DNA of 64,000 nt from an uncultured delta proteobacterium (GCA_963840855.1 CAWJBB010000085.1:101365-165364), one strand, 5' to 3'; counted from the stretch's first letter, positions 1 through 64,000 are shown. The notes: generated by a model from the letters alone, not told the origin. Numbers and translations are program-made.

Positions 1-78
1 AATCTAGAGACGGCGAAGCAGATCGGCCTGACGATCGCGCCGGAGGTGCTGGCGCGAGCGTACCGAGTGATCAAATGA
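1..78 (+). CDS. C-terminal end of ABC transporter substrate-binding protein (ABC_sub_bind-type), cut by window edge
   Basis: Frame 1 reads [25 protein letters not shown], matching the C-terminus of the paralog ending at 7363. Confidence 0.85.
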   Translation, partial: NLETAKQIGLTIAPEVLARAYRVIK

Positions 79-93
79 CCAAGCGGCGATGCT

Positions 94-163
94 AGGATTG
101 AATTGAATTCTCCATCGACTCAATCCTGTGAGATTTGTCCGTTGCGTCGTTCAGTTCAATCCT
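94..163 (+). repeat. 70-bp imperfect palindrome, module-boundary site copy 1 (full)
   Basis: AGGATTGAATTGAA (94-107) vs TTCAGTTCAATCCT (150-163): 13/14 inverted match; about 60/70 identical to 7437-7506. Confidence 0.9.
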
Positions 164-255
164 GCGGGAACTTTGCGATGGTCTGGCCGCGATAAGCGGC
201 CGTTCGTTAGGGAGATAACCCGCCGCCCTGGCGGCTTTTGTCGGGAAACGAAACG

Positions 256-284
256 TTGACAAATTGGGGTAGCTGGTGGATATT
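256..284 (+). promoter_or_regulatory. sigma70-type promoter (Pc-like) upstream of attI-like site
   Basis: TTGACA-N17-GATATT with TG before the -10; conserved at 34344-34373. Confidence 0.6.
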
Positions 285-339
285 GCAGCCGATTTGGATT
301 TCATTGTCGAGGCCGTCGCCGGAGATGAGCCGACCGGCC

Positions 340-377
340 TTTGTCGCTGCCTATGGCGGCTCACCTAATAGTTAGGC
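340..377 (+). other. attI-like recombination site
   Basis: GCTCACCTAATAGTTAGGC ends in a GTTRRRY core (371-377); homologous to 18488-18526. Confidence 0.6.
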
Positions 378-448
378 GAAATATTCATTTAAGGAAATGC
401 CTCGCCGGACATTTCCTCGAGTTACCCTGAAAACAGTAGGAGGCGTGT

Positions 449-1213
449 ATGTCTAAACTACGCCTCAACATGGCGCTCCGTTATTACGACCGCACTGCTG
501 CGTTGATCGATGGCACAGTTCAACCTGAAGGGATCGAGCTCAATTACGTTCAACTGAAGCCTTGGGAAACATTCTGGCGGGTGCTCCATCACTCGGAATT
601 TGACGTAACTGAGATTTCAACTTCAGGTTACGTCACCACACGCGAACGCATTCCGAAACCGTACATTGCTATCCCTGTTTTCCCCTCCAAAGTTTTCCGG
701 CATGCGGACATCTACATCAATGCGCGCTCAGGAATCCGGGAGCCTAAAGACCTCGAAGGAAAAAAGGTCGGCGGACCAGAGTATTCACAGACCGCTGCAG
801 TTTGGGCACGGGGAATCTTGCAGGATGAGTATGGTGTTGATCTGACGAAAGTATCCTGGTACCGAGGCGGGATTGAAGCTCCAGATCCGGTTGAACGAGT
901 AGAACTAAACCTTCCTCCCAGAATCCATCTTCAAGAAATCCCGCCTGGTAAAACAATCAATGGAATGCTTGAAGCCGGCGAGCTGGATGCAATGATTACC
1001 TCCCTGGCGCCATCCTCTTTTTTGAACGGCTCTCCCAATGTGTACCGTCTTTTCCCGAATTATCGAGATGTGGAAATGGCCTATTACAAGAAAACTGGAA
1101 TCTTTCCAATTATGCATACGATCGCCATCAGCGAGACATCTACGATCACAACCAGTGGATCGCCGCAAGTCTCATGAAGGCGTTTGAAGACGCCAAGAGG
1201 CATTGTTATCAAA
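449..1213 (+). pseudogene. 4,5-dihydroxyphthalate decarboxylase-like / ABC substrate-binding protein, frameshifted near 1130 and 3'-truncated
   Basis: YDRTAALIDGTVQPEG...EFDVTEIS...AIPVFPSKVFRH...IFPIMH; paralog of 47442-48533; homology continues in another frame to about 1213. Confidence 0.75.
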
Positions 1214-2149
1214 ATGGCGCACGGGGATCCTTCCGTTGCGCTTGTTTGTGCGATGCACCCGTCGGTCCTCGCTGTATGGCTGACCTCACCGGAAGTGCCT
1301 CCGCCATCTCAGGAGGCATGGGTCGCGCAACGCTCTGAGATTTTCCAAACGGTGAGAGAAGGCGCCTGGTGGGGAACCATCACATCAGAGCCTGGTAGTG
1401 GTGGCGACATGGCGAAGACGAAGGCGACTGCGCGCCCTGCGGGCAGCGACGGCCGTTATCTGATCACCGGCCAGAAGCAGTTCGGGAGCGGTTCCGGGAT
1501 AACCTCCTATATGATCACGACGGCTCTCCCAGAGGGAGAGACAACCCCCGACTTGTTCTTCCTCGATATGCGGGGCGTGCCCTGGGACGGCACAGCGGGG
1601 GTGACTCTAACAGCACCCTGGGATGGTCATGGAATGGTAGCCACTCAGAGTCACGCGATGGCGTTCGCGAACTTCCCTGGCCAGCGTAGTGCCCACCCGG
1701 GGAACCTTCTGAAAAGGATAGAAGCCACCGGCGGATTCATCCAATGTGCTTTCGCTTCGGTCATCGTTGGAGTCGTCGAGACCGCAGTCACGTCGGCGCG
1801 CCAGCACATGGTCAGGCGGCGCGATACTTTGCGCGCCTACGAGCGGGTCGAATGGTCGAGAGCCGAGATGGAAGGCTGGTTGATTGAGCAAGCGTACGAC
1901 GGCATGCTCCGCGCCGTCGAGGAGGGGAACGAAGGGCGGCGCCGGGCGGCGCAGGCGAAAACGGCTATCGCAGAATTGGCGGAGTCTGCCACGGGGCGGA
2001 TTTGTCGGGTGATCGGTGGAGGGACGTTCTCGCGATCCTCACCGTTCGGCTACTGGTACGAAGATGTTCGTGCGCTCGGCTTTCTGCGGCCGCCTTGGGG
2101 ACTGGTGTACGACAATCTCTTTGAGTGGTCGTGTGCCGAATCGGAATAG
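1214..2149 (+). CDS. Acyl-CoA dehydrogenase-family protein, probably 5'-truncated
   Basis: AHGDPSVALVCAMH, TSEPGSGGD, ITGQKQFGSGSG, ICRVIGGG, YEDVRALGF motifs. Confidence 0.75.
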   Translation: MAHGDPSVALVCAMHPSVLAVWLTSPEVPPPSQEAWVAQRSEIFQTVREGAWWGTITSEPGSGGDMAKTKATARPAGSDGRYLITGQKQFGSGSGITSYMITTALPEGETTPDLFFLDMRGVPWDGTAGVTLTAPWDGHGMVATQSHAMAFANFPGQRSAHPGNLLKRIEATGGFIQCAFASVIVGVVETAVTSARQHMVRRRDTLRAYERVEWSRAEMEGWLIEQAYDGMLRAVEEGNEGRRRAAQAKTAIAELAESATGRICRVIGGGTFSRSSPFGYWYEDVRALGFLRPPWGLVYDNLFEWSCAESE

Positions 2150-2179
2150 GGAGCACGCATCAGCCAGGCGCACCGTATC

Positions 2180-2252
2180 GCCCAACTCCACGCTCGACCG
2201 GTCCTCTGGCTCGCATTCGCTCGCCGCGGCCGGTCAACATGTGCGGTTGGGC
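2180..2252 (+). other. attC site (73 bp)
   Basis: GCCCAAC ... GACCGGT/GCCGGTC inner arms ... GTTGGGC. Confidence 0.85.
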
Positions 2253-2285
2253 CGCAGTATGGATGGTGAGCTATAGGAGGAGCAT

Positions 2286-3335
2286 ATGATCTATTCAGAA
2301 TGGAATCGGGTCAGCATCCTCTCGTTCTTGGTGTTGATGGGCTGCGCCGGAATCACCTCTCAAGCAGAACTCAAGCTCGTTACAGAGAGCTATATGATTC
2401 AATCGCATGACCCTGGCATTCAACTGTATGTCAGGAATAAGCGCCCCGAAGGCATGGCCCAATTCAGCGGGGAGAAGACGCTGCTCTATGTGCACGGTAC
2501 CACACAGGCAGCGAGCAGTACATTCGATTTGCCTTTGGATGGTTTCTCGTGGATGGATTACATCGCACGCCGCGGCTACGATGTTTATCTGGTTGATTTG
2601 CGGGGCTACGGTCGTTCCACGCGCCCCCTAGAGATGGAAAAGCCGGCCGCTGACAATCCACCCATCGTCAGAACCGATGTTGCAGTTAGGGACGTAGGGG
2701 CAGCTGTTGATCATATCCTGGTCCGTCGAGGCGTGACCAAACTCAATTTAATGGGCTGGTCTTGGGGTACCGCGATCATGGGCCGATACGCCACGCAAAA
2801 CAGCGACAAAGTCAATCGTCTGGTGCTCTATGCACCGGGCTGGATACGCAAGGCGCCGGCGAGCGGTAGCCCCGCAAGGCTTGGCGCATATCAAGCATGG
2901 ACGATGGAGCAAGCGAGGAGCCGTCTTCAAACTGGCGCGCCGGAAGAAAAGAAAAAAGACTTGATGCCGGCAGCTTGGTTCGAAGCGTGGTCTGCGGCCA
3001 CACTTGCCACCGACCCAGTCGGCGCCAAGCAGACACCGCCGGTTGTGCGCACTCCAAACGGCACTGTCCAAGATACTCAGGAGTACTGGTTTGCCGGGAA
3101 GCCTCTATGGGAGCCATCCGAAATTAAGGCACCTACCTTAATTGTGCTCGCAGAGTGGGATGACGTTACCCCGGTCACAGGGGCGCAGGCGGTCTTCGGC
3201 AAACTCAGCAACACCCACTATAAACGTCTTGTTCAAATCGGGGAGGGCACTCACGTAGTTTTCCTGGAGAAGAATCGCATCCATCTTTTTCGCGAAGTAC
3301 AGTTATTTCTTGATGAGCCACGCTCGGCAAACTAG
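2286..3335 (+). CDS. Exported alpha/beta hydrolase (possible lipoprotein)
   Basis: GGAGG RBS; signal with LMGC; YVHG, DLRGYGRS, nucleophile GWSWG, C-terminal GTH. Confidence 0.9.
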   Translation: MIYSEWNRVSILSFLVLMGCAGITSQAELKLVTESYMIQSHDPGIQLYVRNKRPEGMAQFSGEKTLLYVHGTTQAASSTFDLPLDGFSWMDYIARRGYDVYLVDLRGYGRSTRPLEMEKPAADNPPIVRTDVAVRDVGAAVDHILVRRGVTKLNLMGWSWGTAIMGRYATQNSDKVNRLVLYAPGWIRKAPASGSPARLGAYQAWTMEQARSRLQTGAPEEKKKDLMPAAWFEAWSAATLATDPVGAKQTPPVVRTPNGTVQDTQEYWFAGKPLWEPSEIKAPTLIVLAEWDDVTPVTGAQAVFGKLSNTHYKRLVQIGEGTHVVFLEKNRIHLFREVQLFLDEPRSAN

Positions 3336-3548
3336 GCTGCCGATCATTTCCAACACCTGTGCACCTAATTCCGGTAGTTCATCGCGCAAGGAAAAAGACC
3401 TTATTACGGCGCGAATAGATAGACCATTTTTGGTGCTCACGGTCTCGCTTCCAAAGTGACGCTAGTCTCTACCTCCTAAGGCTGGGATTTTCATGTGATT
3501 CCGGCACCTTGGCCGCCAATACATTACGTTGTTTGGGATTGGTTTGAC

Positions 3549-3567
3549 GCGTCGTTCAGTTCAATCT
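3549..3567 (+). repeat. Module-boundary site copy 2 (right arm; left arm degenerate)
   Basis: GCGTCGTTCAGTTCAATCT. Confidence 0.8.
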
Positions 3568-3913
3568 CAGGCTAAAAATCTGGTTTTTCCACTCGATGAA
3601 TACTTTTCGCCTTCTGTCGTAAATGGCACTTTTCTCTGCTACCTTCCGCGTAATGTGCAAATGGTGTCTGTAATGAAAAAAGCTGGTGTCTCGTCAATCC
3701 TGTTCGTAGTGATCCTACTTGCTGTTGCGGTCATAGCCGAGGCGCAGCAGACGAGGAAAGTTGACCGATTTCACGGAACGTACCCACCCAATTTCAACGA
3801 AGGGACCCACCTGATTTCAAGGAAGGGACCCACCCAATTTCAGGTGGTCCCCTTCGTTTCTGAGCGAGCCGACGAACGATGCTACCTTGGCCAACTGGAG
3901 GAGGATCCAGTTA

Positions 3914-5431
3914 ATGGCCAAAGAAAGGACCAGCGTTCGTATGCGAGCTCAAATCAAAACCCTGTCCGAACAGGGGCACTCCGTTCGCCGTATTGCCCGG
4001 ATACTTCGGCTTTCGCGCAGGACGGTGCGGAAGTTTTTGGAGCCCACCGCAGAGCCGCCCAGTGAGAGCGGTGGTTGGGTTGAGACGGTTGACTGGGAGT
4101 ATGTCCGCCAGGAAGTCTATGGCAAAGGGACCACGGTCAAGCAGATCCAGCGGGAGGTGGCCCCCGAGACAGGGTATGTAAAGTTTTGGCGTCAGTTTCG
4201 GGAAAAGGTTAGTGTGCAAGCCTCACCCGATCAAGTGACTATCCGGCTTCATCACAAGCCTGCGGAAAAAACCCAGATCGATTTTTCAGACGGTCTGTTT
4301 ATCACCGAGCGAGGGACGGGAAACAAGACACTGACCCAGTTTTTCTTAGGGGTTCTGCCCTTCAGCTCGTATACCTTCGGGGAATTCGTTCTAGATCAGA
4401 AGCTTTCCACCTTCATCGGGGTCCAGCAGCGCATGTTCGCCTACTTTGGTGGGATAACCCCCTACGTAGTGGTGGACAATCTCAAGAGCGGTGTCCACAA
4501 GGCCGATCTGTACGACCCCGATGTAAATCCCACCTACTGTGATTTTGCCAATCACATGGGCTTTGCGGTACTGCCGGCCAGACCCTACAAGGCCCGGGAC
4601 AAGGGCTCTGGGGAATGCCACATCGGAGTGATCCAAAGAGGGTTTTTCCAGGAGGTCCGTAACCGGGTCTTCTATTCTCTCCAAGATCTCAATCAAACCC
4701 TCAGGGAATATCTTCATCGGTTGAACCGCGAGGTGATGAAAGACTACGGGGTGAGCCGCAACCAGCGCTTCGAGCAAGAGAAAAAGCAATTAAAGGCCCT
4801 GCCACCCTCTCCCTTCGAGTTAAGCGAGTGGCGCCAGGCTAAAGTCCATCCCGACTGCCATATCCAAGTGGAGAAAAACTTCTACTCGGTCCCCTTTGTC
4901 TACGTCAGCCAAAGGGTCCGGGTCAGGCTCACCGAGAAAATTGTGGAAGTGTTTAGTGAGGACAGCCAGCCCCTTACCGCTCACACCAGACTGATGGGGA
5001 TCGGACAGTTCTCCACCTATGATTTCCATTATCCCGAAGCCAAGCTGAGCGTGGCGCGCTTTGAAGTCCGTCACGCTCAAGAACAGGCCAAAAAGCTTGG
5101 CCCCCATGTCGAGAAGTTACTCGATGATCTGCTCTCAGGCCAACATCCCTTGCGCCATCTAAGACGGGTCCAAGGAATCTTGCGGCTTGCCAAACGCTAT
5201 CCCATCACGGCTGAAGCTTTGGACCATGCATGCCAGCGGGCGATTGTCTTCAACAAGACACGGCTCGCCTACATCAAAGACTGCGCCCTTTACTTTGTTA
5301 GCCACGGCCAAAGACCCACGCTTCTTCCCCCGCAGAGAAAGCTGGATACCGTGCATCTACACCAATACGCTGCCAACTCGGGCTCAGATTCTGAACTGTC
5401 GCTGCCGTCGGTGGAGGAGGAACTGCTATGA
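3914..5431 (+). CDS. istA: IS21 transposase IstA
   Basis: N-terminal HTH, QIDFS, VVVDNLKSGV, PYKARDKGSGE, KVHPDCHIQVEKNFYSVP; GGAGG RBS. Confidence 0.95.
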   Translation: MAKERTSVRMRAQIKTLSEQGHSVRRIARILRLSRRTVRKFLEPTAEPPSESGGWVETVDWEYVRQEVYGKGTTVKQIQREVAPETGYVKFWRQFREKVSVQASPDQVTIRLHHKPAEKTQIDFSDGLFITERGTGNKTLTQFFLGVLPFSSYTFGEFVLDQKLSTFIGVQQRMFAYFGGITPYVVVDNLKSGVHKADLYDPDVNPTYCDFANHMGFAVLPARPYKARDKGSGECHIGVIQRGFFQEVRNRVFYSLQDLNQTLREYLHRLNREVMKDYGVSRNQRFEQEKKQLKALPPSPFELSEWRQAKVHPDCHIQVEKNFYSVPFVYVSQRVRVRLTEKIVEVFSEDSQPLTAHTRLMGIGQFSTYDFHYPEAKLSVARFEVRHAQEQAKKLGPHVEKLLDDLLSGQHPLRHLRRVQGILRLAKRYPITAEALDHACQRAIVFNKTRLAYIKDCALYFVSHGQRPTLLPPQRKLDTVHLHQYAANSGSDSELSLPSVEEELL

Positions 5432-5601
5432 GCACGAGCTTAAAATCCAGCCCCAACCTGATTTTTTACCTCCCAGAGCAGGGAGCAGAGAAAAACGACC
5501 TCCACAGAGGCCCTATAAACGACGATCTCGCTTTGACCCATACCTTGGGTACCCCCCAAAACAGCCGTTTCACCAGGAGGTCTCCCCGCCATGATGCTTG
5601 A
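5428..5601 (+). CDS. Putative 57-aa ORF between istA and istB
   Basis: ATGA overlap with the istA stop, GGAGGAGG RBS; MSTSLKSSPNLIFYLPEQ...RHDA*. Confidence 0.35.
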   Translation: MSTSLKSSPNLIFYLPEQGAEKNDLHRGPINDDLALTHTLGTPQNSRFTRRSPRHDA

Positions 5602-6346
5602 TCAAGTCAGAAACCTTTCCCACCAGATGCGCCTGTTTGGCATCCATGAAGCCTGCGAACGGCAAGCCCAGATCGCTTTGTCCCAGCAGCTCCATCCCCT
5701 GGAGTTTTTACGCTTGCTGCTCGAAGATGAACTGTTGTCGCGCAAAGACCGAACCGCCAAGGCGCTGGTGACCAAGGCCCGCTTTCGGTTCCGCGCCGAT
5801 CTGGAAGACTTAGATTTAGCGTTCCACAAGGATCTGACCAAAGCCAAGATCAAAGAACTCTGCGAGCTCGGCTTCCTCCATAACCTGGAGAATCTTTTGA
5901 TTTTAGGTAAAACCGGTTTGGGAAAGACTCATCTAGCGATAGCCTTGGGAAAACGGCTGTGCCAGGAAGGTCATCCCACGCAATTCTTGCCAGTCAACTT
6001 CCTGTTCGAGGAAATCCAAGCTGCCAGGGCCGCCGGCCGTTACCTCAACTACATCCGTAGTCTCATCAAGGCCAAGGTTTTGATCCTCGATGACCTGGGG
6101 TTAAGAAACTATACCCACGAGGAAGCCACTTCCCTGATGGACATCCTCGAAGAGCGCTACCGCAAGGCTCCCCTCATCGTTACTTCCCAGGTTGAGCCTC
6201 AGGGATGGCTCAAACTGTTTGAAGATCCGGTGATCGCCGAGGCCATCGTGGATCGGCTGATTCATCCATCTCAGAAAATCACCTTGAAAGGAGAGAAGTC
6301 CTATAGAGAAAAACTCACAGAGAAAAAATCAGGATTGAAAAACTAG
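5591..6346 (+). CDS. istB: IS21 helper ATPase IstB
   Basis: Walker A GKTGLGKT, Walker B LILDDLG, AIVDRL. Confidence 0.95.
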   Translation: MMLDQVRNLSHQMRLFGIHEACERQAQIALSQQLHPLEFLRLLLEDELLSRKDRTAKALVTKARFRFRADLEDLDLAFHKDLTKAKIKELCELGFLHNLENLLILGKTGLGKTHLAIALGKRLCQEGHPTQFLPVNFLFEEIQAARAAGRYLNYIRSLIKAKVLILDDLGLRNYTHEEATSLMDILEERYRKAPLIVTSQVEPQGWLKLFEDPVIAEAIVDRLIHPSQKITLKGEKSYREKLTEKKSGLKN

Positions 6347-7436
6347 GGAGGCTTATTGTAGACAGTCAAGATAACTTCGTCGCTTCGCTCCGCTGAATTG
6401 GGTGGTCCCCTTCGTTGAAATCGGGTGGGTCCCTTCAGTGAAATCGAACAGAAAGTCCCTCGGATAGGGTATTTATCGCCAAATGATCCTATTAGCGACT
6501 CCTCGCGCTCCGAGCCGATTCGGCTGGCTCTGCGCCAGTTGGGCTATATAGAAGGACAGAACATCGCCTTTGAGTACCGATATGCGGAAGGGAAAGTCGA
6601 TCGCTTCCCTGAGCTTGCAGCGGAGCTGGTTCGTCTCAAGGTTAATGTCATCGTGGTGGGAGGAGGGACCAGGATGGTCCGAGCGGCCAAGAATGCGACC
6701 AAGACGATTCCCATCGTTATGGTGGGCGCTGGGGTCGATCCAGTCGAGGCAGGCTTCGTTGAAAGCCTTGCCCGTCCCGGCGGCAACGTCACCGGCCTTA
6801 CAACCCTTTCCAGAGAGCTAGGCGGTAAGCGGCTCGAGCTGCTCAAAGAAGCCGTTCCCAAAGTGGCCCGTGTCGCGGTTCTCTACGACGCGACCAGTCC
6901 GGGCATTGCACTCGACATGAAAGAGGTTCTCCAAGTCGCGGCGCGTGCGCTGGGGTTGACTCTTCAGCCTTGGGAGGTACGCCGTGCAGACGATTTCGAG
7001 AAGGTATTCGCTGCGCTGAGTAAGGAGCGCCCGGATGGACTCTATATGGCCGCGGGCCGGCTAATGAGTGAAAATCAAAAACGGATCGTCGGCTTTGCGT
7101 TAAAGAACCGGTTACCGTCGACGTACCCGTACGTAGAAGCTGTAGATGTCGGTGGGCTCATGTACTACGGAGCGGACATCGCGGACAGCTACCGGCGCGT
7201 CGCATATTATGTAGACAAAATTCTGAAGGGAGCCAAGCCCGCCGACCTGCCGGTGGAGCAGCCGACGAAGTTTGAGCTGGTGATCAATCTCAAAACCGCC
7301 AAGCAGATTGGCCTCACGATTTCGCCGAATCTGCTCGCGAGGGCGGATCGGGTGATTCGGTGAAAACAGGTAAAAGCACTGGACATCAATTCGTCGACGG
7401 GTCCCCGGATTCGCTCAGACGTTAACCCTTGACCCT

Positions 7437-7506
7437 CAGATTGAACTGAATTCGCCATCTAACAAATCCTCTGAGATTTGACCGTTGCGTCGTTCAGTTC
7501 AATCCT
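7437..7506 (+). repeat. Module-boundary site copy 3 (full, 70 bp)
   Basis: CAGATTGAACTGAATTCGCCATC...CAAATC-N6-GATTTG...CGTTGCGTCGTTCAGTTCAATCCT. Confidence 0.9.
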
Positions 7507-7614
7507 GAGCCGAAATTAGCCCTTTCCCCCTCGACAAATCCGGTTTCCCTTCTGCCGTAAATAATCGTTTCCGCAATTACCGCCTGCGTGATAGCATCCG
7601 TAACGAGGTGCGCA

Positions 7615-7797
7615 ATGAAGAAAGCTGCGCTGCCATCAATCCTTATTGCAGTGGTGTTACTTGCTCTTGGAGTGATAGCCGAAGCGCAGCAGACCGGGAA
7701 AGTCCCGCGGATTGGTTATTTAACGGGTGCCACGCCTGACGGGCAATCGGCCCGCATCGAAGCATTCCGGCAGGGCCTGCGCGAGCTTGGGTATATA
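7615..7797 (+). pseudogene. N-terminal fragment of ABC substrate-binding protein
   Basis: MKKAALPSIL...EAQQTGKVPRIGYL...RQGLRELGYI, then homology stops abruptly. Confidence 0.85.
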
Positions 7798-8146
7798 ATA
7801 CGGCAAGTACCGTCTTGGCCGATGGTGACGATGCCCGGCGGTTTGCGGCAATGTCTCGGGAGCGGATCAAACCATAACGGCGGTGGACTGCCGGGCCGAT
7901 ACTTCCGGCGCGTCGGTGAATCCCATTCTTACGGGCGGCGCTTCCAATTCGATATTGTCTTCGGCTCTCAGTTGCGGCAATGGCACATGGGCGGCGGGAA
8001 CGGTGAGCGGCACGCCGACGATAAGAACTTTTAGCGCCAATGGGGCCACTTGTTCCGTCACGCCCTGCACCGTCGATGCGGCGATTGCAACAGCAGGAGG
8101 CTCGGCCAGATATGCGATTATCCGGTTTACGATTTCGGGGCAATGA
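7798..8146 (+). pseudogene. C-terminal fragment of an unknown Gly/Thr/Cys-rich protein
   Basis: Protein-like frame AVCGNVSGADQTITAVDCRAD...[11 protein letters not shown], coupled (ATGA) to the next gene, no start. Confidence 0.45.
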
Positions 8147-9240
8147 AGATGAAAACTTATTTACTTGCGATCCTGTTGTTTCTTTTTTCTATTTCTCCGG
8201 CAAAAGCAACTGTCTTATCCGATGCCGCCGCGGCGCTCGCCGTCGGCTCCTGGGCCGAGATTAGCCTGACAACCGGGTGCAAGGCGGCGCTGTTACAGCC
8301 CGGCACGGACGGCAATATCATCTCCTATGCCGCACAGTTTGTTTGGGACTCGGTTCGCAAGCGCGGCTACTTTGTCGGCAACGATCATATAGATAGCGTG
8401 ATGACTCAGGACCAGAGATTTGTCTATTACGACGAGGCGACAAACTGTTGGGATAATCTTCCTGCCGGTTGGTCCAATCCCGGGGTTACTGATCACGCCT
8501 ATTACCATAATGCCATCGACACTTCCGAGGGATACTTCTATCGCCGCCAGGGCAAAGACACTCAGGTCATTGCCCGCTTCGACATCGACGGCCACACATG
8601 GTTATCGGACCTGCCTAATAATAGCCAACTCTCGTTCACGCAATGTTGCGGCGGCTTGAGCTATTTTCGCGAGGCGGGGGGGTTGTTCTGGATTCAGGGC
8701 GATGGCGGCCCCGGTGGCGCTGGCGCGTGCGGCGGGACGAACTGTGGGCGCCTAACGTACTTCAGCGAATCGACAAACGGGTGGATTACGGTGCAGTCCA
8801 ATATCCCGATGGCGGCGCAGCCGGTGTTTATGGCGTATAGCGGCGTCCACCGGATTCTCGTCTTTGGCGATAATGCTGGACATTTCTGGAAAATGGATCA
8901 GAACCGCACATTGACTCAACTCGCAAGCCCGCTCTCCTCTAGCGTCGATTTTTACGACGGTACGGGCGCTATGGGGGTGATGGTTGACGATCCCGTCAGC
9001 GGGGATTTTTTGTGGCTCGATGCTTCGGATCGAGTTTTCCGAAAATACAATGTGCTTACCGACACTTGGAGCACTCAGTCCTCTACGGGCAAGCCGACGC
9101 TCACGAACTTAACCATCATGGCGGCGCCGATCACCAATCACGGCGTTATCATGTACGTCTACTGCGCGATCACTAACTGCCACGTCTATTTGTACAAACA
9201 CGGTACAATTCCGTTTTGTAAAGGCAAGAAATGCAGATGA
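8143..9240 (+). CDS. Secreted hypothetical protein, possible beta-propeller
   Basis: Signal peptide [22 protein letters not shown]; repeated YD/FD-x(3-4)-W strands ([24 protein letters not shown]). Confidence 0.7.
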
Positions 9241-9350
9241 CCGACGGGGCGATCGACTGGCTCTGCGTGCCCTCCTTCGACTCGCCGAGCGTCTTCAGCA
9301 GCCTGCTCGACCGGGAAGCCGGGTTCTTCCGCTTCGCGCCGTTCGGGATG
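9237..9350 (+). pseudogene. Short internal fragment of a glycoside hydrolase family 15 (trehalase-like) gene
   Basis: [33 protein letters not shown] is the characteristic GH15 N-terminal motif. Confidence 0.7.
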
Positions 9351-9682
9351 CCCTTGCAGGGTCACCCATTAGCAGGCAGGTCAAGAAGCACAGACGTTTC
9401 GATAGGAATTCTTCTTGTTCCCTTTTTTCAACTTGCCCCCATGCGATCGGGCGTATTTAACACCGCCTCCTACAAGTTGGATGGTAAGACGCTGACGATC
9501 ACGCAGGAACTCAACCAGACCGGGCCGGTAGCGAATCCGACAACGTGGAAGCTGACGCGAATCGAATGATGTATGCGAGATCTTGACGGCGAACAAGCTC
9601 AGGCTGTTTGTTGATCCGAAGCGGGCATACGCATAACACGAGACTCATGCGATGTTTCGTCTTGACGGTCTATCGTTGGATT

Positions 9683-9757
9683 AGAGCCGGCGGCGGTCAG
9701 GTATGTTGGCAACGTCCGGCCACAGAACCGCCGCGGCTCAATCGCATTTTGTTAACT
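9683..9757 (+). other. Degenerate attC-like site
   Basis: GAGCCG-GCGGCGGT ... ACCGCCGC-GGCTC arms followed by GTTAACT; R'' box not recognisable. Confidence 0.45.
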
Positions 9758-9761
9758 CTGC

Positions 9762-9784
9762 GATTGAACTGAATTCTCCATCTA
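9762..9784 (+). repeat. Module-boundary site copy 4 (left half only)
   Basis: GATTGAACTGAATTCTCCATCTA. Confidence 0.85.
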
Positions 9785-9899
9785 TGTGATCCAGCCTGTA
9801 CACCAAGGGATATAACTGAGTCCGAGCTTCCGTCGGCGTAGAAATCTACGAATTGCGGAATAACGCAACTTTGGTTTAAAAGGGGTCAAGGACGATCTT

Positions 9900-10610
9900 A
9901 TGTGCGGCCGTTATACCTATTTTCCTCGTGAATTTTCCGACCTTCGCCTTACTTGGAATGTCGATGAAGTGTTCGGCTTAAAGCCCCGCTATAACATCGC
10001 TCCAACTCAAGAAGCGCCCGTGATCGTTCAAGCCGCGGGAAAACGAACCCTCGAGCTGTTCCGCTGGGGATTGATCCCATGGTGGGCCAAAGATCCGGCC
10101 ATCGGAAACAGGATGATCAACGCCCGCGCTGAAACGCTCGCCGAGAAACCGGCATTCAAGGACCTGTTAGGAAAGCGTCGCTGTCTCGTTCTAGCGGACG
10201 GCTTTTACGAGTGGCGCAGGGAGGGAAAGCGGAAAATTCCTATGCGTTTTAAGCTCAAGTCTGATGAGCCGTTTGCGTTCGCCGGCCTATGGGATTCGTG
10301 GAAGCAACCGGACGGACGCCTTCTGCGCACGTACACGATTGTGACGACGGAGCCCAACGATGTGCTGCGCCCGATCCACAATCGGATGCCCGTGATGCTA
10401 ACCAATGACGATGCGCGAAGATGGCTTGCTGTTGACCAGATTAGCCACGCCCTCAGTTTGTTGAAGCCTTACCCCGCGGATGCTATGGAAGGCTACGACG
10501 TACCACCGCTCGTGAATGATCCTCGAAACGATTCGCCGGAATGTGTGGGGCCAGTTGAAGGATTGAACGCCGATGATGGAACGATACAAGGGCTATTGGA
10601 TTTCCGGTGA
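9900..10610 (+). CDS. SOS response-associated peptidase (SRAP/YedK family)
   Basis: MCGRY start, RYNIAPTQ, WGLIP, INARAET, RCLVLADGFYEW, HNRMPV. Confidence 0.95.
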   Translation: MCGRYTYFPREFSDLRLTWNVDEVFGLKPRYNIAPTQEAPVIVQAAGKRTLELFRWGLIPWWAKDPAIGNRMINARAETLAEKPAFKDLLGKRRCLVLADGFYEWRREGKRKIPMRFKLKSDEPFAFAGLWDSWKQPDGRLLRTYTIVTTEPNDVLRPIHNRMPVMLTNDDARRWLAVDQISHALSLLKPYPADAMEGYDVPPLVNDPRNDSPECVGPVEGLNADDGTIQGLLDFR

Positions 10611-10824
10611 CGCTATCCCTGGCCCGCCGTATACTCGCTATTGGGAAACGCTCGGGACGGTTCTCAAAGACGGCCGCAAGGGCTCGGTTGTCGAAGTCAC
10701 GCGGCTTCAGGATCCCGGCATCAAGTTCGAATTCGACTTGGCGGGATTCGCCGAGATTTACGGGATGGCATTCGCCGAGATCTACGTCGACCATTGTCTG
10801 CCGCAAGGGAGCGGCCCCACGTAA
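10576..10824 (+). CDS. Small hypothetical protein
   Basis: Protein-like composition (MERYKGYWISG...AEIYVDHCL); overlaps the SRAP tail. Confidence 0.55.
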   Translation: MERYKGYWISGDAIPGPPYTRYWETLGTVLKDGRKGSVVEVTRLQDPGIKFEFDLAGFAEIYGMAFAEIYVDHCLPQGSGPT

Positions 10825-11195
10825 TCGCATTTCTGATTGTCCCAGCAAAGCCGTGGCGGCTTATTTGGATTACTGGGGTCGTGTTGGCGCTGGTCTTGAC
10901 CGTTGTTTTGGCGATCGGTTGATGCAGACGTATTGGAATGGCTTACCAATGTCAAGCGGGGGGTCGCATAAATCCTCCGAACGTTTGAGATTTCAATCAC
11001 AGAAAACGCAGCCATGTGCCAGGAAGGAGTTGTCTGGACATTCGCACGAACGCGGCATGAATACTTCGATGAGCGGTTAACTCACGACGCTGACCCGCGT
11101 CGGAACGGAATCGTTAGGTGAGACCCGGCTAGGGCGTGGAACGGACCTGCAGCCGTGAGAAAGAGAAAGTGAGTAAATCAGATTTACCAGGCACG

Positions 11196-11831
11196 CTAGA
11201 TTTTCGGAATCCGTAACGTTTTGCTGATCATCACGGTTCCAGACAGAGCGAATAGCAAGACCAGCGGATGGAAGTCCCAGGGGCCTAATGTCCAGATGCC
11301 CCAATAAAGGTTCTCATCGAGCCGACCCGCCCAGCCAGCGTGCGCCAGCACACCGACCAGAAGCACACTTGTAGGTATCGGTGTACCTTCGTAATAGGGA
11401 ACTTTGTCCTTGCCTTTCGCGAGGGCCTCAGCGGTGATGTTATAGCGGGCCAACCGACTCACTCCGCAGCAAACGAAGTAAATAAGCACTATCCAGTCCC
11501 AGCCACCACGCAACCCGGCGGCGAATCCAATTGCCGCGGGCACGACCCCGAATGAGATGATGTCGGCGAGTGAATCCAGCTCGCGCCCAAGCGCCGAGTG
11601 AGTATGTCGTTGCCGTGCCACACGCCCATCGAAGACATCGAATATTAACGCCGCCGGCACCAAGGCTGTGGCTACGAAGAAGTGGGTCAGGGACTGGCTG
11701 CCCACGTAAGTCATGGCGCAGAAAACGCCCGCCATGCCGCACGCTGCATTGGCCAGAGTGAAAAAGTCGGCCAAATGAAACTCGCGGATCATCGAGAAGT
11801 GTTTGGGATAGTCGGCTGAGGAGCGCATCAT
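11196..11831 (-). CDS. pssA: CDP-alcohol phosphatidyltransferase (phosphatidylserine synthase-like)
   Basis: DVFDGRVAR...GRELDSLADIISFG, RLARYN, YEGTPIP. Confidence 0.85.
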   Translation of the reverse strand: MMRSSADYPKHFSMIREFHLADFFTLANAACGMAGVFCAMTYVGSQSLTHFFVATALVPAALIFDVFDGRVARQRHTHSALGRELDSLADIISFGVVPAAIGFAAGLRGGWDWIVLIYFVCCGVSRLARYNITAEALAKGKDKVPYYEGTPIPTSVLLVGVLAHAGWAGRLDENLYWGIWTLGPWDFHPLVLLFALSGTVMISKTLRIPKI

Positions 11832-11893
11832 TTCTACAGTATAAAACGATGCACGATGAACGAGAAGCGTAGACAGATTTATTTCTTCGCACC

Positions 11894-12112
11894 CTAACTT
11901 CGTTCGCCCTTGTCAAACCAAAGGCCGTGACACAACCGGCAGATGTCGAGATCCACGCCCTCATAAGTCACCGCTTCGAGTCTGCAGGGACACCTCGGGC
12001 ACCGAGCCTGCTTGTGACTTTCGACAGCGGAGCCAACTGGCGAGTGAGCGACCTCCCGATCGTCTTTACCAGCTTTCATTTCAGCTATTGGCTCGAAAAA
12101 GCTCGCCCTCAA
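11894..12112 (-). pseudogene. zf-TFIIB-like zinc-ribbon fragment
   Basis: CPRC...VDLDICRLCHGLWFDKGE then early stop. Confidence 0.55.
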
Positions 12113-12513
12113 AATTTACTTTCTTCTCACAGTCTCTGTCGAGAACGCCGAGGCGGGCTATCACAGTGGCGCCTCCGTGGCGTACACCCAAGAGAAAGGC
12201 ATCGACGCCTACATTGCCGACCGCAGCCATCGCCAGCGGGATCCTGCGTTTGATCGGTATAAACTGATGGCGGGAACAAAAGCGGAGTGATCTACGCTCG
12301 CAGGAATCTATCCTTGTGAAACTCGCGTGAAGGGCATTTGCCGCCCAAAAACGTCATGATTACGAGGTAGCCACAAATTCATGGGCGTGCCTAAGTCGAG
12401 GGCGTAGGGAGGAACCGACGGCACTGCGCTCGAAAGGGTATGGCCCTTCCCCGTCTCCATCATCAAAAATATCACTTGCTTGCCCGCGACCGTCCTGATA
12501 GGAACATGGTCCC

Positions 12514-12726
12514 TTGTCAATTCGACTATACAAAGACCGCCTTGTAGTTTGGACGGTCCTACACGATAAGCAAACCGACTCCTGGAAGCCTGCAATAACG
12601 GTTTCGTGGACGGTTGATCGCAAATACAAATTTCATCGATTCAACGGACTGCCTCAAACTTCGCACGCTGCCGCGCTGGCTCTAGGAAAACAGCTGGCCG
12701 AGGCCTGGGTGGACAAGGAACAATAG
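12514..12726 (+). CDS. Small hypothetical protein
   Basis: RLYKDRLVV...LGKQLAEAWVDKEQ; start uncertain. Confidence 0.5.
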   Translation: MSIRLYKDRLVVWTVLHDKQTDSWKPAITVSWTVDRKYKFHRFNGLPQTSHAAALALGKQLAEAWVDKEQ

Positions 12727-12930
12727 GGAGGGAATCGAGAATAACTGACAGGCATTTGCAGAGCGCCACTTAACATCAACACCAGATCAACGTCCATGCA
12801 TGCATCGCTGACGCATTTACGACGGGGTTTCGCTTGAAGCGCAGCCGCGCGCGTAGATTGACTTTCGCCTACGATTTGATTTACTACAGAGCGTACTTGA
12901 GACGGTCTGACAACGCTAGAGTTTACACCA

Positions 12931-12996
12931 ATGTGCGGCCGTTACACCTATTTTCCCCGTAAATTTTCCGACCTCCGCCTTACCTGGAAAGTCGAT
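12931..12996 (+). pseudogene. 5' fragment of a second SRAP gene
   Basis: MCGRYTYFPRKFSDLRLTWKVD nearly identical to the first 22 codons at 9900. Confidence 0.85.
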
Positions 12997-13221
12997 TCAA
13001 TCTCGATCTTAAGGCCCCCCGTTAATATTGCCGGCTGTAGCGGGTCAATTGTCGAAGTCGAATCCCTCATACCCAAACCGTTCGAATTAGACGAAGTCGT
13101 GAGCATTGTTGGTCTCACCCGGCATGACTCCACAGCGCTGGGCGGAGGGCTTCGGTTCGGCGCCCTTGCCTTATTGGTCGGTAATAACATGGCGGGGTAA
13201 CGAAAAGAGGACAATCTACCT

Positions 13222-13527
13222 ATGGCTACCATATGGTTCTGTAGGGAAGGTGAGATTCAGGTCGGACCACCGATCGCGCAAAGAAGCATTGATTGGTGTG
13301 TAAAAAACTTGGGTCTGCAAGCGAGCAACTGGATGGCTGGTCCAAAACAGACACACTTGGTAATTGGCCAGAAAAGTCCCCTGGGAGCGCTTGGAGAATA
13401 TCGTTTTGTTGTTGTGGAAATCGACGATGACGACGTCGACGCCGGTGTGAAGGGTTGGAAAATGGGTTATTACTTGCTGGAAATACAACCGCGCGATGCC
13501 AGACGGATTATAAATACAATCCCTTAG
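13222..13527 (+). CDS. Hypothetical protein
   Basis: AGAGGA RBS, ATG start, 101 aa protein-like ORF. Confidence 0.6.
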   Translation: MATIWFCREGEIQVGPPIAQRSIDWCVKNLGLQASNWMAGPKQTHLVIGQKSPLGALGEYRFVVVEIDDDDVDAGVKGWKMGYYLLEIQPRDARRIINTIP

Positions 13528-13615
13528 CGTCAAGGACGAAAGGGGGGCCTACCTTAACCGGCGCCCCTCGCGCTCTCACCTACGAACCACCCGCTTGATT
13601 CCGTTCAGCGAGGCA

Positions 13616-13864
13616 TTAAGCAGTTGCCAGCGTGCTTCCGGCTTTGTCCGTCCATACCCGGGTCCGCCAGCGCGTTTTTAATTGCTCAAATGGCCATTGT
13701 TCACGGGCGTGTAGGGCCAAAAACTCAAGCGCCGCTAAAACTCTGGTCCCGTCGCGCACATCTTCTTCCCGGCAGCGGCTGACGGCCTCTTCGAGCCGCG
13801 CAAGGGCTCGTTTGATTCGGCGGCGCTCCACATCTTTACTGGCCTGGCCATTATCTCGGTTCAT
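13616..13864 (-). CDS. Hypothetical protein (possibly frameshifted)
   Basis: ATG start, helical charged sequence. Confidence 0.35.
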   Translation of the reverse strand: MNRDNGQASKDVERRRIKRALARLEEAVSRCREEDVRDGTRVLAALEFLALHAREQWPFEQLKTRWRTRVWTDKAGSTLATA

Positions 13865-13947
13865 TGAGACGCCTTTAGTGCACGATAGCCATGAGTACTG
13901 AAGATAATTTCAGGTTTCAAGCCTGAGCCTATACCCATTTGCTCGGT

Positions 13948-13979
13948 GATTTGTCCGTTGCGTGGTTCAGTTCAATCCT
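13948..13979 (+). repeat. Module-boundary site copy 5 (right half only)
   Basis: GATTTGTCCGTTGCGTGGTTCAGTTCAATCCT, 1 mismatch to copy 1. Confidence 0.9.
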
Positions 13980-14036
13980 AGCCGATATTCCAGTTCTTGA
14001 CGCTGTTAGTTCCGAGGGACTAAGGTTAGCGGCACC

Positions 14037-14295
14037 GTGAACTGCCATTATTGCCAGGCCCAGAATTCAGGCGACGCCATATTCTGCGAGAGCTGCGGCT
14101 CTCGGCTTGAAGTCGCCTGCCCACATTGCGCGACGGCAAACCGGGTGAGCGCGAGGTTTTGCAGAAAGTGTGGCCAGCAACTGCTCGAAACGCCCCGGCA
14201 TCGCTGGCAATCGAAGGAAAGTTCGCTTCCGTCGAAACTTACACTCCGAAGCAGCATCTCGCTGAAAAGATTCTCAATTCGAAAAGTACTCTCTT
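14037..14295 (+). pseudogene. Double zinc-ribbon N-terminal fragment (adenylate/guanylate cyclase-ATPase type)
   Basis: CHYC...FCESCG...CPHC...FCRKCG, then YTPK-HLAEKILNS in a shifted frame, then truncated. Confidence 0.7.
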
Positions 14296-14310
14296 GGATA
14301 ACTACGAAAA

Positions 14311-15552
14311 GTGAACTGCAGACCGTTACTAGGTGAATTCAACTCGGCGGCGTTATGGGGAGGTTTGACAGCCTTTTTGTGGTACGTCTTTGGCGCGGTG
14401 CCGCTATTCATAGCTGTGTCGCAGCAATTAGCTCTTTCGACTGCACAGACGTCGACATGGCTTTTCATTGCCTATTTTAGCGGTGCTGTTTCAACAATTG
14501 TAATTTCGTTCCATTTTCGACAGCCCATTCCTATCGCGTGGACTATCCCCGGTTTAATCTATCTTGGAACGCTCGCCGACCGTTTTAGCTTTCCGGAAAT
14601 CGTCGGTGCGAATCTCGTCAGCGGATTGCTGATGCTTGTAATGGGAATGTTGGGTGTTGGAGGGCGGATAATGAGATGGGTTCCGCTTCCGATCATTATG
14701 GGGATGTTTGCTGGTAGCATTCTAGGGTATGTAACGCGTCTGGTTGCCGCTACGGTCGATGATGTCGCGGTGGCTGGAGCGGCAGTTGGATGCTATTTGC
14801 TCGGAAGACTCCTTGATAAGCCCAGTGTACCTCCAGTGGGTTTAGCAGTTGTCGGGGGCGGCATTGCAGTTGCGCTGGTCGGAACGGCGACAGCTCAGCC
14901 TGTAGATTGGACGCTGCCTGTGCTTGCCATGCCTGAAATGGCTTTTTCGTTTGCAGCTGTCATTGCGGTGAGTTTACCGATGGTTGTCCTTTCGATGGGT
15001 CTTGGCAACGTCCAGGGGATCGGGTTCTTATTGGCGCAGGGCTATGCTGTTCCCGTCAATACGGTTTCAACTGTGGTAGGGATAAACTCGGTTATAAACG
15101 CACTGTTGGGTGGCCATCCTGCGACTGTGGCAAGGACAAGCGTAGCTATAATTGCATCTCCGGATTCCGGTCCTGTATCTGGTCGATATTGGGCTGCCAT
15201 CATCTCGGCTTTATTGACGGTCTTTTTGGCTTTCGCGGCTAGCCCTGTTGCCTCTCTTTTGAAAGTGCTGCCGAAGACCTACATCTTCGCACTTGCCGGC
15301 CTTGCCATAGTATCTTCGCTTCAGGATGCTTTGGAGAAGGCGTTAATGGGCAAGATGCGCTTTGGTGCCTTGGTAGCCTTTGCGGTCGCGACAACACCGT
15401 TTGCTATTGCTGGAATCACGTCGGCGTTTTGGGCGATCATCGTGGGATTAGTAGCCTCGCTATTGGTAGAGCCAAAACAGATTTTCGAATTCTGGGCCCG
15501 AAACGAATCGTCTAATACTCCACTTCAGACCATCACTACAAGCGACAGCTAA
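14311..15552 (+). CDS. benE: Benzoate/H+ symporter BenE-family transporter
   Basis: Multi-TM; FRQPIPIAWTIPG, GNVQGIGFL, ALAGLA, ITSAFWAII. Confidence 0.8.
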   Translation: MNCRPLLGEFNSAALWGGLTAFLWYVFGAVPLFIAVSQQLALSTAQTSTWLFIAYFSGAVSTIVISFHFRQPIPIAWTIPGLIYLGTLADRFSFPEIVGANLVSGLLMLVMGMLGVGGRIMRWVPLPIIMGMFAGSILGYVTRLVAATVDDVAVAGAAVGCYLLGRLLDKPSVPPVGLAVVGGGIAVALVGTATAQPVDWTLPVLAMPEMAFSFAAVIAVSLPMVVLSMGLGNVQGIGFLLAQGYAVPVNTVSTVVGINSVINALLGGHPATVARTSVAIIASPDSGPVSGRYWAAIISALLTVFLAFAASPVASLLKVLPKTYIFALAGLAIVSSLQDALEKALMGKMRFGALVAFAVATTPFAIAGITSAFWAIIVGLVASLLVEPKQIFEFWARNESSNTPLQTITTSDS

Positions 15553-15667
15553 GCATGTTAAGTGGTAGAGAACGCCTACTACCGTTGTTCAATGCGCGCC
15601 CCAAGCCGTCGACGCTTCGCACCCGGCGAAAGGGCCGTGAACTTGTCTCGTTGTTTTTGACACTACC

Positions 15668-15727
15668 TTGATTTCTCCGACGACCTAAACAATCCAGTTC
15701 AAGCCGTTGCGTCGTTCAGTTCAATCT
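15668..15727 (+). repeat. Module-boundary site copy 6 (left arm eroded)
   Basis: TTGATTTCTCC...CCGTTGCGTCGTTCAGTTCAATCT. Confidence 0.8.
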
Positions 15728-16090
15728 CACCCTGTAGGCTCCGTGATTTGTAGGCTTGCCATGCGACGCCCTTTGGTCAGTCTCGGACGCTTTTCCGACA
15801 CGCTTAGAGCAGCCGTTGGACTTGCTGAGTTACGGCTCGCTGAGTGCTCGGTTGCATGCTCCGCCGGACTAGGAATGATTTTACCCCGCAACTTCGCGTT
15901 CGGCGCCAGCACGCCATGGAAGCGGCCTGCCCTGAGCCTGTCGAACGGGATCAGATGTAAGCGCGGACGGGGCACCAGCGCGGCCAGGCGCTGCATGAAC
16001 TCCAGCGGGGACATGACAACATGGGTGGTGCCGTCCTTGAACGCGCTCTTCAGTTGCAACGCCACTTGGCCGGCGCAACTGCGCTTGTCG
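15727..16090 (-). pseudogene. IS91/ISCR-family (HUH Y2) transposase internal fragment
   Basis: LQLKSAFKDGTTHVVMSPLEFMQRLAALVPRPRLHLI...RFHGVLAPNAKLR. Confidence 0.88.
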
Positions 16091-16344
16091 CCCCGTTAGC
16101 TGATCGGTGGTGCGATGGCGATCTCTCACGCCGAATTCGTTTCATTCATTTGCAGGTTATCCTCTCGTTGTCGCTTACGTTTTGCCTCTGACTCCGACCC
16201 CGCTTCGCGGATCGCCGTGATAATCAAGTAAAAATCGCCCGCGGAGTTTGAGCCCCGCGCGCGCCCCAAGGGGATGCTCGCCCCCTTTCGGTCATACTTT
16301 CGTGGATTCTGTTTTTGGAAGAGTGGGCCCGGCGGGTTTTTGCG

Positions 16345-17469
16345 CTAGCCCCGCAACAGATTCTTCAGCAACAGTCGGACTTTTTCTTTGGTCGTGTTGG
16401 TAAACTCCCAGTCGTAGGTATCGAAGTATTTCACTCCTGGACGGGGGATGACTTCTGCTGGCAAGAACGACTCGTCGACATCATTGCGCGTGGTGGCGTG
16501 GAGCTGCGCGCGCGAAAATACTTCGGCGCCTTCCCTGGACGCGAGCCAGTTGAGAAACAGCCGCGCCGCGTTGGGATGAGGCGCGCGATTGGCGAGGGCG
16601 AGCAACCCCGACGCCGCGCCGAGCGTGTCCATCAGGTCCGGCAGCACCGGCTTGACGATCGGGAAGCCTTCTTTGCGCAGCCGCTCCACTTCGTCGCCGC
16701 GGGCGCCGAAGGAGATCGGATAGGTGCCGCGCGCCAGCCAGTCTTCCATTTGCCGCTTGTCGCGGCTAAACACCGGATTCTGATCGACTAGAAGATTTTT
16801 CACGAACTCCTCGCCGAATTGCACATAGAGCGCCGCGGCGGTGTTGCTGCCGGTGCCGGCGTCGGTGGGGTCGAACACGGAAATTTTGCCGCGCCATTTG
16901 GGCTTGAGCAGATCGCGCACCGATTTGATTTCGGCGAGGGGCACGAAACGAGTATTGATGAAAAATATGGAACTGGCGCTGTTGAACAAGCGCAAAACAT
17001 ATTGTTCCTCAGGATCGATGAACCAAAGCTTGCCGCCCTTCCATTTGGAGCGGTCGACCACTTCAGGCAGGATCAGCACAGGCTTAAGTGGGTCGATGAG
17101 TTTCTCTTTGTAAAACGCTCCCGACATGCTTTGCACACCGGCGGTGATCGCGTCGACGGAGTAAATCCCGGAGGCGCGTTCGAATTGCAGTTTGGTCGCC
17201 ATGTCGCTGCTCCGGCCGGCAAGATATTCCACGCGAATGCCGAAGCGGGCGGAAAATTTCTCGGGAATATGCTTGCGCATGAGCGGATCGGGCGCGCCGG
17301 CAAAAACGATTTTGCCTTCCTGCTTGGCCGCCGCCACCAGCTGATTCCACTTCGTCTCCCAACCCGGCTCCTGCGACCAGGTGTGTTGGGTGGTCGACAA
17401 GAGCGTCGAGCAAAAGACCAATGCCGGCAGCAGCATGAGAGTGAGCGAATTGTGCCGTCGGTTCGTCAT
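16345..17469 (-). CDS. ABC extracellular solute-binding protein (Fe3+/thiamine-like cluster)
   Basis: AGGAG RBS then MTNRRHN signal; AAAKQEGK, DLLKPKWRGKI, APHPNAARLFLNWLASREG. Confidence 0.9.
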   Translation of the reverse strand: MTNRRHNSLTLMLLPALVFCSTLLSTTQHTWSQEPGWETKWNQLVAAAKQEGKIVFAGAPDPLMRKHIPEKFSARFGIRVEYLAGRSSDMATKLQFERASGIYSVDAITAGVQSMSGAFYKEKLIDPLKPVLILPEVVDRSKWKGGKLWFIDPEEQYVLRLFNSASSIFFINTRFVPLAEIKSVRDLLKPKWRGKISVFDPTDAGTGSNTAAALYVQFGEEFVKNLLVDQNPVFSRDKRQMEDWLARGTYPISFGARGDEVERLRKEGFPIVKPVLPDLMDTLGAASGLLALANRAPHPNAARLFLNWLASREGAEVFSRAQLHATTRNDVDESFLPAEVIPRPGVKYFDTYDWEFTNTTKEKVRLLLKNLLRG

Positions 17470-17484
17470 TTCCACTCCTTTTAT

Positions 17485-17509
17485 GTAGAGGAAATTTAAA
17501 CCACCTTTT
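17485..17509 (-). mobile_element. oriIS-like end of IS91/ISCR element
   Basis: Minus strand AAAAGGTGGTTTAAATTTCCTCTAC resembles ISCR oriIS (GxxTTTxAAxTTCCTAT), about 190 bp downstream of the transposase stop. Confidence 0.65.
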
Positions 17510-17692
17510 TTCTGCCCGGAGCTATATCGCTGAACTGGCGAGCCTGTCAATCGTCGGAAAATCCCAATGTTGCTTCGGCTGGCTCGGAGGGCGCAGCGGT
17601 CGCAGGGGCGCGAAGTGTTCCAGATCGCGCCGCTCGCTCGCACTTAGGCGAAGCACCATCGTCGGCTAGCGTTGACAACCGGTTTGGGCGCC

Positions 17693-18222
17693 TCAGATTG
17701 TCTGAAATAGATCGAATCGCTGCGCTGGCGCGCGCGGCGGGGCGCGGGTGGGCAGGCCCAGATGGCTGAGAATTTTGACGATCACCGGCGGATCTTCGAT
17801 GGCCTGCCCTGAGCCTCGTCGAAGGGGCGGCGATGATCTTTAAACTGCCGCCGCAGTTCGGGCAGTGGTCGATGTCGAAGACCCGTTTGAGTAGCCTGGC
17901 CCAACTCATACGCGCCGGCGCACTGTGGGCGTTGGCGTGATCGCATGCGGGCTCGCTTACTTGCTCTGGCGGACTGGGAATGATTTCACTGCGCAACTTC
18001 GCGTTGGGCGCCACCACGCCATGGAAGCGGCCTGCCCTGAGCCTGTCGAACGGGATCAGATGTAAGCGCGGGCGGGGCACCAGCGCGGCCAGCCGCTGCA
18101 TGAATTCCAGCGGCGCCATGACGATATGGGTGGTGCCGTCTGGTATGCGCTCTTCAGTTGCAACACGACTCGCCGGCGCGGGTTACGCTTGGGCCGTTCA
18201 TTGGCGATCGCCGGGCGGTCGC
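17693..18222 (-). pseudogene. IS91/ISCR-family transposase 3' fragment
   Basis: RPAIANER...PLEFMQRLAALVPRPR...MSWARLLKRVFDIDHCPNCGGSLKIIAA-IEDPPVI...FDLFQTI*; several frameshifts. Confidence 0.9.
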
Positions 18223-18240
18223 AAGCATAACGTTAATCAT

Positions 18241-18312
18241 GTAATAGAATTGGATTCTCCAACTCTTCCGTAAGGCGCGAGACCGCATTGAGGCGTCGAT
18301 CAGTTCAATCCT
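18241..18312 (+). repeat. Module-boundary site copy 7 (full length, diverged)
   Basis: GTAATAGAATTGGATTCTCC...GCGTCGATCAGTTCAATCCT, 72 bp. Confidence 0.75.
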
Positions 18313-18487
18313 ACGGCAATAACAGAACTTGACTCTGGCCTTGCAGTCGAAATAGGCTGCGGGCCGATAGTGGGATAGGCCGCCATGCTGCGCGGCTTTT
18401 GACGGTCAGGAATATTCTCAATGCGTTGGAATAGTGGATGATGTTAAGAGCAATTTATTGTTTTATGAGCAAGTCGCGTTCGGAGCG

Positions 18488-18526
18488 TTTGTCGGTCTCC
18501 TACGACAGCTCACTCAATAGTTAGCC
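18488..18526 (+). other. attI-like recombination site
   Basis: TTTGTCG...CCTACGACAGCTCACTCAATAGTTAGCC, homologous to 340-377. Confidence 0.6.
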
Positions 18527-18563
18527 GTCACAAAGACGGTATCGCGTCGCTGCGGAGGTCACG

Positions 18564-18968
18564 ATGAAAGTCCAAGGGTCATGCCATTGTGGTCAAGTCA
18601 CCTACGAGGCGGAGGTCGATCCAGAGAAAGTAAGCCTGTGTAACTGCGCAGATTGTCAAATGCTCACGGGATCTGCGTTCCGCGTGTCGGTCCCTGCGCC
18701 CGCGGCCACGTTTCAATTGTTGACGGGTCAGCCAAAGGTCTACGTCAAGACCGCGGACAGTGGAACGAAGCGTAGGCACTCGTTCTGCTCAAACTGTGGC
18801 ACACCCGTCTCTGCAAGCGCGGACACAGAAGCTCCACCGAGCTATTCCTTGCGAGTGGGTTGCCTGAAGCAACGAGCGCAGTTGCCGCCGAGGAGGCGCA
18901 TATGGTGCAAGTCAGCGTTGGACTGGGCGCAGAATGTAAGCGGTGTGCCAGGCATCGAGGTCCAATGA
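18564..18968 (+). CDS. GFA-family (CENP-V-like) Zn protein, gene cassette
   Basis: GSCHCG, CNCADCQ, FCSNCGTP; GGAGG RBS; followed by attC. Confidence 0.92.
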   Translation: MKVQGSCHCGQVTYEAEVDPEKVSLCNCADCQMLTGSAFRVSVPAPAATFQLLTGQPKVYVKTADSGTKRRHSFCSNCGTPVSASADTEAPPSYSLRVGCLKQRAQLPPRRRIWCKSALDWAQNVSGVPGIEVQ

Positions 18969-18978
18969 AAGGTGGGCC

Positions 18979-19028
18979 GCGTAACTCCTTCATCGAGAGG
19001 ACGCGTCCCTCATGTCGAACGGTTAGCG
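18979..19028 (+). other. Short attC site (50 bp, central loop missing)
   Basis: GCGTAAC-TCCTTCATCGAGAGGACG/CGTCCCTCATGTCGAAC-GGTTAGCG. Confidence 0.65.
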
Positions 19029-19030
19029 CT

Positions 19031-19055
19031 CAAATTGAATTGATTTCTCCGACGA
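19031..19055 (+). repeat. Module-boundary site copy 8 (left half)
   Basis: CAAATTGAATTGATTTCTCCGACGA; shares TTGATTTCTCCGACGA with copy 6. Confidence 0.7.
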
Positions 19056-19096
19056 TTGGATCCCAACGACAAATAACATTGCGGAGGTGATCTAGA

Positions 19097-20233
19097 ATGA
19101 ATGCTCGCCTTTTCGGACGCGCCGTTTTTTTCTTTGCATTAGTGTCTTTGACAATTTTGCGATCGCTCTACCCTGCCTCTGGTAACCCGGAGTTGGAAAA
19201 GGCCAAGACCAACGCTCAAAATTTGGGTTACAATTTTATCGGCAGTCACAATGAAATTCTGGCCGGTGCCAAACGTGAAGGAAAACTGCGCGTCCTCAAT
19301 ACGCTTGATGCCGAAACAACAAACCAGCTTATCAAAGCATTCAGAGAAAAGTACCCATTCATCAGCGTCGAGGGCCAGGAAGTTGCAGGTACGGAGGGAG
19401 CGCAGCGTTTCCTGCTCGAGCTGCAAGCCGGGCAAACAAAGGACTGGGACATTTTTCATCTGCCCCGCGATTTCTTCAGCAAGTTCACCCCGCACGCAAG
19501 GAAAATTGACATCTTTGGCATGGCTCAGCAGGGCATTCTCGCGATTCCCGTCAAGATGATCGATCCAAAAAATCGAAACATTATGGCTCCCGCTAGCGCC
19601 ATTCAGGCGGTCGCTTATAACAAGACGCTAATCTCAGCGGAAAAAGTACCCAACACCTGGGAGGACTTTCTAAAGCCTGAATTTAAGGGAAGGAAATTCA
19701 TGATGGACATTCGACCCCATGGATTCGGCTCCATGGCGGCCGGCCTTGGGATAGAGTGGGTGCAGAATTACGCCCGCAAGCTAAAGGAGCAAGAGCCTAT
19801 CTGGGTCCGCGGCTACTCGCGAACGCTGATAGCGATCGCGGCGGGCGAATACGCTCTTCATCAGCAGGCGAATTTTCATTCTTGCATGCAGATTGCGGAA
19901 AAGGACCCAACCCGATCCATCGCCTGCAAGGTGGTCGAGCCAATCCCTGTTCGCCTCAGCGAAGAAGAGGGAATTCTTTAGAATGCGCCGCGCCCGCACG
20001 CCGCTCTTCTATGGCTCGAGTTTCAGGCGAGCCCAGCCGGGCAGAAAATCATCGACAAATACGAGCCTTTGAAATCTTCCATCTATGCGCCGGGCTCGGA
20101 GTTGGAAAAAATAACCAGAGGGAAAAAACTTCTGGTCGGCGATTGGAGCGTCTATGAAAACATCGACCGCTGGGTGGAGATGACGGTCGAAGCCTTCGGT
20201 TTCCCCAGGGCAGAGTCGTTAAAAACGCGGTAG
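19097..20233 (+). pseudogene. ABC solute-binding protein with in-frame TAG at 19979-19981
   Basis: GAKREGKL, PNTWEDFLKPEFKGRK; the same frame continues NAPRPHAALLWLEF...AFGFP to TAG 20231-20233. Confidence 0.85.
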
Positions 20234-20319
20234 TTGGATGACAGCGACGCCTAATTGATCGAATGTTTTTCCCACAAATTCCACAGCGCGACGGACAGAT
20301 CAAACGGCTTATCAAGGCG

Positions 20320-20459
20320 GAAATGAAGCTCCCCGCAGCAAGCTGCGGGGTATCCTGCGAAATTCCCCGAAGCCGCTACCCTCCTTCGCCAAGGCTACGG
20401 AGGGTTCTCCTCACCTTCATCCTCGCAGCAAGCTGCGAGGTATTCGGCGAAGGAGAATA
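20320..20459 (+). mobile_element. ~140-bp non-autonomous hairpin element (IS200/IS605-end-like MITE), copy 1
   Basis: ATGAAGCTCCCCGCAGCAAGCTGCGGGGTATC...CCTTCGCCAAGGCTACGGAGG...CCTCGCAGCAAGCTGCGAGGTATTCGGCGAAGGAGAAT; near-identical at 29731-29872 and 45281-45421. Confidence 0.8.
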
Positions 20460-20521
20460 AAACTAATCCTGCTGGCTTCGAACAATAATGAAGAGGTTCA
20501 GGATAATTGCCGGCAGAAATG

Positions 20522-21765
20522 CTATTCGCAAGACGTGGCGGGAAGCAGCCGCTGCACTGCCACGCAAGCGTCCACGTGACGGATCAACCCTTCCGTTTCT
20601 CCGCCCTTCCTAGTCGCTGCGCGGCCTGTGGAGAGGAGCAGATCCATGACCTGGCGCGGCGTCAGTTGTGGGTTTTTCTCGAGCAGCAGCGCGACAATCC
20701 CGGAAACATGCGCTGTGGCAAAGGAACTTCCGGAGAGGAAGTCGTATGCGCGCCGAGGGATCGTCGTGATGATATTCACGCCAGGCGCGGCCAGGAAACC
20801 TTGATGCTTGCCTGCGGCTGTGCGCACGCTGCCCTCCGAATCGCTTGCCACGACGGCGATTACATTGGGTAGGCTGCTGGGGAAACTCGATGCAGGGTCG
20901 CTATTCTCCATCACGGCGGCGACGACTGTGATGTTTTGTTCCTCTACAGCCTTTGTAATGAGCCGCCGAAGAAGAAGATCAGAAGGTCCGGACAAACTAA
21001 GATTCAAAACCCGTACGCGCTCGACGATGGCAAAGTCGATAGCTTTCGCGAGCGTCCAGCTGCTGCACCACGCCTCTGTGCTTCCGGGCCCGCGATGCCA
21101 GCACGCTTTTACCGCCATAAGCTCAGCGTCAGGAGCGACTCCATAAATACCCACTCCGTTATCCGCCTGGGCACCGATCACACCCGCGACTGCGGTGCCA
21201 TGCTGATCGGCCGTAAACGTCTTGTCGCCTCCTTCAACAAAGTTCATCGTCTGGGCAATTCTGCCGGTGAGGTCCGGGTGATTGGTGTCCACGCCCGTGT
21301 CAACAATAGCCACGCGGACACCCCGCCCGGTTACCCAACCGTGAGCGCGATCGGCGCGGATGACACGAAGCCATATTGAAAGCGCGCATAGGGGTCGCCG
21401 GCGGATGCCCGAAGCCCTTGGAAAAATTGATTCAGCTGGACCGTCTCCACGCGCGGGTCAGCCGCTAACTGCGCCAGCGCGTCATCAAGCGGACGCGTTG
21501 CGGCAACCTGAAAGACGACACATTGCACCCCGATTGACGTGAGCGGAAACGCGCCGACCTGATCCAGGCCATAATCAGCGGAAAGCTCCTTGGCCAGGAC
21601 TGCCCAGACCTCGGGTGTGGCCGGAGCAAGCGTGACGATCAACTGCCGGGCCTGTAGCTGCCGGGGAACCGCCTCGCTGTCCGATCCCGGTTTTTCTGTG
21701 GGAGCGAGACTGCCGCAGGAGGGGGTCAGTAAGCCAAGCACAAACAGGAAGATCAGTAGCGGCAT
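20522..21765 (-). CDS. S8 subtilisin-like serine peptidase (lipoprotein signal), split by a frameshift near 21350
   Basis: VDTGVD, HGTAVAG, SGSSFATAHVSG catalytic motifs; pro-domain ORF 21331-21765. Confidence 0.85.
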
Positions 21766-22476
21766 TTATGGTTCCTTCGGTTCCGCTAAACGAATTTTGG
21801 GGTGCGCGCGCAATACTGCCAGTATATCGCGGATTCGTTCCGCGTCGGAATCTCCGGCAGCTATTCCTAAGGTGTAAACAGCGATTGGTGACGGACCTGA
21901 TACAATCCTGCCTCCTATGCTGTCAAGCAACGTTCTCATCTCGCGTTCGGTGATATCCTCGGCGAAAATCACCTGGATGTGACTCTTCCCTGGCTCAGAG
22001 ATGGCGCCCGCATCGGACAGCGTGCGATAGAGCGGCCCAGGCGACGCAGAAAGCTGTAATACAACAGCTCCAGCCAGCAGCACAATCACCGCGGCCTGAG
22101 CTGCCAGCGCCCACCGAATCCGAGACGGCGTCTCTTCAAATGTTAGCCGTATTTTGCGGACCCATTCACGGATAGAATGCCGCCGGTGCTCAGGCCTCGA
22201 CCCATCCGTAGACTCGATTCGCGCCATCATCCGGGCTACGCGTTCTTGTGATGGGTTCAGGTCGGCCATATCCGCAGACCGGACAACAGCAGCAATGGTC
22301 CGGCAGCGCGCAATCTCCTGCGCGCATGTCGGACACTCGGCGATATGCTGCGCGACCCGCTCGCGTTCGTCATTCTCCAAGGTGTCATTGACATACCAGG
22401 GAATCAGCTCGGAAATCGCCTGATGCGGATCGCCTTCCAACCGGTTATCGTGCTTTGACATTGCTATGTTCCTCAA
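21766..22476 (-). CDS. zf-HC2 transmembrane anti-sigma factor
   Basis: ELIPWYVNDTL...HIAECPTC, one TM helix, YRTLS motif. Confidence 0.9.
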   Translation of the reverse strand: MRNIAMSKHDNRLEGDPHQAISELIPWYVNDTLENDERERVAQHIAECPTCAQEIARCRTIAAVVRSADMADLNPSQERVARMMARIESTDGSRPEHRRHSIREWVRKIRLTFEETPSRIRWALAAQAAVIVLLAGAVVLQLSASPGPLYRTLSDAGAISEPGKSHIQVIFAEDITEREMRTLLDSIGGRIVSGPSPIAVYTLGIAAGDSDAERIRDILAVLRAHPKIRLAEPKEP

Positions 22477-23045
22477 ATGAGCGGTGTTTCCCTATTTAAA
22501 ACCCCCTCGAGCCTCTGGCGCGCATGGAACATTCTCGTTTTGACCGTGTTCACCGGACAATCGAGAATTTCTGCGATTTCTGCATAGGATCGGCCATGAT
22601 AAAAAGTGAGTTCCACAACCGCTCGCTGCTCGGCTGAAAGAGTGTCTAATGCCTGGCGTATCCTGTCAGTCAATTCCCGCTCCGCAATAATGACTTCCGG
22701 GCTATGGGTCTCGATTCCGCCGTGATCGGACTCTTGAAATTCGGCGTCCGAAGTTGAAATCCGCGCCCGCCCCTTCAAAGCTTTATAGTGAGCGATCCCG
22801 AGAATCCAGGTCGAAAGCTGCGAGGTACCATTGTAGCGTTCCGCCGTCTCCCATACGACCATCATCACGTCATCTAATGCCTCCTCAACGATCTCTCGCT
22901 GCCTAATTTGGCTGGAGAGATAGCGAAAAACGCGAGGCGCATAGCGCCGGTAAAGAGTCTCAAACGCCTGCCGGTCGCGCGCAGCAACACGATGGATAAG
23001 TTCTCGCTCGGTCAGGCGATCTTCTGCAGCATCCGGATTTCGCAT
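22473..23045 (-). CDS. ECF RNA polymerase sigma factor
   Basis: AFETLYRRY, STWILGIAHYK, SYAEIAEILDCPVNTVKTRMFHAR; start uncertain. Confidence 0.92.
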   Translation of the reverse strand: MRNPDAAEDRLTERELIHRVAARDRQAFETLYRRYAPRVFRYLSSQIRQREIVEEALDDVMMVVWETAERYNGTSQLSTWILGIAHYKALKGRARISTSDAEFQESDHGGIETHSPEVIIAERELTDRIRQALDTLSAEQRAVVELTFYHGRSYAEIAEILDCPVNTVKTRMFHARQRLEGVLNRETPLI

Positions 23046-23335
23046 AAGAACTTGATCAACGGAGCCTGAACGGTCGGCGCATTCCCGTCCCGGACATATA
23101 TCGTAAACAGCGGCGCCAGCGGGCGCAAGCGGGATCTTGCCCGCTGCATTGTCTGTGCCGCGGCCTCGATCTTTCGCTTCAGCTGCCGCATGCATTTTCG
23201 TACTGCTTCCCTTTGAATCCGTCCGTATATCCCCGTAACCGGCCAAAAGGTTCAATGGCAAGGATCTCTTAGCCGCTGCAGAAGAAGTCAATGCGAAGCG
23301 ACGTCGTATAACCGCAGCGGCGCTTCAGGCGGATT

Positions 23336-23363
23336 TGAACTTTTTTTGGATGCAGCAGGACTC
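23336..23363 (+). promoter_or_regulatory. Candidate ECF promoter
   Basis: GAACTT-N16-GACTC upstream of the divergent exported-protein gene. Confidence 0.35.
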
Positions 23364-23551
23364 ACCGCGCAGAGTGTGAAAATTACAGATCGCGATGAGA
23401 AATCATCCCTATAAGAGCGCAGCAAGCGCATTGGAGGTAACTATGTCCAGCACAAATGAATAGATCATAAGACTTTTCTTCAGTCACCGAAGGGTGCGCC
23501 ATGCGCATAAATCCAACTTATTCACAATTCAGAAAAAAGAGGAGAATGCTA

Positions 23552-24448
23552 ATGAAAAGATACACGCGTTCGATACGTACAGTCGCCTTTGCATTGCTGT
23601 CAGTGATCGTCCTAGTCCCGGTTCGCGAAGCTGCAGAGGCACAAGACACAGGAAGAAAAGAATTGGTCCCGCCGGCTGTATTCCAGGCAGCTGGAGCCGA
23701 CATAGCGTCAATTCAGAGCTCAGTCGATGCGTTCCGTGTCGCTCTGGGCGAACCCAATAACATGAATGAGCTGGGGCCGCTCCCAGTGGGTCGGCGCGAG
23801 ATCAACTGGGACGGAGGCGGTAACGTCGACATTACCACAGGGCCGGTAACGCCGTTCGACGTGTTTCTCAACACGCGCGGTGCCCAGTTCAGCACGCCGG
23901 GTTTGGGCCTTTCACAGGCTCCGCCTGCTGGCGGCCCCCAAGGCGGTCTTGCAACACTGTTCAACAATCCGACCTACGGCGCCATCTTCAGCGCGTTTAG
24001 CCCTTTGCGCCTTTTCACTCCGGTAGGCAGCAACGTCACCGAAGCGGTGTTCTTTGTGCCCGGCTTCAATGGAGTTTTTGCGGCAACGGTCCGTGGTTTC
24101 GGCGCTGTGTTCACAGACGTAGACGAGCCGGATGGGCTTGGGCCTAAAAAGAGGCGCGGGAGTCCTGGTGGAGCCAGCACACGGATGGAGTACTTCGACG
24201 AAGACGGCAAACTGATCTTCAGCAGTTTCGTCCCGGCTTCGCCGGGCGACGGGAGCCTTTCCTTTTTCGGTATAGTGTTTGAGGACGCGCTTATCGCGCG
24301 TGTCCGAATCACCACCGGCACGGAGGCCCCCGGGCCGGATGATGATGGAACGCGAGACATCGTCATGATGGATGATTTCATCTACGGCGAGCCGCAACCA
24401 TTGACTATACAGCGCAGCGTCGCCCGTGCAGAACCAACGCAGCCGTGA
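23552..24448 (+). CDS. Exported hypothetical protein
   Basis: GAGGAG RBS, signal peptide; conserved-looking RREINWDG, FSPLRLFTP, DIVMMDDFIYGEP. Confidence 0.8.
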   Translation: MKRYTRSIRTVAFALLSVIVLVPVREAAEAQDTGRKELVPPAVFQAAGADIASIQSSVDAFRVALGEPNNMNELGPLPVGRREINWDGGGNVDITTGPVTPFDVFLNTRGAQFSTPGLGLSQAPPAGGPQGGLATLFNNPTYGAIFSAFSPLRLFTPVGSNVTEAVFFVPGFNGVFAATVRGFGAVFTDVDEPDGLGPKKRRGSPGGASTRMEYFDEDGKLIFSSFVPASPGDGSLSFFGIVFEDALIARVRITTGTEAPGPDDDGTRDIVMMDDFIYGEPQPLTIQRSVARAEPTQP

Positions 24449-24770
24449 GCGTTCTTGGCGGATCAGGGTCATTGTGATGGTTTGAGAACAATGGCCCTGA
24501 TCGCCAACTCTGCAGAAATGGTTCACTCCCAGCGGTCGGGGTACTCGTGGCTTTGTTCTTGCTCACGCGGTCACATGACACCACTACGCGGGAGCGACGC
24601 TTTTTCGATTAACGAGTTGTCCATCGTCGAATTTATTGAGATCGTAGCGATACGTATCTATCGTAATCCTCGTATTAGTCAGCAAACATTTGACCCCTTA
24701 TCCTCAGGGCGGATGTTGTGCATCCTGACTATGCAATCGTGAGAGCGCAAAAATCCCAGGGAGGGAGAGC

Positions 24771-25919
24771 ATGAATGAGATCGTGACCTTGGCAGAAAGC
24801 CTGATCCCGCTGATCAGCGAGCTACGCCATACGACCGAGAATGACCGGTGTATCGCGGAACCGATCGTGCAAGCTATTCGCAAGAGTGACCTGTGTCGCA
24901 TGCTTCTCGACACTGGCGCACCCCCGCACTACACACCGGAAGAATGGTTGAGGGTCCTCGAGACGTTGGCGGGCGCCGAAGCGTCGGTGTCCTGGCTCAT
25001 TTGGAATAACACATTGCCGTGTTTCTGGGCCCGCTTCCTGGATGACGCGGGGCGCGCACGGGTGTTCGGCGATGCCAGTCGGTTGTTCGCGGGCTCCACA
25101 CGGCCGACCGGACAGGCCGTGACCACGCAAGGCGGGTTCCGTCTGAGTGGCCGCTGGTCGCTCGTGTCTGGCTGCGAACTTGCCGACTATGTCCATCTCA
25201 TAAGCCTGGTGCACGAAGATGGTGTGCCACACATGCTCGCTCCCGGTCAGCCCCACCTCCGCGTGCTCTTCGTGCCCAAGGGCCGCTACGCCATCCTCGA
25301 CACGTGGCATGTCGGGGGCCTACGTGGCTCCGGGAGTCACGACGTCGTCGTGGACGACGTGTTCGTGCCCGTTGAAGACTCGTTCGCGCCCGCTCCCCCG
25401 GTGGCGAGCAACTCACCGCTTGCCCAGCTGCCCATTATTGCCATGATGGTCGCCGGTATTGGCGCCCAGTTCCTAGGCATGGCGCGCGCGGCAATGGCCG
25501 TCACGATCGAGATACTGCGCAACAAGGTATCTGTAGATCCTGGCGCATCGATTCGCGAGCGACCAAGTGTGCTCGCCGAAATCGCGTCGTATAGCGCTGC
25601 GGTCGCTGCCGCAGGGAGCCACCTCCATGCGAGCATGGCGGCCATGTGGGACAAGGTCAGACATCATCTTCCGACTGCCGAGGACCGTGCGGCGCTGTAC
25701 AGTGCTGGTCTGTATGCCGCCACCGTCGCGCGTGCAGGCGTCGTGGCCATGCACGCCGCCGCCGGGACGACGGCACTCTATGTTGACTGCCCACTGGAAC
25801 GAAGCATACGCGATCTGCAAACGATGGAGAGGCATATTGCGGCGCAACCGCTCTGGTTGGAGGACGCGGGGAGAGTGCTTGTGGGGCATGAACCGATCAA
25901 TCCATTATTCATGATTTGA
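24771..25919 (+). CDS. Flavin-dependent monooxygenase, acyl-CoA dehydrogenase fold (HsaA/HpaB-like oxygenase component)
   Basis: LSGRWSLVSGC, DTWHVGGLRGSGSHD, AGTTALY, LERSIRD. Confidence 0.88.
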   Translation: MNEIVTLAESLIPLISELRHTTENDRCIAEPIVQAIRKSDLCRMLLDTGAPPHYTPEEWLRVLETLAGAEASVSWLIWNNTLPCFWARFLDDAGRARVFGDASRLFAGSTRPTGQAVTTQGGFRLSGRWSLVSGCELADYVHLISLVHEDGVPHMLAPGQPHLRVLFVPKGRYAILDTWHVGGLRGSGSHDVVVDDVFVPVEDSFAPAPPVASNSPLAQLPIIAMMVAGIGAQFLGMARAAMAVTIEILRNKVSVDPGASIRERPSVLAEIASYSAAVAAAGSHLHASMAAMWDKVRHHLPTAEDRAALYSAGLYAATVARAGVVAMHAAAGTTALYVDCPLERSIRDLQTMERHIAAQPLWLEDAGRVLVGHEPINPLFMI

Positions 25920-25934
25920 GAAGCGTTTCAACAG

Positions 25935-26087
25935 GTGGACAAGATCTTGAAAGGCCGCAAGCCCGCCGATCTCCCGGTAGAGCAGCCGAAGACATTTGAG
26001 TTCATCATCAATCTGAAAGCCGCCAAGCAGATCGGCCTGACGATTCCGCCGGAGGTGCTCGCCCGAGCGAATAGGCTGATCAAGTGA
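25935..26087 (+). pseudogene. C-terminal fragment of ABC substrate-binding protein (ABC_sub_bind-type)
   Basis: [50 protein letters not shown]. Confidence 0.9.
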
Positions 26088-26111
26088 TGGAAGAAAACCA
26101 AGCAGCATGCC

Positions 26112-26131
26112 AGGATTGAACTCAAATCTCC
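26112..26131 (+). repeat. Module-boundary site copy 9 (left half)
   Basis: AGGATTGAACTCAAATCTCC, 24 bp after the SBP stop, as at 94. Confidence 0.7.
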
Positions 26132-26277
26132 TACCGTTTAATCCTCCCATTCAGACGACGAAGCTGTGCGCGAGTTATTTTGTCGAAACCAAGCTCTGCA
26201 AGCTCGGCTAACCCTTGCGGAGCCTGAAATAACGCTGAGGCTTTGCTCCGCCGTGATGCAAACCGAGCCGTAAATTT

Positions 26278-27309
26278 CTATCGCTTCGGGACGAGAAGCT
26301 CCTTCAGTTTAGCTACGAGCGCAGGACTGAGATCGTACAAACCCGCGAAAGTCTTTGCCGTTGTCGGGCCATCAATGGGGTTAACCTCCAACTGCGCCTT
26401 CTTGGCTTCGGCCGCCAGCTCGGGATCCCGCAGCGCTTTGATGAAAGCCTGCTGAAGGATCTGTAGCCGCTCAGGCGGAGTGCCCGGAGCGACAGAATAA
26501 GGAAACTGGTAGACATGAACATTGTCCGCGACTTTTAGAAGTATTCGCGCCTCATCCGTTTTGGCGTAGTCGTTGGCCAGGGGAACGTCTTTCAAATCGG
26601 CATGTGATTTCAAGGTAGCCTGCAGCACCACGTGAATCTTTCCTGACTCCATTTGACTGCGCCAGGTAATCTTGGTTGCTTGCCAGGAGGCGCAAAGTCC
26701 GTCGACTTCGCCATTTTCTACCGCCACCCGAGCCTCGGCTCCGCCCTTGTATCCCTCGACGACTTCCAACTGAAGACCGAGCGCTGCTTTAAGAAGCTTG
26801 GGAACATCCGACAGGCCCGTGCCTGGGCCGATCGATGAAATTTTCACGGGCTTCTTGGAGGCAAACCAATCGTCCACTGTTTTGATGCCGCTCTCCCGGT
26901 TGAAGTGGCAGGCCGTATCGTAAGGACCCGGTATACCGACCCAGCCGACTTTGCGAGCGTCGAACTTGGTCGCCTCGTTGCCCATGATCTGCTGGAGGAT
27001 CAGCGGCGAGGCCCACGCCGCGACGGTGAGCCCGTCGGGTTTCGCTCGGTTGTAAAGATGATTGGCAGCGATGATGCCGCCGGCTCCGGTCATGTTTTCG
27101 ACGATCGTGCTCGGCTGGCCGGGAATATGCTTGGTGATATGGCGGGCGATCAACCGGGTGTATTGATCGTAGATGCCGCCTGGCGAATAGCCGACAATAA
27201 ACGTTATCGTCTTGTCCTTATAGAATTCTTGCGCGCGCGCAGCTCCGAGACTGACTGCCATCGCCACGAAGACGCTAGCGACAATGCATCCTTTGGCTCT
27301 TTTGATCAT
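26278..27309 (-). CDS. Tripartite tricarboxylate transporter substrate-binding protein (Bug/TctC family)
   Basis: FYKDKTITFIVGYSPGG, IVENMTGAGG, GYKGG, APGTPPER. Confidence 0.9.
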   Translation of the reverse strand: MIKRAKGCIVASVFVAMAVSLGAARAQEFYKDKTITFIVGYSPGGIYDQYTRLIARHITKHIPGQPSTIVENMTGAGGIIAANHLYNRAKPDGLTVAAWASPLILQQIMGNEATKFDARKVGWVGIPGPYDTACHFNRESGIKTVDDWFASKKPVKISSIGPGTGLSDVPKLLKAALGLQLEVVEGYKGGAEARVAVENGEVDGLCASWQATKITWRSQMESGKIHVVLQATLKSHADLKDVPLANDYAKTDEARILLKVADNVHVYQFPYSVAPGTPPERLQILQQAFIKALRDPELAAEAKKAQLEVNPIDGPTTAKTFAGLYDLSPALVAKLKELLVPKR

Positions 27310-27467
27310 TGTGGTCCCCCTAACGTTGACGTAACTCGGTTCCACCGGCGTGAAACCGCCCGAACACGCGCGCCGGCCAAATGCATTCTCTGCGGACCGT
27401 ACTACAGATGTTTGTTCCGTTCCACCGTCGACGGGGAAGCAGCGAGTGGTTCAGTTTCGCAAACATT

Positions 27468-27529
27468 TGTAGGGGCGACCCCCTGTGGTCGCCCGTCCCA
27501 GAGGGCAGACACAGGGGTCTGCCCCTACA
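27468..27529. repeat. GTAG-type REP doublet (REPIN-like)
   Basis: TGTAGGGGCGACC...GGTCGCCC...GGGCAGAC...GTCTGCCCCTACA; inverted copy at 48562-48623. Confidence 0.85.
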
Positions 27530-27693
27530 TTGAGGATTCGTTGAAATCAAATTGAACCACTATCCTTGTGTAGACCGGCTTTACAAAACCGATAGTTAGA
27601 GATAAGCGAATATAATCAATTCAGGAGACAGTTCTTCCGGGAAAATCGACGCAGCGTATTGAAATTGTCTCATGATAAAGGAGGGCTTATTCG

Positions 27694-28707
27694 ATGGAAT
27701 ATACCAAGGCAACGGCTAAGGAGTGGGCCAAGGGAGATTTTCACGGCGTCTGCAACGTTATTATCCCGAGCTACACCGCGGACCTCAAACGGCTCAACGA
27801 AAAAGCCATCCGCCACGACGTGAAGCGCAACATTGAACTCGGCTTCTGGGGCGCGCTGCTCGTATCTGAGGCAGGAACAACCATGGCGGAAATGAAGCAG
27901 TTCATGGAGATCGCGGTGGACGAAGCCAGAGGGCGCCACCGTTTCGTGCTTCATGGCACCTTTGATACCGCGGATGACATCGTTCAGATGGCCCGAGAAG
28001 GACAGACCATAGGCGTGGACGGCTTGCTGCTCGGTCACCCGAATTCGTTTTATCCGAAGGACGCGGATCAGCTCTACGAGTACCTCGCCTACGTTTGCGA
28101 CCGCACGGATCTCGCCACCGTGTTATTCGCCGCGCATCACTGGAATTTTGAGAGACTTCATCCCAGCGGCTATCCGCCCCAGGCTTTGTTGCGGGCCGCG
28201 AAACTCCCCAATGTCGTCGCCATCAAGCACGAGGTGGGGCGGCCGGGGCTCGGCGCGGCCTATGAGTTTTGGAAAACGATCCGGGACAAAGGAGTCCTCT
28301 TTTCCGATCCCCTCGAGGCCAACTCCCCGCTCACCGTAGAAATGTTTGGCCAGCAATGGATGGGAACAAGCAATTACGAATACTGGGGCGGCATGGTGCC
28401 GCAATATTTTAAGCTCCTCCGCGAAGGCCAGTTCGATAGGGCCATGAAGATTTACTGGCAGATCCAACCGGCGCGCGCCGCGCGCATGGCCGAGCAGAAC
28501 TCTTTCGGCGGCGCCAATTTCATCCATCGCTATATGTGGAAATACCAGGCTTGGCTCAATGGTTATAACGGCGGCCCCGTGCGCCAGCCCGTCATGAAGC
28601 TCAACAACGGCCAGATGAGGCGCCTTCGAGAAGCGCTCAGCCGGTCCGGAGTGGAAATCGCAGAGGAAGATCCCGCGGCATTCTTCGCCGGCCGCAATCC
28701 GGCTTAA
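27694..28707 (+). CDS. Dihydrodipicolinate synthase-family hydratase-aldolase (aromatic ring-cleavage product type)
   Basis: GVCNVIIPSYTADLKRLNEKAIRHDV, LPNVVAIK, YNGGPVRQP. Confidence 0.8.
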   Translation: MEYTKATAKEWAKGDFHGVCNVIIPSYTADLKRLNEKAIRHDVKRNIELGFWGALLVSEAGTTMAEMKQFMEIAVDEARGRHRFVLHGTFDTADDIVQMAREGQTIGVDGLLLGHPNSFYPKDADQLYEYLAYVCDRTDLATVLFAAHHWNFERLHPSGYPPQALLRAAKLPNVVAIKHEVGRPGLGAAYEFWKTIRDKGVLFSDPLEANSPLTVEMFGQQWMGTSNYEYWGGMVPQYFKLLREGQFDRAMKIYWQIQPARAARMAEQNSFGGANFIHRYMWKYQAWLNGYNGGPVRQPVMKLNNGQMRRLREALSRSGVEIAEEDPAAFFAGRNPA

Positions 28708-28717
28708 AGAATCACAC

Positions 28718-29689
28718 ATGGCGCTGTTTCTTACCCACGAGGACGTGTCGGCCAGCGTAACCATGCTGGATGCGGTGGACGCAATGGAGGGCGCATTCCG
28801 CGAACAGGCCGAGGGCAAAGTCACCCAACCACACAGACTCAACCTCAAGGCCGGCAAAGGATGGCTCCGCGTCGGACCCGCAGTGCTGGAAGGCTCCGGT
28901 TACATGGGCTTCAAGGCGATGAATTTAGCTCCAGGTCACGGAGTCCGATATCAAGTCCATCTCTATCGGATAGCTGACGGCGAACTTTTGGCTATCATGG
29001 ACGCGCTCCATCTCACCACTTTGCGCACCGGCGCCACCAGCGCCGTCGCCACCCGGCGCCTCGCCAGTGGTGAGCCGACGACTATAGGGGTGATCGGGTC
29101 CGGGATTGAAGCCCGGGCGCAACTCGAAGCGATGCACGCCTTGGGTCTGGCGCGCTCGGCGCGCGTCTACAGCCCGACTCAGGCGAATCGCGAGAAGTTC
29201 GCCGCCGATTACAGTCGGTCTCTGGGAATAGAGGTGTTGCCGGTAGGCCACGCGCAAGACGCAGTGCGAGGCTGCGGCCTCGTTGTTGCCGCGGTCAAGT
29301 CAGCCGAAACGGCGCTGTTGGGTGAATGGTTGGAGCCCGGAACCCATGTCAATTCAGTGGGCACGGCGCGCCCGGAGCAGCGAGAGATCGATGCGGCGAC
29401 ATTCCAGCGCAGCGCCGTGATTGTCGTGGACACGCGCGAAGGCGTGTTCGGCGAAGCCGGGGATGCCATCGCTGCCAAAGACGTTGTTTCGCCCGAGCAA
29501 GTATACGAACTGGCCGAGCTGGTCACAGGCAGCGCGCCGGCGCGTAGCGACGAGAAACAGATTACGTTATTCAAATCGGTGGGTTCGGCGCACCAGGATG
29601 TTGCCATCGCGGGGCGTATCTTCGAGCGCGCCCGCGAGAAAAATCTCGGCTCTGAAATCCGCGGCTTTCCGATCACGAAAAAAACTTAG
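28718..29689 (+). CDS. Ornithine cyclodeaminase / mu-crystallin family protein
   Basis: LTTLRTGATSAVA, IGSGIEA, PGTHVNSVG, TLFKSVG. Confidence 0.92.
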   Translation: MALFLTHEDVSASVTMLDAVDAMEGAFREQAEGKVTQPHRLNLKAGKGWLRVGPAVLEGSGYMGFKAMNLAPGHGVRYQVHLYRIADGELLAIMDALHLTTLRTGATSAVATRRLASGEPTTIGVIGSGIEARAQLEAMHALGLARSARVYSPTQANREKFAADYSRSLGIEVLPVGHAQDAVRGCGLVVAAVKSAETALLGEWLEPGTHVNSVGTARPEQREIDAATFQRSAVIVVDTREGVFGEAGDAIAAKDVVSPEQVYELAELVTGSAPARSDEKQITLFKSVGSAHQDVAIAGRIFERAREKNLGSEIRGFPITKKT

Positions 29690-29730
29690 GCATAGATACT
29701 TGTAATTTCCGGCCGAAATTTTAGATCAAG

Positions 29731-29872
29731 GAAATGAAGCTCCTCGGAGCAAAGCTCCGAGGTATCTTGCGAAATTCTCCGAAGCCCTTCCACCCTCCTT
29801 CGCCAAGGCTACGGAGGGTTCTCCTCACCTTCATCCTCGCAGCAAGCTGCGAGGTATTCGGCGAAGGAGAAT
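29731..29872 (+). mobile_element. ~140-bp hairpin MITE-like element, copy 2
   Basis: Near-identical to 20320-20459 with a variant first hairpin CCTCGGAGCAAAGCTCCGAGG. Confidence 0.8.
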
Positions 29873-29887
29873 CAAAAACGCTGTGAC

Positions 29888-29990
29888 TCGCGCAAAGTCG
29901 CAAAGCTCGCCAAGTTCTGCGGGATAGGAAAATGTCTTACTTTGCGTGCTTGGCGCCCCTTCGACCTCGCTCAGGACATGCTTGGCGCGA
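29888..29990. repeat. Short-period inverted repeat (CGCAAAG/CTTTGCG type) with nested CCCTTCGAC-type REP
   Basis: TCGCGCAAAGTCGCAAAGCTCGCCAAG ... CTTTGCGTGCTTGGCGC[CCCTTCGACCTCGCTCAGGACATG]CTTGGCGCGA. Confidence 0.7.
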
Positions 29991-30089
29991 TAAACTTTCT
30001 TAAAGACGTTATGTGAAACATTTAAGCGGTAAACGCCTAAAGAGGAGCGGTGGATGGAAGATCCCAACGCGCTCACCTCGTTAGCATAC

Positions 30090-31112
30090 CTATCGGCCTG
30101 CGAGTTTTTTCAAAAAGCCGCTTTCTTCAAGCTTCTTCACTAAACGGGAATCTATAAAATCTTCAGGTTTTGCCGTCGCCGCTTTGGGACTGGTGCCAGC
30201 CATGGTTTCCAGAATATTTCCTATTCCGCTCCGAGTCGGTTCGAGAGTCTGGCTATGCACCCCGCTATTGTCGCCGTAACTATTTTCCAGAATTTTCCGG
30301 TCCGTGACTTTAGTATATTTAGCCATCACCTTTAGAGCTTCTTCCTTATCCGTATTAAAAATGTGGATGCCTTCGGCCATAGCCTGTAAAAATCTCAGCG
30401 CCACCCCTTCGGAATCCCTCAAGAATGCCTTCCGGGCTGCGAAGACCAAGGATGGATACTCCACGCCTAAACCACTCCATATACGTCTGAAGCCCAGCGC
30501 TTCAGCCTTGTAGGTGGTCGGCGGCGAAAGCATCGCCCCCTGGACCCTGCCACCGTGGAGTGCGGCGAATGATTCGGGTATACCGCCCGCTTGGATTAAG
30601 GTAACATCCTTGATCGCTTCCAGGCCCGCTCTTTTGAGTCCAACTTTCAGTATGTAGGCACCGCTGGAGGTCAGGCGCGAAACGGCCACCGTGGCTCCTT
30701 TCAACTGCTCCACCTGCGTTATCGATGGGATCACGTACAAGCTCACAGGGGTCGTGGTGGTTCCAAAGCCCATTATGGTCAGATCGGCCCCGCCTAGAAT
30801 GCCACTGACGATCGGCTCTCCGCTGGCAGCGGCTATGTCAATCTCGCCGGCGATTAAAGCGCTGACCACCACCGGCCCTGTGGAGATGAGCTTCATATCC
30901 ACATCCAAGCCGTATTTCTGAAAGATGCTCTTCTCAAGCGGGATCCACACGGGCGTAAGGATTGCTCCCACCGTCGTGTAAGCTACGGTAAGTTTAGCGG
31001 ACGGGACACCCGCCGTTGCTGCCTCCGCAGCAAGACTCAAATCCAAAGCAGCGATCGCGAGCGCTAAACAAAACCCGCCCAATTCTTTTACGCGCATCCG
31101 ACAAACTCTCAT
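30090..31112 (-). CDS. NitT/TauT-type ABC substrate-binding protein
   Basis: FQKYGLDVD, ALIAGEIDI, QLKGATVAVSR, PEDFIDSRLVKKLEESGF. Confidence 0.9.
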   Translation of the reverse strand: MRVCRMRVKELGGFCLALAIAALDLSLAAEAATAGVPSAKLTVAYTTVGAILTPVWIPLEKSIFQKYGLDVDMKLISTGPVVVSALIAGEIDIAAASGEPIVSGILGGADLTIMGFGTTTTPVSLYVIPSITQVEQLKGATVAVSRLTSSGAYILKVGLKRAGLEAIKDVTLIQAGGIPESFAALHGGRVQGAMLSPPTTYKAEALGFRRIWSGLGVEYPSLVFAARKAFLRDSEGVALRFLQAMAEGIHIFNTDKEEALKVMAKYTKVTDRKILENSYGDNSGVHSQTLEPTRSGIGNILETMAGTSPKAATAKPEDFIDSRLVKKLEESGFLKKLAGR

Positions 31113-31317
31113 AAGCTCCCTCCAAATTTGAAGTTGCTTTCTGAGCTACGACTGCCGTTGTCCAAGGTCAGTTTTGCCGAAACGCAATACGCATAACACA
31201 TCGAGCGGCGATCGAATAGACGAAGGATGGAATTGGCAGCCCGTCTAGTCTCGCCGTTTAGTCTTGCCCAATACCGACCCCAGTGCTAAGGAAAAGCCGT
31301 CAGAGGAGGGAGCATTC

Positions 31318-32472
31318 ATGGCCGCAATGGACATTGCTGAGATAGCGCCGGACGTTCCAGCAGGGCTTGAGAGCGGGCTCAGGAACTACTGGTATCCCAT
31401 CTTGCTCTCGGAGGACCTAACGCAAGGAAGCCCGGTGGCAATCAAATGTCTCGGCGAGAGTCTGGTTGTCTGGCGTGACGCGGAGGGCCACCCCGGCGTG
31501 CTTTTTGATCGATGTCCGCACCGGGCTGCGAAGCTCTCCGCGGGCCGCGTCCTGGAAGGGCAAATTCAGTGCGCGTTTCATGGATTACGCTTTGACAAGA
31601 ACGGGCAATGCACGCTCATCCCCTGGGAGCCCGAGGAGAGCCCGACCCGAAAGGAGGTTTGCGCTCAGGCCTACCCCGCCAAAGAGCTGGCAGGTTATAT
31701 CTGGGCCTATCTCGGCGATGCGACGCATTTTCCGCCGCCGCCCCTCGAACAGGAGGTGCCAGAAGAGATCTTGCGCGAACAAGAGTATCGCTGTTTCAGG
31801 ATGCCGACGGAGATTTGGGACGCCAACTGGCTGCTAACGGTAGATGGTGGAGACGGCTTTCATGCAGTGATCCTGCATTCCGACACCCAGGCGGTGGCGG
31901 ACAAAACCTGGCAAGGCGGAAAAGTTCAACGCCCTTCCGCGGATCTGGCGGAGCGCCGAGTCAAGATCGTCGAGACAACCTACGGCGTCCGCGGTATCGC
32001 CGTCGATCAGCAGGGCAAGCCGATCCATCACGGCCACTTATTGGCTGTGAAGGGCGACCGGTTCATTCTGCCGTGCATCACCACCAACGTCATCAGCCCG
32101 GTACCGGGCGCCGAACCGTACGTCGCTCGTCTGTGGCAATTTCCCCTCGACGCGCATCGAACCATCGTGCAGCGCTTCGTGGTCCAGCGCGCCACCGGAG
32201 CCGAGGCCCAAGAGCGCTGGGAAAAACTCTTTTATGATGTCGTCAGGCCGCGGCTGGAGGGAATCTCCCGCGAGGATGCGATGATCGCCTGCGCGCAGGG
32301 AGACCTCGTGACGGCGCGCAACCACGAGCACCTGTTCGAGCCGGACAAGAGTATGTATGAAGTCCGCCAGCGCATCAAAAAAGCATTTCTGGAACAGCGA
32401 GAGGAAAAACGCATTGCTCCCAGCCAAGAGTGCCTGGTCTGGCCGGTAGAGTCCCCGTCGGCCGCCGCGTAG
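31318..32472 (+). CDS. Rieske non-heme iron oxygenase (alpha3 type, VanA/CarAa-like)
   Basis: LRNYWYP, DRCPHR...CAFHG, DGFHAVILH. Confidence 0.9.
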   Translation: MAAMDIAEIAPDVPAGLESGLRNYWYPILLSEDLTQGSPVAIKCLGESLVVWRDAEGHPGVLFDRCPHRAAKLSAGRVLEGQIQCAFHGLRFDKNGQCTLIPWEPEESPTRKEVCAQAYPAKELAGYIWAYLGDATHFPPPPLEQEVPEEILREQEYRCFRMPTEIWDANWLLTVDGGDGFHAVILHSDTQAVADKTWQGGKVQRPSADLAERRVKIVETTYGVRGIAVDQQGKPIHHGHLLAVKGDRFILPCITTNVISPVPGAEPYVARLWQFPLDAHRTIVQRFVVQRATGAEAQERWEKLFYDVVRPRLEGISREDAMIACAQGDLVTARNHEHLFEPDKSMYEVRQRIKKAFLEQREEKRIAPSQECLVWPVESPSAAA

Positions 32473-32548
32473 AAAAGAGTTTTCTACCGAGGCTATGGAA
32501 CCGTAAGGCTTTCTAATGCTTCGATCAGTTCAAGATTAGTGGAGCGAT

Positions 32549-33532
32549 ATGAAACGAAACCCGAAAGGACCCGCAAAGCTCGCGCTCCTCACTGTTTTGC
32601 TCGGCACCATTTCTGGGTCTCAGACCAGCCTTGCCCAGGAACAGCTTGAGATCCATAACCCGTCCTTCGATATCAGCGTCATCACGCTGTTCGTCGCGCA
32701 GGAGAAGGGTTATTTTCGTGAGGAGGGACTGGACCCGTTGTTTATTCTTGCGACTCCCGGCGTTGGCATTAACGGCCTTATCGCCGGCAGCTTCGACTTC
32801 AGCGCCGCAGGCGGCTCGGCGTCGACGGCCATCGCCCGCAACGTCCCTCTGAAGGTCCTGCTCATCCATACCTTCAAGCCGGGCTTCTGGATCTTCGCCC
32901 GGGAGAATCTCAACCCGTCGCAGCTAAAGGGCAAGAAGATTGCCGTTTCGACCTTTGGGTCGCTGGTCCACACACTCGCCAGGCTTGGGCTCAAAAAGCT
33001 GGGCGTGGAGGCCGACAAAGAGGTCGCCATGATCGCCGCCGGCACCGACGATGTTCGTTTCTTGGCCTTAAAGAGCGGCGCCGTGGATGCGGCTGTCTTC
33101 AACACTCCCACAAGCATAAGAGCCCGTAGGGAGGGATTGAAAGAGATAGTCTTTCTCGGCAATGAGGTCTATGGCCTGAGCGGCGGCGTAGTCACCCATG
33201 CCAAGATGATCGAGACGCGGCCGGAAACAGTGCTAAAGTTCGTGACCGGCGCAGTGAAGGGGCTTAAATATTTCATAGCCAACCGTGAAGGCGTCATGCC
33301 GATATTGGTGAAATACATGAGGATGGATACAGAAAGGGTCAAGGAAGTCTATGACACGACGATTCAAACCTTCACTGCCGACGGCACGCGCGGGGAAGGT
33401 TTCATGCGCAGCGAAGCGCAGATTCAAGCCGCCGCTCTGGGCCTCAAGGAACTGCCGCCGCCGGAGCGTCCCTTTGACCTGAGCTTTGCCCGCAAAGCCA
33501 ACGAAAGACTCAAGAACTGGAAGCCGCAATAG
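32549..33532 (+). CDS. NitT/TauT-type ABC substrate-binding protein
   Basis: VAQEKGYFREEGLD, LKGKKIAVS, ALKSGAVDA. Confidence 0.9.
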   Translation: MKRNPKGPAKLALLTVLLGTISGSQTSLAQEQLEIHNPSFDISVITLFVAQEKGYFREEGLDPLFILATPGVGINGLIAGSFDFSAAGGSASTAIARNVPLKVLLIHTFKPGFWIFARENLNPSQLKGKKIAVSTFGSLVHTLARLGLKKLGVEADKEVAMIAAGTDDVRFLALKSGAVDAAVFNTPTSIRARREGLKEIVFLGNEVYGLSGGVVTHAKMIETRPETVLKFVTGAVKGLKYFIANREGVMPILVKYMRMDTERVKEVYDTTIQTFTADGTRGEGFMRSEAQIQAAALGLKELPPPERPFDLSFARKANERLKNWKPQ

Positions 33533-33542
33533 CTGCGAGGAT

Positions 33543-33590
33543 GTTCAAGGTTCAAAGTTCAACGTCGTCTCCCCACCTTGAACATTGAAC
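33543..33590. repeat. GTTCAA short-period inverted repeat (also 58190-58256, 62400-62453)
   Basis: GTTCAAGGTTCAAAGTTCAA...CCTTGAACATTGAAC. Confidence 0.65.
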
Positions 33591-33591
33591 G

Positions 33592-34216
33592 ATGACTAAC
33601 AAATCAACCAACATCAAGTTCCCTGACGATCGTTCAAAATCAAGCGCATTGCGTCTTGAGCCTGATGATGAATCGTACGATTTTGAAGAGTGGGAGATAG
33701 ACGCTCAATTGCGGGAGAAGGAAGATTATCCCGGCTTGGTAGAATACTGCAAACAAAGAGCCGAGCGATTGCCTGACGATCCATATGCCCAGTACTATGG
33801 GAGAGGCCTATGTTTTGAATGGGGAATATGAAAAGGCGATTGAGTTTCTCTCAGAACACCACCGGAGACACCCCGACAACCTCGACTTCCAGTATGTGAT
33901 TCTGGACGCCCTGTATGCTTTGGGCCAGACTGAGGATAATTTCGACTGGGCGCACAAACCGGTCATTCTGAGAATGTCCGCTGCGATTGTGGACGCCTGC
34001 TATGAATTCCTGAAATCGAAACGAAAGCCCCGCTCTGTCAGTGAACTCTACACCCGCTTTATTATGGAAGCCTATTTGCTCTTTAAAGAAGAAGACCTAT
34101 TGAAAGCATTGTCGGAGGACGGCAGGTTTGTCGTGGAGGCCCCCGATGCAGAGCGCTTCGCGAAGATTCGGCTGGCCGGCAAGCTGCGCACACGAGGAAG
34201 ATCAGTTCAATTGTGA
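33592..34216 (+). pseudogene. TPR-containing hypothetical protein split by a frameshift near 33795
   Basis: ...PDDPYAQYY / GEAYVLNGEYEKAIEFL is a TPR unit broken across two ORFs. Confidence 0.7.
34200..34211 (+). repeat. Module-boundary site remnant (right arm)
   Basis: GATCAGTTCAAT, identical to the copy 7 arm and in the same position relative to the attI-like platform. Confidence 0.55.
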
Positions 34217-34343
34217 TGTTCGTCCACTGGAAGGGACTACCGTGAAATGTTTCGCGTTGACATTAGGTAAGCGCTTCCGTGCTACACCGCGGGCTGATAT
34301 CTGGATACACTGCCGCACAGGCGGCGTTTGTCGGCAAGAGAGA

Positions 34344-34373
34344 TTGACAAGGCGTAACTTAATGATGGATATT
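34344..34373 (+). promoter_or_regulatory. sigma70-type promoter (Pc-like) for the cassette array
   Basis: TTGACA-N18-GATATT within a block homologous to 225-330. Confidence 0.6.
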
Positions 34374-34419
34374 GCAGCACATTTTGGTTTCTCAAATTGG
34401 AGAGCTCTCTAATACACTG

Positions 34420-34453
34420 CGAGATGAGCCGGCAGTATACTTACTAGTTAGCG
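34420..34453 (+). other. attI-like site heading the cassette array
   Basis: GAGATGAGCCG...TATACTTACTAGTTAGCG; GTTAGCGGG is the exact complement of CCCGCTAAC at the first attC. Confidence 0.7.
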
Positions 34454-34464
34454 GGCAGTAGAAC

Positions 34465-35175
34465 ATGGACACAAACCTCTATGTTGAAGACGTAATAGTT
34501 CCATTAATCTCAATTCCAAAGGATCGAGAGAATCTATTTATTTTCCGAGGATCAGGGTTCTATATAGACAGTACCGGGTTCTTGATCACCTGTAGACATG
34601 TTGTTGATCAAGTAACTGATACTGAATACCTAGCAGCGTACCAGACCGGAAAAAAACGGACCATGCCATTGAAAATCGTGGATAGGTCGGCCAGATACGA
34701 CCTTGCAGTATGCAAGAGTGACGATCCTGGCATTTCGGATCCATGGCCATTTGTTCTCCAGCCTTTTGTAAGACTTGGCGATGATGTCGAAATATATGCC
34801 TACTGCAATGAGCCCGTGGGCTGTGATCAATTGCCATTTCGGCCGAGATACATGAAAGGACATATCACCGGCTTGTCACGCGACGCCAATTGCCCTGATT
34901 CTTATGAATTGAGCTTCCCCGTTCTCAGCGGAATGAGTGGTGCTCCTCTTATACGTCACTTCCCAGTCGAAGGACAAAGCAAGATGAAGACCGGTATTGT
35001 AGGCTTTGCATATGGCTCTCGCGAGTCGGAAATTGTAAAGCACACAAAGAACGTATCTCAGGATTTCGAAGAAAGAGTCTCACGAATACAGGAATTGGGT
35101 CTTGCATACAAAGCAGAGGTCTTTGCACACATTCTCGATGGCACCGGCGTTACGGTAGAATACTTTTCAGAATGA
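34465..35175 (+). CDS. Trypsin-like serine protease (cassette 1)
   Basis: GSGFYI, ITCRHVV, YDLAV, SGMSGAPL catalytic triad motifs. Confidence 0.85.
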   Translation: MDTNLYVEDVIVPLISIPKDRENLFIFRGSGFYIDSTGFLITCRHVVDQVTDTEYLAAYQTGKKRTMPLKIVDRSARYDLAVCKSDDPGISDPWPFVLQPFVRLGDDVEIYAYCNEPVGCDQLPFRPRYMKGHITGLSRDANCPDSYELSFPVLSGMSGAPLIRHFPVEGQSKMKTGIVGFAYGSRESEIVKHTKNVSQDFEERVSRIQELGLAYKAEVFAHILDGTGVTVEYFSE

Positions 35176-35181
35176 ATGACC

Positions 35182-35267
35182 CGCTAACCCGCCGCTTGAG
35201 CCGACGCCGAGATTTGATGATGGATGGTTCTATTTTTTGATAGCGGCTCAGCAGCATCTCGTTAGGT
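35182..35267 (+). other. attC site (86 bp)
   Basis: CGCTAAC...TGAGCCG / CGGCTCA...GTTAGGT. Confidence 0.9.
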
Positions 35268-35280
35268 GGACAGGAGGACC

Positions 35281-35742
35281 ATGGACCTGCAGACGCTGCT
35301 TGGTTCGCTGGTGAGCTCGGCCGTAGTTGCCGCGACCATCAGTGCGTTCGTCTCGCTGCGTACGACGGCTCGCAACATCAACGTCGAGCACGTCACGCGG
35401 GAACGTGCTAAATGGCGAGACAAAGTTCGGGACAAGGCCTTACAAGTGCACCAAGCAATCGCCTTGGATAATGCCAGCCGGCTGGCCGAGTTGCACATGG
35501 AATTTTCGCTGATCGTGAATCCCTTCGATGCTGAGGACCGACAGATTCTGTCACTTATCCAGCCAGTTGCAGACGCTACGACGAAGCAGTCTGCCCTGGC
35601 GCAGTTCGAGGATCGGGTTGCCCTTCTGTTGAAGCACGATTGGGACCGAGCCAAGCTCGAGGCGGCGCCTGCACATCGTCGAATCTGCATGCGGGCGCAA
35701 CGGGTCACGTATGCGGAATTGCTGCGACAGCGCGCCACCTAA
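35281..35742 (+). CDS. Hypothetical protein with N-terminal TM helix (cassette 2)
   Basis: AGGAGG RBS; ERAKWRDKVR, LLLKHDWDRAK. Confidence 0.8.
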   Translation: MDLQTLLGSLVSSAVVAATISAFVSLRTTARNINVEHVTRERAKWRDKVRDKALQVHQAIALDNASRLAELHMEFSLIVNPFDAEDRQILSLIQPVADATTKQSALAQFEDRVALLLKHDWDRAKLEAAPAHRRICMRAQRVTYAELLRQRAT

Positions 35743-35745
35743 GCC

Positions 35746-36168
35746 ATGATCACGGATCGGACGGCCCTCGCTGAAATAAGAGAATCGTGGAAGGGCGTCG
35801 AGGCGCTGCGCGGGCGCCTGCAAACGGCGCTCCTGGGAGCGTTCGCCCAGGGTGGGTGGTCCGCAATCTTCGCCGCCGACGCGGCTCACAACCTCCCGTT
35901 CGTGCATGCATACGCTGTGCTCAACGATGTCCTCGAGGAGCTAGCGGGCCAGGGCCGGTTCACGTGTAAGAGCATCTTCCTCCGGAAACTACTGGAAGCG
36001 AGCGAGAAAACGCTCCCTTGGAGGAACTTCGCCCTCATCGAGGAAGGGGCCGAGCGCAGAAACGGAGTAGCGCATCGGGGCGAGATCCTTCCAAGGGGCG
36101 ATTGCTGGAAATACGTCGATGCCATCAAGCAGCAGCTGGTCGCGTGGGACATCCTCAAAGCCAGCTAA
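35746..36168 (+). CDS. Hypothetical protein with HEPN-like RxxxxH motif (cassette 3)
   Basis: Helical 140-aa ORF with ERRNGVAHRG; stop lies in the attC R'' box. Confidence 0.75.
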   Translation: MITDRTALAEIRESWKGVEALRGRLQTALLGAFAQGGWSAIFAADAAHNLPFVHAYAVLNDVLEELAGQGRFTCKSIFLRKLLEASEKTLPWRNFALIEEGAERRNGVAHRGEILPRGDCWKYVDAIKQQLVAWDILKAS

Positions 36169-36232
36169 CCACGCGCTCCAGCGGTCCGGGGTTCGCGATG
36201 CTCACCCCGGCCGCTGACCGCAAGCGTTATGC
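36163..36232 (+). other. attC site (70 bp)
   Basis: AGCTAAC...CAGCGGTCCGGGG / CCCCGGCCGCTG...GTTATGC. Confidence 0.92.
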
Positions 36233-36426
36233 GGCATTGGACGCACATGGCAGTCGTCCCGTGATGGCCCGCTATCGGCCAGGAGCGAACAGCAGTCGAC
36301 GTCCGGAAGCTGTCCTGCCGAAGGCATCCTCCGGGACCCGCGTCTTCAGCTCCGACCGACCCGGAGTTTGATAAGTAGTTGATTGCGATTTCCGGCAAGC
36401 GCGAATTCCTCCAACGTGTTGTGTCG

Positions 36427-37569
36427 ATGCCTAAGCAGATCATCGTCCTGATGGAAGGTAGCGGGAACGCATTCGATACCGCACCGTCGAATGTGACCCG
36501 CATGCTGGAACTAAGCGCGCTGGGCGCAACGCCCAAAGCGCCCTACCTGGAACAGGTGGCGATTTGGGACTATGGCGTCGGTACCCGGTTGCGCGATGTG
36601 AAGGACGCAGACGCGATCGCGGACAGGATTCGCGCGTACGCCGGTTGCACTGCATCGCAGCTGGCCGTCTTACCTCCCCCACGCCGCCCTCGATGGTTGC
36701 CGGGCCGATTGGCCAAGTGGGCAGGTCTGGCAGTCGGATGTGGATTGGAGAGCAACGTGGTCGAGGCCGTCGAGGCGCTGGGGTCACAGTATCAACCAGG
36801 CGACCGCCTGTACTTGTTTGGGTTTAGCCGAGGCGCTTTTACTGTGCGCGTGTTGGCGGCACTGTTGTACCGCTTCGGCCTACCGCAAGGCGATGCGCGA
36901 AGGTGGGTACACGAGCGGCTGCAGGAGATGCAGATCAACCCGGTAATTGACCACCGAGGTGTGAAGCCGGTACATACACACTTCTTGGGGCTGTGGGACA
37001 CCGTTAAGTCCTATGGCTTCATCGTTCCGGTGCGCTACTTCCATCTTCGGCATAACCCGGGAGTGTTGCACGTCAGACATGCACTAGCGCTCGACGAGAA
37101 GCGATCCTGGTTTCAATGCACGACGTGGGGCGGCCTCGATCGGGACAGCGAACAACGCGACGGGAAAAGAACGGATCAGCCTCGCCGCTACAAGCCGGAT
37201 CCCAACCCACACCAAACAGTCAAAGAGGTGTGGTTTCGCGGCTGCCATTCCGATGTCGGTGGTGGCGACCTGGAGCGCAGCAATGCGGAGGTTGCGTTAC
37301 GCTGGATGCTCCGAGAGGCGCATGCTGCGGGACTGGCGCTAAATGACAAGGGAGCGAACTTCCTGGACCAGCCGGACCCTAAGTACCCAATTCTGCCGAC
37401 CGAATCCTGGACCTTTCTTTGGCAATTGACCGACTTCGTGCCCCGCTTGGAGATCAACAACGATTACTCGCCCGCATTGCTCCGATTCGCCTGTCGCCAC
37501 ACGGGTGCGCGAAGACCGGCAGACTTGCTCCGTGGTGGCGATTGGACGTTTCATCCGTCTGCGCGATGA
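36427..37569 (+). CDS. DUF2235 / Tle1-like alpha/beta hydrolase (cassette 4)
   Basis: SNVTR, GVGT, LFGFSRGAFTVR, GLWDTV, HALALDEKR, VWFRGCHSDVGGG. Confidence 0.9.
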   Translation: MPKQIIVLMEGSGNAFDTAPSNVTRMLELSALGATPKAPYLEQVAIWDYGVGTRLRDVKDADAIADRIRAYAGCTASQLAVLPPPRRPRWLPGRLAKWAGLAVGCGLESNVVEAVEALGSQYQPGDRLYLFGFSRGAFTVRVLAALLYRFGLPQGDARRWVHERLQEMQINPVIDHRGVKPVHTHFLGLWDTVKSYGFIVPVRYFHLRHNPGVLHVRHALALDEKRSWFQCTTWGGLDRDSEQRDGKRTDQPRRYKPDPNPHQTVKEVWFRGCHSDVGGGDLERSNAEVALRWMLREAHAAGLALNDKGANFLDQPDPKYPILPTESWTFLWQLTDFVPRLEINNDYSPALLRFACRHTGARRPADLLRGGDWTFHPSAR

Positions 37570-37693
37570 GTCCGAAGTCCCCAACCGCTGGCAGTTCCCG
37601 GTCATGCTGCCGAGCACGTCTGCAATTGCCGGTTTCGTTGCTGAGCGGCGGGCCGCTTCGGGTCGAAAGAGGTCAAGCAGACGCAAAAATGCC

Positions 37694-37713
37694 GCATAAC
37701 ATCCGCGTTAGAC
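37694..37713 (+). other. Internally deleted attC (R'' and R' boxes only, 20 bp)
   Basis: GCATAAC-ATCCGC-GTTAGAC; both boxes match the neighbouring cassette ends. Confidence 0.8.
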
Positions 37714-37808
37714 GGCAGAAAGCTACAACCACCCACGCTTGTTGAATGACACAAGGGTTGGTACAACCAGACGACTCGCCGTCGCATACGGGCCAACCGG
37801 TGGGCGGC

Positions 37809-38216
37809 ATGACGAATAGCAAGATGACACCGGCCGACAGCCTTCTGAAGAGGTACGAAAAGGAAATCGATCCCTACAAGTTCTATCTGGATATTTCGGT
37901 CAAGGCTTCATTGTTCGCGTTTGGCATCACCGGGGCGCTAGTATCGTACTTTTTCGCAAACCATGAAAAAGATAAATTCCTCGTCTGGTCGCTGACGCTT
38001 CCCATAATCTTGAACGCAGGTTTCTTTGTCCTGTTTTTCGCGAGCATTGGTGCATCGACAAAGATGATGTACGATCATATGAAGACGTGTCAGCAACTAA
38101 ATGGCCTTGAGCCCTTTGACACGAATCCGTTACCGTCTCTATGCAAGATCCTTTCTTGCATGTGCGCTCTCGTAACTCTCGGACTAGTTATTGTTCTACT
38201 GATCTATGCCGTCTAA
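37809..38216 (+). CDS. Small membrane protein, 3 TM (cassette 5)
   Basis: Three hydrophobic segments; stop TAA within the attC R'' box; start uncertain. Confidence 0.75.
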   Translation: MTNSKMTPADSLLKRYEKEIDPYKFYLDISVKASLFAFGITGALVSYFFANHEKDKFLVWSLTLPIILNAGFFVLFFASIGASTKMMYDHMKTCQQLNGLEPFDTNPLPSLCKILSCMCALVTLGLVIVLLIYAV

Positions 38217-38299
38217 CAATTGCGTGAATCGGAGCGGCGAATCCGGCAAACTCTTAATCCATCCCGTACCGTCGCCGTCCGCTACGATGGACGTTGGGC
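38211..38299 (+). other. attC site (89 bp)
   Basis: GTCTAAC...CGGAGCGGCGA / TCGCCGTCCG...GTTGGGC. Confidence 0.85.
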
Positions 38300-38312
38300 A
38301 CCTAAAATTCGC

Positions 38313-38846
38313 ATGAACGCAGCCCCTCAATTTGATCTTCAACCTACGCTCATTGGGCAAACAATTTCGCTTCGTCCATTGAGAGCGGAAGATTTTGAGC
38401 TGGTGTATGCGGCGGCATCAGATCCGTTGGTTTGGGAGCAACATCCAGAGCCACTGAGGTATCAGAGGCAAGTGTTTGAAAGGGATTTCTTCGCCGGTGC
38501 ATTGGCTTCTGGCGGTGCGCTTGTAGTAACCGACAACTCAACAGGCAAGGTCGTTGGCTCATCTCGTTACTACGACTGGAATCCGGCCGAGACGGAAGTA
38601 GCCATCGGCTTCACGTTCTTGGCCAGGAGTCATTGGGGCGGCGCAACGAATCGGGAAATGAAGCAGCTCATGCTCAATCACGCATTCCAGTGGGCTAAAG
38701 TCGTCTGGTTTCATGTGGGCAAGAAAAACTGGCGCTCGCGCAGGGCCATGGAAAAGATTGGCGGCACGCTTTCCCATGAGGAGCGCAAGGAACTGAACGG
38801 GGTCGTGCAGGACTACGTTTACTACAAAATTGAGTTGCCGCGATAG
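38313..38846 (+). CDS. GNAT N-acetyltransferase, RimJ/RimL-like (cassette 6)
   Basis: DLQPTL, ASDPLVWEQHP, IGFTFLARSHWGG, NWRSRRAMEKIG. Confidence 0.92.
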   Translation: MNAAPQFDLQPTLIGQTISLRPLRAEDFELVYAAASDPLVWEQHPEPLRYQRQVFERDFFAGALASGGALVVTDNSTGKVVGSSRYYDWNPAETEVAIGFTFLARSHWGGATNREMKQLMLNHAFQWAKVVWFHVGKKNWRSRRAMEKIGGTLSHEERKELNGVVQDYVYYKIELPR

Positions 38847-38885
38847 TTCTGCATCGCAGTTATGGGCATTCTTATCACCGTCGGT

Positions 38886-38949
38886 GCCCAACAATTCGCT
38901 GCAGGCACGACGGCCCTGACGGGCCGCGGCCTGAGCTTAAACGTAGGGC
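38886..38949 (+). other. attC site (64 bp) with GTT->GTA change in R'
   Basis: GCCCAAC...CAGGCACGACGGCCC / GGGCCGCGGCCTGA...GTAGGGC. Confidence 0.85.
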
Positions 38950-38952
38950 AGT

Positions 38953-39402
38953 ATGATTAAACTGTGCAGTTCGATTGAGCAAGAAGGCTGGCTTCGTATG
39001 CGCCAGGAGCTTTGGCCGCATGGTTCGCGCGAAGAGCATCTAGCGGAAATGTCGTCATTCTGTTCACAACCGGAGCGCTTTGTTCAGTTCATTGCTTATG
39101 CAAATTCAAACCAAGCGGTCGGTTTCATCGAGGTGGCGGTTCGTACAGACTACGTCAATGGAACAGACGTCTCGCCGGTCGCGTTCCTCGAAGGGATATA
39201 CGTTGTTCCAGAAGCAAGGCGAAGGGGCACTGCCCGAGCGTTGGTCGCAGCAGCAGAGCGCTGGGCAATCAACAAAGGGTGTCGAGAGTTTGCTTCGGAC
39301 GCAGCAATCGAGAACGAACTCAGCCACACCATGCATCGCGCATTGGGGTTCGAGGAAACTGAACGTGTGGTGTTCTTTCGCAAGGCGTTAGCTAAACCGT
39401 AA
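38953..39402 (+). CDS. aac(6')-I: Aminoglycoside 6'-N-acetyltransferase, AAC(6')-I group (cassette 7)
   Basis: WLRMRQELWP, RTDYVNGT, SPVAFLEGIYV, GCREFASDA, HRALGFEETERVVFFRK. Confidence 0.88.
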   Translation: MIKLCSSIEQEGWLRMRQELWPHGSREEHLAEMSSFCSQPERFVQFIAYANSNQAVGFIEVAVRTDYVNGTDVSPVAFLEGIYVVPEARRRGTARALVAAAERWAINKGCREFASDAAIENELSHTMHRALGFEETERVVFFRKALAKP

Positions 39403-39404
39403 GT

Positions 39405-39483
39405 GCCCAACTAATCGCTCAGGCGGACTCGCTACGTCGGCGCTTCGCGCCGCCTTCGCTCGCCGCTTAACTGTGCGTTAGGT
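39405..39483 (+). other. attC site (79 bp), end of array
   Basis: GCCCAAC...AGGCGGA...GGCGCTTCGCGCC...CCGCTTAA...GTTAGGT. Confidence 0.9.
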
Positions 39484-39615
39484 CTTTATCGAATACTGAC
39501 ATTTTACCGCATCCGGAGTTTGTCTTTTGTTTTCATGCCTCACCGTGCTAGCTTGAGCGACGCTTCGTAACCGCATAGCATCGATCCACTCGTTTTCTTA
39601 GAAAGGTAAAACTCC

Positions 39616-40425
39616 ATGGCTGGATGGTTAGACGGAAAAGTAGCAATCGTTACCGGCGGCGCTTCAGGGATTGGCCGGGCTATAGTTGAGCGTTTTATCC
39701 AAGAGGGCGCGAAGGTATGCATTTGTGACCTCGATGCCGAGAAGCTCCAGCAGCTCTCGCGGCTATTGCCGAGCGGCGCCGTGGTCACGGTACAAGGAGA
39801 TGTTACTCGACTGGAAGACAATCGCCGCGGCGTCAAGGCCGCTGTGGATGCATTTGGCAGATTGGATGTTTTCGTCGGGAACGCGGGGCTATTCGACGGC
39901 TCCGTCACCATCGAGAAGCTTCCCGACGAGAAGATAAGCGAGGCGTTCGATGAGATCTTCCACGTCAACGTGAAAGGTTATTTGCTAGGCGTTAAGGCGG
40001 CTCTGCCTGAGCTTCTCAAGACCTCAGGCAATATAATATTCACGGTCTCCAGCGCGGCGTTCTATCCGAACGGCGGAGGCCCTATTTACACCGCCAGCAA
40101 ACACGCTGTCGTAGGGCTTATCCAGGAACTCGCCTTTGAGCTGGCCCCCCGAGTGCGGGTTAACGGCGTGGCCCCTGGGGGGACGGTGACTAATCTTCGT
40201 GTCGTTGCCAGTCTAAAGTCCTTGGCGCCCGCTCCGCTGGAGGCGCAAGCGCGGGAAGCGCGCAGTCGGTCGCGGAACCCCCTGCGGCTGGCAATGCACG
40301 CCGAAGACCATGTAGCGGCGTATTTGCTCTTGGCATCCGACCAAACTCGGACGATGACCGGCGAGATCATCCACAGTGACGGAGGCTTGGGAGCACGAGG
40401 GCTCTCTCTGGCCGAGAATAAGTGA
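39616..40425 (+). CDS. cis-dihydrodiol dehydrogenase (BphB/HcaB-like SDR)
   Basis: MAGWL, TGGASGIG, GNAGLFD, AFDEIFHVNVKGYLLG, YPNGGGPIYTASKHAVVGL. Confidence 0.9.
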   Translation: MAGWLDGKVAIVTGGASGIGRAIVERFIQEGAKVCICDLDAEKLQQLSRLLPSGAVVTVQGDVTRLEDNRRGVKAAVDAFGRLDVFVGNAGLFDGSVTIEKLPDEKISEAFDEIFHVNVKGYLLGVKAALPELLKTSGNIIFTVSSAAFYPNGGGPIYTASKHAVVGLIQELAFELAPRVRVNGVAPGGTVTNLRVVASLKSLAPAPLEAQAREARSRSRNPLRLAMHAEDHVAAYLLLASDQTRTMTGEIIHSDGGLGARGLSLAENK

Positions 40426-40431
40426 TCTTCT

Positions 40432-40932
40432 TTAGAAAAAAATCGCTAAATTCCTCGTCCCCAATACAGACTGATCGACGATGATCAGTCTGCTGGCAAG
40501 TTTCCATTTGCCGTCAAGTTTTCGCAATAGGTCCTGGCGTTGTCCGGAAATCAGGTCCGCCTGTGTAGAGCTGCCGCGACTCCGGTACAGGAGAAAATAA
40601 CTGTAGGCTTTCACTTCGCTTGGGTTCGAGGTGTTTTCCACGCGGATATTGGAAATGAAACGGCGCGTGCGGGAGGGCGGATTTTCGGCCCAGCCAAAGT
40701 CGGTGCCGAGGCGCTTAACGCGCAGCTCGAGAGAGCGGCGATCCTCGGAGAAATGCCCCGTTTGAGAGGAGATATCGCGCTGGCCCCGCTCGCGGGTTAT
40801 GCGCACTGGCATTTCATAGCTTATGTCTTCAGTCAAAAGCTCGAGCCACTCCGCCAGGCTATTGGAGTCGAGCAGCTCCGCCTCACGATAAAAAAACTCC
40901 GCAACTTCTCGCTCTAACTCAAATACAGACAT
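40432..40932 (-). CDS. Aromatic ring-hydroxylating dioxygenase beta subunit
   Basis: FFYREAELLD, WAENPPSRTRRFISN, RQDLLR, DQSVLGTRNLAIFF. Confidence 0.95.
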   Translation of the reverse strand: MSVFELEREVAEFFYREAELLDSNSLAEWLELLTEDISYEMPVRITRERGQRDISSQTGHFSEDRRSLELRVKRLGTDFGWAENPPSRTRRFISNIRVENTSNPSEVKAYSYFLLYRSRGSSTQADLISGQRQDLLRKLDGKWKLASRLIIVDQSVLGTRNLAIFF

Positions 40933-42238
40933 CTCCTTCATCCCTAAGAAGCAGATCGAGCCAGCGCCGGTAAAAGGCTCGGGCATTGGCTTCGTGAAAT
41001 TTACACTCATAAACCTCCCCGGGACCGGGAAAAGAATCCATGGGCTTGCGGCCCAAACCCATCTGGTAGTTAAAGGTCACGCCGGGGAGTTGGCTAACCT
41101 TGCGGCTATTTTCCGTGACGTTGACCCAGTTTTCCGTGTCGTCTTGCTCGAGCATGCCGGAAGATCCGAAAGTGTGGATATAAGCTCTTTGCGCCTTTTT
41201 CTTCCATTCCTCCGGAATCTCCTTTTCTACCAAAACCCACGAAACCACCTCGATGGTATCGTATCCAACGGGCTGCCAAAGCCGCATCGTGGTGTGGTAG
41301 ATCGGTTGACCTTCGTAGGTCATCGAAGAGATAAGAAAAGATAGATTGGGGAAAACTGTCGCGTGCGCATTTTTAACCGTCTTCAAGAGGGAAAACTGCT
41401 CAGGGCTTAAATTTTTCTCAAACTGCTGGAGCAATGTCTCGGGCCAGATGCTGGGAGAATCGGCAACTCCAGTGCCAATGCCGATACCATGGCCGTTACC
41501 CGCATGAATATGGTAGCCGAACTTCGCATAGGCGATGTTTGGAAAAAGTCCCAAGCTGGGCATGCACGCATGTGTGTTGGTTACGTGATACGCATCGGAG
41601 GCAAAATTCTCAGCGGGAAGCTTCCAATTCGACTGAACAACCCACCTCTGAGGAGGTCCCATCACAGTCATTTCGGCCCTCTTCAGATAAAGATCGAGGT
41701 ACCATTTCATTCCGCCCAAGTATTGATCCAAGGACTCCTCCCGGCCGGGTAGCGCGCCGAAAACAAGTCCTTGGAAACTGCCGGTCCTCATTTCTAATAG
41801 ACCATACTTGGATTTATCCAACGTACCGTAGGAGTCCTTTTCAAAGGGCACGCCGATGAGCTCTCCGGTGTTTTTGTAGTTATAGCCGTGATAGGGGCAC
41901 AGGAAATCCGAGCTATTGCCCGAATCCGTACGACAAACCCGCATTCCTCGATGGCGGCAGACATTCAAGAGAATCCGGATTTTGCCGTCCTCGCCGCGAA
42001 CTACAATAACTGGGTATTGACCTAAAGACCGGGTCACATAGTCTCCCGGTTCCGAGATCTCCGATTCATGAGCCACGAGCAACCAACAGCGCGGAAAAAT
42101 ACGCTCCATCTCCAACCCAAAGACCTCAGGGCTGGAAAAAATGTAGGCCGGAATCTGGCCCTGGTCAGGACGAACGTCTTGCCGCAGCAGACTGATCAAT
42201 TGCTCCCGTCTACTCACTGGCAACGTTTCGCTATCCAT
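40919..42238 (-). CDS. Aromatic ring-hydroxylating dioxygenase alpha subunit (biphenyl/phenylpropionate/PAH-like)
   Basis: NVCRHRG...CPYHG Rieske motif, NWKLPAENFASDAYH..TH, EQDDTENW. Confidence 0.95.
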   Translation of the reverse strand: MDSETLPVSRREQLISLLRQDVRPDQGQIPAYIFSSPEVFGLEMERIFPRCWLLVAHESEISEPGDYVTRSLGQYPVIVVRGEDGKIRILLNVCRHRGMRVCRTDSGNSSDFLCPYHGYNYKNTGELIGVPFEKDSYGTLDKSKYGLLEMRTGSFQGLVFGALPGREESLDQYLGGMKWYLDLYLKRAEMTVMGPPQRWVVQSNWKLPAENFASDAYHVTNTHACMPSLGLFPNIAYAKFGYHIHAGNGHGIGIGTGVADSPSIWPETLLQQFEKNLSPEQFSLLKTVKNAHATVFPNLSFLISSMTYEGQPIYHTTMRLWQPVGYDTIEVVSWVLVEKEIPEEWKKKAQRAYIHTFGSSGMLEQDDTENWVNVTENSRKVSQLPGVTFNYQMGLGRKPMDSFPGPGEVYECKFHEANARAFYRRWLDLLLRDEGDVCI

Positions 42239-42279
42239 GTCTTAACACCTACAAAAGTCGTCGCAAGAAAAGCACTCTT

Positions 42280-43304
42280 CTATTTAAGGATCTCCTTAAG
42301 TCTTGTGGAGAAACCAGTCTCTAGCTTGAAGAGGTCGTTCACGATCGTCTCCAACTCTTCACCCGTGGTAGGATCTATGTCGAGTCTACCCTTTCTCGCA
42401 TCTGCAATAAACTCGGAATCCTTTAGCGTATCCATAAAGGCCTTGCGCAGGATCTGGCTGCGCTCTTTGGGAGTTCCCGGAGGCAAAGCGTAGAGGCGAG
42501 TGATAGCGCCCTGATCCTGAATGCCTATCTGGATCAACCTGCGCGCCTCTTCGGTCTTGGCGAAGCTAAGCGCCAAGGGAACCTCTGGGAGGTCCGGGAG
42601 GGGCTTCGGGGTGGCCTGCAACACCACGATTACATTTCCTGTTTCCAGCGCCTTTTGCCAGGTCGCCTTGATAGACTCCCATTGCCAACAACCGCCGGCG
42701 AGCTCTCCGCTCTCAGCCGCCAGACGGATGTCGGCAGTGCCTTTATAACCGGAGACCAACTGCACAGGCAGGTTCAAGGCCGCTTTGAGGATTTTTGGCG
42801 CGTCCTCGGGCGCCGTGCTCCTTCCGGTGCCGCCGATTTTGACGGGGGTCTTGGAGGCCATCCATTTTTCGATGCTTGTGATCCCGCTGGCCTTGGTGAA
42901 GGCGCAGGCGATGTTATCTTTCGAAGGCACGCCGATCCATTCAAACCGGCGCGCGTCGAACTCGATTCCAGGCTGCCCCAGAATCTGTCCTATAATGAGT
43001 CCTCCTATGAAGTTCCCGATCGATAGGCCATCGGGTTTTGCCGCCTTGTAAGTATAGTTGGCGGCCACAAGGGTTCCTGCTCCAGCCATATTTTCCACAA
43101 CGATAGTGGGAGCGCCGGAAATATGCTTGACCATGTGGCGCGCCAGGCTGCGCGAATAGGCGTCGAATCCGCCGCGGCCGGAGCTCCGACGATGAGGCGC
43201 ACAGTCTTGCCCTTGTAAAACATCTCATCCGCGCCGCGGGCAAGGGTCGCTGCCAGCGCGATCCCTGCGATCGAGCCAATTAATCCCAAAAATTTTGGAC
43301 TCAT
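42280..43304 (-). CDS. Bug/TctC-family substrate-binding protein, frameshifted near 43170
   Basis: FYKGKTVRLIVG (ORF 43005-43304) joins VVENMAGAG...GYKGTA (ORF 42280-43134). Confidence 0.85.
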
Positions 43305-43324
43305 GGCATCACCCCGCCCTTTCG

Positions 43325-44014
43325 TCAGGCCAACTTATAGCCCGTCTCATAGTGTAGATAAATACCATCGAAATAGAACCAGCGCATCTTGGCGCTTTCG
43401 CGGGCGTAGTGGATAGCCATTTCCTGGAGCTCTGGGGTCGTGCAGTGTCGTTCCAGGAGATCGAACGCGCGACCTCCGTGTTCGGTATCGGCCCCGACAT
43501 GCAGCCAGAAATGTTCAATGTCTTCCTCTTTGAAGCGATAGATATTTCGCAGGGCTGGCAGCATACGCCCGTAAAGGAGAGGAGATTGCGATTCGGTACC
43601 GATGCGAAGGGCCGCAACACCTTTAATCCAAGGTTGTTCTTTCGCCGCCCGGATAAGCCAGTTGGCCCATGCTTCCGTGGTTGGCAATCCGCGACCCTTC
43701 TTAACCGCTTCGATATCGGCGCCGTTAGCCTGGGCAAATCTGAGCACGATGTCCAGATGAGGTCGCGCCTCGTCGGTCTCTTCACGGAGATTCTCCAGTT
43801 CCATGGCGATCACGTCTTTTGGCGCCTTAGCGCAGATAGAGAAGGCTGCCTCCGGCATCTTGTTCACCCAATGCCAGTGCTCGATGGCCCATCCCATCAT
43901 GGCGTTGCGGCTGATCTGGCCCCCAACCCACTTCTCCGTTAGTGGATGGTTGGCGCAGTGACGCTCCATGACCGCAGCCTCGAGGCGTTGCCTAAGAGAG
44001 CCTTGCGATTTCAT
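43325..44014 (-). CDS. PqqC/CADD-like heme-oxygenase-fold iron-containing redox protein
   Basis: ENLREE...PHLDI, ESQSP, HFWLHVGADTEHG. Confidence 0.8.
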   Translation of the reverse strand: MKSQGSLRQRLEAAVMERHCANHPLTEKWVGGQISRNAMMGWAIEHWHWVNKMPEAAFSICAKAPKDVIAMELENLREETDEARPHLDIVLRFAQANGADIEAVKKGRGLPTTEAWANWLIRAAKEQPWIKGVAALRIGTESQSPLLYGRMLPALRNIYRFKEEDIEHFWLHVGADTEHGGRAFDLLERHCTTPELQEMAIHYARESAKMRWFYFDGIYLHYETGYKLA

Positions 44015-44131
44015 ATCAATTCTCCTTACGTAGAACATAGGCAAAGTCATACGCAATCAACTGCGTCTGTAAATACACACGACCGCGCAGCGATCGATGA
44101 GTTCAGTCGCTTGAAATTTCCTGACGTGTCT

Positions 44132-45050
44132 TCAACCAGTCCCAATAGTTCTCCTGGGAGCGCCGTCAATCCACAGGAGGCGTGCGGCGCGGAAACCCAA
44201 GATGCTCTCGGCTTTACCGGCATCATAGCCGCACCAGTTTTCCTTCAGGCCTGACTTGATGAGCTTAACCTGAGGAAGATAGCGCTCAACAAGCTCGCTG
44301 GTGGGTTCCTGCATGATCGTCTTGGGCGCGCATATATTGAAGGCTTCATGGCCGGAAAAATCCCGCTCCACCGCCAATCGGCAAGCTGCCGCCGCGTCTC
44401 TCACGTCGATGTAGCTCCACAACGCCCCCGTCCCCCGCCAAAGAGGATCCTTACGTCTCTCCAGCAAAATTGGATATTGCTCATCCGTCGCGATACCGGC
44501 AAAGCGCAGGCTGGCAATCTGGATCTCCTTCTTCCTGGCGAATGCATCACAGATTTTTTCTCCCACGAGCTTCGTCATCCCATAGGGATCCTGCGGAATG
44601 AGAGGGTGATTCTCGTCAATGGGCAGGTAATCAGGCGCATTCGGGCAGGAAGGATAGTAAAGCCCGTAAACCGCAAGGCTCGAACCGGAAACAATCCTTT
44701 TTACTCCCGCCTCCAGCGACGCAACCAGGACATTGTAGCTAATCGTCACATTGCGAGAAAATCTCTCTGTGTCTGCCGCGACATCCGGAGTATTCCAACG
44801 CCTGCTCGCAGGATCGAAGCCATTGGCTGTGTAAGGAAACGGTATTCGAGCCAGATGCATAACCGCCTGCGCGCCTTCAAAGACACTAAAAAGGCCCTTC
44901 ACCTCTCGCCAAATCCACGGCGAATGAGGGGCAGGCTTGTTCTGCGGGCACAACCGTGTCGATAGATAAAACCTCATGACCGTGCCCTAGCAGTTCTTTT
45001 ATGACATATCGTCCAAGTCTTCCTGCTCCCCCTGTAACAACGATTTTCAT
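44132..45050 (-). CDS. NAD-dependent epimerase/dehydratase, frameshifted near 44905
   Basis: MKIVVTGGAGRLG start at 45050; HLARIP, YLPIDENHP, YGMTK, WSYIDVRD. Confidence 0.85.
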
Positions 45051-45102
45051 TGCCGTACTTCACTCCTTCAGCAACAAGTTCGAGAAGGGTGTTGAAAACC
45101 TT

Positions 45103-45205
45103 CGTTCACCCTGCGACTAGGCTCAGGGCGAACGGAGGTTTCTTTAAATTTCATAATAAATTTCCGTTCCACTGAGCTTGCCGAAGTGTAAGCCCGTCGA
45201 AGCAT
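45103..45205. repeat. CGTTC...GCTCAGGGCGAACG-type REP pair
   Basis: CGTTCACCCTGCGACTAGGCTCAGGGCGAACGG and CCGTTCCACTGAGCTTGCCGAAG. Confidence 0.7.
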
Positions 45206-45280
45206 GGAATTCCTCTTTTAACAGCCTGCTAGAAAATAACAAAACCAGCCGCCCGCGCCGGTCACGCCGCCTGGAAATTT

Positions 45281-45421
45281 ATTCTCCTTCGCCGAATACC
45301 TCGCAGCTTGCTGCTAGGATGAAGGCGAGGAGAACCCTCCGTAGCCTTGGCGAAGGAGGGTGAAAGGGCTTCGGAGAATTTCGCAAAGATACCTCGGAGC
45401 TTTGCTCCGAGGAGCTTTATT
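45281..45421 (-). mobile_element. ~140-bp hairpin MITE-like element, copy 3 (inverted)
   Basis: Reverse complement of 29731-29872. Confidence 0.8.
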
Positions 45422-45532
45422 GCCGTGCGCTGGGTCTGAACTGGAAAGTTAAGAGCCAAGAGCATAGCGCCCACCACGAAACGAGAATTTGTTGAGAAGT
45501 TGAGAGGTCAAATTTGACGTTGAGTTGTTTAT

Positions 45533-47428
45533 CTAATCCAACTGCGCCCACTCGCTAAATTCTTCCAGCCCAAGCTGTTTGAGCGTGTCCATGTAAGGAC
45601 GGCCGGTTTTTTCGTGCCGGCCGGACAACTGATAATACTCGCGGACCATTTCCGGCAACCATTTACCAATCGTAAAGCCCTTGTACTTTCCGTCCGGCAC
45701 CGGATCGAGAAATCTCTGGCCCACTTGCTGCCAATCGTGATCCGCGACCCAGCCTCTTTGCGTGCCGAAGATGCTCTGCAAGATCGCGCTGCGCTGCCCG
45801 GCTACCATCGCCTCGTCGAGATCGAATTTCCAACCGGTTGTAGCATTGAAGGAATCGATAATGCTCTTGAGCCCATCCGGTTTCATGTGCATCTGCGCAA
45901 ACCAACAGCCGCCCATGAGACCGACGAACTGGCGGTACTGCTCGGCGATCACATTGGACTGCGGCCAGCCTTTTGGATCATCGCGGTCGAGGGGACCCCA
46001 TTTTTCCCGATATTTGAGATCGGGCGGAGGACTGGCTTGCCCGCCTCCCTGCGGCTTCATGCCGCCGCTGGCGACGATCTCACGCAACATGTTGCTGAAA
46101 TGCGGCCGCCAGTCATGCATCGCGGGAACGCCGCGCTTGGTGTGCACGACCCATTGGACAGCGTCGCCACCGATAGCCTCCGCCACTTCCAGCGGCCCGT
46201 CGGCGATCAGGTTTCCCCACTTGCCCTCGCGGCGCGCGGTCATTTCGAGCAGTTTGTCGATGGCTTCGACGTTGCCCCATTCGAGGCGCAGCCCATCGCA
46301 GTCCTCGGCTTTCACCAGTCCTTTGTCATAAGCTTCGAAGAGAGAACACCGGCGCCGAACGCAAAATGGCCGCACTCGATGCCGAGATCGTTGATGCGCT
46401 CGGCTAGATAGAGCGTCGCGTTGCCCTTGACGCCGAGGTTCCAGAACGTATCGAGCCACTCGGCGCCGGCGTTGAAATGGCCGATCTTGCCTTTGAACTC
46501 TCCTTCACCGATTTCCACGTCCCAGGGGCAGAGCCGCTGGCACTGGAAGCATGGCCGTTGGGTCACGCGGTTTTGCTCGAAACCGCGGTTGTGATCGGCG
46601 ATGAGCGTACTCTGCATATTGTTGTTGGGAAGCGCTTCGAGATGGCGTGCGTGACCCACGGTATAGCGATCTTCGACGGCATAGACTTGCAAGGTTTTGC
46701 GCCAGCGCAGGCCCGCTTCGATCAACGCAGTTCTGTCGTGAAGCGGCGGCCGCTTGGTGCCCCACACGACGACACCTTTGAGTTTTTTGGCGCCAAAGAT
46801 CGCCCCACCGCTGTGCGACGCCGAGTGATTATAGTCGTTGCACAGCATGGCCGCATGCACCCTATGCTCGCCCGCCGGCCCGATACCCATCACCTTGGCG
46901 TCTTTGATGCCGACATCAGCGCGCAACATATCTTCTGTATCGCGCGCGCCCTTACCCCAGAATCTAGCCGCGTCGCGGAGCTCGGGCTTGCCGTCATTGA
47001 TGAATAGATAACACGGCTTATTCGCCGCTCCCTCGACAATAATGCCGTCGTAGCCCGCTTGCTTCAGATAAGCTGCCCAGTAGCCGCTGGACGCGCCGCG
47101 GCCCAGTGAATAATTGGTCATCGGGCTTAAAAACACCGCGCAGACTTTCGTACCGCCGGGCGTAAAACCGGTGCCGGTCAGCGGCCCGGTCATCATGACC
47201 ATCTTGCTTTCCGGCGCGTAGGGCTTCACGTCGATCGGCAGCTCGCGCATGAGCATATATAAGAGCCAACGCCTGCCCGCCGATGAATTTTCTGAGCACC
47301 GGCTCTTCCGGTAAGTTCTCATCTTTCATCGAGCCGGCGCTGAGATCGACGCGCAGCATCTTGCCCATGTATCCGCCGGGAAGCGGCGTGGTGCGTACGC
47401 GCGGAAAAAGTTCATCAGCTATGGCCAT
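45533..47428 (-). CDS. Aldehyde:ferredoxin oxidoreductase (tungsten AOR family), two frameshifts
   Basis: GGYMGKMLRVDLS, TGPLTGT, AGYDGIIVEG, IGPAGE, GAKKLKGVVV, LEWGN, HDWR over three ORFs. Confidence 0.88.
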
Positions 47429-47441
47429 AGAGTTCCGGCCT

Positions 47442-48533
47442 TCATGCAAGGCGGAGTGATTGGAGTACTGGAGTAACGGAGCGATAGAAATCCGAAACCC
47501 AATACTCCAACCACTCCAGTACTCCAGTGCACTGACGCTTACATTTTATGAACGCTTCCTTCACGAACAGACTCTCGAGCGGGAGTTCTTTCTTCACCAA
47601 CCCCTGCTCGATCTGGTACCGGTTTAACGCTTGGATGGTTTTCTTGTCCGAGTCGGTGAGCACGCAAGCATAGGGGTCGTAACCGAGCACGTCGCGCTCT
47701 TTGGCGTAACCGGCGGCATCGCCTTCCTTGAAGTATTTCGGTGCGAGCCGGTTCGCCTCCCGAAAGGCTTCGATCAATTTCGCCGCCAGATCGGGATATT
47801 GCTCTACCGTTTCCTCTTTGATCGTCACGATATGAATGATTGGATAAATCTGCGTCCGTTTCACGTAGCGTATGATTTCATCGGCGTCTTCGAACAACGG
47901 TTTCACACCGGGAGACTTCCCCATCGAGGCCGGCAAAGTTCCGCCGCCGAAGAGTGCCGGGTATCCCGAGTCGCCGGCAACCAAAGCCGCCGCGAGCTTG
48001 CCTTCGCTGACAAGCTTTGAGAGCTGCGCTTTTTCTTGGCCGAAGGGCGGCGGCGGATCAAGCCGCTCGACTTTCACCGGCAACTCGGTGCCGATGTAAA
48101 CTTCCTGGCCGGATACGAACCAGCCGACATCGGTCGTCTTGATGCCGTGTTCATCCAAAAGGTATCCGCGCGCCCATGATACCGCGGTGGCGCCATAACG
48201 GAATGCGCCAATCTGTTTACCCTTGAGCTCGCTTGGATGTTTAAGGCTGCCCTCGCGATAAAAAATATTACGCTGCCGCGGGCCGCGCTGAAAGAATACC
48301 GGCAACGCGGCGAAGCGCTTGCCCTTCTCCTTGGCGCGCATCAAGGTCGCCGTCGACATCTCGGCGACATCGAACTCGCCCTGCACAAAGCGATAATGCA
48401 TTTCTCCCGGCGAATATTTGTCGCCGACATATTCGAGATCGTAACCGTCGATGGGAATCAAGCCGTCGATGAGCGCGCGGTTACGCGGGTTGGGATTCGT
48501 GCTGAAAGTAATCTTCGGTTTGTTTTGCGCCAT
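47442..48533 (-). CDS. 4,5-dihydroxyphthalate decarboxylase-like / substrate-binding protein (true stop probably near 47540)
   Basis: RALIDG, EFDVAEMS, ALPVF, IYPIIH; C-terminus runs into a repeat. Confidence 0.8.
   Translation of the reverse strand: MAQNKPKITFSTNPNPRNRALIDGLIPIDGYDLEYVGDKYSPGEMHYRFVQGEFDVAEMSTATLMRAKEKGKRFAALPVFFQRGPRQRNIFYREGSLKHPSELKGKQIGAFRYGATAVSWARGYLLDEHGIKTTDVGWFVSGQEVYIGTELPVKVERLDPPPPFGQEKAQLSKLVSEGKLAAALVAGDSGYPALFGGGTLPASMGKSPGVKPLFEDADEIIRYVKRTQIYPIIHIVTIKEETVEQYPDLAAKLIEAFREANRLAPKYFKEGDAAGYAKERDVLGYDPYACVLTDSDKKTIQALNRYQIEQGLVKKELPLESLFVKEAFIKCKRQCTGVLEWLEYWVSDFYRSVTPVLQSLRLA
47453..47526. repeat. GGAGTA short-period inverted repeat
   Basis: GGAGTGATTGGAGTACTGGAGTAACGGAG ... 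TACTCCAACCACTCCAGTACTCCA. Confidence 0.75.
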
Positions 48534-48561
48534 CGTTATTCCTCCACATGCCGTATGAATT

Positions 48562-48623
48562 TGTAGGGGCAGACCTATGTGTCTGCCCTCTCGGACGGGC
48601 GACCACGCAGGGTCGCCCCTACA
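48562..48623. repeat. GTAG-type REP doublet
   Basis: Inverted near-copy of 27468-27529. Confidence 0.85.
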
Positions 48624-48659
48624 ATTCTATTGCACCGCCAAATGTTTCCGTCTTTCCAT

Positions 48660-50411
48660 CTACCGATCCCCCATGGGATTTTTGCAGACCACGTTCAGCA
48701 ATGCCTGGCGCCCGTCTTGCTTCACCGCTTTCAAGGCGCGCTCCAGCGCCCGCGGTAATTGGTCCGGCTCTTCGACCCGTTCGGCGTAAGCGCCGCACGC
48801 CTGCGCAGTCAATTCAAATTGCGGCGACGGGCTTAAATCGGTGCCCGGAAAGTTATTCGTCTTTCGCGCCACGCCGTCGGGATAAAGCCCGCGCGCCGCC
48901 GCAATGCTCGCGTTCCAGACCTGATTATTGTAGACGACGGTGAGAAACGGGATGCGATATTTTTGCGCCGTAAAATGACAGGCCGTCGGCGCGCAGAACA
49001 TGTAGGAGCCGTCGCCCACCGCGGCGATCACCGTCGCATCCGGCGCGCCAAGCTTGGCGCCAACCGCGGCGCCGAGGGCCCAGCCCAAATGGCCCGCCGG
49101 CGGGGTGCTGAACTGCGCGCCCGGCCGATTGAGAGGAATCACCTCGGCAAGCTTGGATGTCACCGTTTCATTGAAAATAATCGTCTTGTCATCCATGATG
49201 TCGCCGATGCATTTCGACGCCCATAGTGGATTGATCGGTTTCTGGTTCTTCGCCGCATCGATGCTCGATGCAATTTCACGCATCAACGCGTTGTGTTCGG
49301 CTTCGGTCCTTTTTCGGCGCTCCGCCAGTTTCCCTTTATCGCCTGCGCCAGCCGCCAATTTGTTTTTGATGATAGAATTCAGCACGGGAAGCGCGATCTC
49401 CGAACAGGCCGTCACCGGCAGATCAGCCGGAAAACCCCAGCCTGGAATCCCCGTAAACAGCGGATCGCGTTCGAGATGAATGATTTTCACATCAGACCTG
49501 ATCGCGTCGCGGCGCGGCGGCTCCCAAGGCACATCGATATCCATGAAGAAGAGCACGTCGGCATCCTTGGCATATTTGAGTGTCTGGTTGCCAACGTACA
49601 GCGGGTTATCGGTTGGAAAATTGACATAATTTAGATTCTGCACGACCGGAATCGATAGCGCCTCGGCGAGCGTAACCAAGTGCGCCACCGCCTCGGGATT
49701 GCGGCCGAGGTACTTGGTTACGATGAGCGGGCTTTCCGCGCCGAGCAATAACTCGGCGACTTGCTCCAGCACCGCGGGATCCGCTTGCGCCTTGGAGGCG
49801 GGCACCAGCGGCTCCGATATCACCTGGGTGGACTCCATCACTTCGCACAGCCATTCCCGCGGCAGGGTCAGATAAACCGGCCCGCGCGGCTCGCTCATGG
49901 CAATTTTGTACGCCCGCGCGACCACCGCTGGAAGATTTTGATTGGTGCGAAGCTCGTAGTCCCATTTGACGAACTCGCGGACAATGCCGCCTTGATCTCG
50001 CGACTCCTGCCGCCAGTGAATATTCTGGCTCTTGCCGCCGCGCACTTCGCCTTCGGTGATCGGCGTCCGCCCCGCGAGCAGAAACAGCGGCACATTGGAC
50101 GAATTGGCGTTGATAAGGCCGCCCAGCGCGTTGGCCGTTCCGGGCAACGTGTGAACCAGCACCATCTGCGGCTGCTGCGTGACATTGTAGTAACCATGCG
50201 CCATTGACACCGCCGCCAACTCGTGAGGCACGACGATGGGTTGAATATCACGGGGATCTTCCTTGGCCGCTTTCGCCAGCGCTTCGATGAGCGGCCCGTG
50301 ATCGGTGCCGGTATTGGCAAAAAGATAGCGCACGCAACCAAGCGCCTGCGCCTGCGCCAAAAACGCCTCCGCTCCACTGCCGACGGGAACCGTTCTACTC
50401 TTTTCAGTCAT
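48660..50411 (-). CDS. Thiamine pyrophosphate-dependent enzyme (acetolactate synthase-like)
   Basis: FANTGTD, PHELAAVSMAHGY, GPVYLTLPRE, GDGSY...NN TPP motif. Confidence 0.92.
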   Translation of the reverse strand: MTEKSRTVPVGSGAEAFLAQAQALGCVRYLFANTGTDHGPLIEALAKAAKEDPRDIQPIVVPHELAAVSMAHGYYNVTQQPQMVLVHTLPGTANALGGLINANSSNVPLFLLAGRTPITEGEVRGGKSQNIHWRQESRDQGGIVREFVKWDYELRTNQNLPAVVARAYKIAMSEPRGPVYLTLPREWLCEVMESTQVISEPLVPASKAQADPAVLEQVAELLLGAESPLIVTKYLGRNPEAVAHLVTLAEALSIPVVQNLNYVNFPTDNPLYVGNQTLKYAKDADVLFFMDIDVPWEPPRRDAIRSDVKIIHLERDPLFTGIPGWGFPADLPVTACSEIALPVLNSIIKNKLAAGAGDKGKLAERRKRTEAEHNALMREIASSIDAAKNQKPINPLWASKCIGDIMDDKTIIFNETVTSKLAEVIPLNRPGAQFSTPPAGHLGWALGAAVGAKLGAPDATVIAAVGDGSYMFCAPTACHFTAQKYRIPFLTVVYNNQVWNASIAAARGLYPDGVARKTNNFPGTDLSPSPQFELTAQACGAYAERVEEPDQLPRALERALKAVKQDGRQALLNVVCKNPMGDR

Positions 50412-50583
50412 AAATCACTCCTCAATGCCTTCAAACACTTATTTGACAGCCCGGACATTACACGGGAACTTTGAAGGGCGTCAAGGCGCCTTAATCCGGC
50501 GCTTAAACGAAAATACGATTTAGGAGTTACTGAATCGCCCTGGGATCCAAGCCCAGAGGTTCAAAACTGTCGCACTGAAAGTC

Positions 50584-50668
50584 CGTCATTCCAGCGCAAG
50601 CGGGCATCCAGGCGACGACAGAGGGGCAATGCGGTAAAGTCTGGATTCTCGCTTCCGCGGGAATGACG
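50584..50668. repeat. CGTC-type REP doublet
   Basis: CGTCATTCCAGCGCAAGCGGGCATCCAG ... CTGGATTCTCGCTTCCGCGGGAATGACG. Confidence 0.8.
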
Positions 50669-50736
50669 AAATCGGAAAGCAGTCTTCGAGACGAAAAATT
50701 TCACCCATCTTGGACTGACACGATAAATTACTTCCA

Positions 50737-52375
50737 CTAGTTCCGCCGTAACAGCCGCAGCAATCGCCCACCGACGGCGCCCACGGCCTCGTCTACCTCG
50801 GCGATCCGAAACCAACGGCAGGCAAAATAAAAGGTAATCGCCGCGAGCGCGATGGCCAGGAGAACGCGCACTAAATTGAGCGCCAATCCCACGAGCGGCA
50901 GTAGGGTGGCGAAATCGTTCACCAACCACGCCACCCCGGCCATCGGCACCGAAGCAGCGGCGATCCGCAGCGCCTTCAGGCTCAACTCGCGCCCCGCGAT
51001 ACGGCCGAGCTTGCGGCGCATGAAAACACCGAGTAATAGACAATTGACCAGCGCCACGCCTGGAAGTTGAAACCGCCAAGCCGACGTGACCGAAGGGGCC
51101 GACGAGAAGTGCATTCATCACATAATTGACCGCAATCGAGCCGAGACTGATAAGCATTGGCGTGCGCGCCGAGCCGAAGGCGTAAAACGCCGGCGACAAC
51201 ACCTTCACCGCGGCGTAACCCGCCAGACCGATGGCATAAGCTGCCAAGGCGTTACCCGTCTGCACCGTGTCGAAAGCGGTAAAGCGCCCATGCTCGAAGA
51301 TCAATGCGATGATGGGCCGTCCCAATACCGCGAGCCCGGCGGCGGACGGAATGCACAGCACAAAGACTAAGGTCAGCGCATGGACCAGCGTGCGGCGAAA
51401 ACTATCGTAGTCGGCGCGCGCGCTGTCGCGCGAAAGTTGCGGCAGCGCCGCCGTCGCAATAGCGACGCCAAAGACGCCGATGGGAAATTGCATGAAGCGA
51501 AAAGCATAATTCAGCCACGACACCGGCCCGTTGGCCACGGCGCCGGTGGCCGGATCGATGATCGACGAGGCGAAGTTAGTATTGACGAATATATTGATCT
51601 GCACCGCCGCCGTGCCAATGATGGCCGGCCCCATCATGCCAATGATCTGGCGCACACTGGGGTCGCTCAGACTGAGCATCGGGCGATAATTGAAACCAAC
51701 GCGCCTCAAGCTCGGCCATTGAACGGCGAATTGCAGGAAACCACCGATCACCGTGCCATACGCCATTCCCGCAATAGCACTAAGGCCAATATGAGGGCCG
51801 AGCACGAAGCCAAGCAAAAGACCGCCGATGATCGATCCGAGGTTAAAGAACGCCGACGCCAGAGCAGGAACGCCAAAGCGGCCATGGGCGTTTAAAATTC
51901 CCATCGCCTGCGCCGCCAGCGCGATAAACAGCAGGAACGGAATCATGATGCGTGTAAGTTCAGTGGCCAACTCGGCCTTGCCGGGGAGCGCGAAAAATCC
52001 GGGAGCGAGGGCGCCGACGATCGCCGGCGCTTGGAACCAGGCGAACACCGATATGATGGTGATAACGATGATGATCAACGTCGCAACGCGATTGGAAAGA
52101 CGGATCGCTTCCTTCTCGCCTTTTTTCTCCAGCACCTGCGTGAAGGTGGTCACGAACGCCGAAGAGAGGGCGCCCTCGGCGAATAGGTCGCGCAGGAGGT
52201 TGGGAATACGAAAAGCCGTGAGAAACGCGTCGTAGTGAAAGCCGGCGCCGAAGAAAATCGCGAACACTTGATCCCGCACCAAGCCGAGCACTCGGCTCGC
52301 CATCACGGCAAGGCTAATGACTCCGGCGTTGCGCGCCACGTTGGGACGCGGGACTTCAGTCGTGGAAGGTTCCAT
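50737..52375 (-). CDS. murJ: Lipid II flippase MurJ (frameshift near 51058, probably a sequencing error)
   Basis: SRVLGLVRDQ, AFRIPNLLRDLFAEGA, YAFRFMQFPIG; C-terminus in ORF 50737-51114. Confidence 0.92.
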
Positions 52376-52534
52376 TTCCCGTGGGGATTAAATATTCAAC
52401 CGGTAGCACGAAAAACCGTGCTCGTCGATGCGGCCGTTATTTGCATTGACAGTCACGAAGCATGTTGGTTATAAACAAACGAGTGCAAATTTAGCAGTAG
52501 CTAGTGAGGCGCAGCGAATGAAAGGAGCTCGATT

Positions 52535-54242
52535 ATGACTTACGACTTGATAATCAAGGGGGGCCGGATCTACGACGGCAGCGGCCTGCCGTCCCGGATG
52601 GGAGACGTCGCCGTCATCGGTGATCGGATTGCCGAGGTCGGGCGGGTGAGCGGCAGCGCGCATCGAGTCGTCGACGCGGATGGCTTGGCTGTGGCTCCAG
52701 GTTTTATCGATTTCCACACCCATATGGATGCCCAGCTTTTATGGGATCCGCTTGCCACCTCTTCATGCTTTCACGGCGTGACCACCCTGATTCCGGGGAA
52801 CTGCGGCCTCTCTCTCGCGCCTTGCCATCCGCAAGATCGCGAAAACGTCATCGGCTCCTTTGTACGAGTCGAGGCTATGCCGTCTCAGGTGTTGCGCGAA
52901 GCGGTAAAATGGGAGTGGACAACCTTCCCGGAATACCTGGCGCGGCTCAGGCAAAAACTCGGCGTCAATGTAGCGGCTCTCATGGGGCACTGTGCCATGC
53001 GCCAATTCGTCATGGGGGAAGAATCCTCGGAGCGCGCCGCTACTCCAGATGAAATCGAACAGATGAAAAATATCCTGCGCGAGGGACTTGGCCGCCGGCG
53101 CCATCGGCTTTTCGACCAACCAGAATCGCCGCCACATGCGCGAAGACGGCAGGCCGATTCCAAGCCGCCTGGCAACCGATGAGGAGATTCTCGAATTGGC
53201 CGGCGTGCTTGGCGAGCTCAATCGCGGCTCCATGCAGATTTCGCGCGGCACGTTAGGCATAGCCCGGCCCGCCGAGGAAGATGTCAACCTGTTTCACCGT
53301 CTGGCCGAAACATCCGGCCGGCCCGTCATATGGCAGAGCATCGCTCATCGCTTGAATGCGCCGGATCTCTGGAAGCGACTCCTCGGCCTCGCCCAGGACT
53401 CTCTCGCCAGCGGCGTGCCTTCTTATCCTCTCTGCAATGCCCGGCTTTTCAATGGCCGCTTTACGCTCAAGAACGCGCAGACCTTCGACGAGCTGCCAAC
53501 CTGGAAGAAGATCATGTTTTTGCCCGTAGAAAACCGCGCGGAGCTGTTTCGCGATCCGGAAATGCGCCAAAAGCTCCGCTTCGAAGCGGTGGACGACACG
53601 CGCTCCGTGAATTTTACCCGGCGCTGGGACCAGATCTTTCTGATCAAAGCCGCGTTGCCGAAGCATAAGGAATTCGAAGGAAAACATTTGCAGGAAATCG
53701 CCCGGTCTCAAGACAAGGACGTCATCGATACTTTCCTCGACATCGCCCTGGAAGAAAATCTGGAGACGATGTTCCAAAACTCCGGCGCCAGAGACGAACA
53801 GGCGACAAAGGAAATCCTCAAGAGTCCCATCACCCTGGTGGGCCAGTCGGACGCGGGAGCGCACCTCATTTACCACGCCGGCTATGGCTACGCTACCCGC
53901 TTCCTCGGTTACTGGATTCGCGAGCAAAAAGTGATGAGCTTGGAGGAAGGCATCCGCAAGCTTACATTTATGGTTGCTTCGCTGTTTGGCCTGGACGACC
54001 GCGGCCTCATCCGCAGAGGAATGGCGGCGGATCTGGTGCTTTTCAACCCCGACACTGTGCGCGAGTGCGAACCCGAGATGGTCAACGACTTGCCGGGCGG
54101 CGAGAAGCGCCTCGTACAAAAAGCTATAGGAGTCAAGATGACCGTCGTCAACGGCAAGGTATTGGTCGAGGACGGCGAACATACGGGCGTCTATCCCGGC
54201 CGGGTGCTGGGGAACGGCGCGGGCGCCCAACCACTGGGCTGA
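52535..54242 (+). CDS. N-acyl-D-amino acid deacylase-family amidohydrolase (frameshift near 53088)
   Basis: YDLIIKGGRIYDGSG, PGFIDFHTHMD, GNCG, SDAGAH, DLPGG, TGVYPGRVL. Confidence 0.9.
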
Positions 54243-54422
54243 GCGTCAGCTTATCTTGCCGAAGAACAGCGGCAGGTGGCAGAGCAAGATTATCTGCCCT
54301 TGGTTATCGGGGCGTATGAGAGGGCGGAAAGTTGTCGGGAAACAAAGCGAGATTTCTGATCAAGAAGTGCGTAGATCAGGCGTCGGAAATTCCATGAAAG
54401 CGAGCGCAACCCGTTCTGCCGC

Positions 54423-55031
54423 TCAAAAGGAACCTTTCCAGTCATCGATCGGCACGTAGGTGCCTCGTTCAGCGTAATATTGTTGTTGCAGCTTGTATAA
54501 TTGCAAGTTACTGAACTCGCGTTTTTGTCTCTGGCCGGCGCCGTCTTCATATTCGAATGTCACACCGTACTTGTCCCTCGATAGGCTGAGCAATCGCCGT
54601 CCGTCGGAATCCACGATTCGTCCCACCATGCGCAACATCTCGCCCAGACTATAGATATCCGGGACCTTATCGATTTCATTTCTGCGATTGGCGCCGCTTT
54701 CGTCCATCCGGTCGATATCGACGGGCGTGTAGGTGCGATCAAAACTGATGGGCACCGTAGAGTTTTCAGCCGGCGGGACAGTAGATTGATCCCGCAGGAG
54801 TTTGCTCTTCAGCTTGTCCAGCAATTGACTGCTGCCTTGAGCGCCCTTCCCGCTTGGGTCTCGCAGGAGATATCGCCCAATGACCTGAAAGTTCATTCCC
54901 TGCAGTGTGATCTCGAGAGTTTGCGGAAACAAATTACTAAGATCATGCCCAATGGCCCGAAGCCCTCGCGCGTGGAACTGGGCCTTATTCAGGACTTGGA
55001 TTTCGCTCTCGTCTTTTAATTTTAGCTTCAT
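54423..55031 (-). CDS. Conserved-looking hypothetical protein
   Basis: ARGLRAIGHDL, RTYTPVDIDRMD, PDIYSLGEMLRMVGR; start uncertain. Confidence 0.7.
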   Translation of the reverse strand: MKLKLKDESEIQVLNKAQFHARGLRAIGHDLSNLFPQTLEITLQGMNFQVIGRYLLRDPSGKGAQGSSQLLDKLKSKLLRDQSTVPPAENSTVPISFDRTYTPVDIDRMDESGANRRNEIDKVPDIYSLGEMLRMVGRIVDSDGRRLLSLSRDKYGVTFEYEDGAGQRQKREFSNLQLYKLQQQYYAERGTYVPIDDWKGSF

Positions 55032-55206
55032 AAGTCCGCAATACTTCCAGTCGGCGGGAACGAGCGAAACTTTAGCATTGCGTGAGCTTTTGCGGTTCGA
55101 ATTGTCAATTTTGAGCAGTTGCGGTCGCTCAGGGGAGGTTATTTCTACATCATTGAAAGGTCGAAATGACCTTAAAGCAATCGTTGCGCCGCCGACCGCC
55201 TGCAGA

Positions 55207-56019
55207 CTACGGCGTAAAAAACGCAAAAGCACGCACCTCGATGCTCTGGCGCGGGGGCGCGTCTGGAGGAGAATTGGGATCTTCAAACGATGTATGGGGC
55301 GTAAACCTGGCGCGGCCATCGTTTGCCGAATCGTAAACTTTGAACACCAGCGCCTCGTCACGCCGCATTTCGGGAAAATAAAACCATCGATGATTGGGGT
55401 TGTACTTCAAGCGATAAGTTTGCCCCACCCTGTGCGGGTAGCGGCGCTCGGCCACCATAAGGTCTTCCAGCGCGATGCTCTTGGCGTCGGCAACGGCCAG
55501 AGGATTTCTCTGGATCGGCTGATTGATTGCGCGCCACACTTGAATGATTGCGAAACGACGCGCGAGTAGTTCCTCGGCTTCCGTTGGGAGAAACTCGCGC
55601 ACCCTATTTGGCCCGGACCATTCGGTATAGTCGTTGTGTGCCGAGAGCACCGGCTCACGGATGAGCTTGGCCTCCCGCTCCGTCTCATCGCCCGAGCGCA
55701 GCGTGTGATCGAAGATCGTTACGCGGGAAGCCCCGGAAGCATTCTTGATCAGCTCTTCGACCTCCGGATAATACACCGATTTCAACTGCTCAGCGTCGAA
55801 GAAATCCGCAACATTGGTTTTGTGCTCGACCAATACAAAACCCTGCTGCTCCAGCGAAAGCCGATCGGCGAGCAAGCGGCCATTCCGAACTTCCACCTTC
55901 ATCGGCTCATGGCTTCCCGTCTTGCGCCTGCGAATGTTGTTCGGGCCGAAAGTCTCGTTCACGAGCTTTTCGCCTGTGTCGATCGTATAGGGAATATTCA
56001 CCGTTACGGTAGGGTTCAT
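55207..56019 (-). CDS. CmcJ/NvfI (AsaB-like) oxidoreductase
   Basis: YYPEVE, IFDHTLR, AHNDYT, QVWRAI, PHTSF, RQSIEVR. Confidence 0.9.
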   Translation of the reverse strand: MNPTVTVNIPYTIDTGEKLVNETFGPNNIRRRKTGSHEPMKVEVRNGRLLADRLSLEQQGFVLVEHKTNVADFFDAEQLKSVYYPEVEELIKNASGASRVTIFDHTLRSGDETEREAKLIREPVLSAHNDYTEWSGPNRVREFLPTEAEELLARRFAIIQVWRAINQPIQRNPLAVADAKSIALEDLMVAERRYPHRVGQTYRLKYNPNHRWFYFPEMRRDEALVFKVYDSANDGRARFTPHTSFEDPNSPPDAPPRQSIEVRAFAFFTP

Positions 56020-56244
56020 GACCGAAGTACCTCCTTTGCCGCGTTTCGATTAGCCATCGCTCACGGATAAGCAAAACCTACACGAACTGCGCTTCTGCCG
56101 TCAATCGAAAGGCAGTTTAACCCAATGCAGGTCGAAATATGCCGGGCCGTTGCTGCGGATTCGATCAATGCTTTAATTGGAATTGCAAAACAGCTGTACT
56201 AGTGAACTGTAAAAGGAACATAGCGTTTGCCGTTCATGGTTCGA

Positions 56245-57568
56245 GAGCGTATGTGGATGTCAAGTGGTAAAGCACAAATGTTTACGAGTTTTCATAATAA
56301 GAGAGAGTGTTGTGGAGGAAGTGTATGATTGGGATGGCTTTAGGGAAAAGCGGGCTTGTTGAAATGAAGTTAGGAGTTTGTCTCCGGTTTGGTCTGTGAG
56401 TGTTTGGGGCGATGTTCTCTAGGTGAAAGGAGCGGATTTAACCTTTTTTCTAACTTCGTACGGTCTTTGGTGCATCAACACGACAGAAATCCTGACACTG
56501 AGTTTTCGCGCCACTGCAACGATGGCGACTCGGGAAGCGATGTTGCGCGGATGGGTGCGGCAAACGCGCGAAAGAATTCCCTGAACTCGCGTCTTGGCGG
56601 ATGGCCGACAGGAACCTTGGATGAGCTTACTTCTCAGCGTGGGTCCGCTGTGGGTGATGGATCCCCGATCGGTTTTCTCTCCGGTGGAGTTCTCCGTGGG
56701 CACCAAACCCAAAAAGCCTGCAGTTGGCGGATGTTGTTAAGCTCTCGCCAGTCCCCAATGCGGGCCAGAAGTTGACTGGCCACAATCCAACCAATCCCAC
56801 AAATCGTCATCAGGTATTTCATGCAGCGGGACAATTCCGGATTTGCTACAGAAGCGGCGGATCTGTTGAGTCGTCTTAACAACCCGCTTCTCGTTAAACT
56901 CCAAGCTGTCCAGCAATTCGTCGAGCTTAAAGCGCACCGTCGAAGAACAGGGGAGCTTTCGCAGCTTAGCTTTGACCATGAACGACCACTGGCTGCCGGC
57001 AGGGGCGGGGGAAACTCAATCCCTTCAAAGAGCGACAGCGATTTAATCCGTTGCTTCATCCCGACCATGTCGCTGATAAAGGTGTCGCGCAATTGGGTGA
57101 GGTGGCGAAGCTCACGATACACCCCAGTGGAAACATGAATGCTTTTGAGTTGCCCCCCACGAAGATTCTGCGCCAGCATCCGGCTGTCCAGTGATTGGTC
57201 TTCACTCTCTGTCCTGGTGCTTTGGGTATCATCGATGGAGAAGCGATCAAGCACCGATACGCTTGCGCCTCAAGCCCATCATACAAGCCGTACCCTGTCG
57301 GTCCAGCCTCATAGGCGAAGGCTACCTTCTGATCGGGAAAGTGCTTGCCCACATAATTCACAAGATGCTCCACGCTATACGGCATGCGCAGCGACTTAAG
57401 CAACCCTTGGTGATCGGCAAAGGTTACCGAGATGCTTAGCTTGTCCACGTCCAATCCGGCAAAGATATCGTAATCTCTGGGTATGAATGTTTCGCTTTCA
57501 TCGAAGTGCCTCCTCTGTACAACGGTTTGTGTGCAGCATTGTACATGAGCATGTTGAGAAGTGAATAT
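56245..57568 (-). mobile_element. IS110-family element inserted in a REP hairpin
   Basis: Left flank CCGTTCATGGTTCGA, right flank GATAAGCTCACCACGAACGG rejoin into a REP; shared GA at both junctions; no terminal IRs. Confidence 0.8.
56419..57501 (-). pseudogene. IS110 transposase/recombinase with multiple frameshifts
   Basis: GGAGG RBS; FAGLDVDK, AYEAGPTG, RVKTN-LD, LMTICGIG, GLVPTENSTG, AIVAVARKL spread over four ORFs. Confidence 0.9.
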
Positions 57569-57734
57569 GATAAGCTCACCACGAACGGCTTGTGCCTTGA
57601 CCGTTCACCTGAGCTTGTCGAACTTAGACGCGAACCAACCGTTACAGTTCGCTACGAACGTTGGCGAGGCATCCCGCTCCTTGTATTTATCGTCATAGTT
57701 TTTAATATATTCAGCTGATTAGGAGCGGTGTTTA

Positions 57735-58178
57735 ATGTTCTATTTCGCCTATGGCTCGAACATGAACTGGTCACAGATGCAGCTGCGTTGTCCCTCTGCA
57801 CGCTTTGCTTGCGTCGCTCGCTTGCCCGGTTATGGTTTCGGCATCGCGCGCCACTCGCGGTTGCGCGATTGCGGCACGGCCAACATCTATGCGGACCCCA
57901 GAAGCGAAGTATGGGGCATCGTCTACGACGTAACCGAGAACGACATGGGCACCATGGACAGATTTGAAGATGGATATAGCCGGGAGAAAGTTTTGGTCCA
58001 TAATATCAACGGTAACGCATCTCCATTGGAAGTCATCGTTTACATCGCGCCGAAAGAGACTGGCGTCCCTTTGCCTAATGCCGAGTACAAGCGGCTCATG
58101 CTCGAAGGCGCGCATTACTGGAAGTTGCCCGCCGAATACTGTCTCATGCTGGAACAGATCCAGGCCGCGACAATTTAA
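57735..58178 (+). CDS. Gamma-glutamylcyclotransferase-family protein
   Basis: YFAYGSNM, VWGIVY, MDRFE. Confidence 0.9.
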   Translation: MFYFAYGSNMNWSQMQLRCPSARFACVARLPGYGFGIARHSRLRDCGTANIYADPRSEVWGIVYDVTENDMGTMDRFEDGYSREKVLVHNINGNASPLEVIVYIAPKETGVPLPNAEYKRLMLEGAHYWKLPAEYCLMLEQIQAATI

Positions 58179-58383
58179 TCGCGCATACTCTTCAAGACGT
58201 TCAAACCGTTCATGCCGTCGGACAATCCGAAGTTCATCTTGAACGGCTGGAACGGTTTGCCTTAGATAAGCTCAGGCCCTGAGCACGCCGAAGGGAACTT
58301 TTCCAACCCCACGTTTCGCGGGTAGACGCAGCCCGAACCGCAAGATATGATCAAAATCAAACGCGCATTTATGAGAGACGCTC

Positions 58384-61300
58384 ATGGCTAACCCCATCCA
58401 AACAATCCGCACGCGCGCCACGGCACTTGCGCGGGCGCCGCGGACTCGCAAAATCGCAATCTGGGTTATATCGATTGTCGTAGCCATCGGTATCCTGGGC
58501 GCGCTGGTTGCCCCTTACCTACTGCGCGGAGTGCTCGCCGACCAGTTAACCGCGAAGCTTCACCGCCAAGTCTCCATCGAACAAATTCGCATTAATCCTT
58601 TTGCGATGTCCGTCACCGTCCGTGGCTTTCTCATGAAGGAACGCCAAGGATCCGCAACTGCGGTTTCCTTTGACGAGCTCTACGCAAACTTGGAGCTTCA
58701 ATCGCTATTCCGTTGGGGACCGGTCTTGAATCAAATCCGACTTGTCAAACCCTACGTCAACCTGATCAGGAACGAAGACCGTACGTATAATTTCACTGAC
58801 CTGATTGACGAGTTTACCAAAGGCCCGCCGGGACCCACGCCGCGATTCGCCCTAAACAATATTCAAGTTCTCGATGGAAAAATCGACTTCGACGATCGGC
58901 CGGAACAAACGAAACACACGATCTCCGCCATCAAAATCGGCGTGCCCTTCGTTTCCAGCATACCCTCTCACGTAGAGATCAATGTCCAACCGGCTTTCTA
59001 CGCGTTGGTAAACGACGCTCCCGTTCAAATCGACGGCGAGACCAAGCCCTTCAAGGATTCGCGAGAGAGCACTATTCAACTCGACATCGACAACCTGCAG
59101 ATTCCTAAGTATCTCGAATACTCGCCCGTGGAGCTGAATTTCAAAGTTCCGTCCGGACAACTTGATAGCAAACTCACGGCCTCATTCAGAACCAGCAAAG
59201 ACAAACCGGCTGAGCTGTCGATTTCCGGCAACGTCGGGATCAAGGAGCTAAAGCTGCAGGAAAAAAGTGACGCGCCGCTTCTGAACCTGCCGAGCTTCGA
59301 TGTCGTCATCGATGCCGTTGAGGTTTTTGCACAGAAGGCAAGTCTGAAATCGGTCAAGGTAGAGTCGCCGGAGTTGCATGTAACCCACAACCGCGACGGG
59401 ACCTTGAACCTAACTTCGCTGATTGCGGAGAGCAAGGCCGAAAAGGCCCCGGAGCAAAAAACCAATGAGAAGCCCTTCGGTTACCGTGTCGATGAAATTC
59501 TGGTGGATCAAGGCAAGCTGTTTCTTACCGACCGTAGCCCAGAGCGGCCTTTTGAAAAGCGAGTGGAAAATATCCACGCCGGCGTCAAGGGGCTTACCAA
59601 CGAGGCCGACAAGAAAGCCACCACTGAAATATCCTTCCAGACCGATGCTAAAGAACAGTTTAACCACACGGGGATGCTTCAGCTTACACCGCTTGCGGCC
59701 GAAGGCCAGATTGAGGTTAAAAGCCTCCAGCTCAAAGGACTTCGTCCATACTACGAGAGCGTGGTTGGGCTGGAGATCACGGAAGGGCTGCTGGATCTCA
59801 CCACTCACTTTGCCGCCGGGCAGAAAGAGAATAAGCAACTGGAGACAAAACTCTCAGAGCTGAATGCCGCGTTACGGACCCTGCGGCTAGACGTGCCGGG
59901 CGACCGTGAGCCGCTTTGGCGCGCTCCGCTCTTGGAGATAAAAGACACCACAGTGGACGTTGAAAAAAAATCCATCGTGGTGGGTTCCTTTGAAAGTCGC
60001 GACGGCAGCGGCTCTATCCATCGTAATCCAGACGGGATCTTCAGCTACGCCAGGCTTATCAAAACGCAGCCTGGCGCAAGCGAGGCCAAGAAGCCGGAGA
60101 AAGAAGACACGGCAGAATGGTCCGTTGAAATAAAACGCTCCGCTCTAGATCGTTTTCGAGTCACGTTTGAAGACCGCATGCTGAGTCCGCCGGCGCGCAT
60201 GACGGTTGCCGCCCTGTCGTTCCGGGGAGAAAATCATTCCAATGCCAAGAATGCGCGCGCCAGAGTCCGCCTCCAAGCCACGATCAACAATAAGGGGCGC
60301 TTGAGGCTGGCGGGAGGCCTTGGGACACGCCCGGTTCGGGGCCGCCTCAATGTCGATGCTCAGGGCATCGCGGTCGTCCCGTTCCAGCCCTATCTCGCGG
60401 ATCAGGTTAACTTCTCGTTAACGGGTGGAGAAGTCGGCAGCAAAGGTGTTCTCACCATAGAAACCGGTGGCGATGGCGCCCTCAAGGTCAACTATGAAGG
60501 CGGCGTTCAAGTGACGGATTTCGCCTCGGTTGAGAAGGATGCTTCCCAAGATCTTCTTAAATGGAAGTCATTGGATCTCGGTGGAATCCAATTTGCCCTG
60601 CAGCCCATGCAGCTTCGGATTAACGAGATCAATCTCGCCGACTTTTATTCGCGGATGATCCTCGGCGCTGACGGCAGGCTCAATTTGCAAAAATTGGCGG
60701 CCCAAAAAACCCAGGCAAGCGCTCCAGAGGAGACAAAGGAGGCAAAACCACCGGAACCCCAAGCAGCCGCGCCCTCCGCCGAGAAACAAATTTCCATCGG
60801 CAAGATCAACTTGCAAGCGGGCAATGTCTATTTCAGCGACTTTTTCGTCAAGCCCAACTACTCGGCTAACCTGACCGGCGTACAGGGTTCGATTTCCGAA
60901 CTCAAACCGGAAGCTCCGGGTGATCTTGCGATCCAGGCAAAGCTCGACAACGCCGCTCCCGTTGACATCCTGGGCAAGATCAACCCGCTGTCCAAAGATC
61001 TCTATTTGGACATTGCGGCGGATGCCAGGGAAATCGAGCTCAATCCCATGTCCCCCTACTCGGTTAAGTACGTGGGTTACGGCATCGAGAGAGGCGAGCT
61101 CTCGTTCAAAGTCAAATACAAAGTGGAGAACCGCAAGCTGGACGCGCAAAACCAGATTATTCTCGACCAGTTAACCTTCGGAGAAAAAGTGGAGAGTCCA
61201 ACCGCCACGAAGCTGCCGGTCTTGCTCGCTGTTGCGTTACTGAAAGACCGTAACGGCGTCATCGACGTCAATCTTCCTATCAGCGGCTCCCTGGACAGTC

Positions 61301-61977
61301 CTGAGTTCAGCGTTGGCGGAATCATCCTGAGGATCATTATCAATATTATCACCCGGGCCGTAACGTCCCCTTTTGCTCTGCTTGGCGCCGCTTTCGGCGG
61401 GGGAAGTGGCGGGGAGTTGAGCTATATCGAATTCGATTACGGCCGCTCTAATCTGTCGCAGAGCGCGGAAGCCAAAATCAAATCGATCGCGACTGCGATG
61501 AACAACCGGCCTGCCCTCAAACTCGACATCAGCGGTCGCGTCGACCCCGCCAACGACCTTGAGGGTCTGAAGCAAACGTCGATCGAACGCAAGGTGAAAG
61601 CGCAAAAGATGAAAGATTTGGTGCGGCAAGGGGCCGCCCCTAAATCAGTGGACGATGTCCATGTCGACAAAGGTGAATACGAGCGTTACCTCAAGGCAGC
61701 CTATGGCGATGAGAGCTTTCCAAAACCGCGCAATGTCATCGGTCTTGCCAAAGACTTGCCGGTGGCTGAGATGGAGAGCCTGATGCTCAAACATGCGCAG
61801 GCCACCGACGACGATTTGCGCAATCTTGCCAACCGGCGCGCTCAAACGGTACAGGAGCGCTTACTCGCAAGCGGACAGGTCACCGGCGATCGCCTTTCCA
61901 TCGTGGGTGCAAAACCGGTTTCTTCGGAAGAAAAAGCTAAAGCCAAACTGAGCCGGGTTGATTTCTCGCTCCGCTAG
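58384..61977 (+). CDS. DUF748 domain protein
   Basis: RQVSIEQIRINPF, YNFTDL, SPYSVKYVGYGI, LPVLLAVALLKDRNGVIDVNLPISGSL. Confidence 0.9.
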   Translation: MANPIQTIRTRATALARAPRTRKIAIWVISIVVAIGILGALVAPYLLRGVLADQLTAKLHRQVSIEQIRINPFAMSVTVRGFLMKERQGSATAVSFDELYANLELQSLFRWGPVLNQIRLVKPYVNLIRNEDRTYNFTDLIDEFTKGPPGPTPRFALNNIQVLDGKIDFDDRPEQTKHTISAIKIGVPFVSSIPSHVEINVQPAFYALVNDAPVQIDGETKPFKDSRESTIQLDIDNLQIPKYLEYSPVELNFKVPSGQLDSKLTASFRTSKDKPAELSISGNVGIKELKLQEKSDAPLLNLPSFDVVIDAVEVFAQKASLKSVKVESPELHVTHNRDGTLNLTSLIAESKAEKAPEQKTNEKPFGYRVDEILVDQGKLFLTDRSPERPFEKRVENIHAGVKGLTNEADKKATTEISFQTDAKEQFNHTGMLQLTPLAAEGQIEVKSLQLKGLRPYYESVVGLEITEGLLDLTTHFAAGQKENKQLETKLSELNAALRTLRLDVPGDREPLWRAPLLEIKDTTVDVEKKSIVVGSFESRDGSGSIHRNPDGIFSYARLIKTQPGASEAKKPEKEDTAEWSVEIKRSALDRFRVTFEDRMLSPPARMTVAALSFRGENHSNAKNARARVRLQATINNKGRLRLAGGLGTRPVRGRLNVDAQGIAVVPFQPYLADQVNFSLTGGEVGSKGVLTIETGGDGALKVNYEGGVQVTDFASVEKDASQDLLKWKSLDLGGIQFALQPMQLRINEINLADFYSRMILGADGRLNLQKLAAQKTQASAPEETKEAKPPEPQAAAPSAEKQISIGKINLQAGNVYFSDFFVKPNYSANLTGVQGSISELKPEAPGDLAIQAKLDNAAPVDILGKINPLSKDLYLDIAADAREIELNPMSPYSVKYVGYGIERGELSFKVKYKVENRKLDAQNQIILDQLTFGEKVESPTATKLPVLLAVALLKDRNGVIDVNLPISGSLDSPEFSVGGIILRIIINIITRAVTSPFALLGAAFGGGSGGELSYIEFDYGRSNLSQSAEAKIKSIATAMNNRPALKLDISGRVDPANDLEGLKQTSIERKVKAQKMKDLVRQGAAPKSVDDVHVDKGEYERYLKAAYGDESFPKPRNVIGLAKDLPVAEMESLMLKHAQATDDDLRNLANRRAQTVQERLLASGQVTGDRLSIVGAKPVSSEEKAKAKLSRVDFSLR

Positions 61978-62052
61978 CCCCGGTTTATTCTCCTCCCCTT
62001 CATCCTCGCAGCAAGCTACGAGGTATTCGGCGAAGGAGAATGAACCGGGCTA
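61974..62052. repeat. Partial MITE copy (right end) inside a larger hairpin
   Basis: CCTTCATCCTCGCAGCAAGCTACGAGGTATTCGGCGAAGGAGAAT flanked by CCCGGTT / AACCGGG. Confidence 0.7.
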
Positions 62053-62124
62053 ATCGGCCCTGTCGCAATGTTGTGGTAGCCACTGTTCTGTTATAAGGTT
62101 TTTGAGCAGGCAGGAGGCAGGCTG

Positions 62125-62370
62125 ATGAGCGAGGCACGAAAATCTCCCAACCCCAAAGTTACGATCATCGCCAACAAAGGCGCGCACCAGACGATCAATT
62201 ATCTACTGGAAGACCGCGACGAGTTGGACTGGCTCGTGGCCATCGGCCGCAACAAAAAGGGAGATATTTTCTTCTACGACACCGGCGGCGACATCATCCA
62301 GGACCTCGGCGCCCTGGAATACATCAAGGAACGGATCCTGCGCGATTATTTTGGCGACACGGATGAATAA
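62125..62370 (+). CDS. Small acidic hypothetical protein
   Basis: AGGAGG RBS, 81 aa, protein-like codon usage. Confidence 0.75.
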   Translation: MSEARKSPNPKVTIIANKGAHQTINYLLEDRDELDWLVAIGRNKKGDIFFYDTGGDIIQDLGALEYIKERILRDYFGDTDE

Positions 62371-62456
62371 GCCCCACTGCGGCTCAACGCCTACGTGCCG
62401 TTCAAGGTTCAACGTTTAAAGGAATCCGGATCGAATCACATTCAACCTTGAACAGT

Positions 62457-63887
62457 TTAGTTTCCCGGTATCTTCGGTTTAATCCTCAATGGCGGCGCTC
62501 CCTGCGGGAGAAAATCTTCCAAGCGCACCGTTTCCCAACCCACCGGCCTGAGCCGCTCGAATTCATCGCGGCGCTTGGGATCGCACTCCGGCGGTTTGGT
62601 TGCGTCGATGATGACTTTGCCGCCGATGCGATGCCAACCGGGCGCGCCGGGATGACCGAACTCAGGGCATGATGGATCCATGGCGTGGATCTTGGCGCCG
62701 TTAATCACGATGATGTCCTCGGCGGGGTTTACGCGCGTGTTCAGCGCCCAGAGCACCTCGGCGTAATTAAAAATATCGACATCTTCGTCGACGGCAATGG
62801 CGACTTTGGGATGTTGATACTCGCTCGACAGCACCGCCATGAGCACATTTCTCGCCTCACCGTAGTAGCGCGGCTTCATCTGCACCACGACGCCGAAAAT
62901 TCCCGGCAGCACCAGCACGTTTTTCACATCCGCCAAACCGCCGACGGTCCGCGACCGGCGCAAGATTTGCGCCGACATCGGCACTTTGTGATAAACGCAA
63001 CCTTCAACCTCGGTACCATTCTGGACGTTTTTAAATATCGCGTCCTGTCGCATCGTAATGGCTTTGATATTGACAATCGGATTCATGCCGGAACCGGTGA
63101 GATAGTAATCTTGGAATTCGCTGAACGGTCCTTCCGGTTCCCTAACTTTCGGCGGGATTTCGCCTTCGAGAACAATCTCGGCCCAGGCCGGCACTTCCAG
63201 ATCGACGGTTCGGCATTTGACCAGCTCCACATCCTCCTTTAACAAGGCCGAAGCGATCTCGAGCTCGTCGACGCCGTACTGAGTCGTGGTCGCCGCGGCG
63301 AAGTAATACATGGGATGGTGCCCGATCATGATCGCCACGGGCATCGCTTTATCCTGCGCCTCATACATCTGATAGTTCGCCCAAGCGTGGCGGGGATAGA
63401 GCAGGATGCCGGTTTTCTTCGGCCCCTTCATTTGCAGGCGATGAAAGCTCAAGTTGCGCCGCCCGGTGTCGGGGTTTTTCGTTATCATCAAACCCGAACC
63501 GATGAACGGGCCGCCATCGCGAATTCCCGCCTGATGGATCGGCATCTTGGTGATATCGACTTCATCACCGACGATAACCGTTTGTTGAACCGGTCCGGCT
63601 TCTACCAAGCGCGTCCTACCGAGCTTCTCGGTGCGACGCACGAACTCCGGTATCATTTCGTCACGCGGTGTGCCGAACGCCACAGGCGCCAAAGACACGT
63701 CGCCCGGCGCCTGTCCCAGGCAGCGCCAACCCGGATAGCCCGGCAGATTTTCAAATAGCAGGCCGCGGTCGCGCGCCTGCCAAAGCAACGCGCCCATCTG
63801 GGTGCGCGGGTCGACCAGTTTGCTAATACGCGCCAGCAGTCCTGCTTCATCCAACTGGCTGATCCACGTGCGCATGTCTTGGGGCAT
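62457..63887 (-). CDS. UbiD-family (prFMN-dependent) decarboxylase
   Basis: DGGPFI, NLSFHRLQ, VPAWAEIVLEG, EGPFSEF, VDEDVDI, IDATKP. Confidence 0.93.
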   Translation of the reverse strand: MPQDMRTWISQLDEAGLLARISKLVDPRTQMGALLWQARDRGLLFENLPGYPGWRCLGQAPGDVSLAPVAFGTPRDEMIPEFVRRTEKLGRTRLVEAGPVQQTVIVGDEVDITKMPIHQAGIRDGGPFIGSGLMITKNPDTGRRNLSFHRLQMKGPKKTGILLYPRHAWANYQMYEAQDKAMPVAIMIGHHPMYYFAAATTTQYGVDELEIASALLKEDVELVKCRTVDLEVPAWAEIVLEGEIPPKVREPEGPFSEFQDYYLTGSGMNPIVNIKAITMRQDAIFKNVQNGTEVEGCVYHKVPMSAQILRRSRTVGGLADVKNVLVLPGIFGVVVQMKPRYYGEARNVLMAVLSSEYQHPKVAIAVDEDVDIFNYAEVLWALNTRVNPAEDIIVINGAKIHAMDPSCPEFGHPGAPGWHRIGGKVIIDATKPPECDPKRRDEFERLRPVGWETVRLEDFLPQGAPPLRIKPKIPGN

Positions 63888-64000
63888 TCGCGCATAATAG
63901 CGCCGCGCATATTTATTTTTCAAGCACTTATCCCACCTTACCCTTCACCAAAGACCGTCAATGTCTCTAAAATGTCTCTATGGCAGCGCCCGGGCGCCCT

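Follow-up and report, generated by a model that had tools for sequence, protein, structure and literature searches.

A directly repeated ~70-bp site between gene cassettes in soil Binatia and, in related genomes, an Xer-like recombinase gene nested between its halves

Overview of the locus

The window analysed here is a 64,000-nt stretch of contig C85 in the 7.1-Mb genome (G000) of an uncultured delta proteobacterium. A palindromic repeat of ~70 bp recurs through its first 26 kb, separating modules of unrelated genes. The preliminary description had picked out this repeat from the sequence alone; we built an nhmmer profile iterated from the four full copies in the window (E ≤ 0.1 in the window) and mapped the copies against the genes between them. 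Scores are from nhmmer or Pfam as given, and SBP stands for transporter binding protein.

1..78, +, 3' portion of an SBP gene (PF04392 type) entering from before the window (repeat D5, shared with the SBP 3' end at 7286-7363 and a remnant at 26010-26087; jackhmmer SBP match, C85 region ORF 15054-15329)
94..166, +, full site: left arm AGGATTGAATTGAA, TTCTCC, centre, GCGTCG, right arm TTCAGTTCAATCC (nhmmer 79.9 bits, model 2-74)
164..3532, +, three-gene module, duplicated on C69 (Pfam)
449-1177, +, ORF of this module
1184-2149, +, acyl-CoA dehydrogenase-like ORF of this module (Pfam)
2286-3335, +, alpha/beta hydrolase ORF of this module (Pfam)
3533..3571, +, right half only (nhmmer 29.6 bits, model 36-74)
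3766..6446, +, IS21-family insertion with repeated ends; istA 3887-5431, istB 5591-6346 (Pfam Mu-transpos_C_2/HTH, IstB_IS21; inverted repeats I5, I6, I11, tandem D12)
6425..7363, +, PF04392 SBP gene, 312 aa as called (Pfam ABC_sub_bind 150.8 bits)
7439..7509, +, full site (nhmmer 70.6 bits)
9761..9795, +, left half only; similarity stops past the internal ..ATCC motif (nhmmer 19.6 bits, model 3-37)
9796..13940, no strand assigned, cargo flanked by a left half and a right half (Pfam, site map): SRAP peptidase 9900-10610, ORF 10607-11080, CDP-alcohol phosphatidyltransferase 11196-11831 (-) and others (Pfam)
13941..13981, +, right half only (nhmmer 28.8 bits, model 33-73)
14311..15552, +, BenE-family transporter cassette (Pfam BenE 190.8 bits)
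15668..15729, +, eroded full site, left arm degenerate, abutted by an IS91-type remnant (nhmmer 45.3 bits, model 11-72)
15727-16065, -, Y2_Tnp fragment, the IS91-type remnant (Pfam)
18243..18315, +, full site, centre divergent (nhmmer 39.0 bits)
18564..18968, +, GFA-family cassette gene (Pfam GFA 109.3 bits)
19034..19063, +, left half only (nhmmer 20.3 bits)
25935..26087, +, orphan 3' SBP remnant (D4, 77% identical to 7211-7363)
26108..26150, +, degenerate left half past the SBP remnant, the final copy of the array (by eye; 12-mer match 26114-26125; missed by the profile at E ≤ 0.1)

The first site begins 16 nt past the SBP stop. The IS21-family insertion splits an SBP cassette that begins after the right half at 3533..3571, the 5' end of which (3672-3761) resembles 7614-7703 (repeat D11), and a further repeat (D1, 15841-16035 / 17946-18140) lies near the eroded site. 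Ten copies had been listed previously; nine are present, all on the plus strand, and the tenth, a supposed right half at 34200-34211, was not accepted, being only a 12-nt match within an ORF and lacking the GCGTCG flank. The housekeeping half is free of copies, as had been stated, with none across 35-64 kb.

Copy number and architecture of the site

The repeat is real: the profile retrieved 94 full or half copies from 16 contigs of the genome (50 full, 29 left-only and 15 right-only) at a median spacing of 1545 nt, and every contig carries its copies on one strand (94/94). The array of the window begins 9 kb upstream of the window start, at C85:92114. A chance origin of the window copies is excluded, as the right 24-mer with up to three mismatches has four matches in the window against 0 expected, the left 23-mer three against 0, and the arm 12-mer with up to one mismatch 10 against 0.32, none of them past 26125. 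The exact left 20-mer was also found in 74 stretches drawn from many MAGs.

The architecture is as first described: inverted outer arms of 13-14 bp, set 44 bp apart, enclose a variable centre, which has a conserved inner flank on either side (left TTCTCC, right GCGTCG) that is not complementary to the other. The motif (T)TCAATC(C) marks the right arm's outer edge and recurs once within the site. The supposed absence of AAC/GTT boxes did not survive inspection, since the arm consensus GATTGAAC ... GTTCAGTTCAATC contains both, and ATTGAAC and GTTCAAT are each one mismatch off the RYYYAAC/GTTRRRY consensus.

Arm sequence is nearly invariant across genera. Pairing cells make up 88.0% of the arms in the alignment of 50 copies against 87.9% in shuffles, 221 of 500 of which scored equally high; no compensatory changes backing a hairpin were seen within single sites or within cassettes, the interior has no consistent fold, and the 64-kb window gave no Rfam match at gathering score. 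Half sites, both left-only and right-only, retain their sequence although a hairpin is impossible in them. The arms are conserved as sequence and not as pairs, which fits recognition by a protein. Site columns are 70-90% conserved, while the SBP paralogs in the arrays have a median identity of 53% (amino acids) and 60% (nucleotides).

A recombinase gene nested in the site

The preliminary description had suggested looking for a co-occurring tyrosine recombinase or IS91-type transposase, and in related genomes a gene for a 301-aa Xer-like tyrosine recombinase, here called RecX, lies between the left and the right half of a single site. On contig C23 of G002 the order is left half (14805-14826), RecX (14874-15797; Pfam Phage_integrase, 114 bits, and SAM_1), right half (15793-15824), an O-methyltransferase cassette, and then a second left half-RecX-right half. 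The same nesting recurs in G003 (C8), in G041 (C11) and on a contig labelled Pyrinomonadaceae. In complete systems the left half (arm AGGATTGAAYTGAA plus TTCTCC) lies 80-87 nt upstream of the RecX start codon, and 8-10 nt separate the RecX stop from the right half (TG-NN-GCGTCG plus arm TTCAGTTCAATCC). The ordinary 70-bp site corresponds to this structure minus the gene.

We surveyed RecX loci on genome and metagenome contigs (RecX at least 69% identical, sufficient flank; in some cases different samples contributed identical loci). A right half stood just past the RecX stop in 35 of 42 loci, and a left half 40-140 nt upstream of the start in 22 of 41, being missing in the other 19. In a set of 85 RecX loci, 52 had at least one site, and all 81 sites in these lay on the strand of RecX. 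Metagenome contigs bearing RecX are short.

The catalytic R-K-H-R-H-Y pattern, with residue roles read from invariant columns, is retained across 14 aligned members. RecX reaches 65 bits on the integron integrase model TIGR02249, whose cut-off is 265, and this match is confined to the C-terminal 60 residues of RecX; on the XerC and XerD models it scores ~200 bits (equivalog cut-offs 335 and 330); its closest solved relative is XerD, and BLASTP against the IntI of G000 aligned 37 residues. The RecX of G000 itself is a pseudogene with internal stops and no right half; other Xer-like genes of this genome lie on C46 and C77.

The motif is present in all five genomes with RecX (G000 with its pseudogene, and four whose copy has no internal stops), and RecX in none of 25 motif-less genomes. 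This co-occurrence is partly trivial because RecX carries a half site, and kin are non-independent; the motif also occurs in low numbers in 11 of 36 relatives lacking RecX, many of which are fragmented MAGs.

Cassette content and the PF04392 SBP genes

The left half begins ~26 nt downstream of the stops of PF04392 SBP paralogs, and the right half sits 90-110 nt upstream of their starts, a tight link to this family that the preliminary description missed. In G000 the most frequent cassette is such an SBP gene, preceded by a conserved stretch of ~110 nt that belongs to the cassette, and the intergenic region between SBP genes is conserved throughout, down to the ATG. Another module has a TTGACA-17-GATATT match, a putative promoter. 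The site is nonetheless more than an SBP flank: in G000 the stop is not followed by a site in 39 of the 59 SBP ORFs, sites are absent from four tandem SBP arrays of G002 and G018, and the array of G041, with at least 13 sites, holds only one SBP, its cassettes encoding MgtC, a SnoaL-like protein, GH65-HAD, methyltransferases, a response regulator, TENA and ORFans.

Breakpoints at the site

As had been proposed, the sites bound gene modules in direct orientation, and where near-identical segments stand in differing contexts their breakpoints coincide with site edges. Within G000, a 2352-nt segment shared by C69 and C85 (99.96% identical) and a 3152-nt segment shared by C46 and C75 (99.3%) both stop within the end of the right arm, and for a C10/C27 pair the break falls where a left-only half ends. 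The C69 copy of the three-gene module 164..3532 is 96.3% and then 99.96% identical up to ...TTCAGTTCAATC of its right half, and the start of this module is also found after RecX and a right half in G002. The segment that begins directly past ..GGATCC of the left half at 19034..19063 (from 19064, with an SBP_bac_8 gene at 19097-19981) has a 96.8% identical copy on C93 with no site upstream. Of 19 RecX pairs with 3' ends of 93% identity or more, 12 lose their similarity within 15 nt past ...TTCAAT and seven share downstream DNA. Breakpoints at the best-conserved 13-25 nt are also expected from homologous recombination between repeats. Neither circles nor a precise presence/absence pair within one population appeared in the Logan contigs, where the shorter side of the joints at sites measured 20-41 nt.

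Interpretation and alternatives

Taking together the observed copies, their uniform orientation, the nesting of RecX, its co-orientation with the sites, the breakpoints and the diversity of the cassettes, we infer that RecX acts on the site, and we read the ~70-bp element as the integron-like recombination (att-type) site of a distinct family of Xer-like tyrosine recombinases, with a probability of about 0.55. Most likely the repeat is the docking site of RecX, and it would mark an integron-like and apparently undescribed cassette-array system, whose cassettes here are mostly genes of transporter binding proteins. Direct sites separate cassettes of 0.6 to several kb. RecX would bind both near-invariant arms, with strand exchange at or beside (T)TCAATC(C); recombination between two direct sites would release a cassette circle with one site, which could re-enter at any other, so that arrays would be built and reshuffled as in integrons by another enzyme at another site. 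Several points count against this reading: the largest array belongs to a genome whose only RecX is broken, arms 44 bp apart form a non-canonical core for a tyrosine recombinase, the interior folds inconsistently and without compensatory change, 19 of 41 RecX loci lack the left half, and some relatives without RecX still carry the motif; the breakpoints would also follow from homologous recombination. Given the pseudogene, the 94-site array of G000 may be frozen, depend on a copy absent from the assembly, or be evolving by homologous recombination between sites.

The colinearity of the full site with the RecX-bearing structure, down to the common TTCTCC, ..ATCCTGT and TG-NN-GCGTCG, would also suit a non-autonomous, MITE-like derivative of a ~1.05-kb RecX-encoding element, the moving unit running from left arm to right arm and arrays arising by co-amplification with SBP genes or by targeting of their flanks. 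Terminal inverted repeats of 13-14 bp are indeed common to the site and the RecX-bearing form in several genomes, and the short RecX contigs are what repeated mobile DNA would give. We nevertheless consider this origin unlikely, since the sites keep a single orientation per contig and always stand at cassette junctions between co-oriented genes, flanks read by eye gave no target-site duplication, and the breakpoints part the site from its neighbour rather than showing it moving alone. We know of no bacterial IS family that combines a tyrosine recombinase with terminal inverted repeats. Slightly less credible still is a cis element conserved among the SBP paralogs (for instance an upstream operator together with a 3' hairpin that acts as stabiliser or terminator), duplicated in tandem, with mosaics produced by homologous recombination and RecX a selfish gene that landed in the palindrome. 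The fixed distances to SBP stops and starts and the conservation up to the ATG favour it, and REP hairpins after SBP genes such as malE and hisJ stabilise upstream mRNA. The nearly SBP-free array of G041, the many SBP genes without sites, the lack of compensatory changes, of an Rfam match and of a T-run past the stem, and the persistence of half sites all speak against it. Because the whole SBP intergenic region is conserved in G000, the site may still have a regulatory role as well.

Readings drawn from known repeat families fare worse. That the sites are attC of a true integron, their arrays being CALINs (attC clusters lacking an integrase) on which the genome's IntI acts in trans, is improbable, even though G000 has an integron integrase (C1:45987-46880; TIGR02249 442 bits, cut-off 265), the arms ..TTGAAC and GTTCAAT.. 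are one mismatch off the core consensus, the layout of outer stem, unpaired flanks and variable centre resembles that of attC (R box, unpaired spacer, variable structure), and in G002 intI lies 5 kb from the RecX copies. The attC cores R''/R' are RYYYAAC/GTTRRRY, with L boxes that have extrahelical bases, and in attC it is the structure that is conserved rather than the sequence. The intI of G000 has no adjoining sites, those of G041 and G003 are on contigs other than the array's, and the recombinase nested in the site is RecX, far below the integron cut-off. Among 41 relatives, six have an intI over the cut-off plus the motif, five intI only and ten the motif only, two of these ten (G003 and G029) having sub-cut-off partial intI matches. 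The attI-like platforms of the preliminary description were not found in the window, nor was any attI, Pc platform or conserved head structure seen in the arrays of G041 and G002; likewise its higher-order array with nested integron arrays is not supported, a single kind of array having been seen.

It is very improbable that the site is the end of an IS91 element or an ordinary REP/BIME mobilised by a RAYT, a transposase of the Y1 HUH type. The site is palindromic, intergenic and 3' of genes, PF01797 gives 10 matches in the genome, and IS91 remnants touch two window sites; its uniform orientation, clustered arrays and context contradict both origins, and the PF01797 matches lie apart from the arrays, no Y1 gene being flanked by sites and the nearest (C85:56170-56496) lying 36 kb upstream of the array. 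A true REP-like family does exist in the window (D3/D7); its copies are GC-rich and lie in either orientation. The role once suggested for an HUH or IS91 enzyme is not supported, as the IS91-type copies are insertions into or beside the site; on C35 an element with an integrase and a Y2 transposase truncates a site immediately after GCGTCGTT, which fits the preference of IS91 for GTTC targets.

Comparison with known systems

What is new here is the position of the site relative to the PF04392 SBP genes and the nesting of RecX between its halves. As the commonest cassette is a PF04392 SBP gene, the system probably fed the expansion of that family. We would go further only tentatively, at a little under even odds: soil Binatia may possess a second gene-capture platform, independent of integrons, in which RecX, nested in its own 70-bp site, excises and inserts promoter-bearing cassettes and which would have assembled arrays of up to ~94 sites, spread across upwards of 200 kb of a single genome, and driven the expansion of an orphan SBP family.

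Several known systems share parts of this arrangement. REP/BIME elements with RAYT are likewise intergenic palindromes 3' of genes, often SBP genes, but here there is no linked Y1 transposase, no compensatory variation, a single orientation and a cassette-boundary layout. IS/MITE pairs also comprise an enzyme-bearing long form and a short form with the same inverted ends; here, by contrast, orientation is single, the place between cassettes is fixed and the enzyme is a tyrosine recombinase instead of a DDE transposase. In Acinetobacter, Xer-type pdif sites similarly bound exchangeable gene modules, yet these are 28 bp long (11-6-11), alternate in orientation, are plasmid-borne and use the host XerC/XerD, whereas the present sites are 70 bp, all direct and chromosomal, with a dedicated recombinase below the XerC/XerD cut-offs. 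Hin-type segments too have a recombinase gene between inverted repeat arms, Hin being a serine recombinase, but the present sites occur by the dozen in direct orientation, and no inverted variant was found (81/81 sites co-oriented with RecX at 52 loci, in consensus assemblies that could hide a minority form).

Integrons share co-oriented, imperfectly palindromic ~70-bp sites between mostly co-oriented cassettes of unrelated function with many ORFans, an associated tyrosine recombinase, exchange points at one site edge, and arrays that have no working recombinase. They differ in that RecX is Xer-like and not an IntI, and in that its gene lies inside the site in the direction of the cassettes, where that of an integron is divergent at attI. 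The arms here (13-14 bp) are near-invariant in sequence, and the most frequent cassettes come with a conserved upstream region of their own, whereas integron cassettes are promoterless with a common promoter.

Copies of the site in the window and across the genome

The preliminary description had reported a ~70-bp palindromic site repeated in a single orientation, and this observation was largely confirmed. All four full copies that it claimed are present in the window sequence, and nine of its ten copies hold (that at 26112 is degenerate), the exception being a 12-nt 'half' at 34200, which fails. The right 24-mer (≤3 mismatches) matches the window four times versus none in 100 shuffles, the left 23-mer three times versus none, and the 12-nt arm (≤1 mismatch) ten times versus 0.32 expected, with no arm match past position 26125. 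The arms had been said to lack AAC and GTT; this was wrong, as they carry both (GATTGAAC ... GTTCAGTTCAATC). An Rfam scan of the 64-kb window gave no match, and a promoter and terminator scan found nothing above chance at the sites.

A profile built from the window copies and iterated over the whole genome (G000; 7.1 Mb in 93 contigs, 94% complete, 8% contamination) returned 96 matches, or 94 after removal of two palindromic self-hits. These copies are spread over 16 contigs, with uniform strand inside each, and by profile coverage comprise 50 full sites, 29 left halves and 15 right halves. The spacing between sites has a median of 1545 nt and is below 1.5 kb in 38 of 78 cases.

REP-like repeats of another, GC-rich family (TCCTCGCAGCAAGCTGCGAGGTATTCGGCGAAGGAGAA) lie in the window in both orientations, the housekeeping half included.

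GC-rich REP-like family in the window (both strands)
20330-20461, REP-like repeats
29727-29876, REP-like repeats
45278-45427, REP-like repeats
61961-62045, REP-like repeats

Gene content of the arrays

The first 26 kb of the window hold PF04392 (ABC_sub_bind) binding-protein (SBP) genes and SBP remnants among mixed gene content, which includes unrelated genes (acyl-CoA dehydrogenase-like, hydrolase, SRAP, BenE, GFA and others), one IS21 insertion and IS91 remnants. Throughout the G000 arrays the left half starts ~26 nt past an SBP paralog's stop codon, 90-110 nt separate the end of the right half from an SBP start, and the array SBPs are all co-directional with the sites. The link between site and SBP is only partial: G000 has 59 PF04392-like ORFs ≥250 aa long, of which 20 are followed by a site past the stop, 20 are preceded by one ahead of the start and 13 are both, and four tandem SBP arrays in the related genomes G002 and G018 have no site. 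The units between sites in G041, a long-read MAG, encode MgtC, SnoaL-like, GH65-HAD, methyltransferases, a response regulator, TENA, one SBP and many ORFans. Given such varied cassettes, the site is not an SBP-specific element, and SBP is merely the commonest cassette of G000.

One large G000 cassette, bounded by full sites on both sides, occurs in C85 (region 7631-13950) and C41 (region 8911-12206) as 95% identical copies and encodes a 1979-aa or 971-aa ORF together with a 127-aa ORF. The IS21 element splits an SBP cassette in the window, and its ends (3766-3842 and 6396-6446) carry three tandem 23-nt repeats (GATTTCA.GGAAGGGACCCACC) that are probably multiple transposase-binding sites. Immediately outside the array, at window 36379-37569, lies a gene with a T6SS Tle1-like phospholipase domain (178 bits).

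Structure and conservation of the site

When 50 copies from many genomes are aligned, almost no variation is seen in the arms or the inner flanks (left, TTCTCC; right, TG-NN-GCGTCG), and the centre is variable in sequence and length. Covariation is absent from the 14-bp outer stem, since it pairs no better than shuffles (88.0% of cells versus 87.9%, with 221 of 500 shuffles as high). Two variable arm positions showed no association, tested within one site and within one cassette, and in single-strand folds the outer stem is common to all copies and the interior differs from copy to copy. On these results a covarying hairpin, in RNA or DNA, was rejected. Conservation of this kind favours a protein that recognises the sequence over a hairpin of RNA or terminator type. 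The 28 full-length array SBPs have a median identity of 53% (amino acids) and 60% (nucleotides), and because the site columns are better conserved (70-90%), the site is, as judged from sequence conservation, constrained or homogenised and not a neutral by-product of duplication.

A tyrosine recombinase gene nested within the site

Contig C23 of G002, a genome of the same genus, has two 307-aa ORFs (301 aa in public gene calls), each lying between a left half, weak in both cases, and a right half.

RecX units on G002 contig C23, in order
14805-14826, left half, first unit
14874-15797, RecX ORF
15793-15824, right half
between the units, O-methyltransferase gene
16964-16986, left half, second unit
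17032-17955, RecX ORF
17958-17984, right half

The two ORFs encode tyrosine recombinases (Phage_integrase, 114 bits, with a SAM_1 N-domain) of a Xer-like family that we call RecX. Against the models for XerC (cut-off 335) and XerD (cut-off 330) RecX reaches ~200 bits, against archaeal XerA (cut-off 220) 195 bits and against the integron integrase (cut-off 265) 65 bits. Its closest relative with a solved structure is E. coli XerD (E 2e-38), and its alignment with the IntI of G000 spans 37 residues only.

The order left half, RecX, right half recurs on contig C8 of G003 (one copy without internal stops, one frameshifted), in a contig labelled Pyrinomonadaceae, and in G041, where it forms the second unit of a 21-kb array and RecX has one internal TGA; an ordinary 70-bp site is colinear with this arrangement minus the gene. 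The G000 copy (contig C93) is decayed, being 60% identical with internal stops, and has kept the left half and lost the right. More than 100 RecX clusters of 60-100% identity occur in soil metagenomes, mostly on short contigs. Loci from both collections were counted where RecX is ≥69% identical and the flank is long enough, several samples sometimes contributing identical DNA: the right half is 3' of the RecX stop in 35 of 42 cases (some misses are visibly degenerate copies) and the left half 40-140 nt 5' of RecX in 22 of 41, the remainder having another common upstream sequence. At least one site is present in 52 of 85 RecX loci, and all 81 of these sites lie on RecX's strand. Among eight RecX-like genes of 40-65% identity, none has these halves, and the flanks are different.

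Metagenomic loci L152-L158 hold RecX-like genes of 51-56% identity with a conserved downstream block of their own (AATTCTCT..TTGAC, then the palindrome GGTGGTAGAATA ... TTCTACCACCC), and may represent a sister system with another site. The RecX leader is conserved (14840-14885 in locus L088, and in the upstream flanks of most RecX loci) and contains a hairpin, CTCTCC-AAAAC..-GGAGAG, in which the ribosome-binding site GGAGAGGAGAA would be hidden. TTGAAC in the left arm is followed 15-16 nt downstream by TATTAT/TACATT, a predicted RecX promoter that could permit autoregulation.

Distribution across genomes

The right-arm motif (≤1 mismatch) was found in 16 of 41 related genomes, a set that includes the unpublished G009, and the reversed control in none. 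Among these relatives RecX exceeds 500 bits in G002, G003, G017 and G033, all of which carry the motif; it occurs in none of the 25 motif-less genomes, and 11 motif-bearing genomes are without it. The species collection has 74 stretches with the exact left 20-mer, almost all of them from MAGs titled Candidatus Binatia or 'uncultured delta proteobacterium', and the sites in these loci are likewise full, left-only or right-only, and co-oriented. Some short contigs with the 20-mer bear the label Acidobacteriota or Verrucomicrobia, perhaps through errors of binning or labelling. Window positions 1-20000 matched the same-genus genomes G001-G004 and G018 only in SBP paralogs, IS pieces and site flanks, so that these genomes offered no orthologous array to compare.

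Breakpoints at the site

In G000, a 2352-nt stretch shared by contigs C69 and C85 (99.96% identical) ends within ...TTCAGTTCAATC of a right half, beyond which the contigs differ, and a 3152-nt stretch shared by C46 and C75 (99.3%) has the same end point; between C10 and C27, identity stops where a left-only half ends. The segment that begins at window 19064 follows a left-only half here and has no site before it in its C93 copy, and the module behind the window's first site is preceded in G002 by RecX and a right half. Among 19 pairs of RecX loci whose 3' ends are ≥93% identical, divergence sets in ≤15 nt past ...TTCAAT in 12, and the other seven share downstream DNA. Both breakpoint classes fall just past the motif (T)TCAATC(C), which the site carries twice, at the edge of the right arm and in its interior, and a left-only half resembles a full site minus the stretch between these two motif copies.

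The breakpoints fit site-specific exchange, and homologous recombination at the best-conserved 13-25 nt would equally give them. Logan contigs contain joints at sites (3566 to 19064, 18292 to 144 and 124 to 18301), which were excluded as evidence: their shorter sides are 24-41 nt at 90% likeness, and the joints may therefore stem from paralogs or other organisms. Since the flanks are themselves palindromic, a pattern match does not tell inverted variants apart.

Elements near the integron integrase gene

At 42-47 kb of G000 contig C1 (locus L003, 6200-11013), intI (442 bits) adjoins a run of three to four more tyrosine recombinase genes, which lie on the opposite strand. The run looks like a recombinase-trio type element, and no cassette array lies beside it. 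Low-complexity palindromic GTTCAA/GTTCCAA blocks occur near intI and a lexA/imuA/imuB-like cluster in G000 and G002.

GTTCAA/GTTCCAA blocks, by locus
L003, 4518-4658
L004, 9738-9775
L004, 11854-11940
L004, 13158-13276
L088, 5376-5534

Alternative explanations

The preliminary description took the site for the target of a recombinase or HUH transposase that builds a higher-order array with integron-like arrays nested inside it. The recombinase part is partly supported, and sharpened by the nesting of RecX in the site, on which we infer that RecX acts. The HUH part was rejected, the integrase beside a truncated site on C35 belonging to an IS91-type Y2-transposase element, and nested integrons were likewise discarded. 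That the site is itself a REP/RAYT or IS91 sequence is scarcely credible, as Y1 genes are unlinked to the arrays. That the sites are attC sites of an integron served by the genome's IntI is a reading we hold to be very unlikely: the 442-bit integrase gene on C1 and a fragment on C21 have no such sites alongside, intI lies on contigs other than the array's in G041 and also on other contigs in G003, and intI and the motif overlap only in part across relatives. IntI was rejected as the acting enzyme, being without physical or phyletic link to the sites as far as the contigs reach; in other MAGs intI sits at contig ends, which hides any array beside it.

The homology of long and short forms would be covered if the site were the short, MITE-like form of a RecX-bearing element, but this leaves the single orientation unexplained and seems to us unlikely. 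A purely regulatory role, with the site a cis element of the SBP family, accounts for neither the G041 array nor the nested recombinase, and we consider it distinctly improbable.

Comparison with known systems

A search of titles and abstracts on Binatia, PF04392 and Xer or integron-like cassette arrays gave no description of such a system, which, going by its recombinase and array layout, fails to qualify as an integron, an Xer/dif or pdif module, a REP/RAYT element or an ordinary MITE. If a RecX-served cassette array is the true reading, this would be a second system with a different recombinase and site logic, cassette capture would have evolved more than once, the expansion of large orphan SBP families would be explained, and there would be a handle on the accessory-genome dynamics of abundant uncultured soil bacteria. 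RecX and the 70-bp site form a pair small enough for direct testing and could become a new recombination tool. The system resembles an integron in that its palindromic sites share one orientation, its cassettes are unrelated, its recombinase is of the tyrosine type and its arrays persist after the enzyme is lost; unlike integrons, it has a recombinase of another lineage, whose gene lies within the site, and cassettes that bring predicted promoters of their own.
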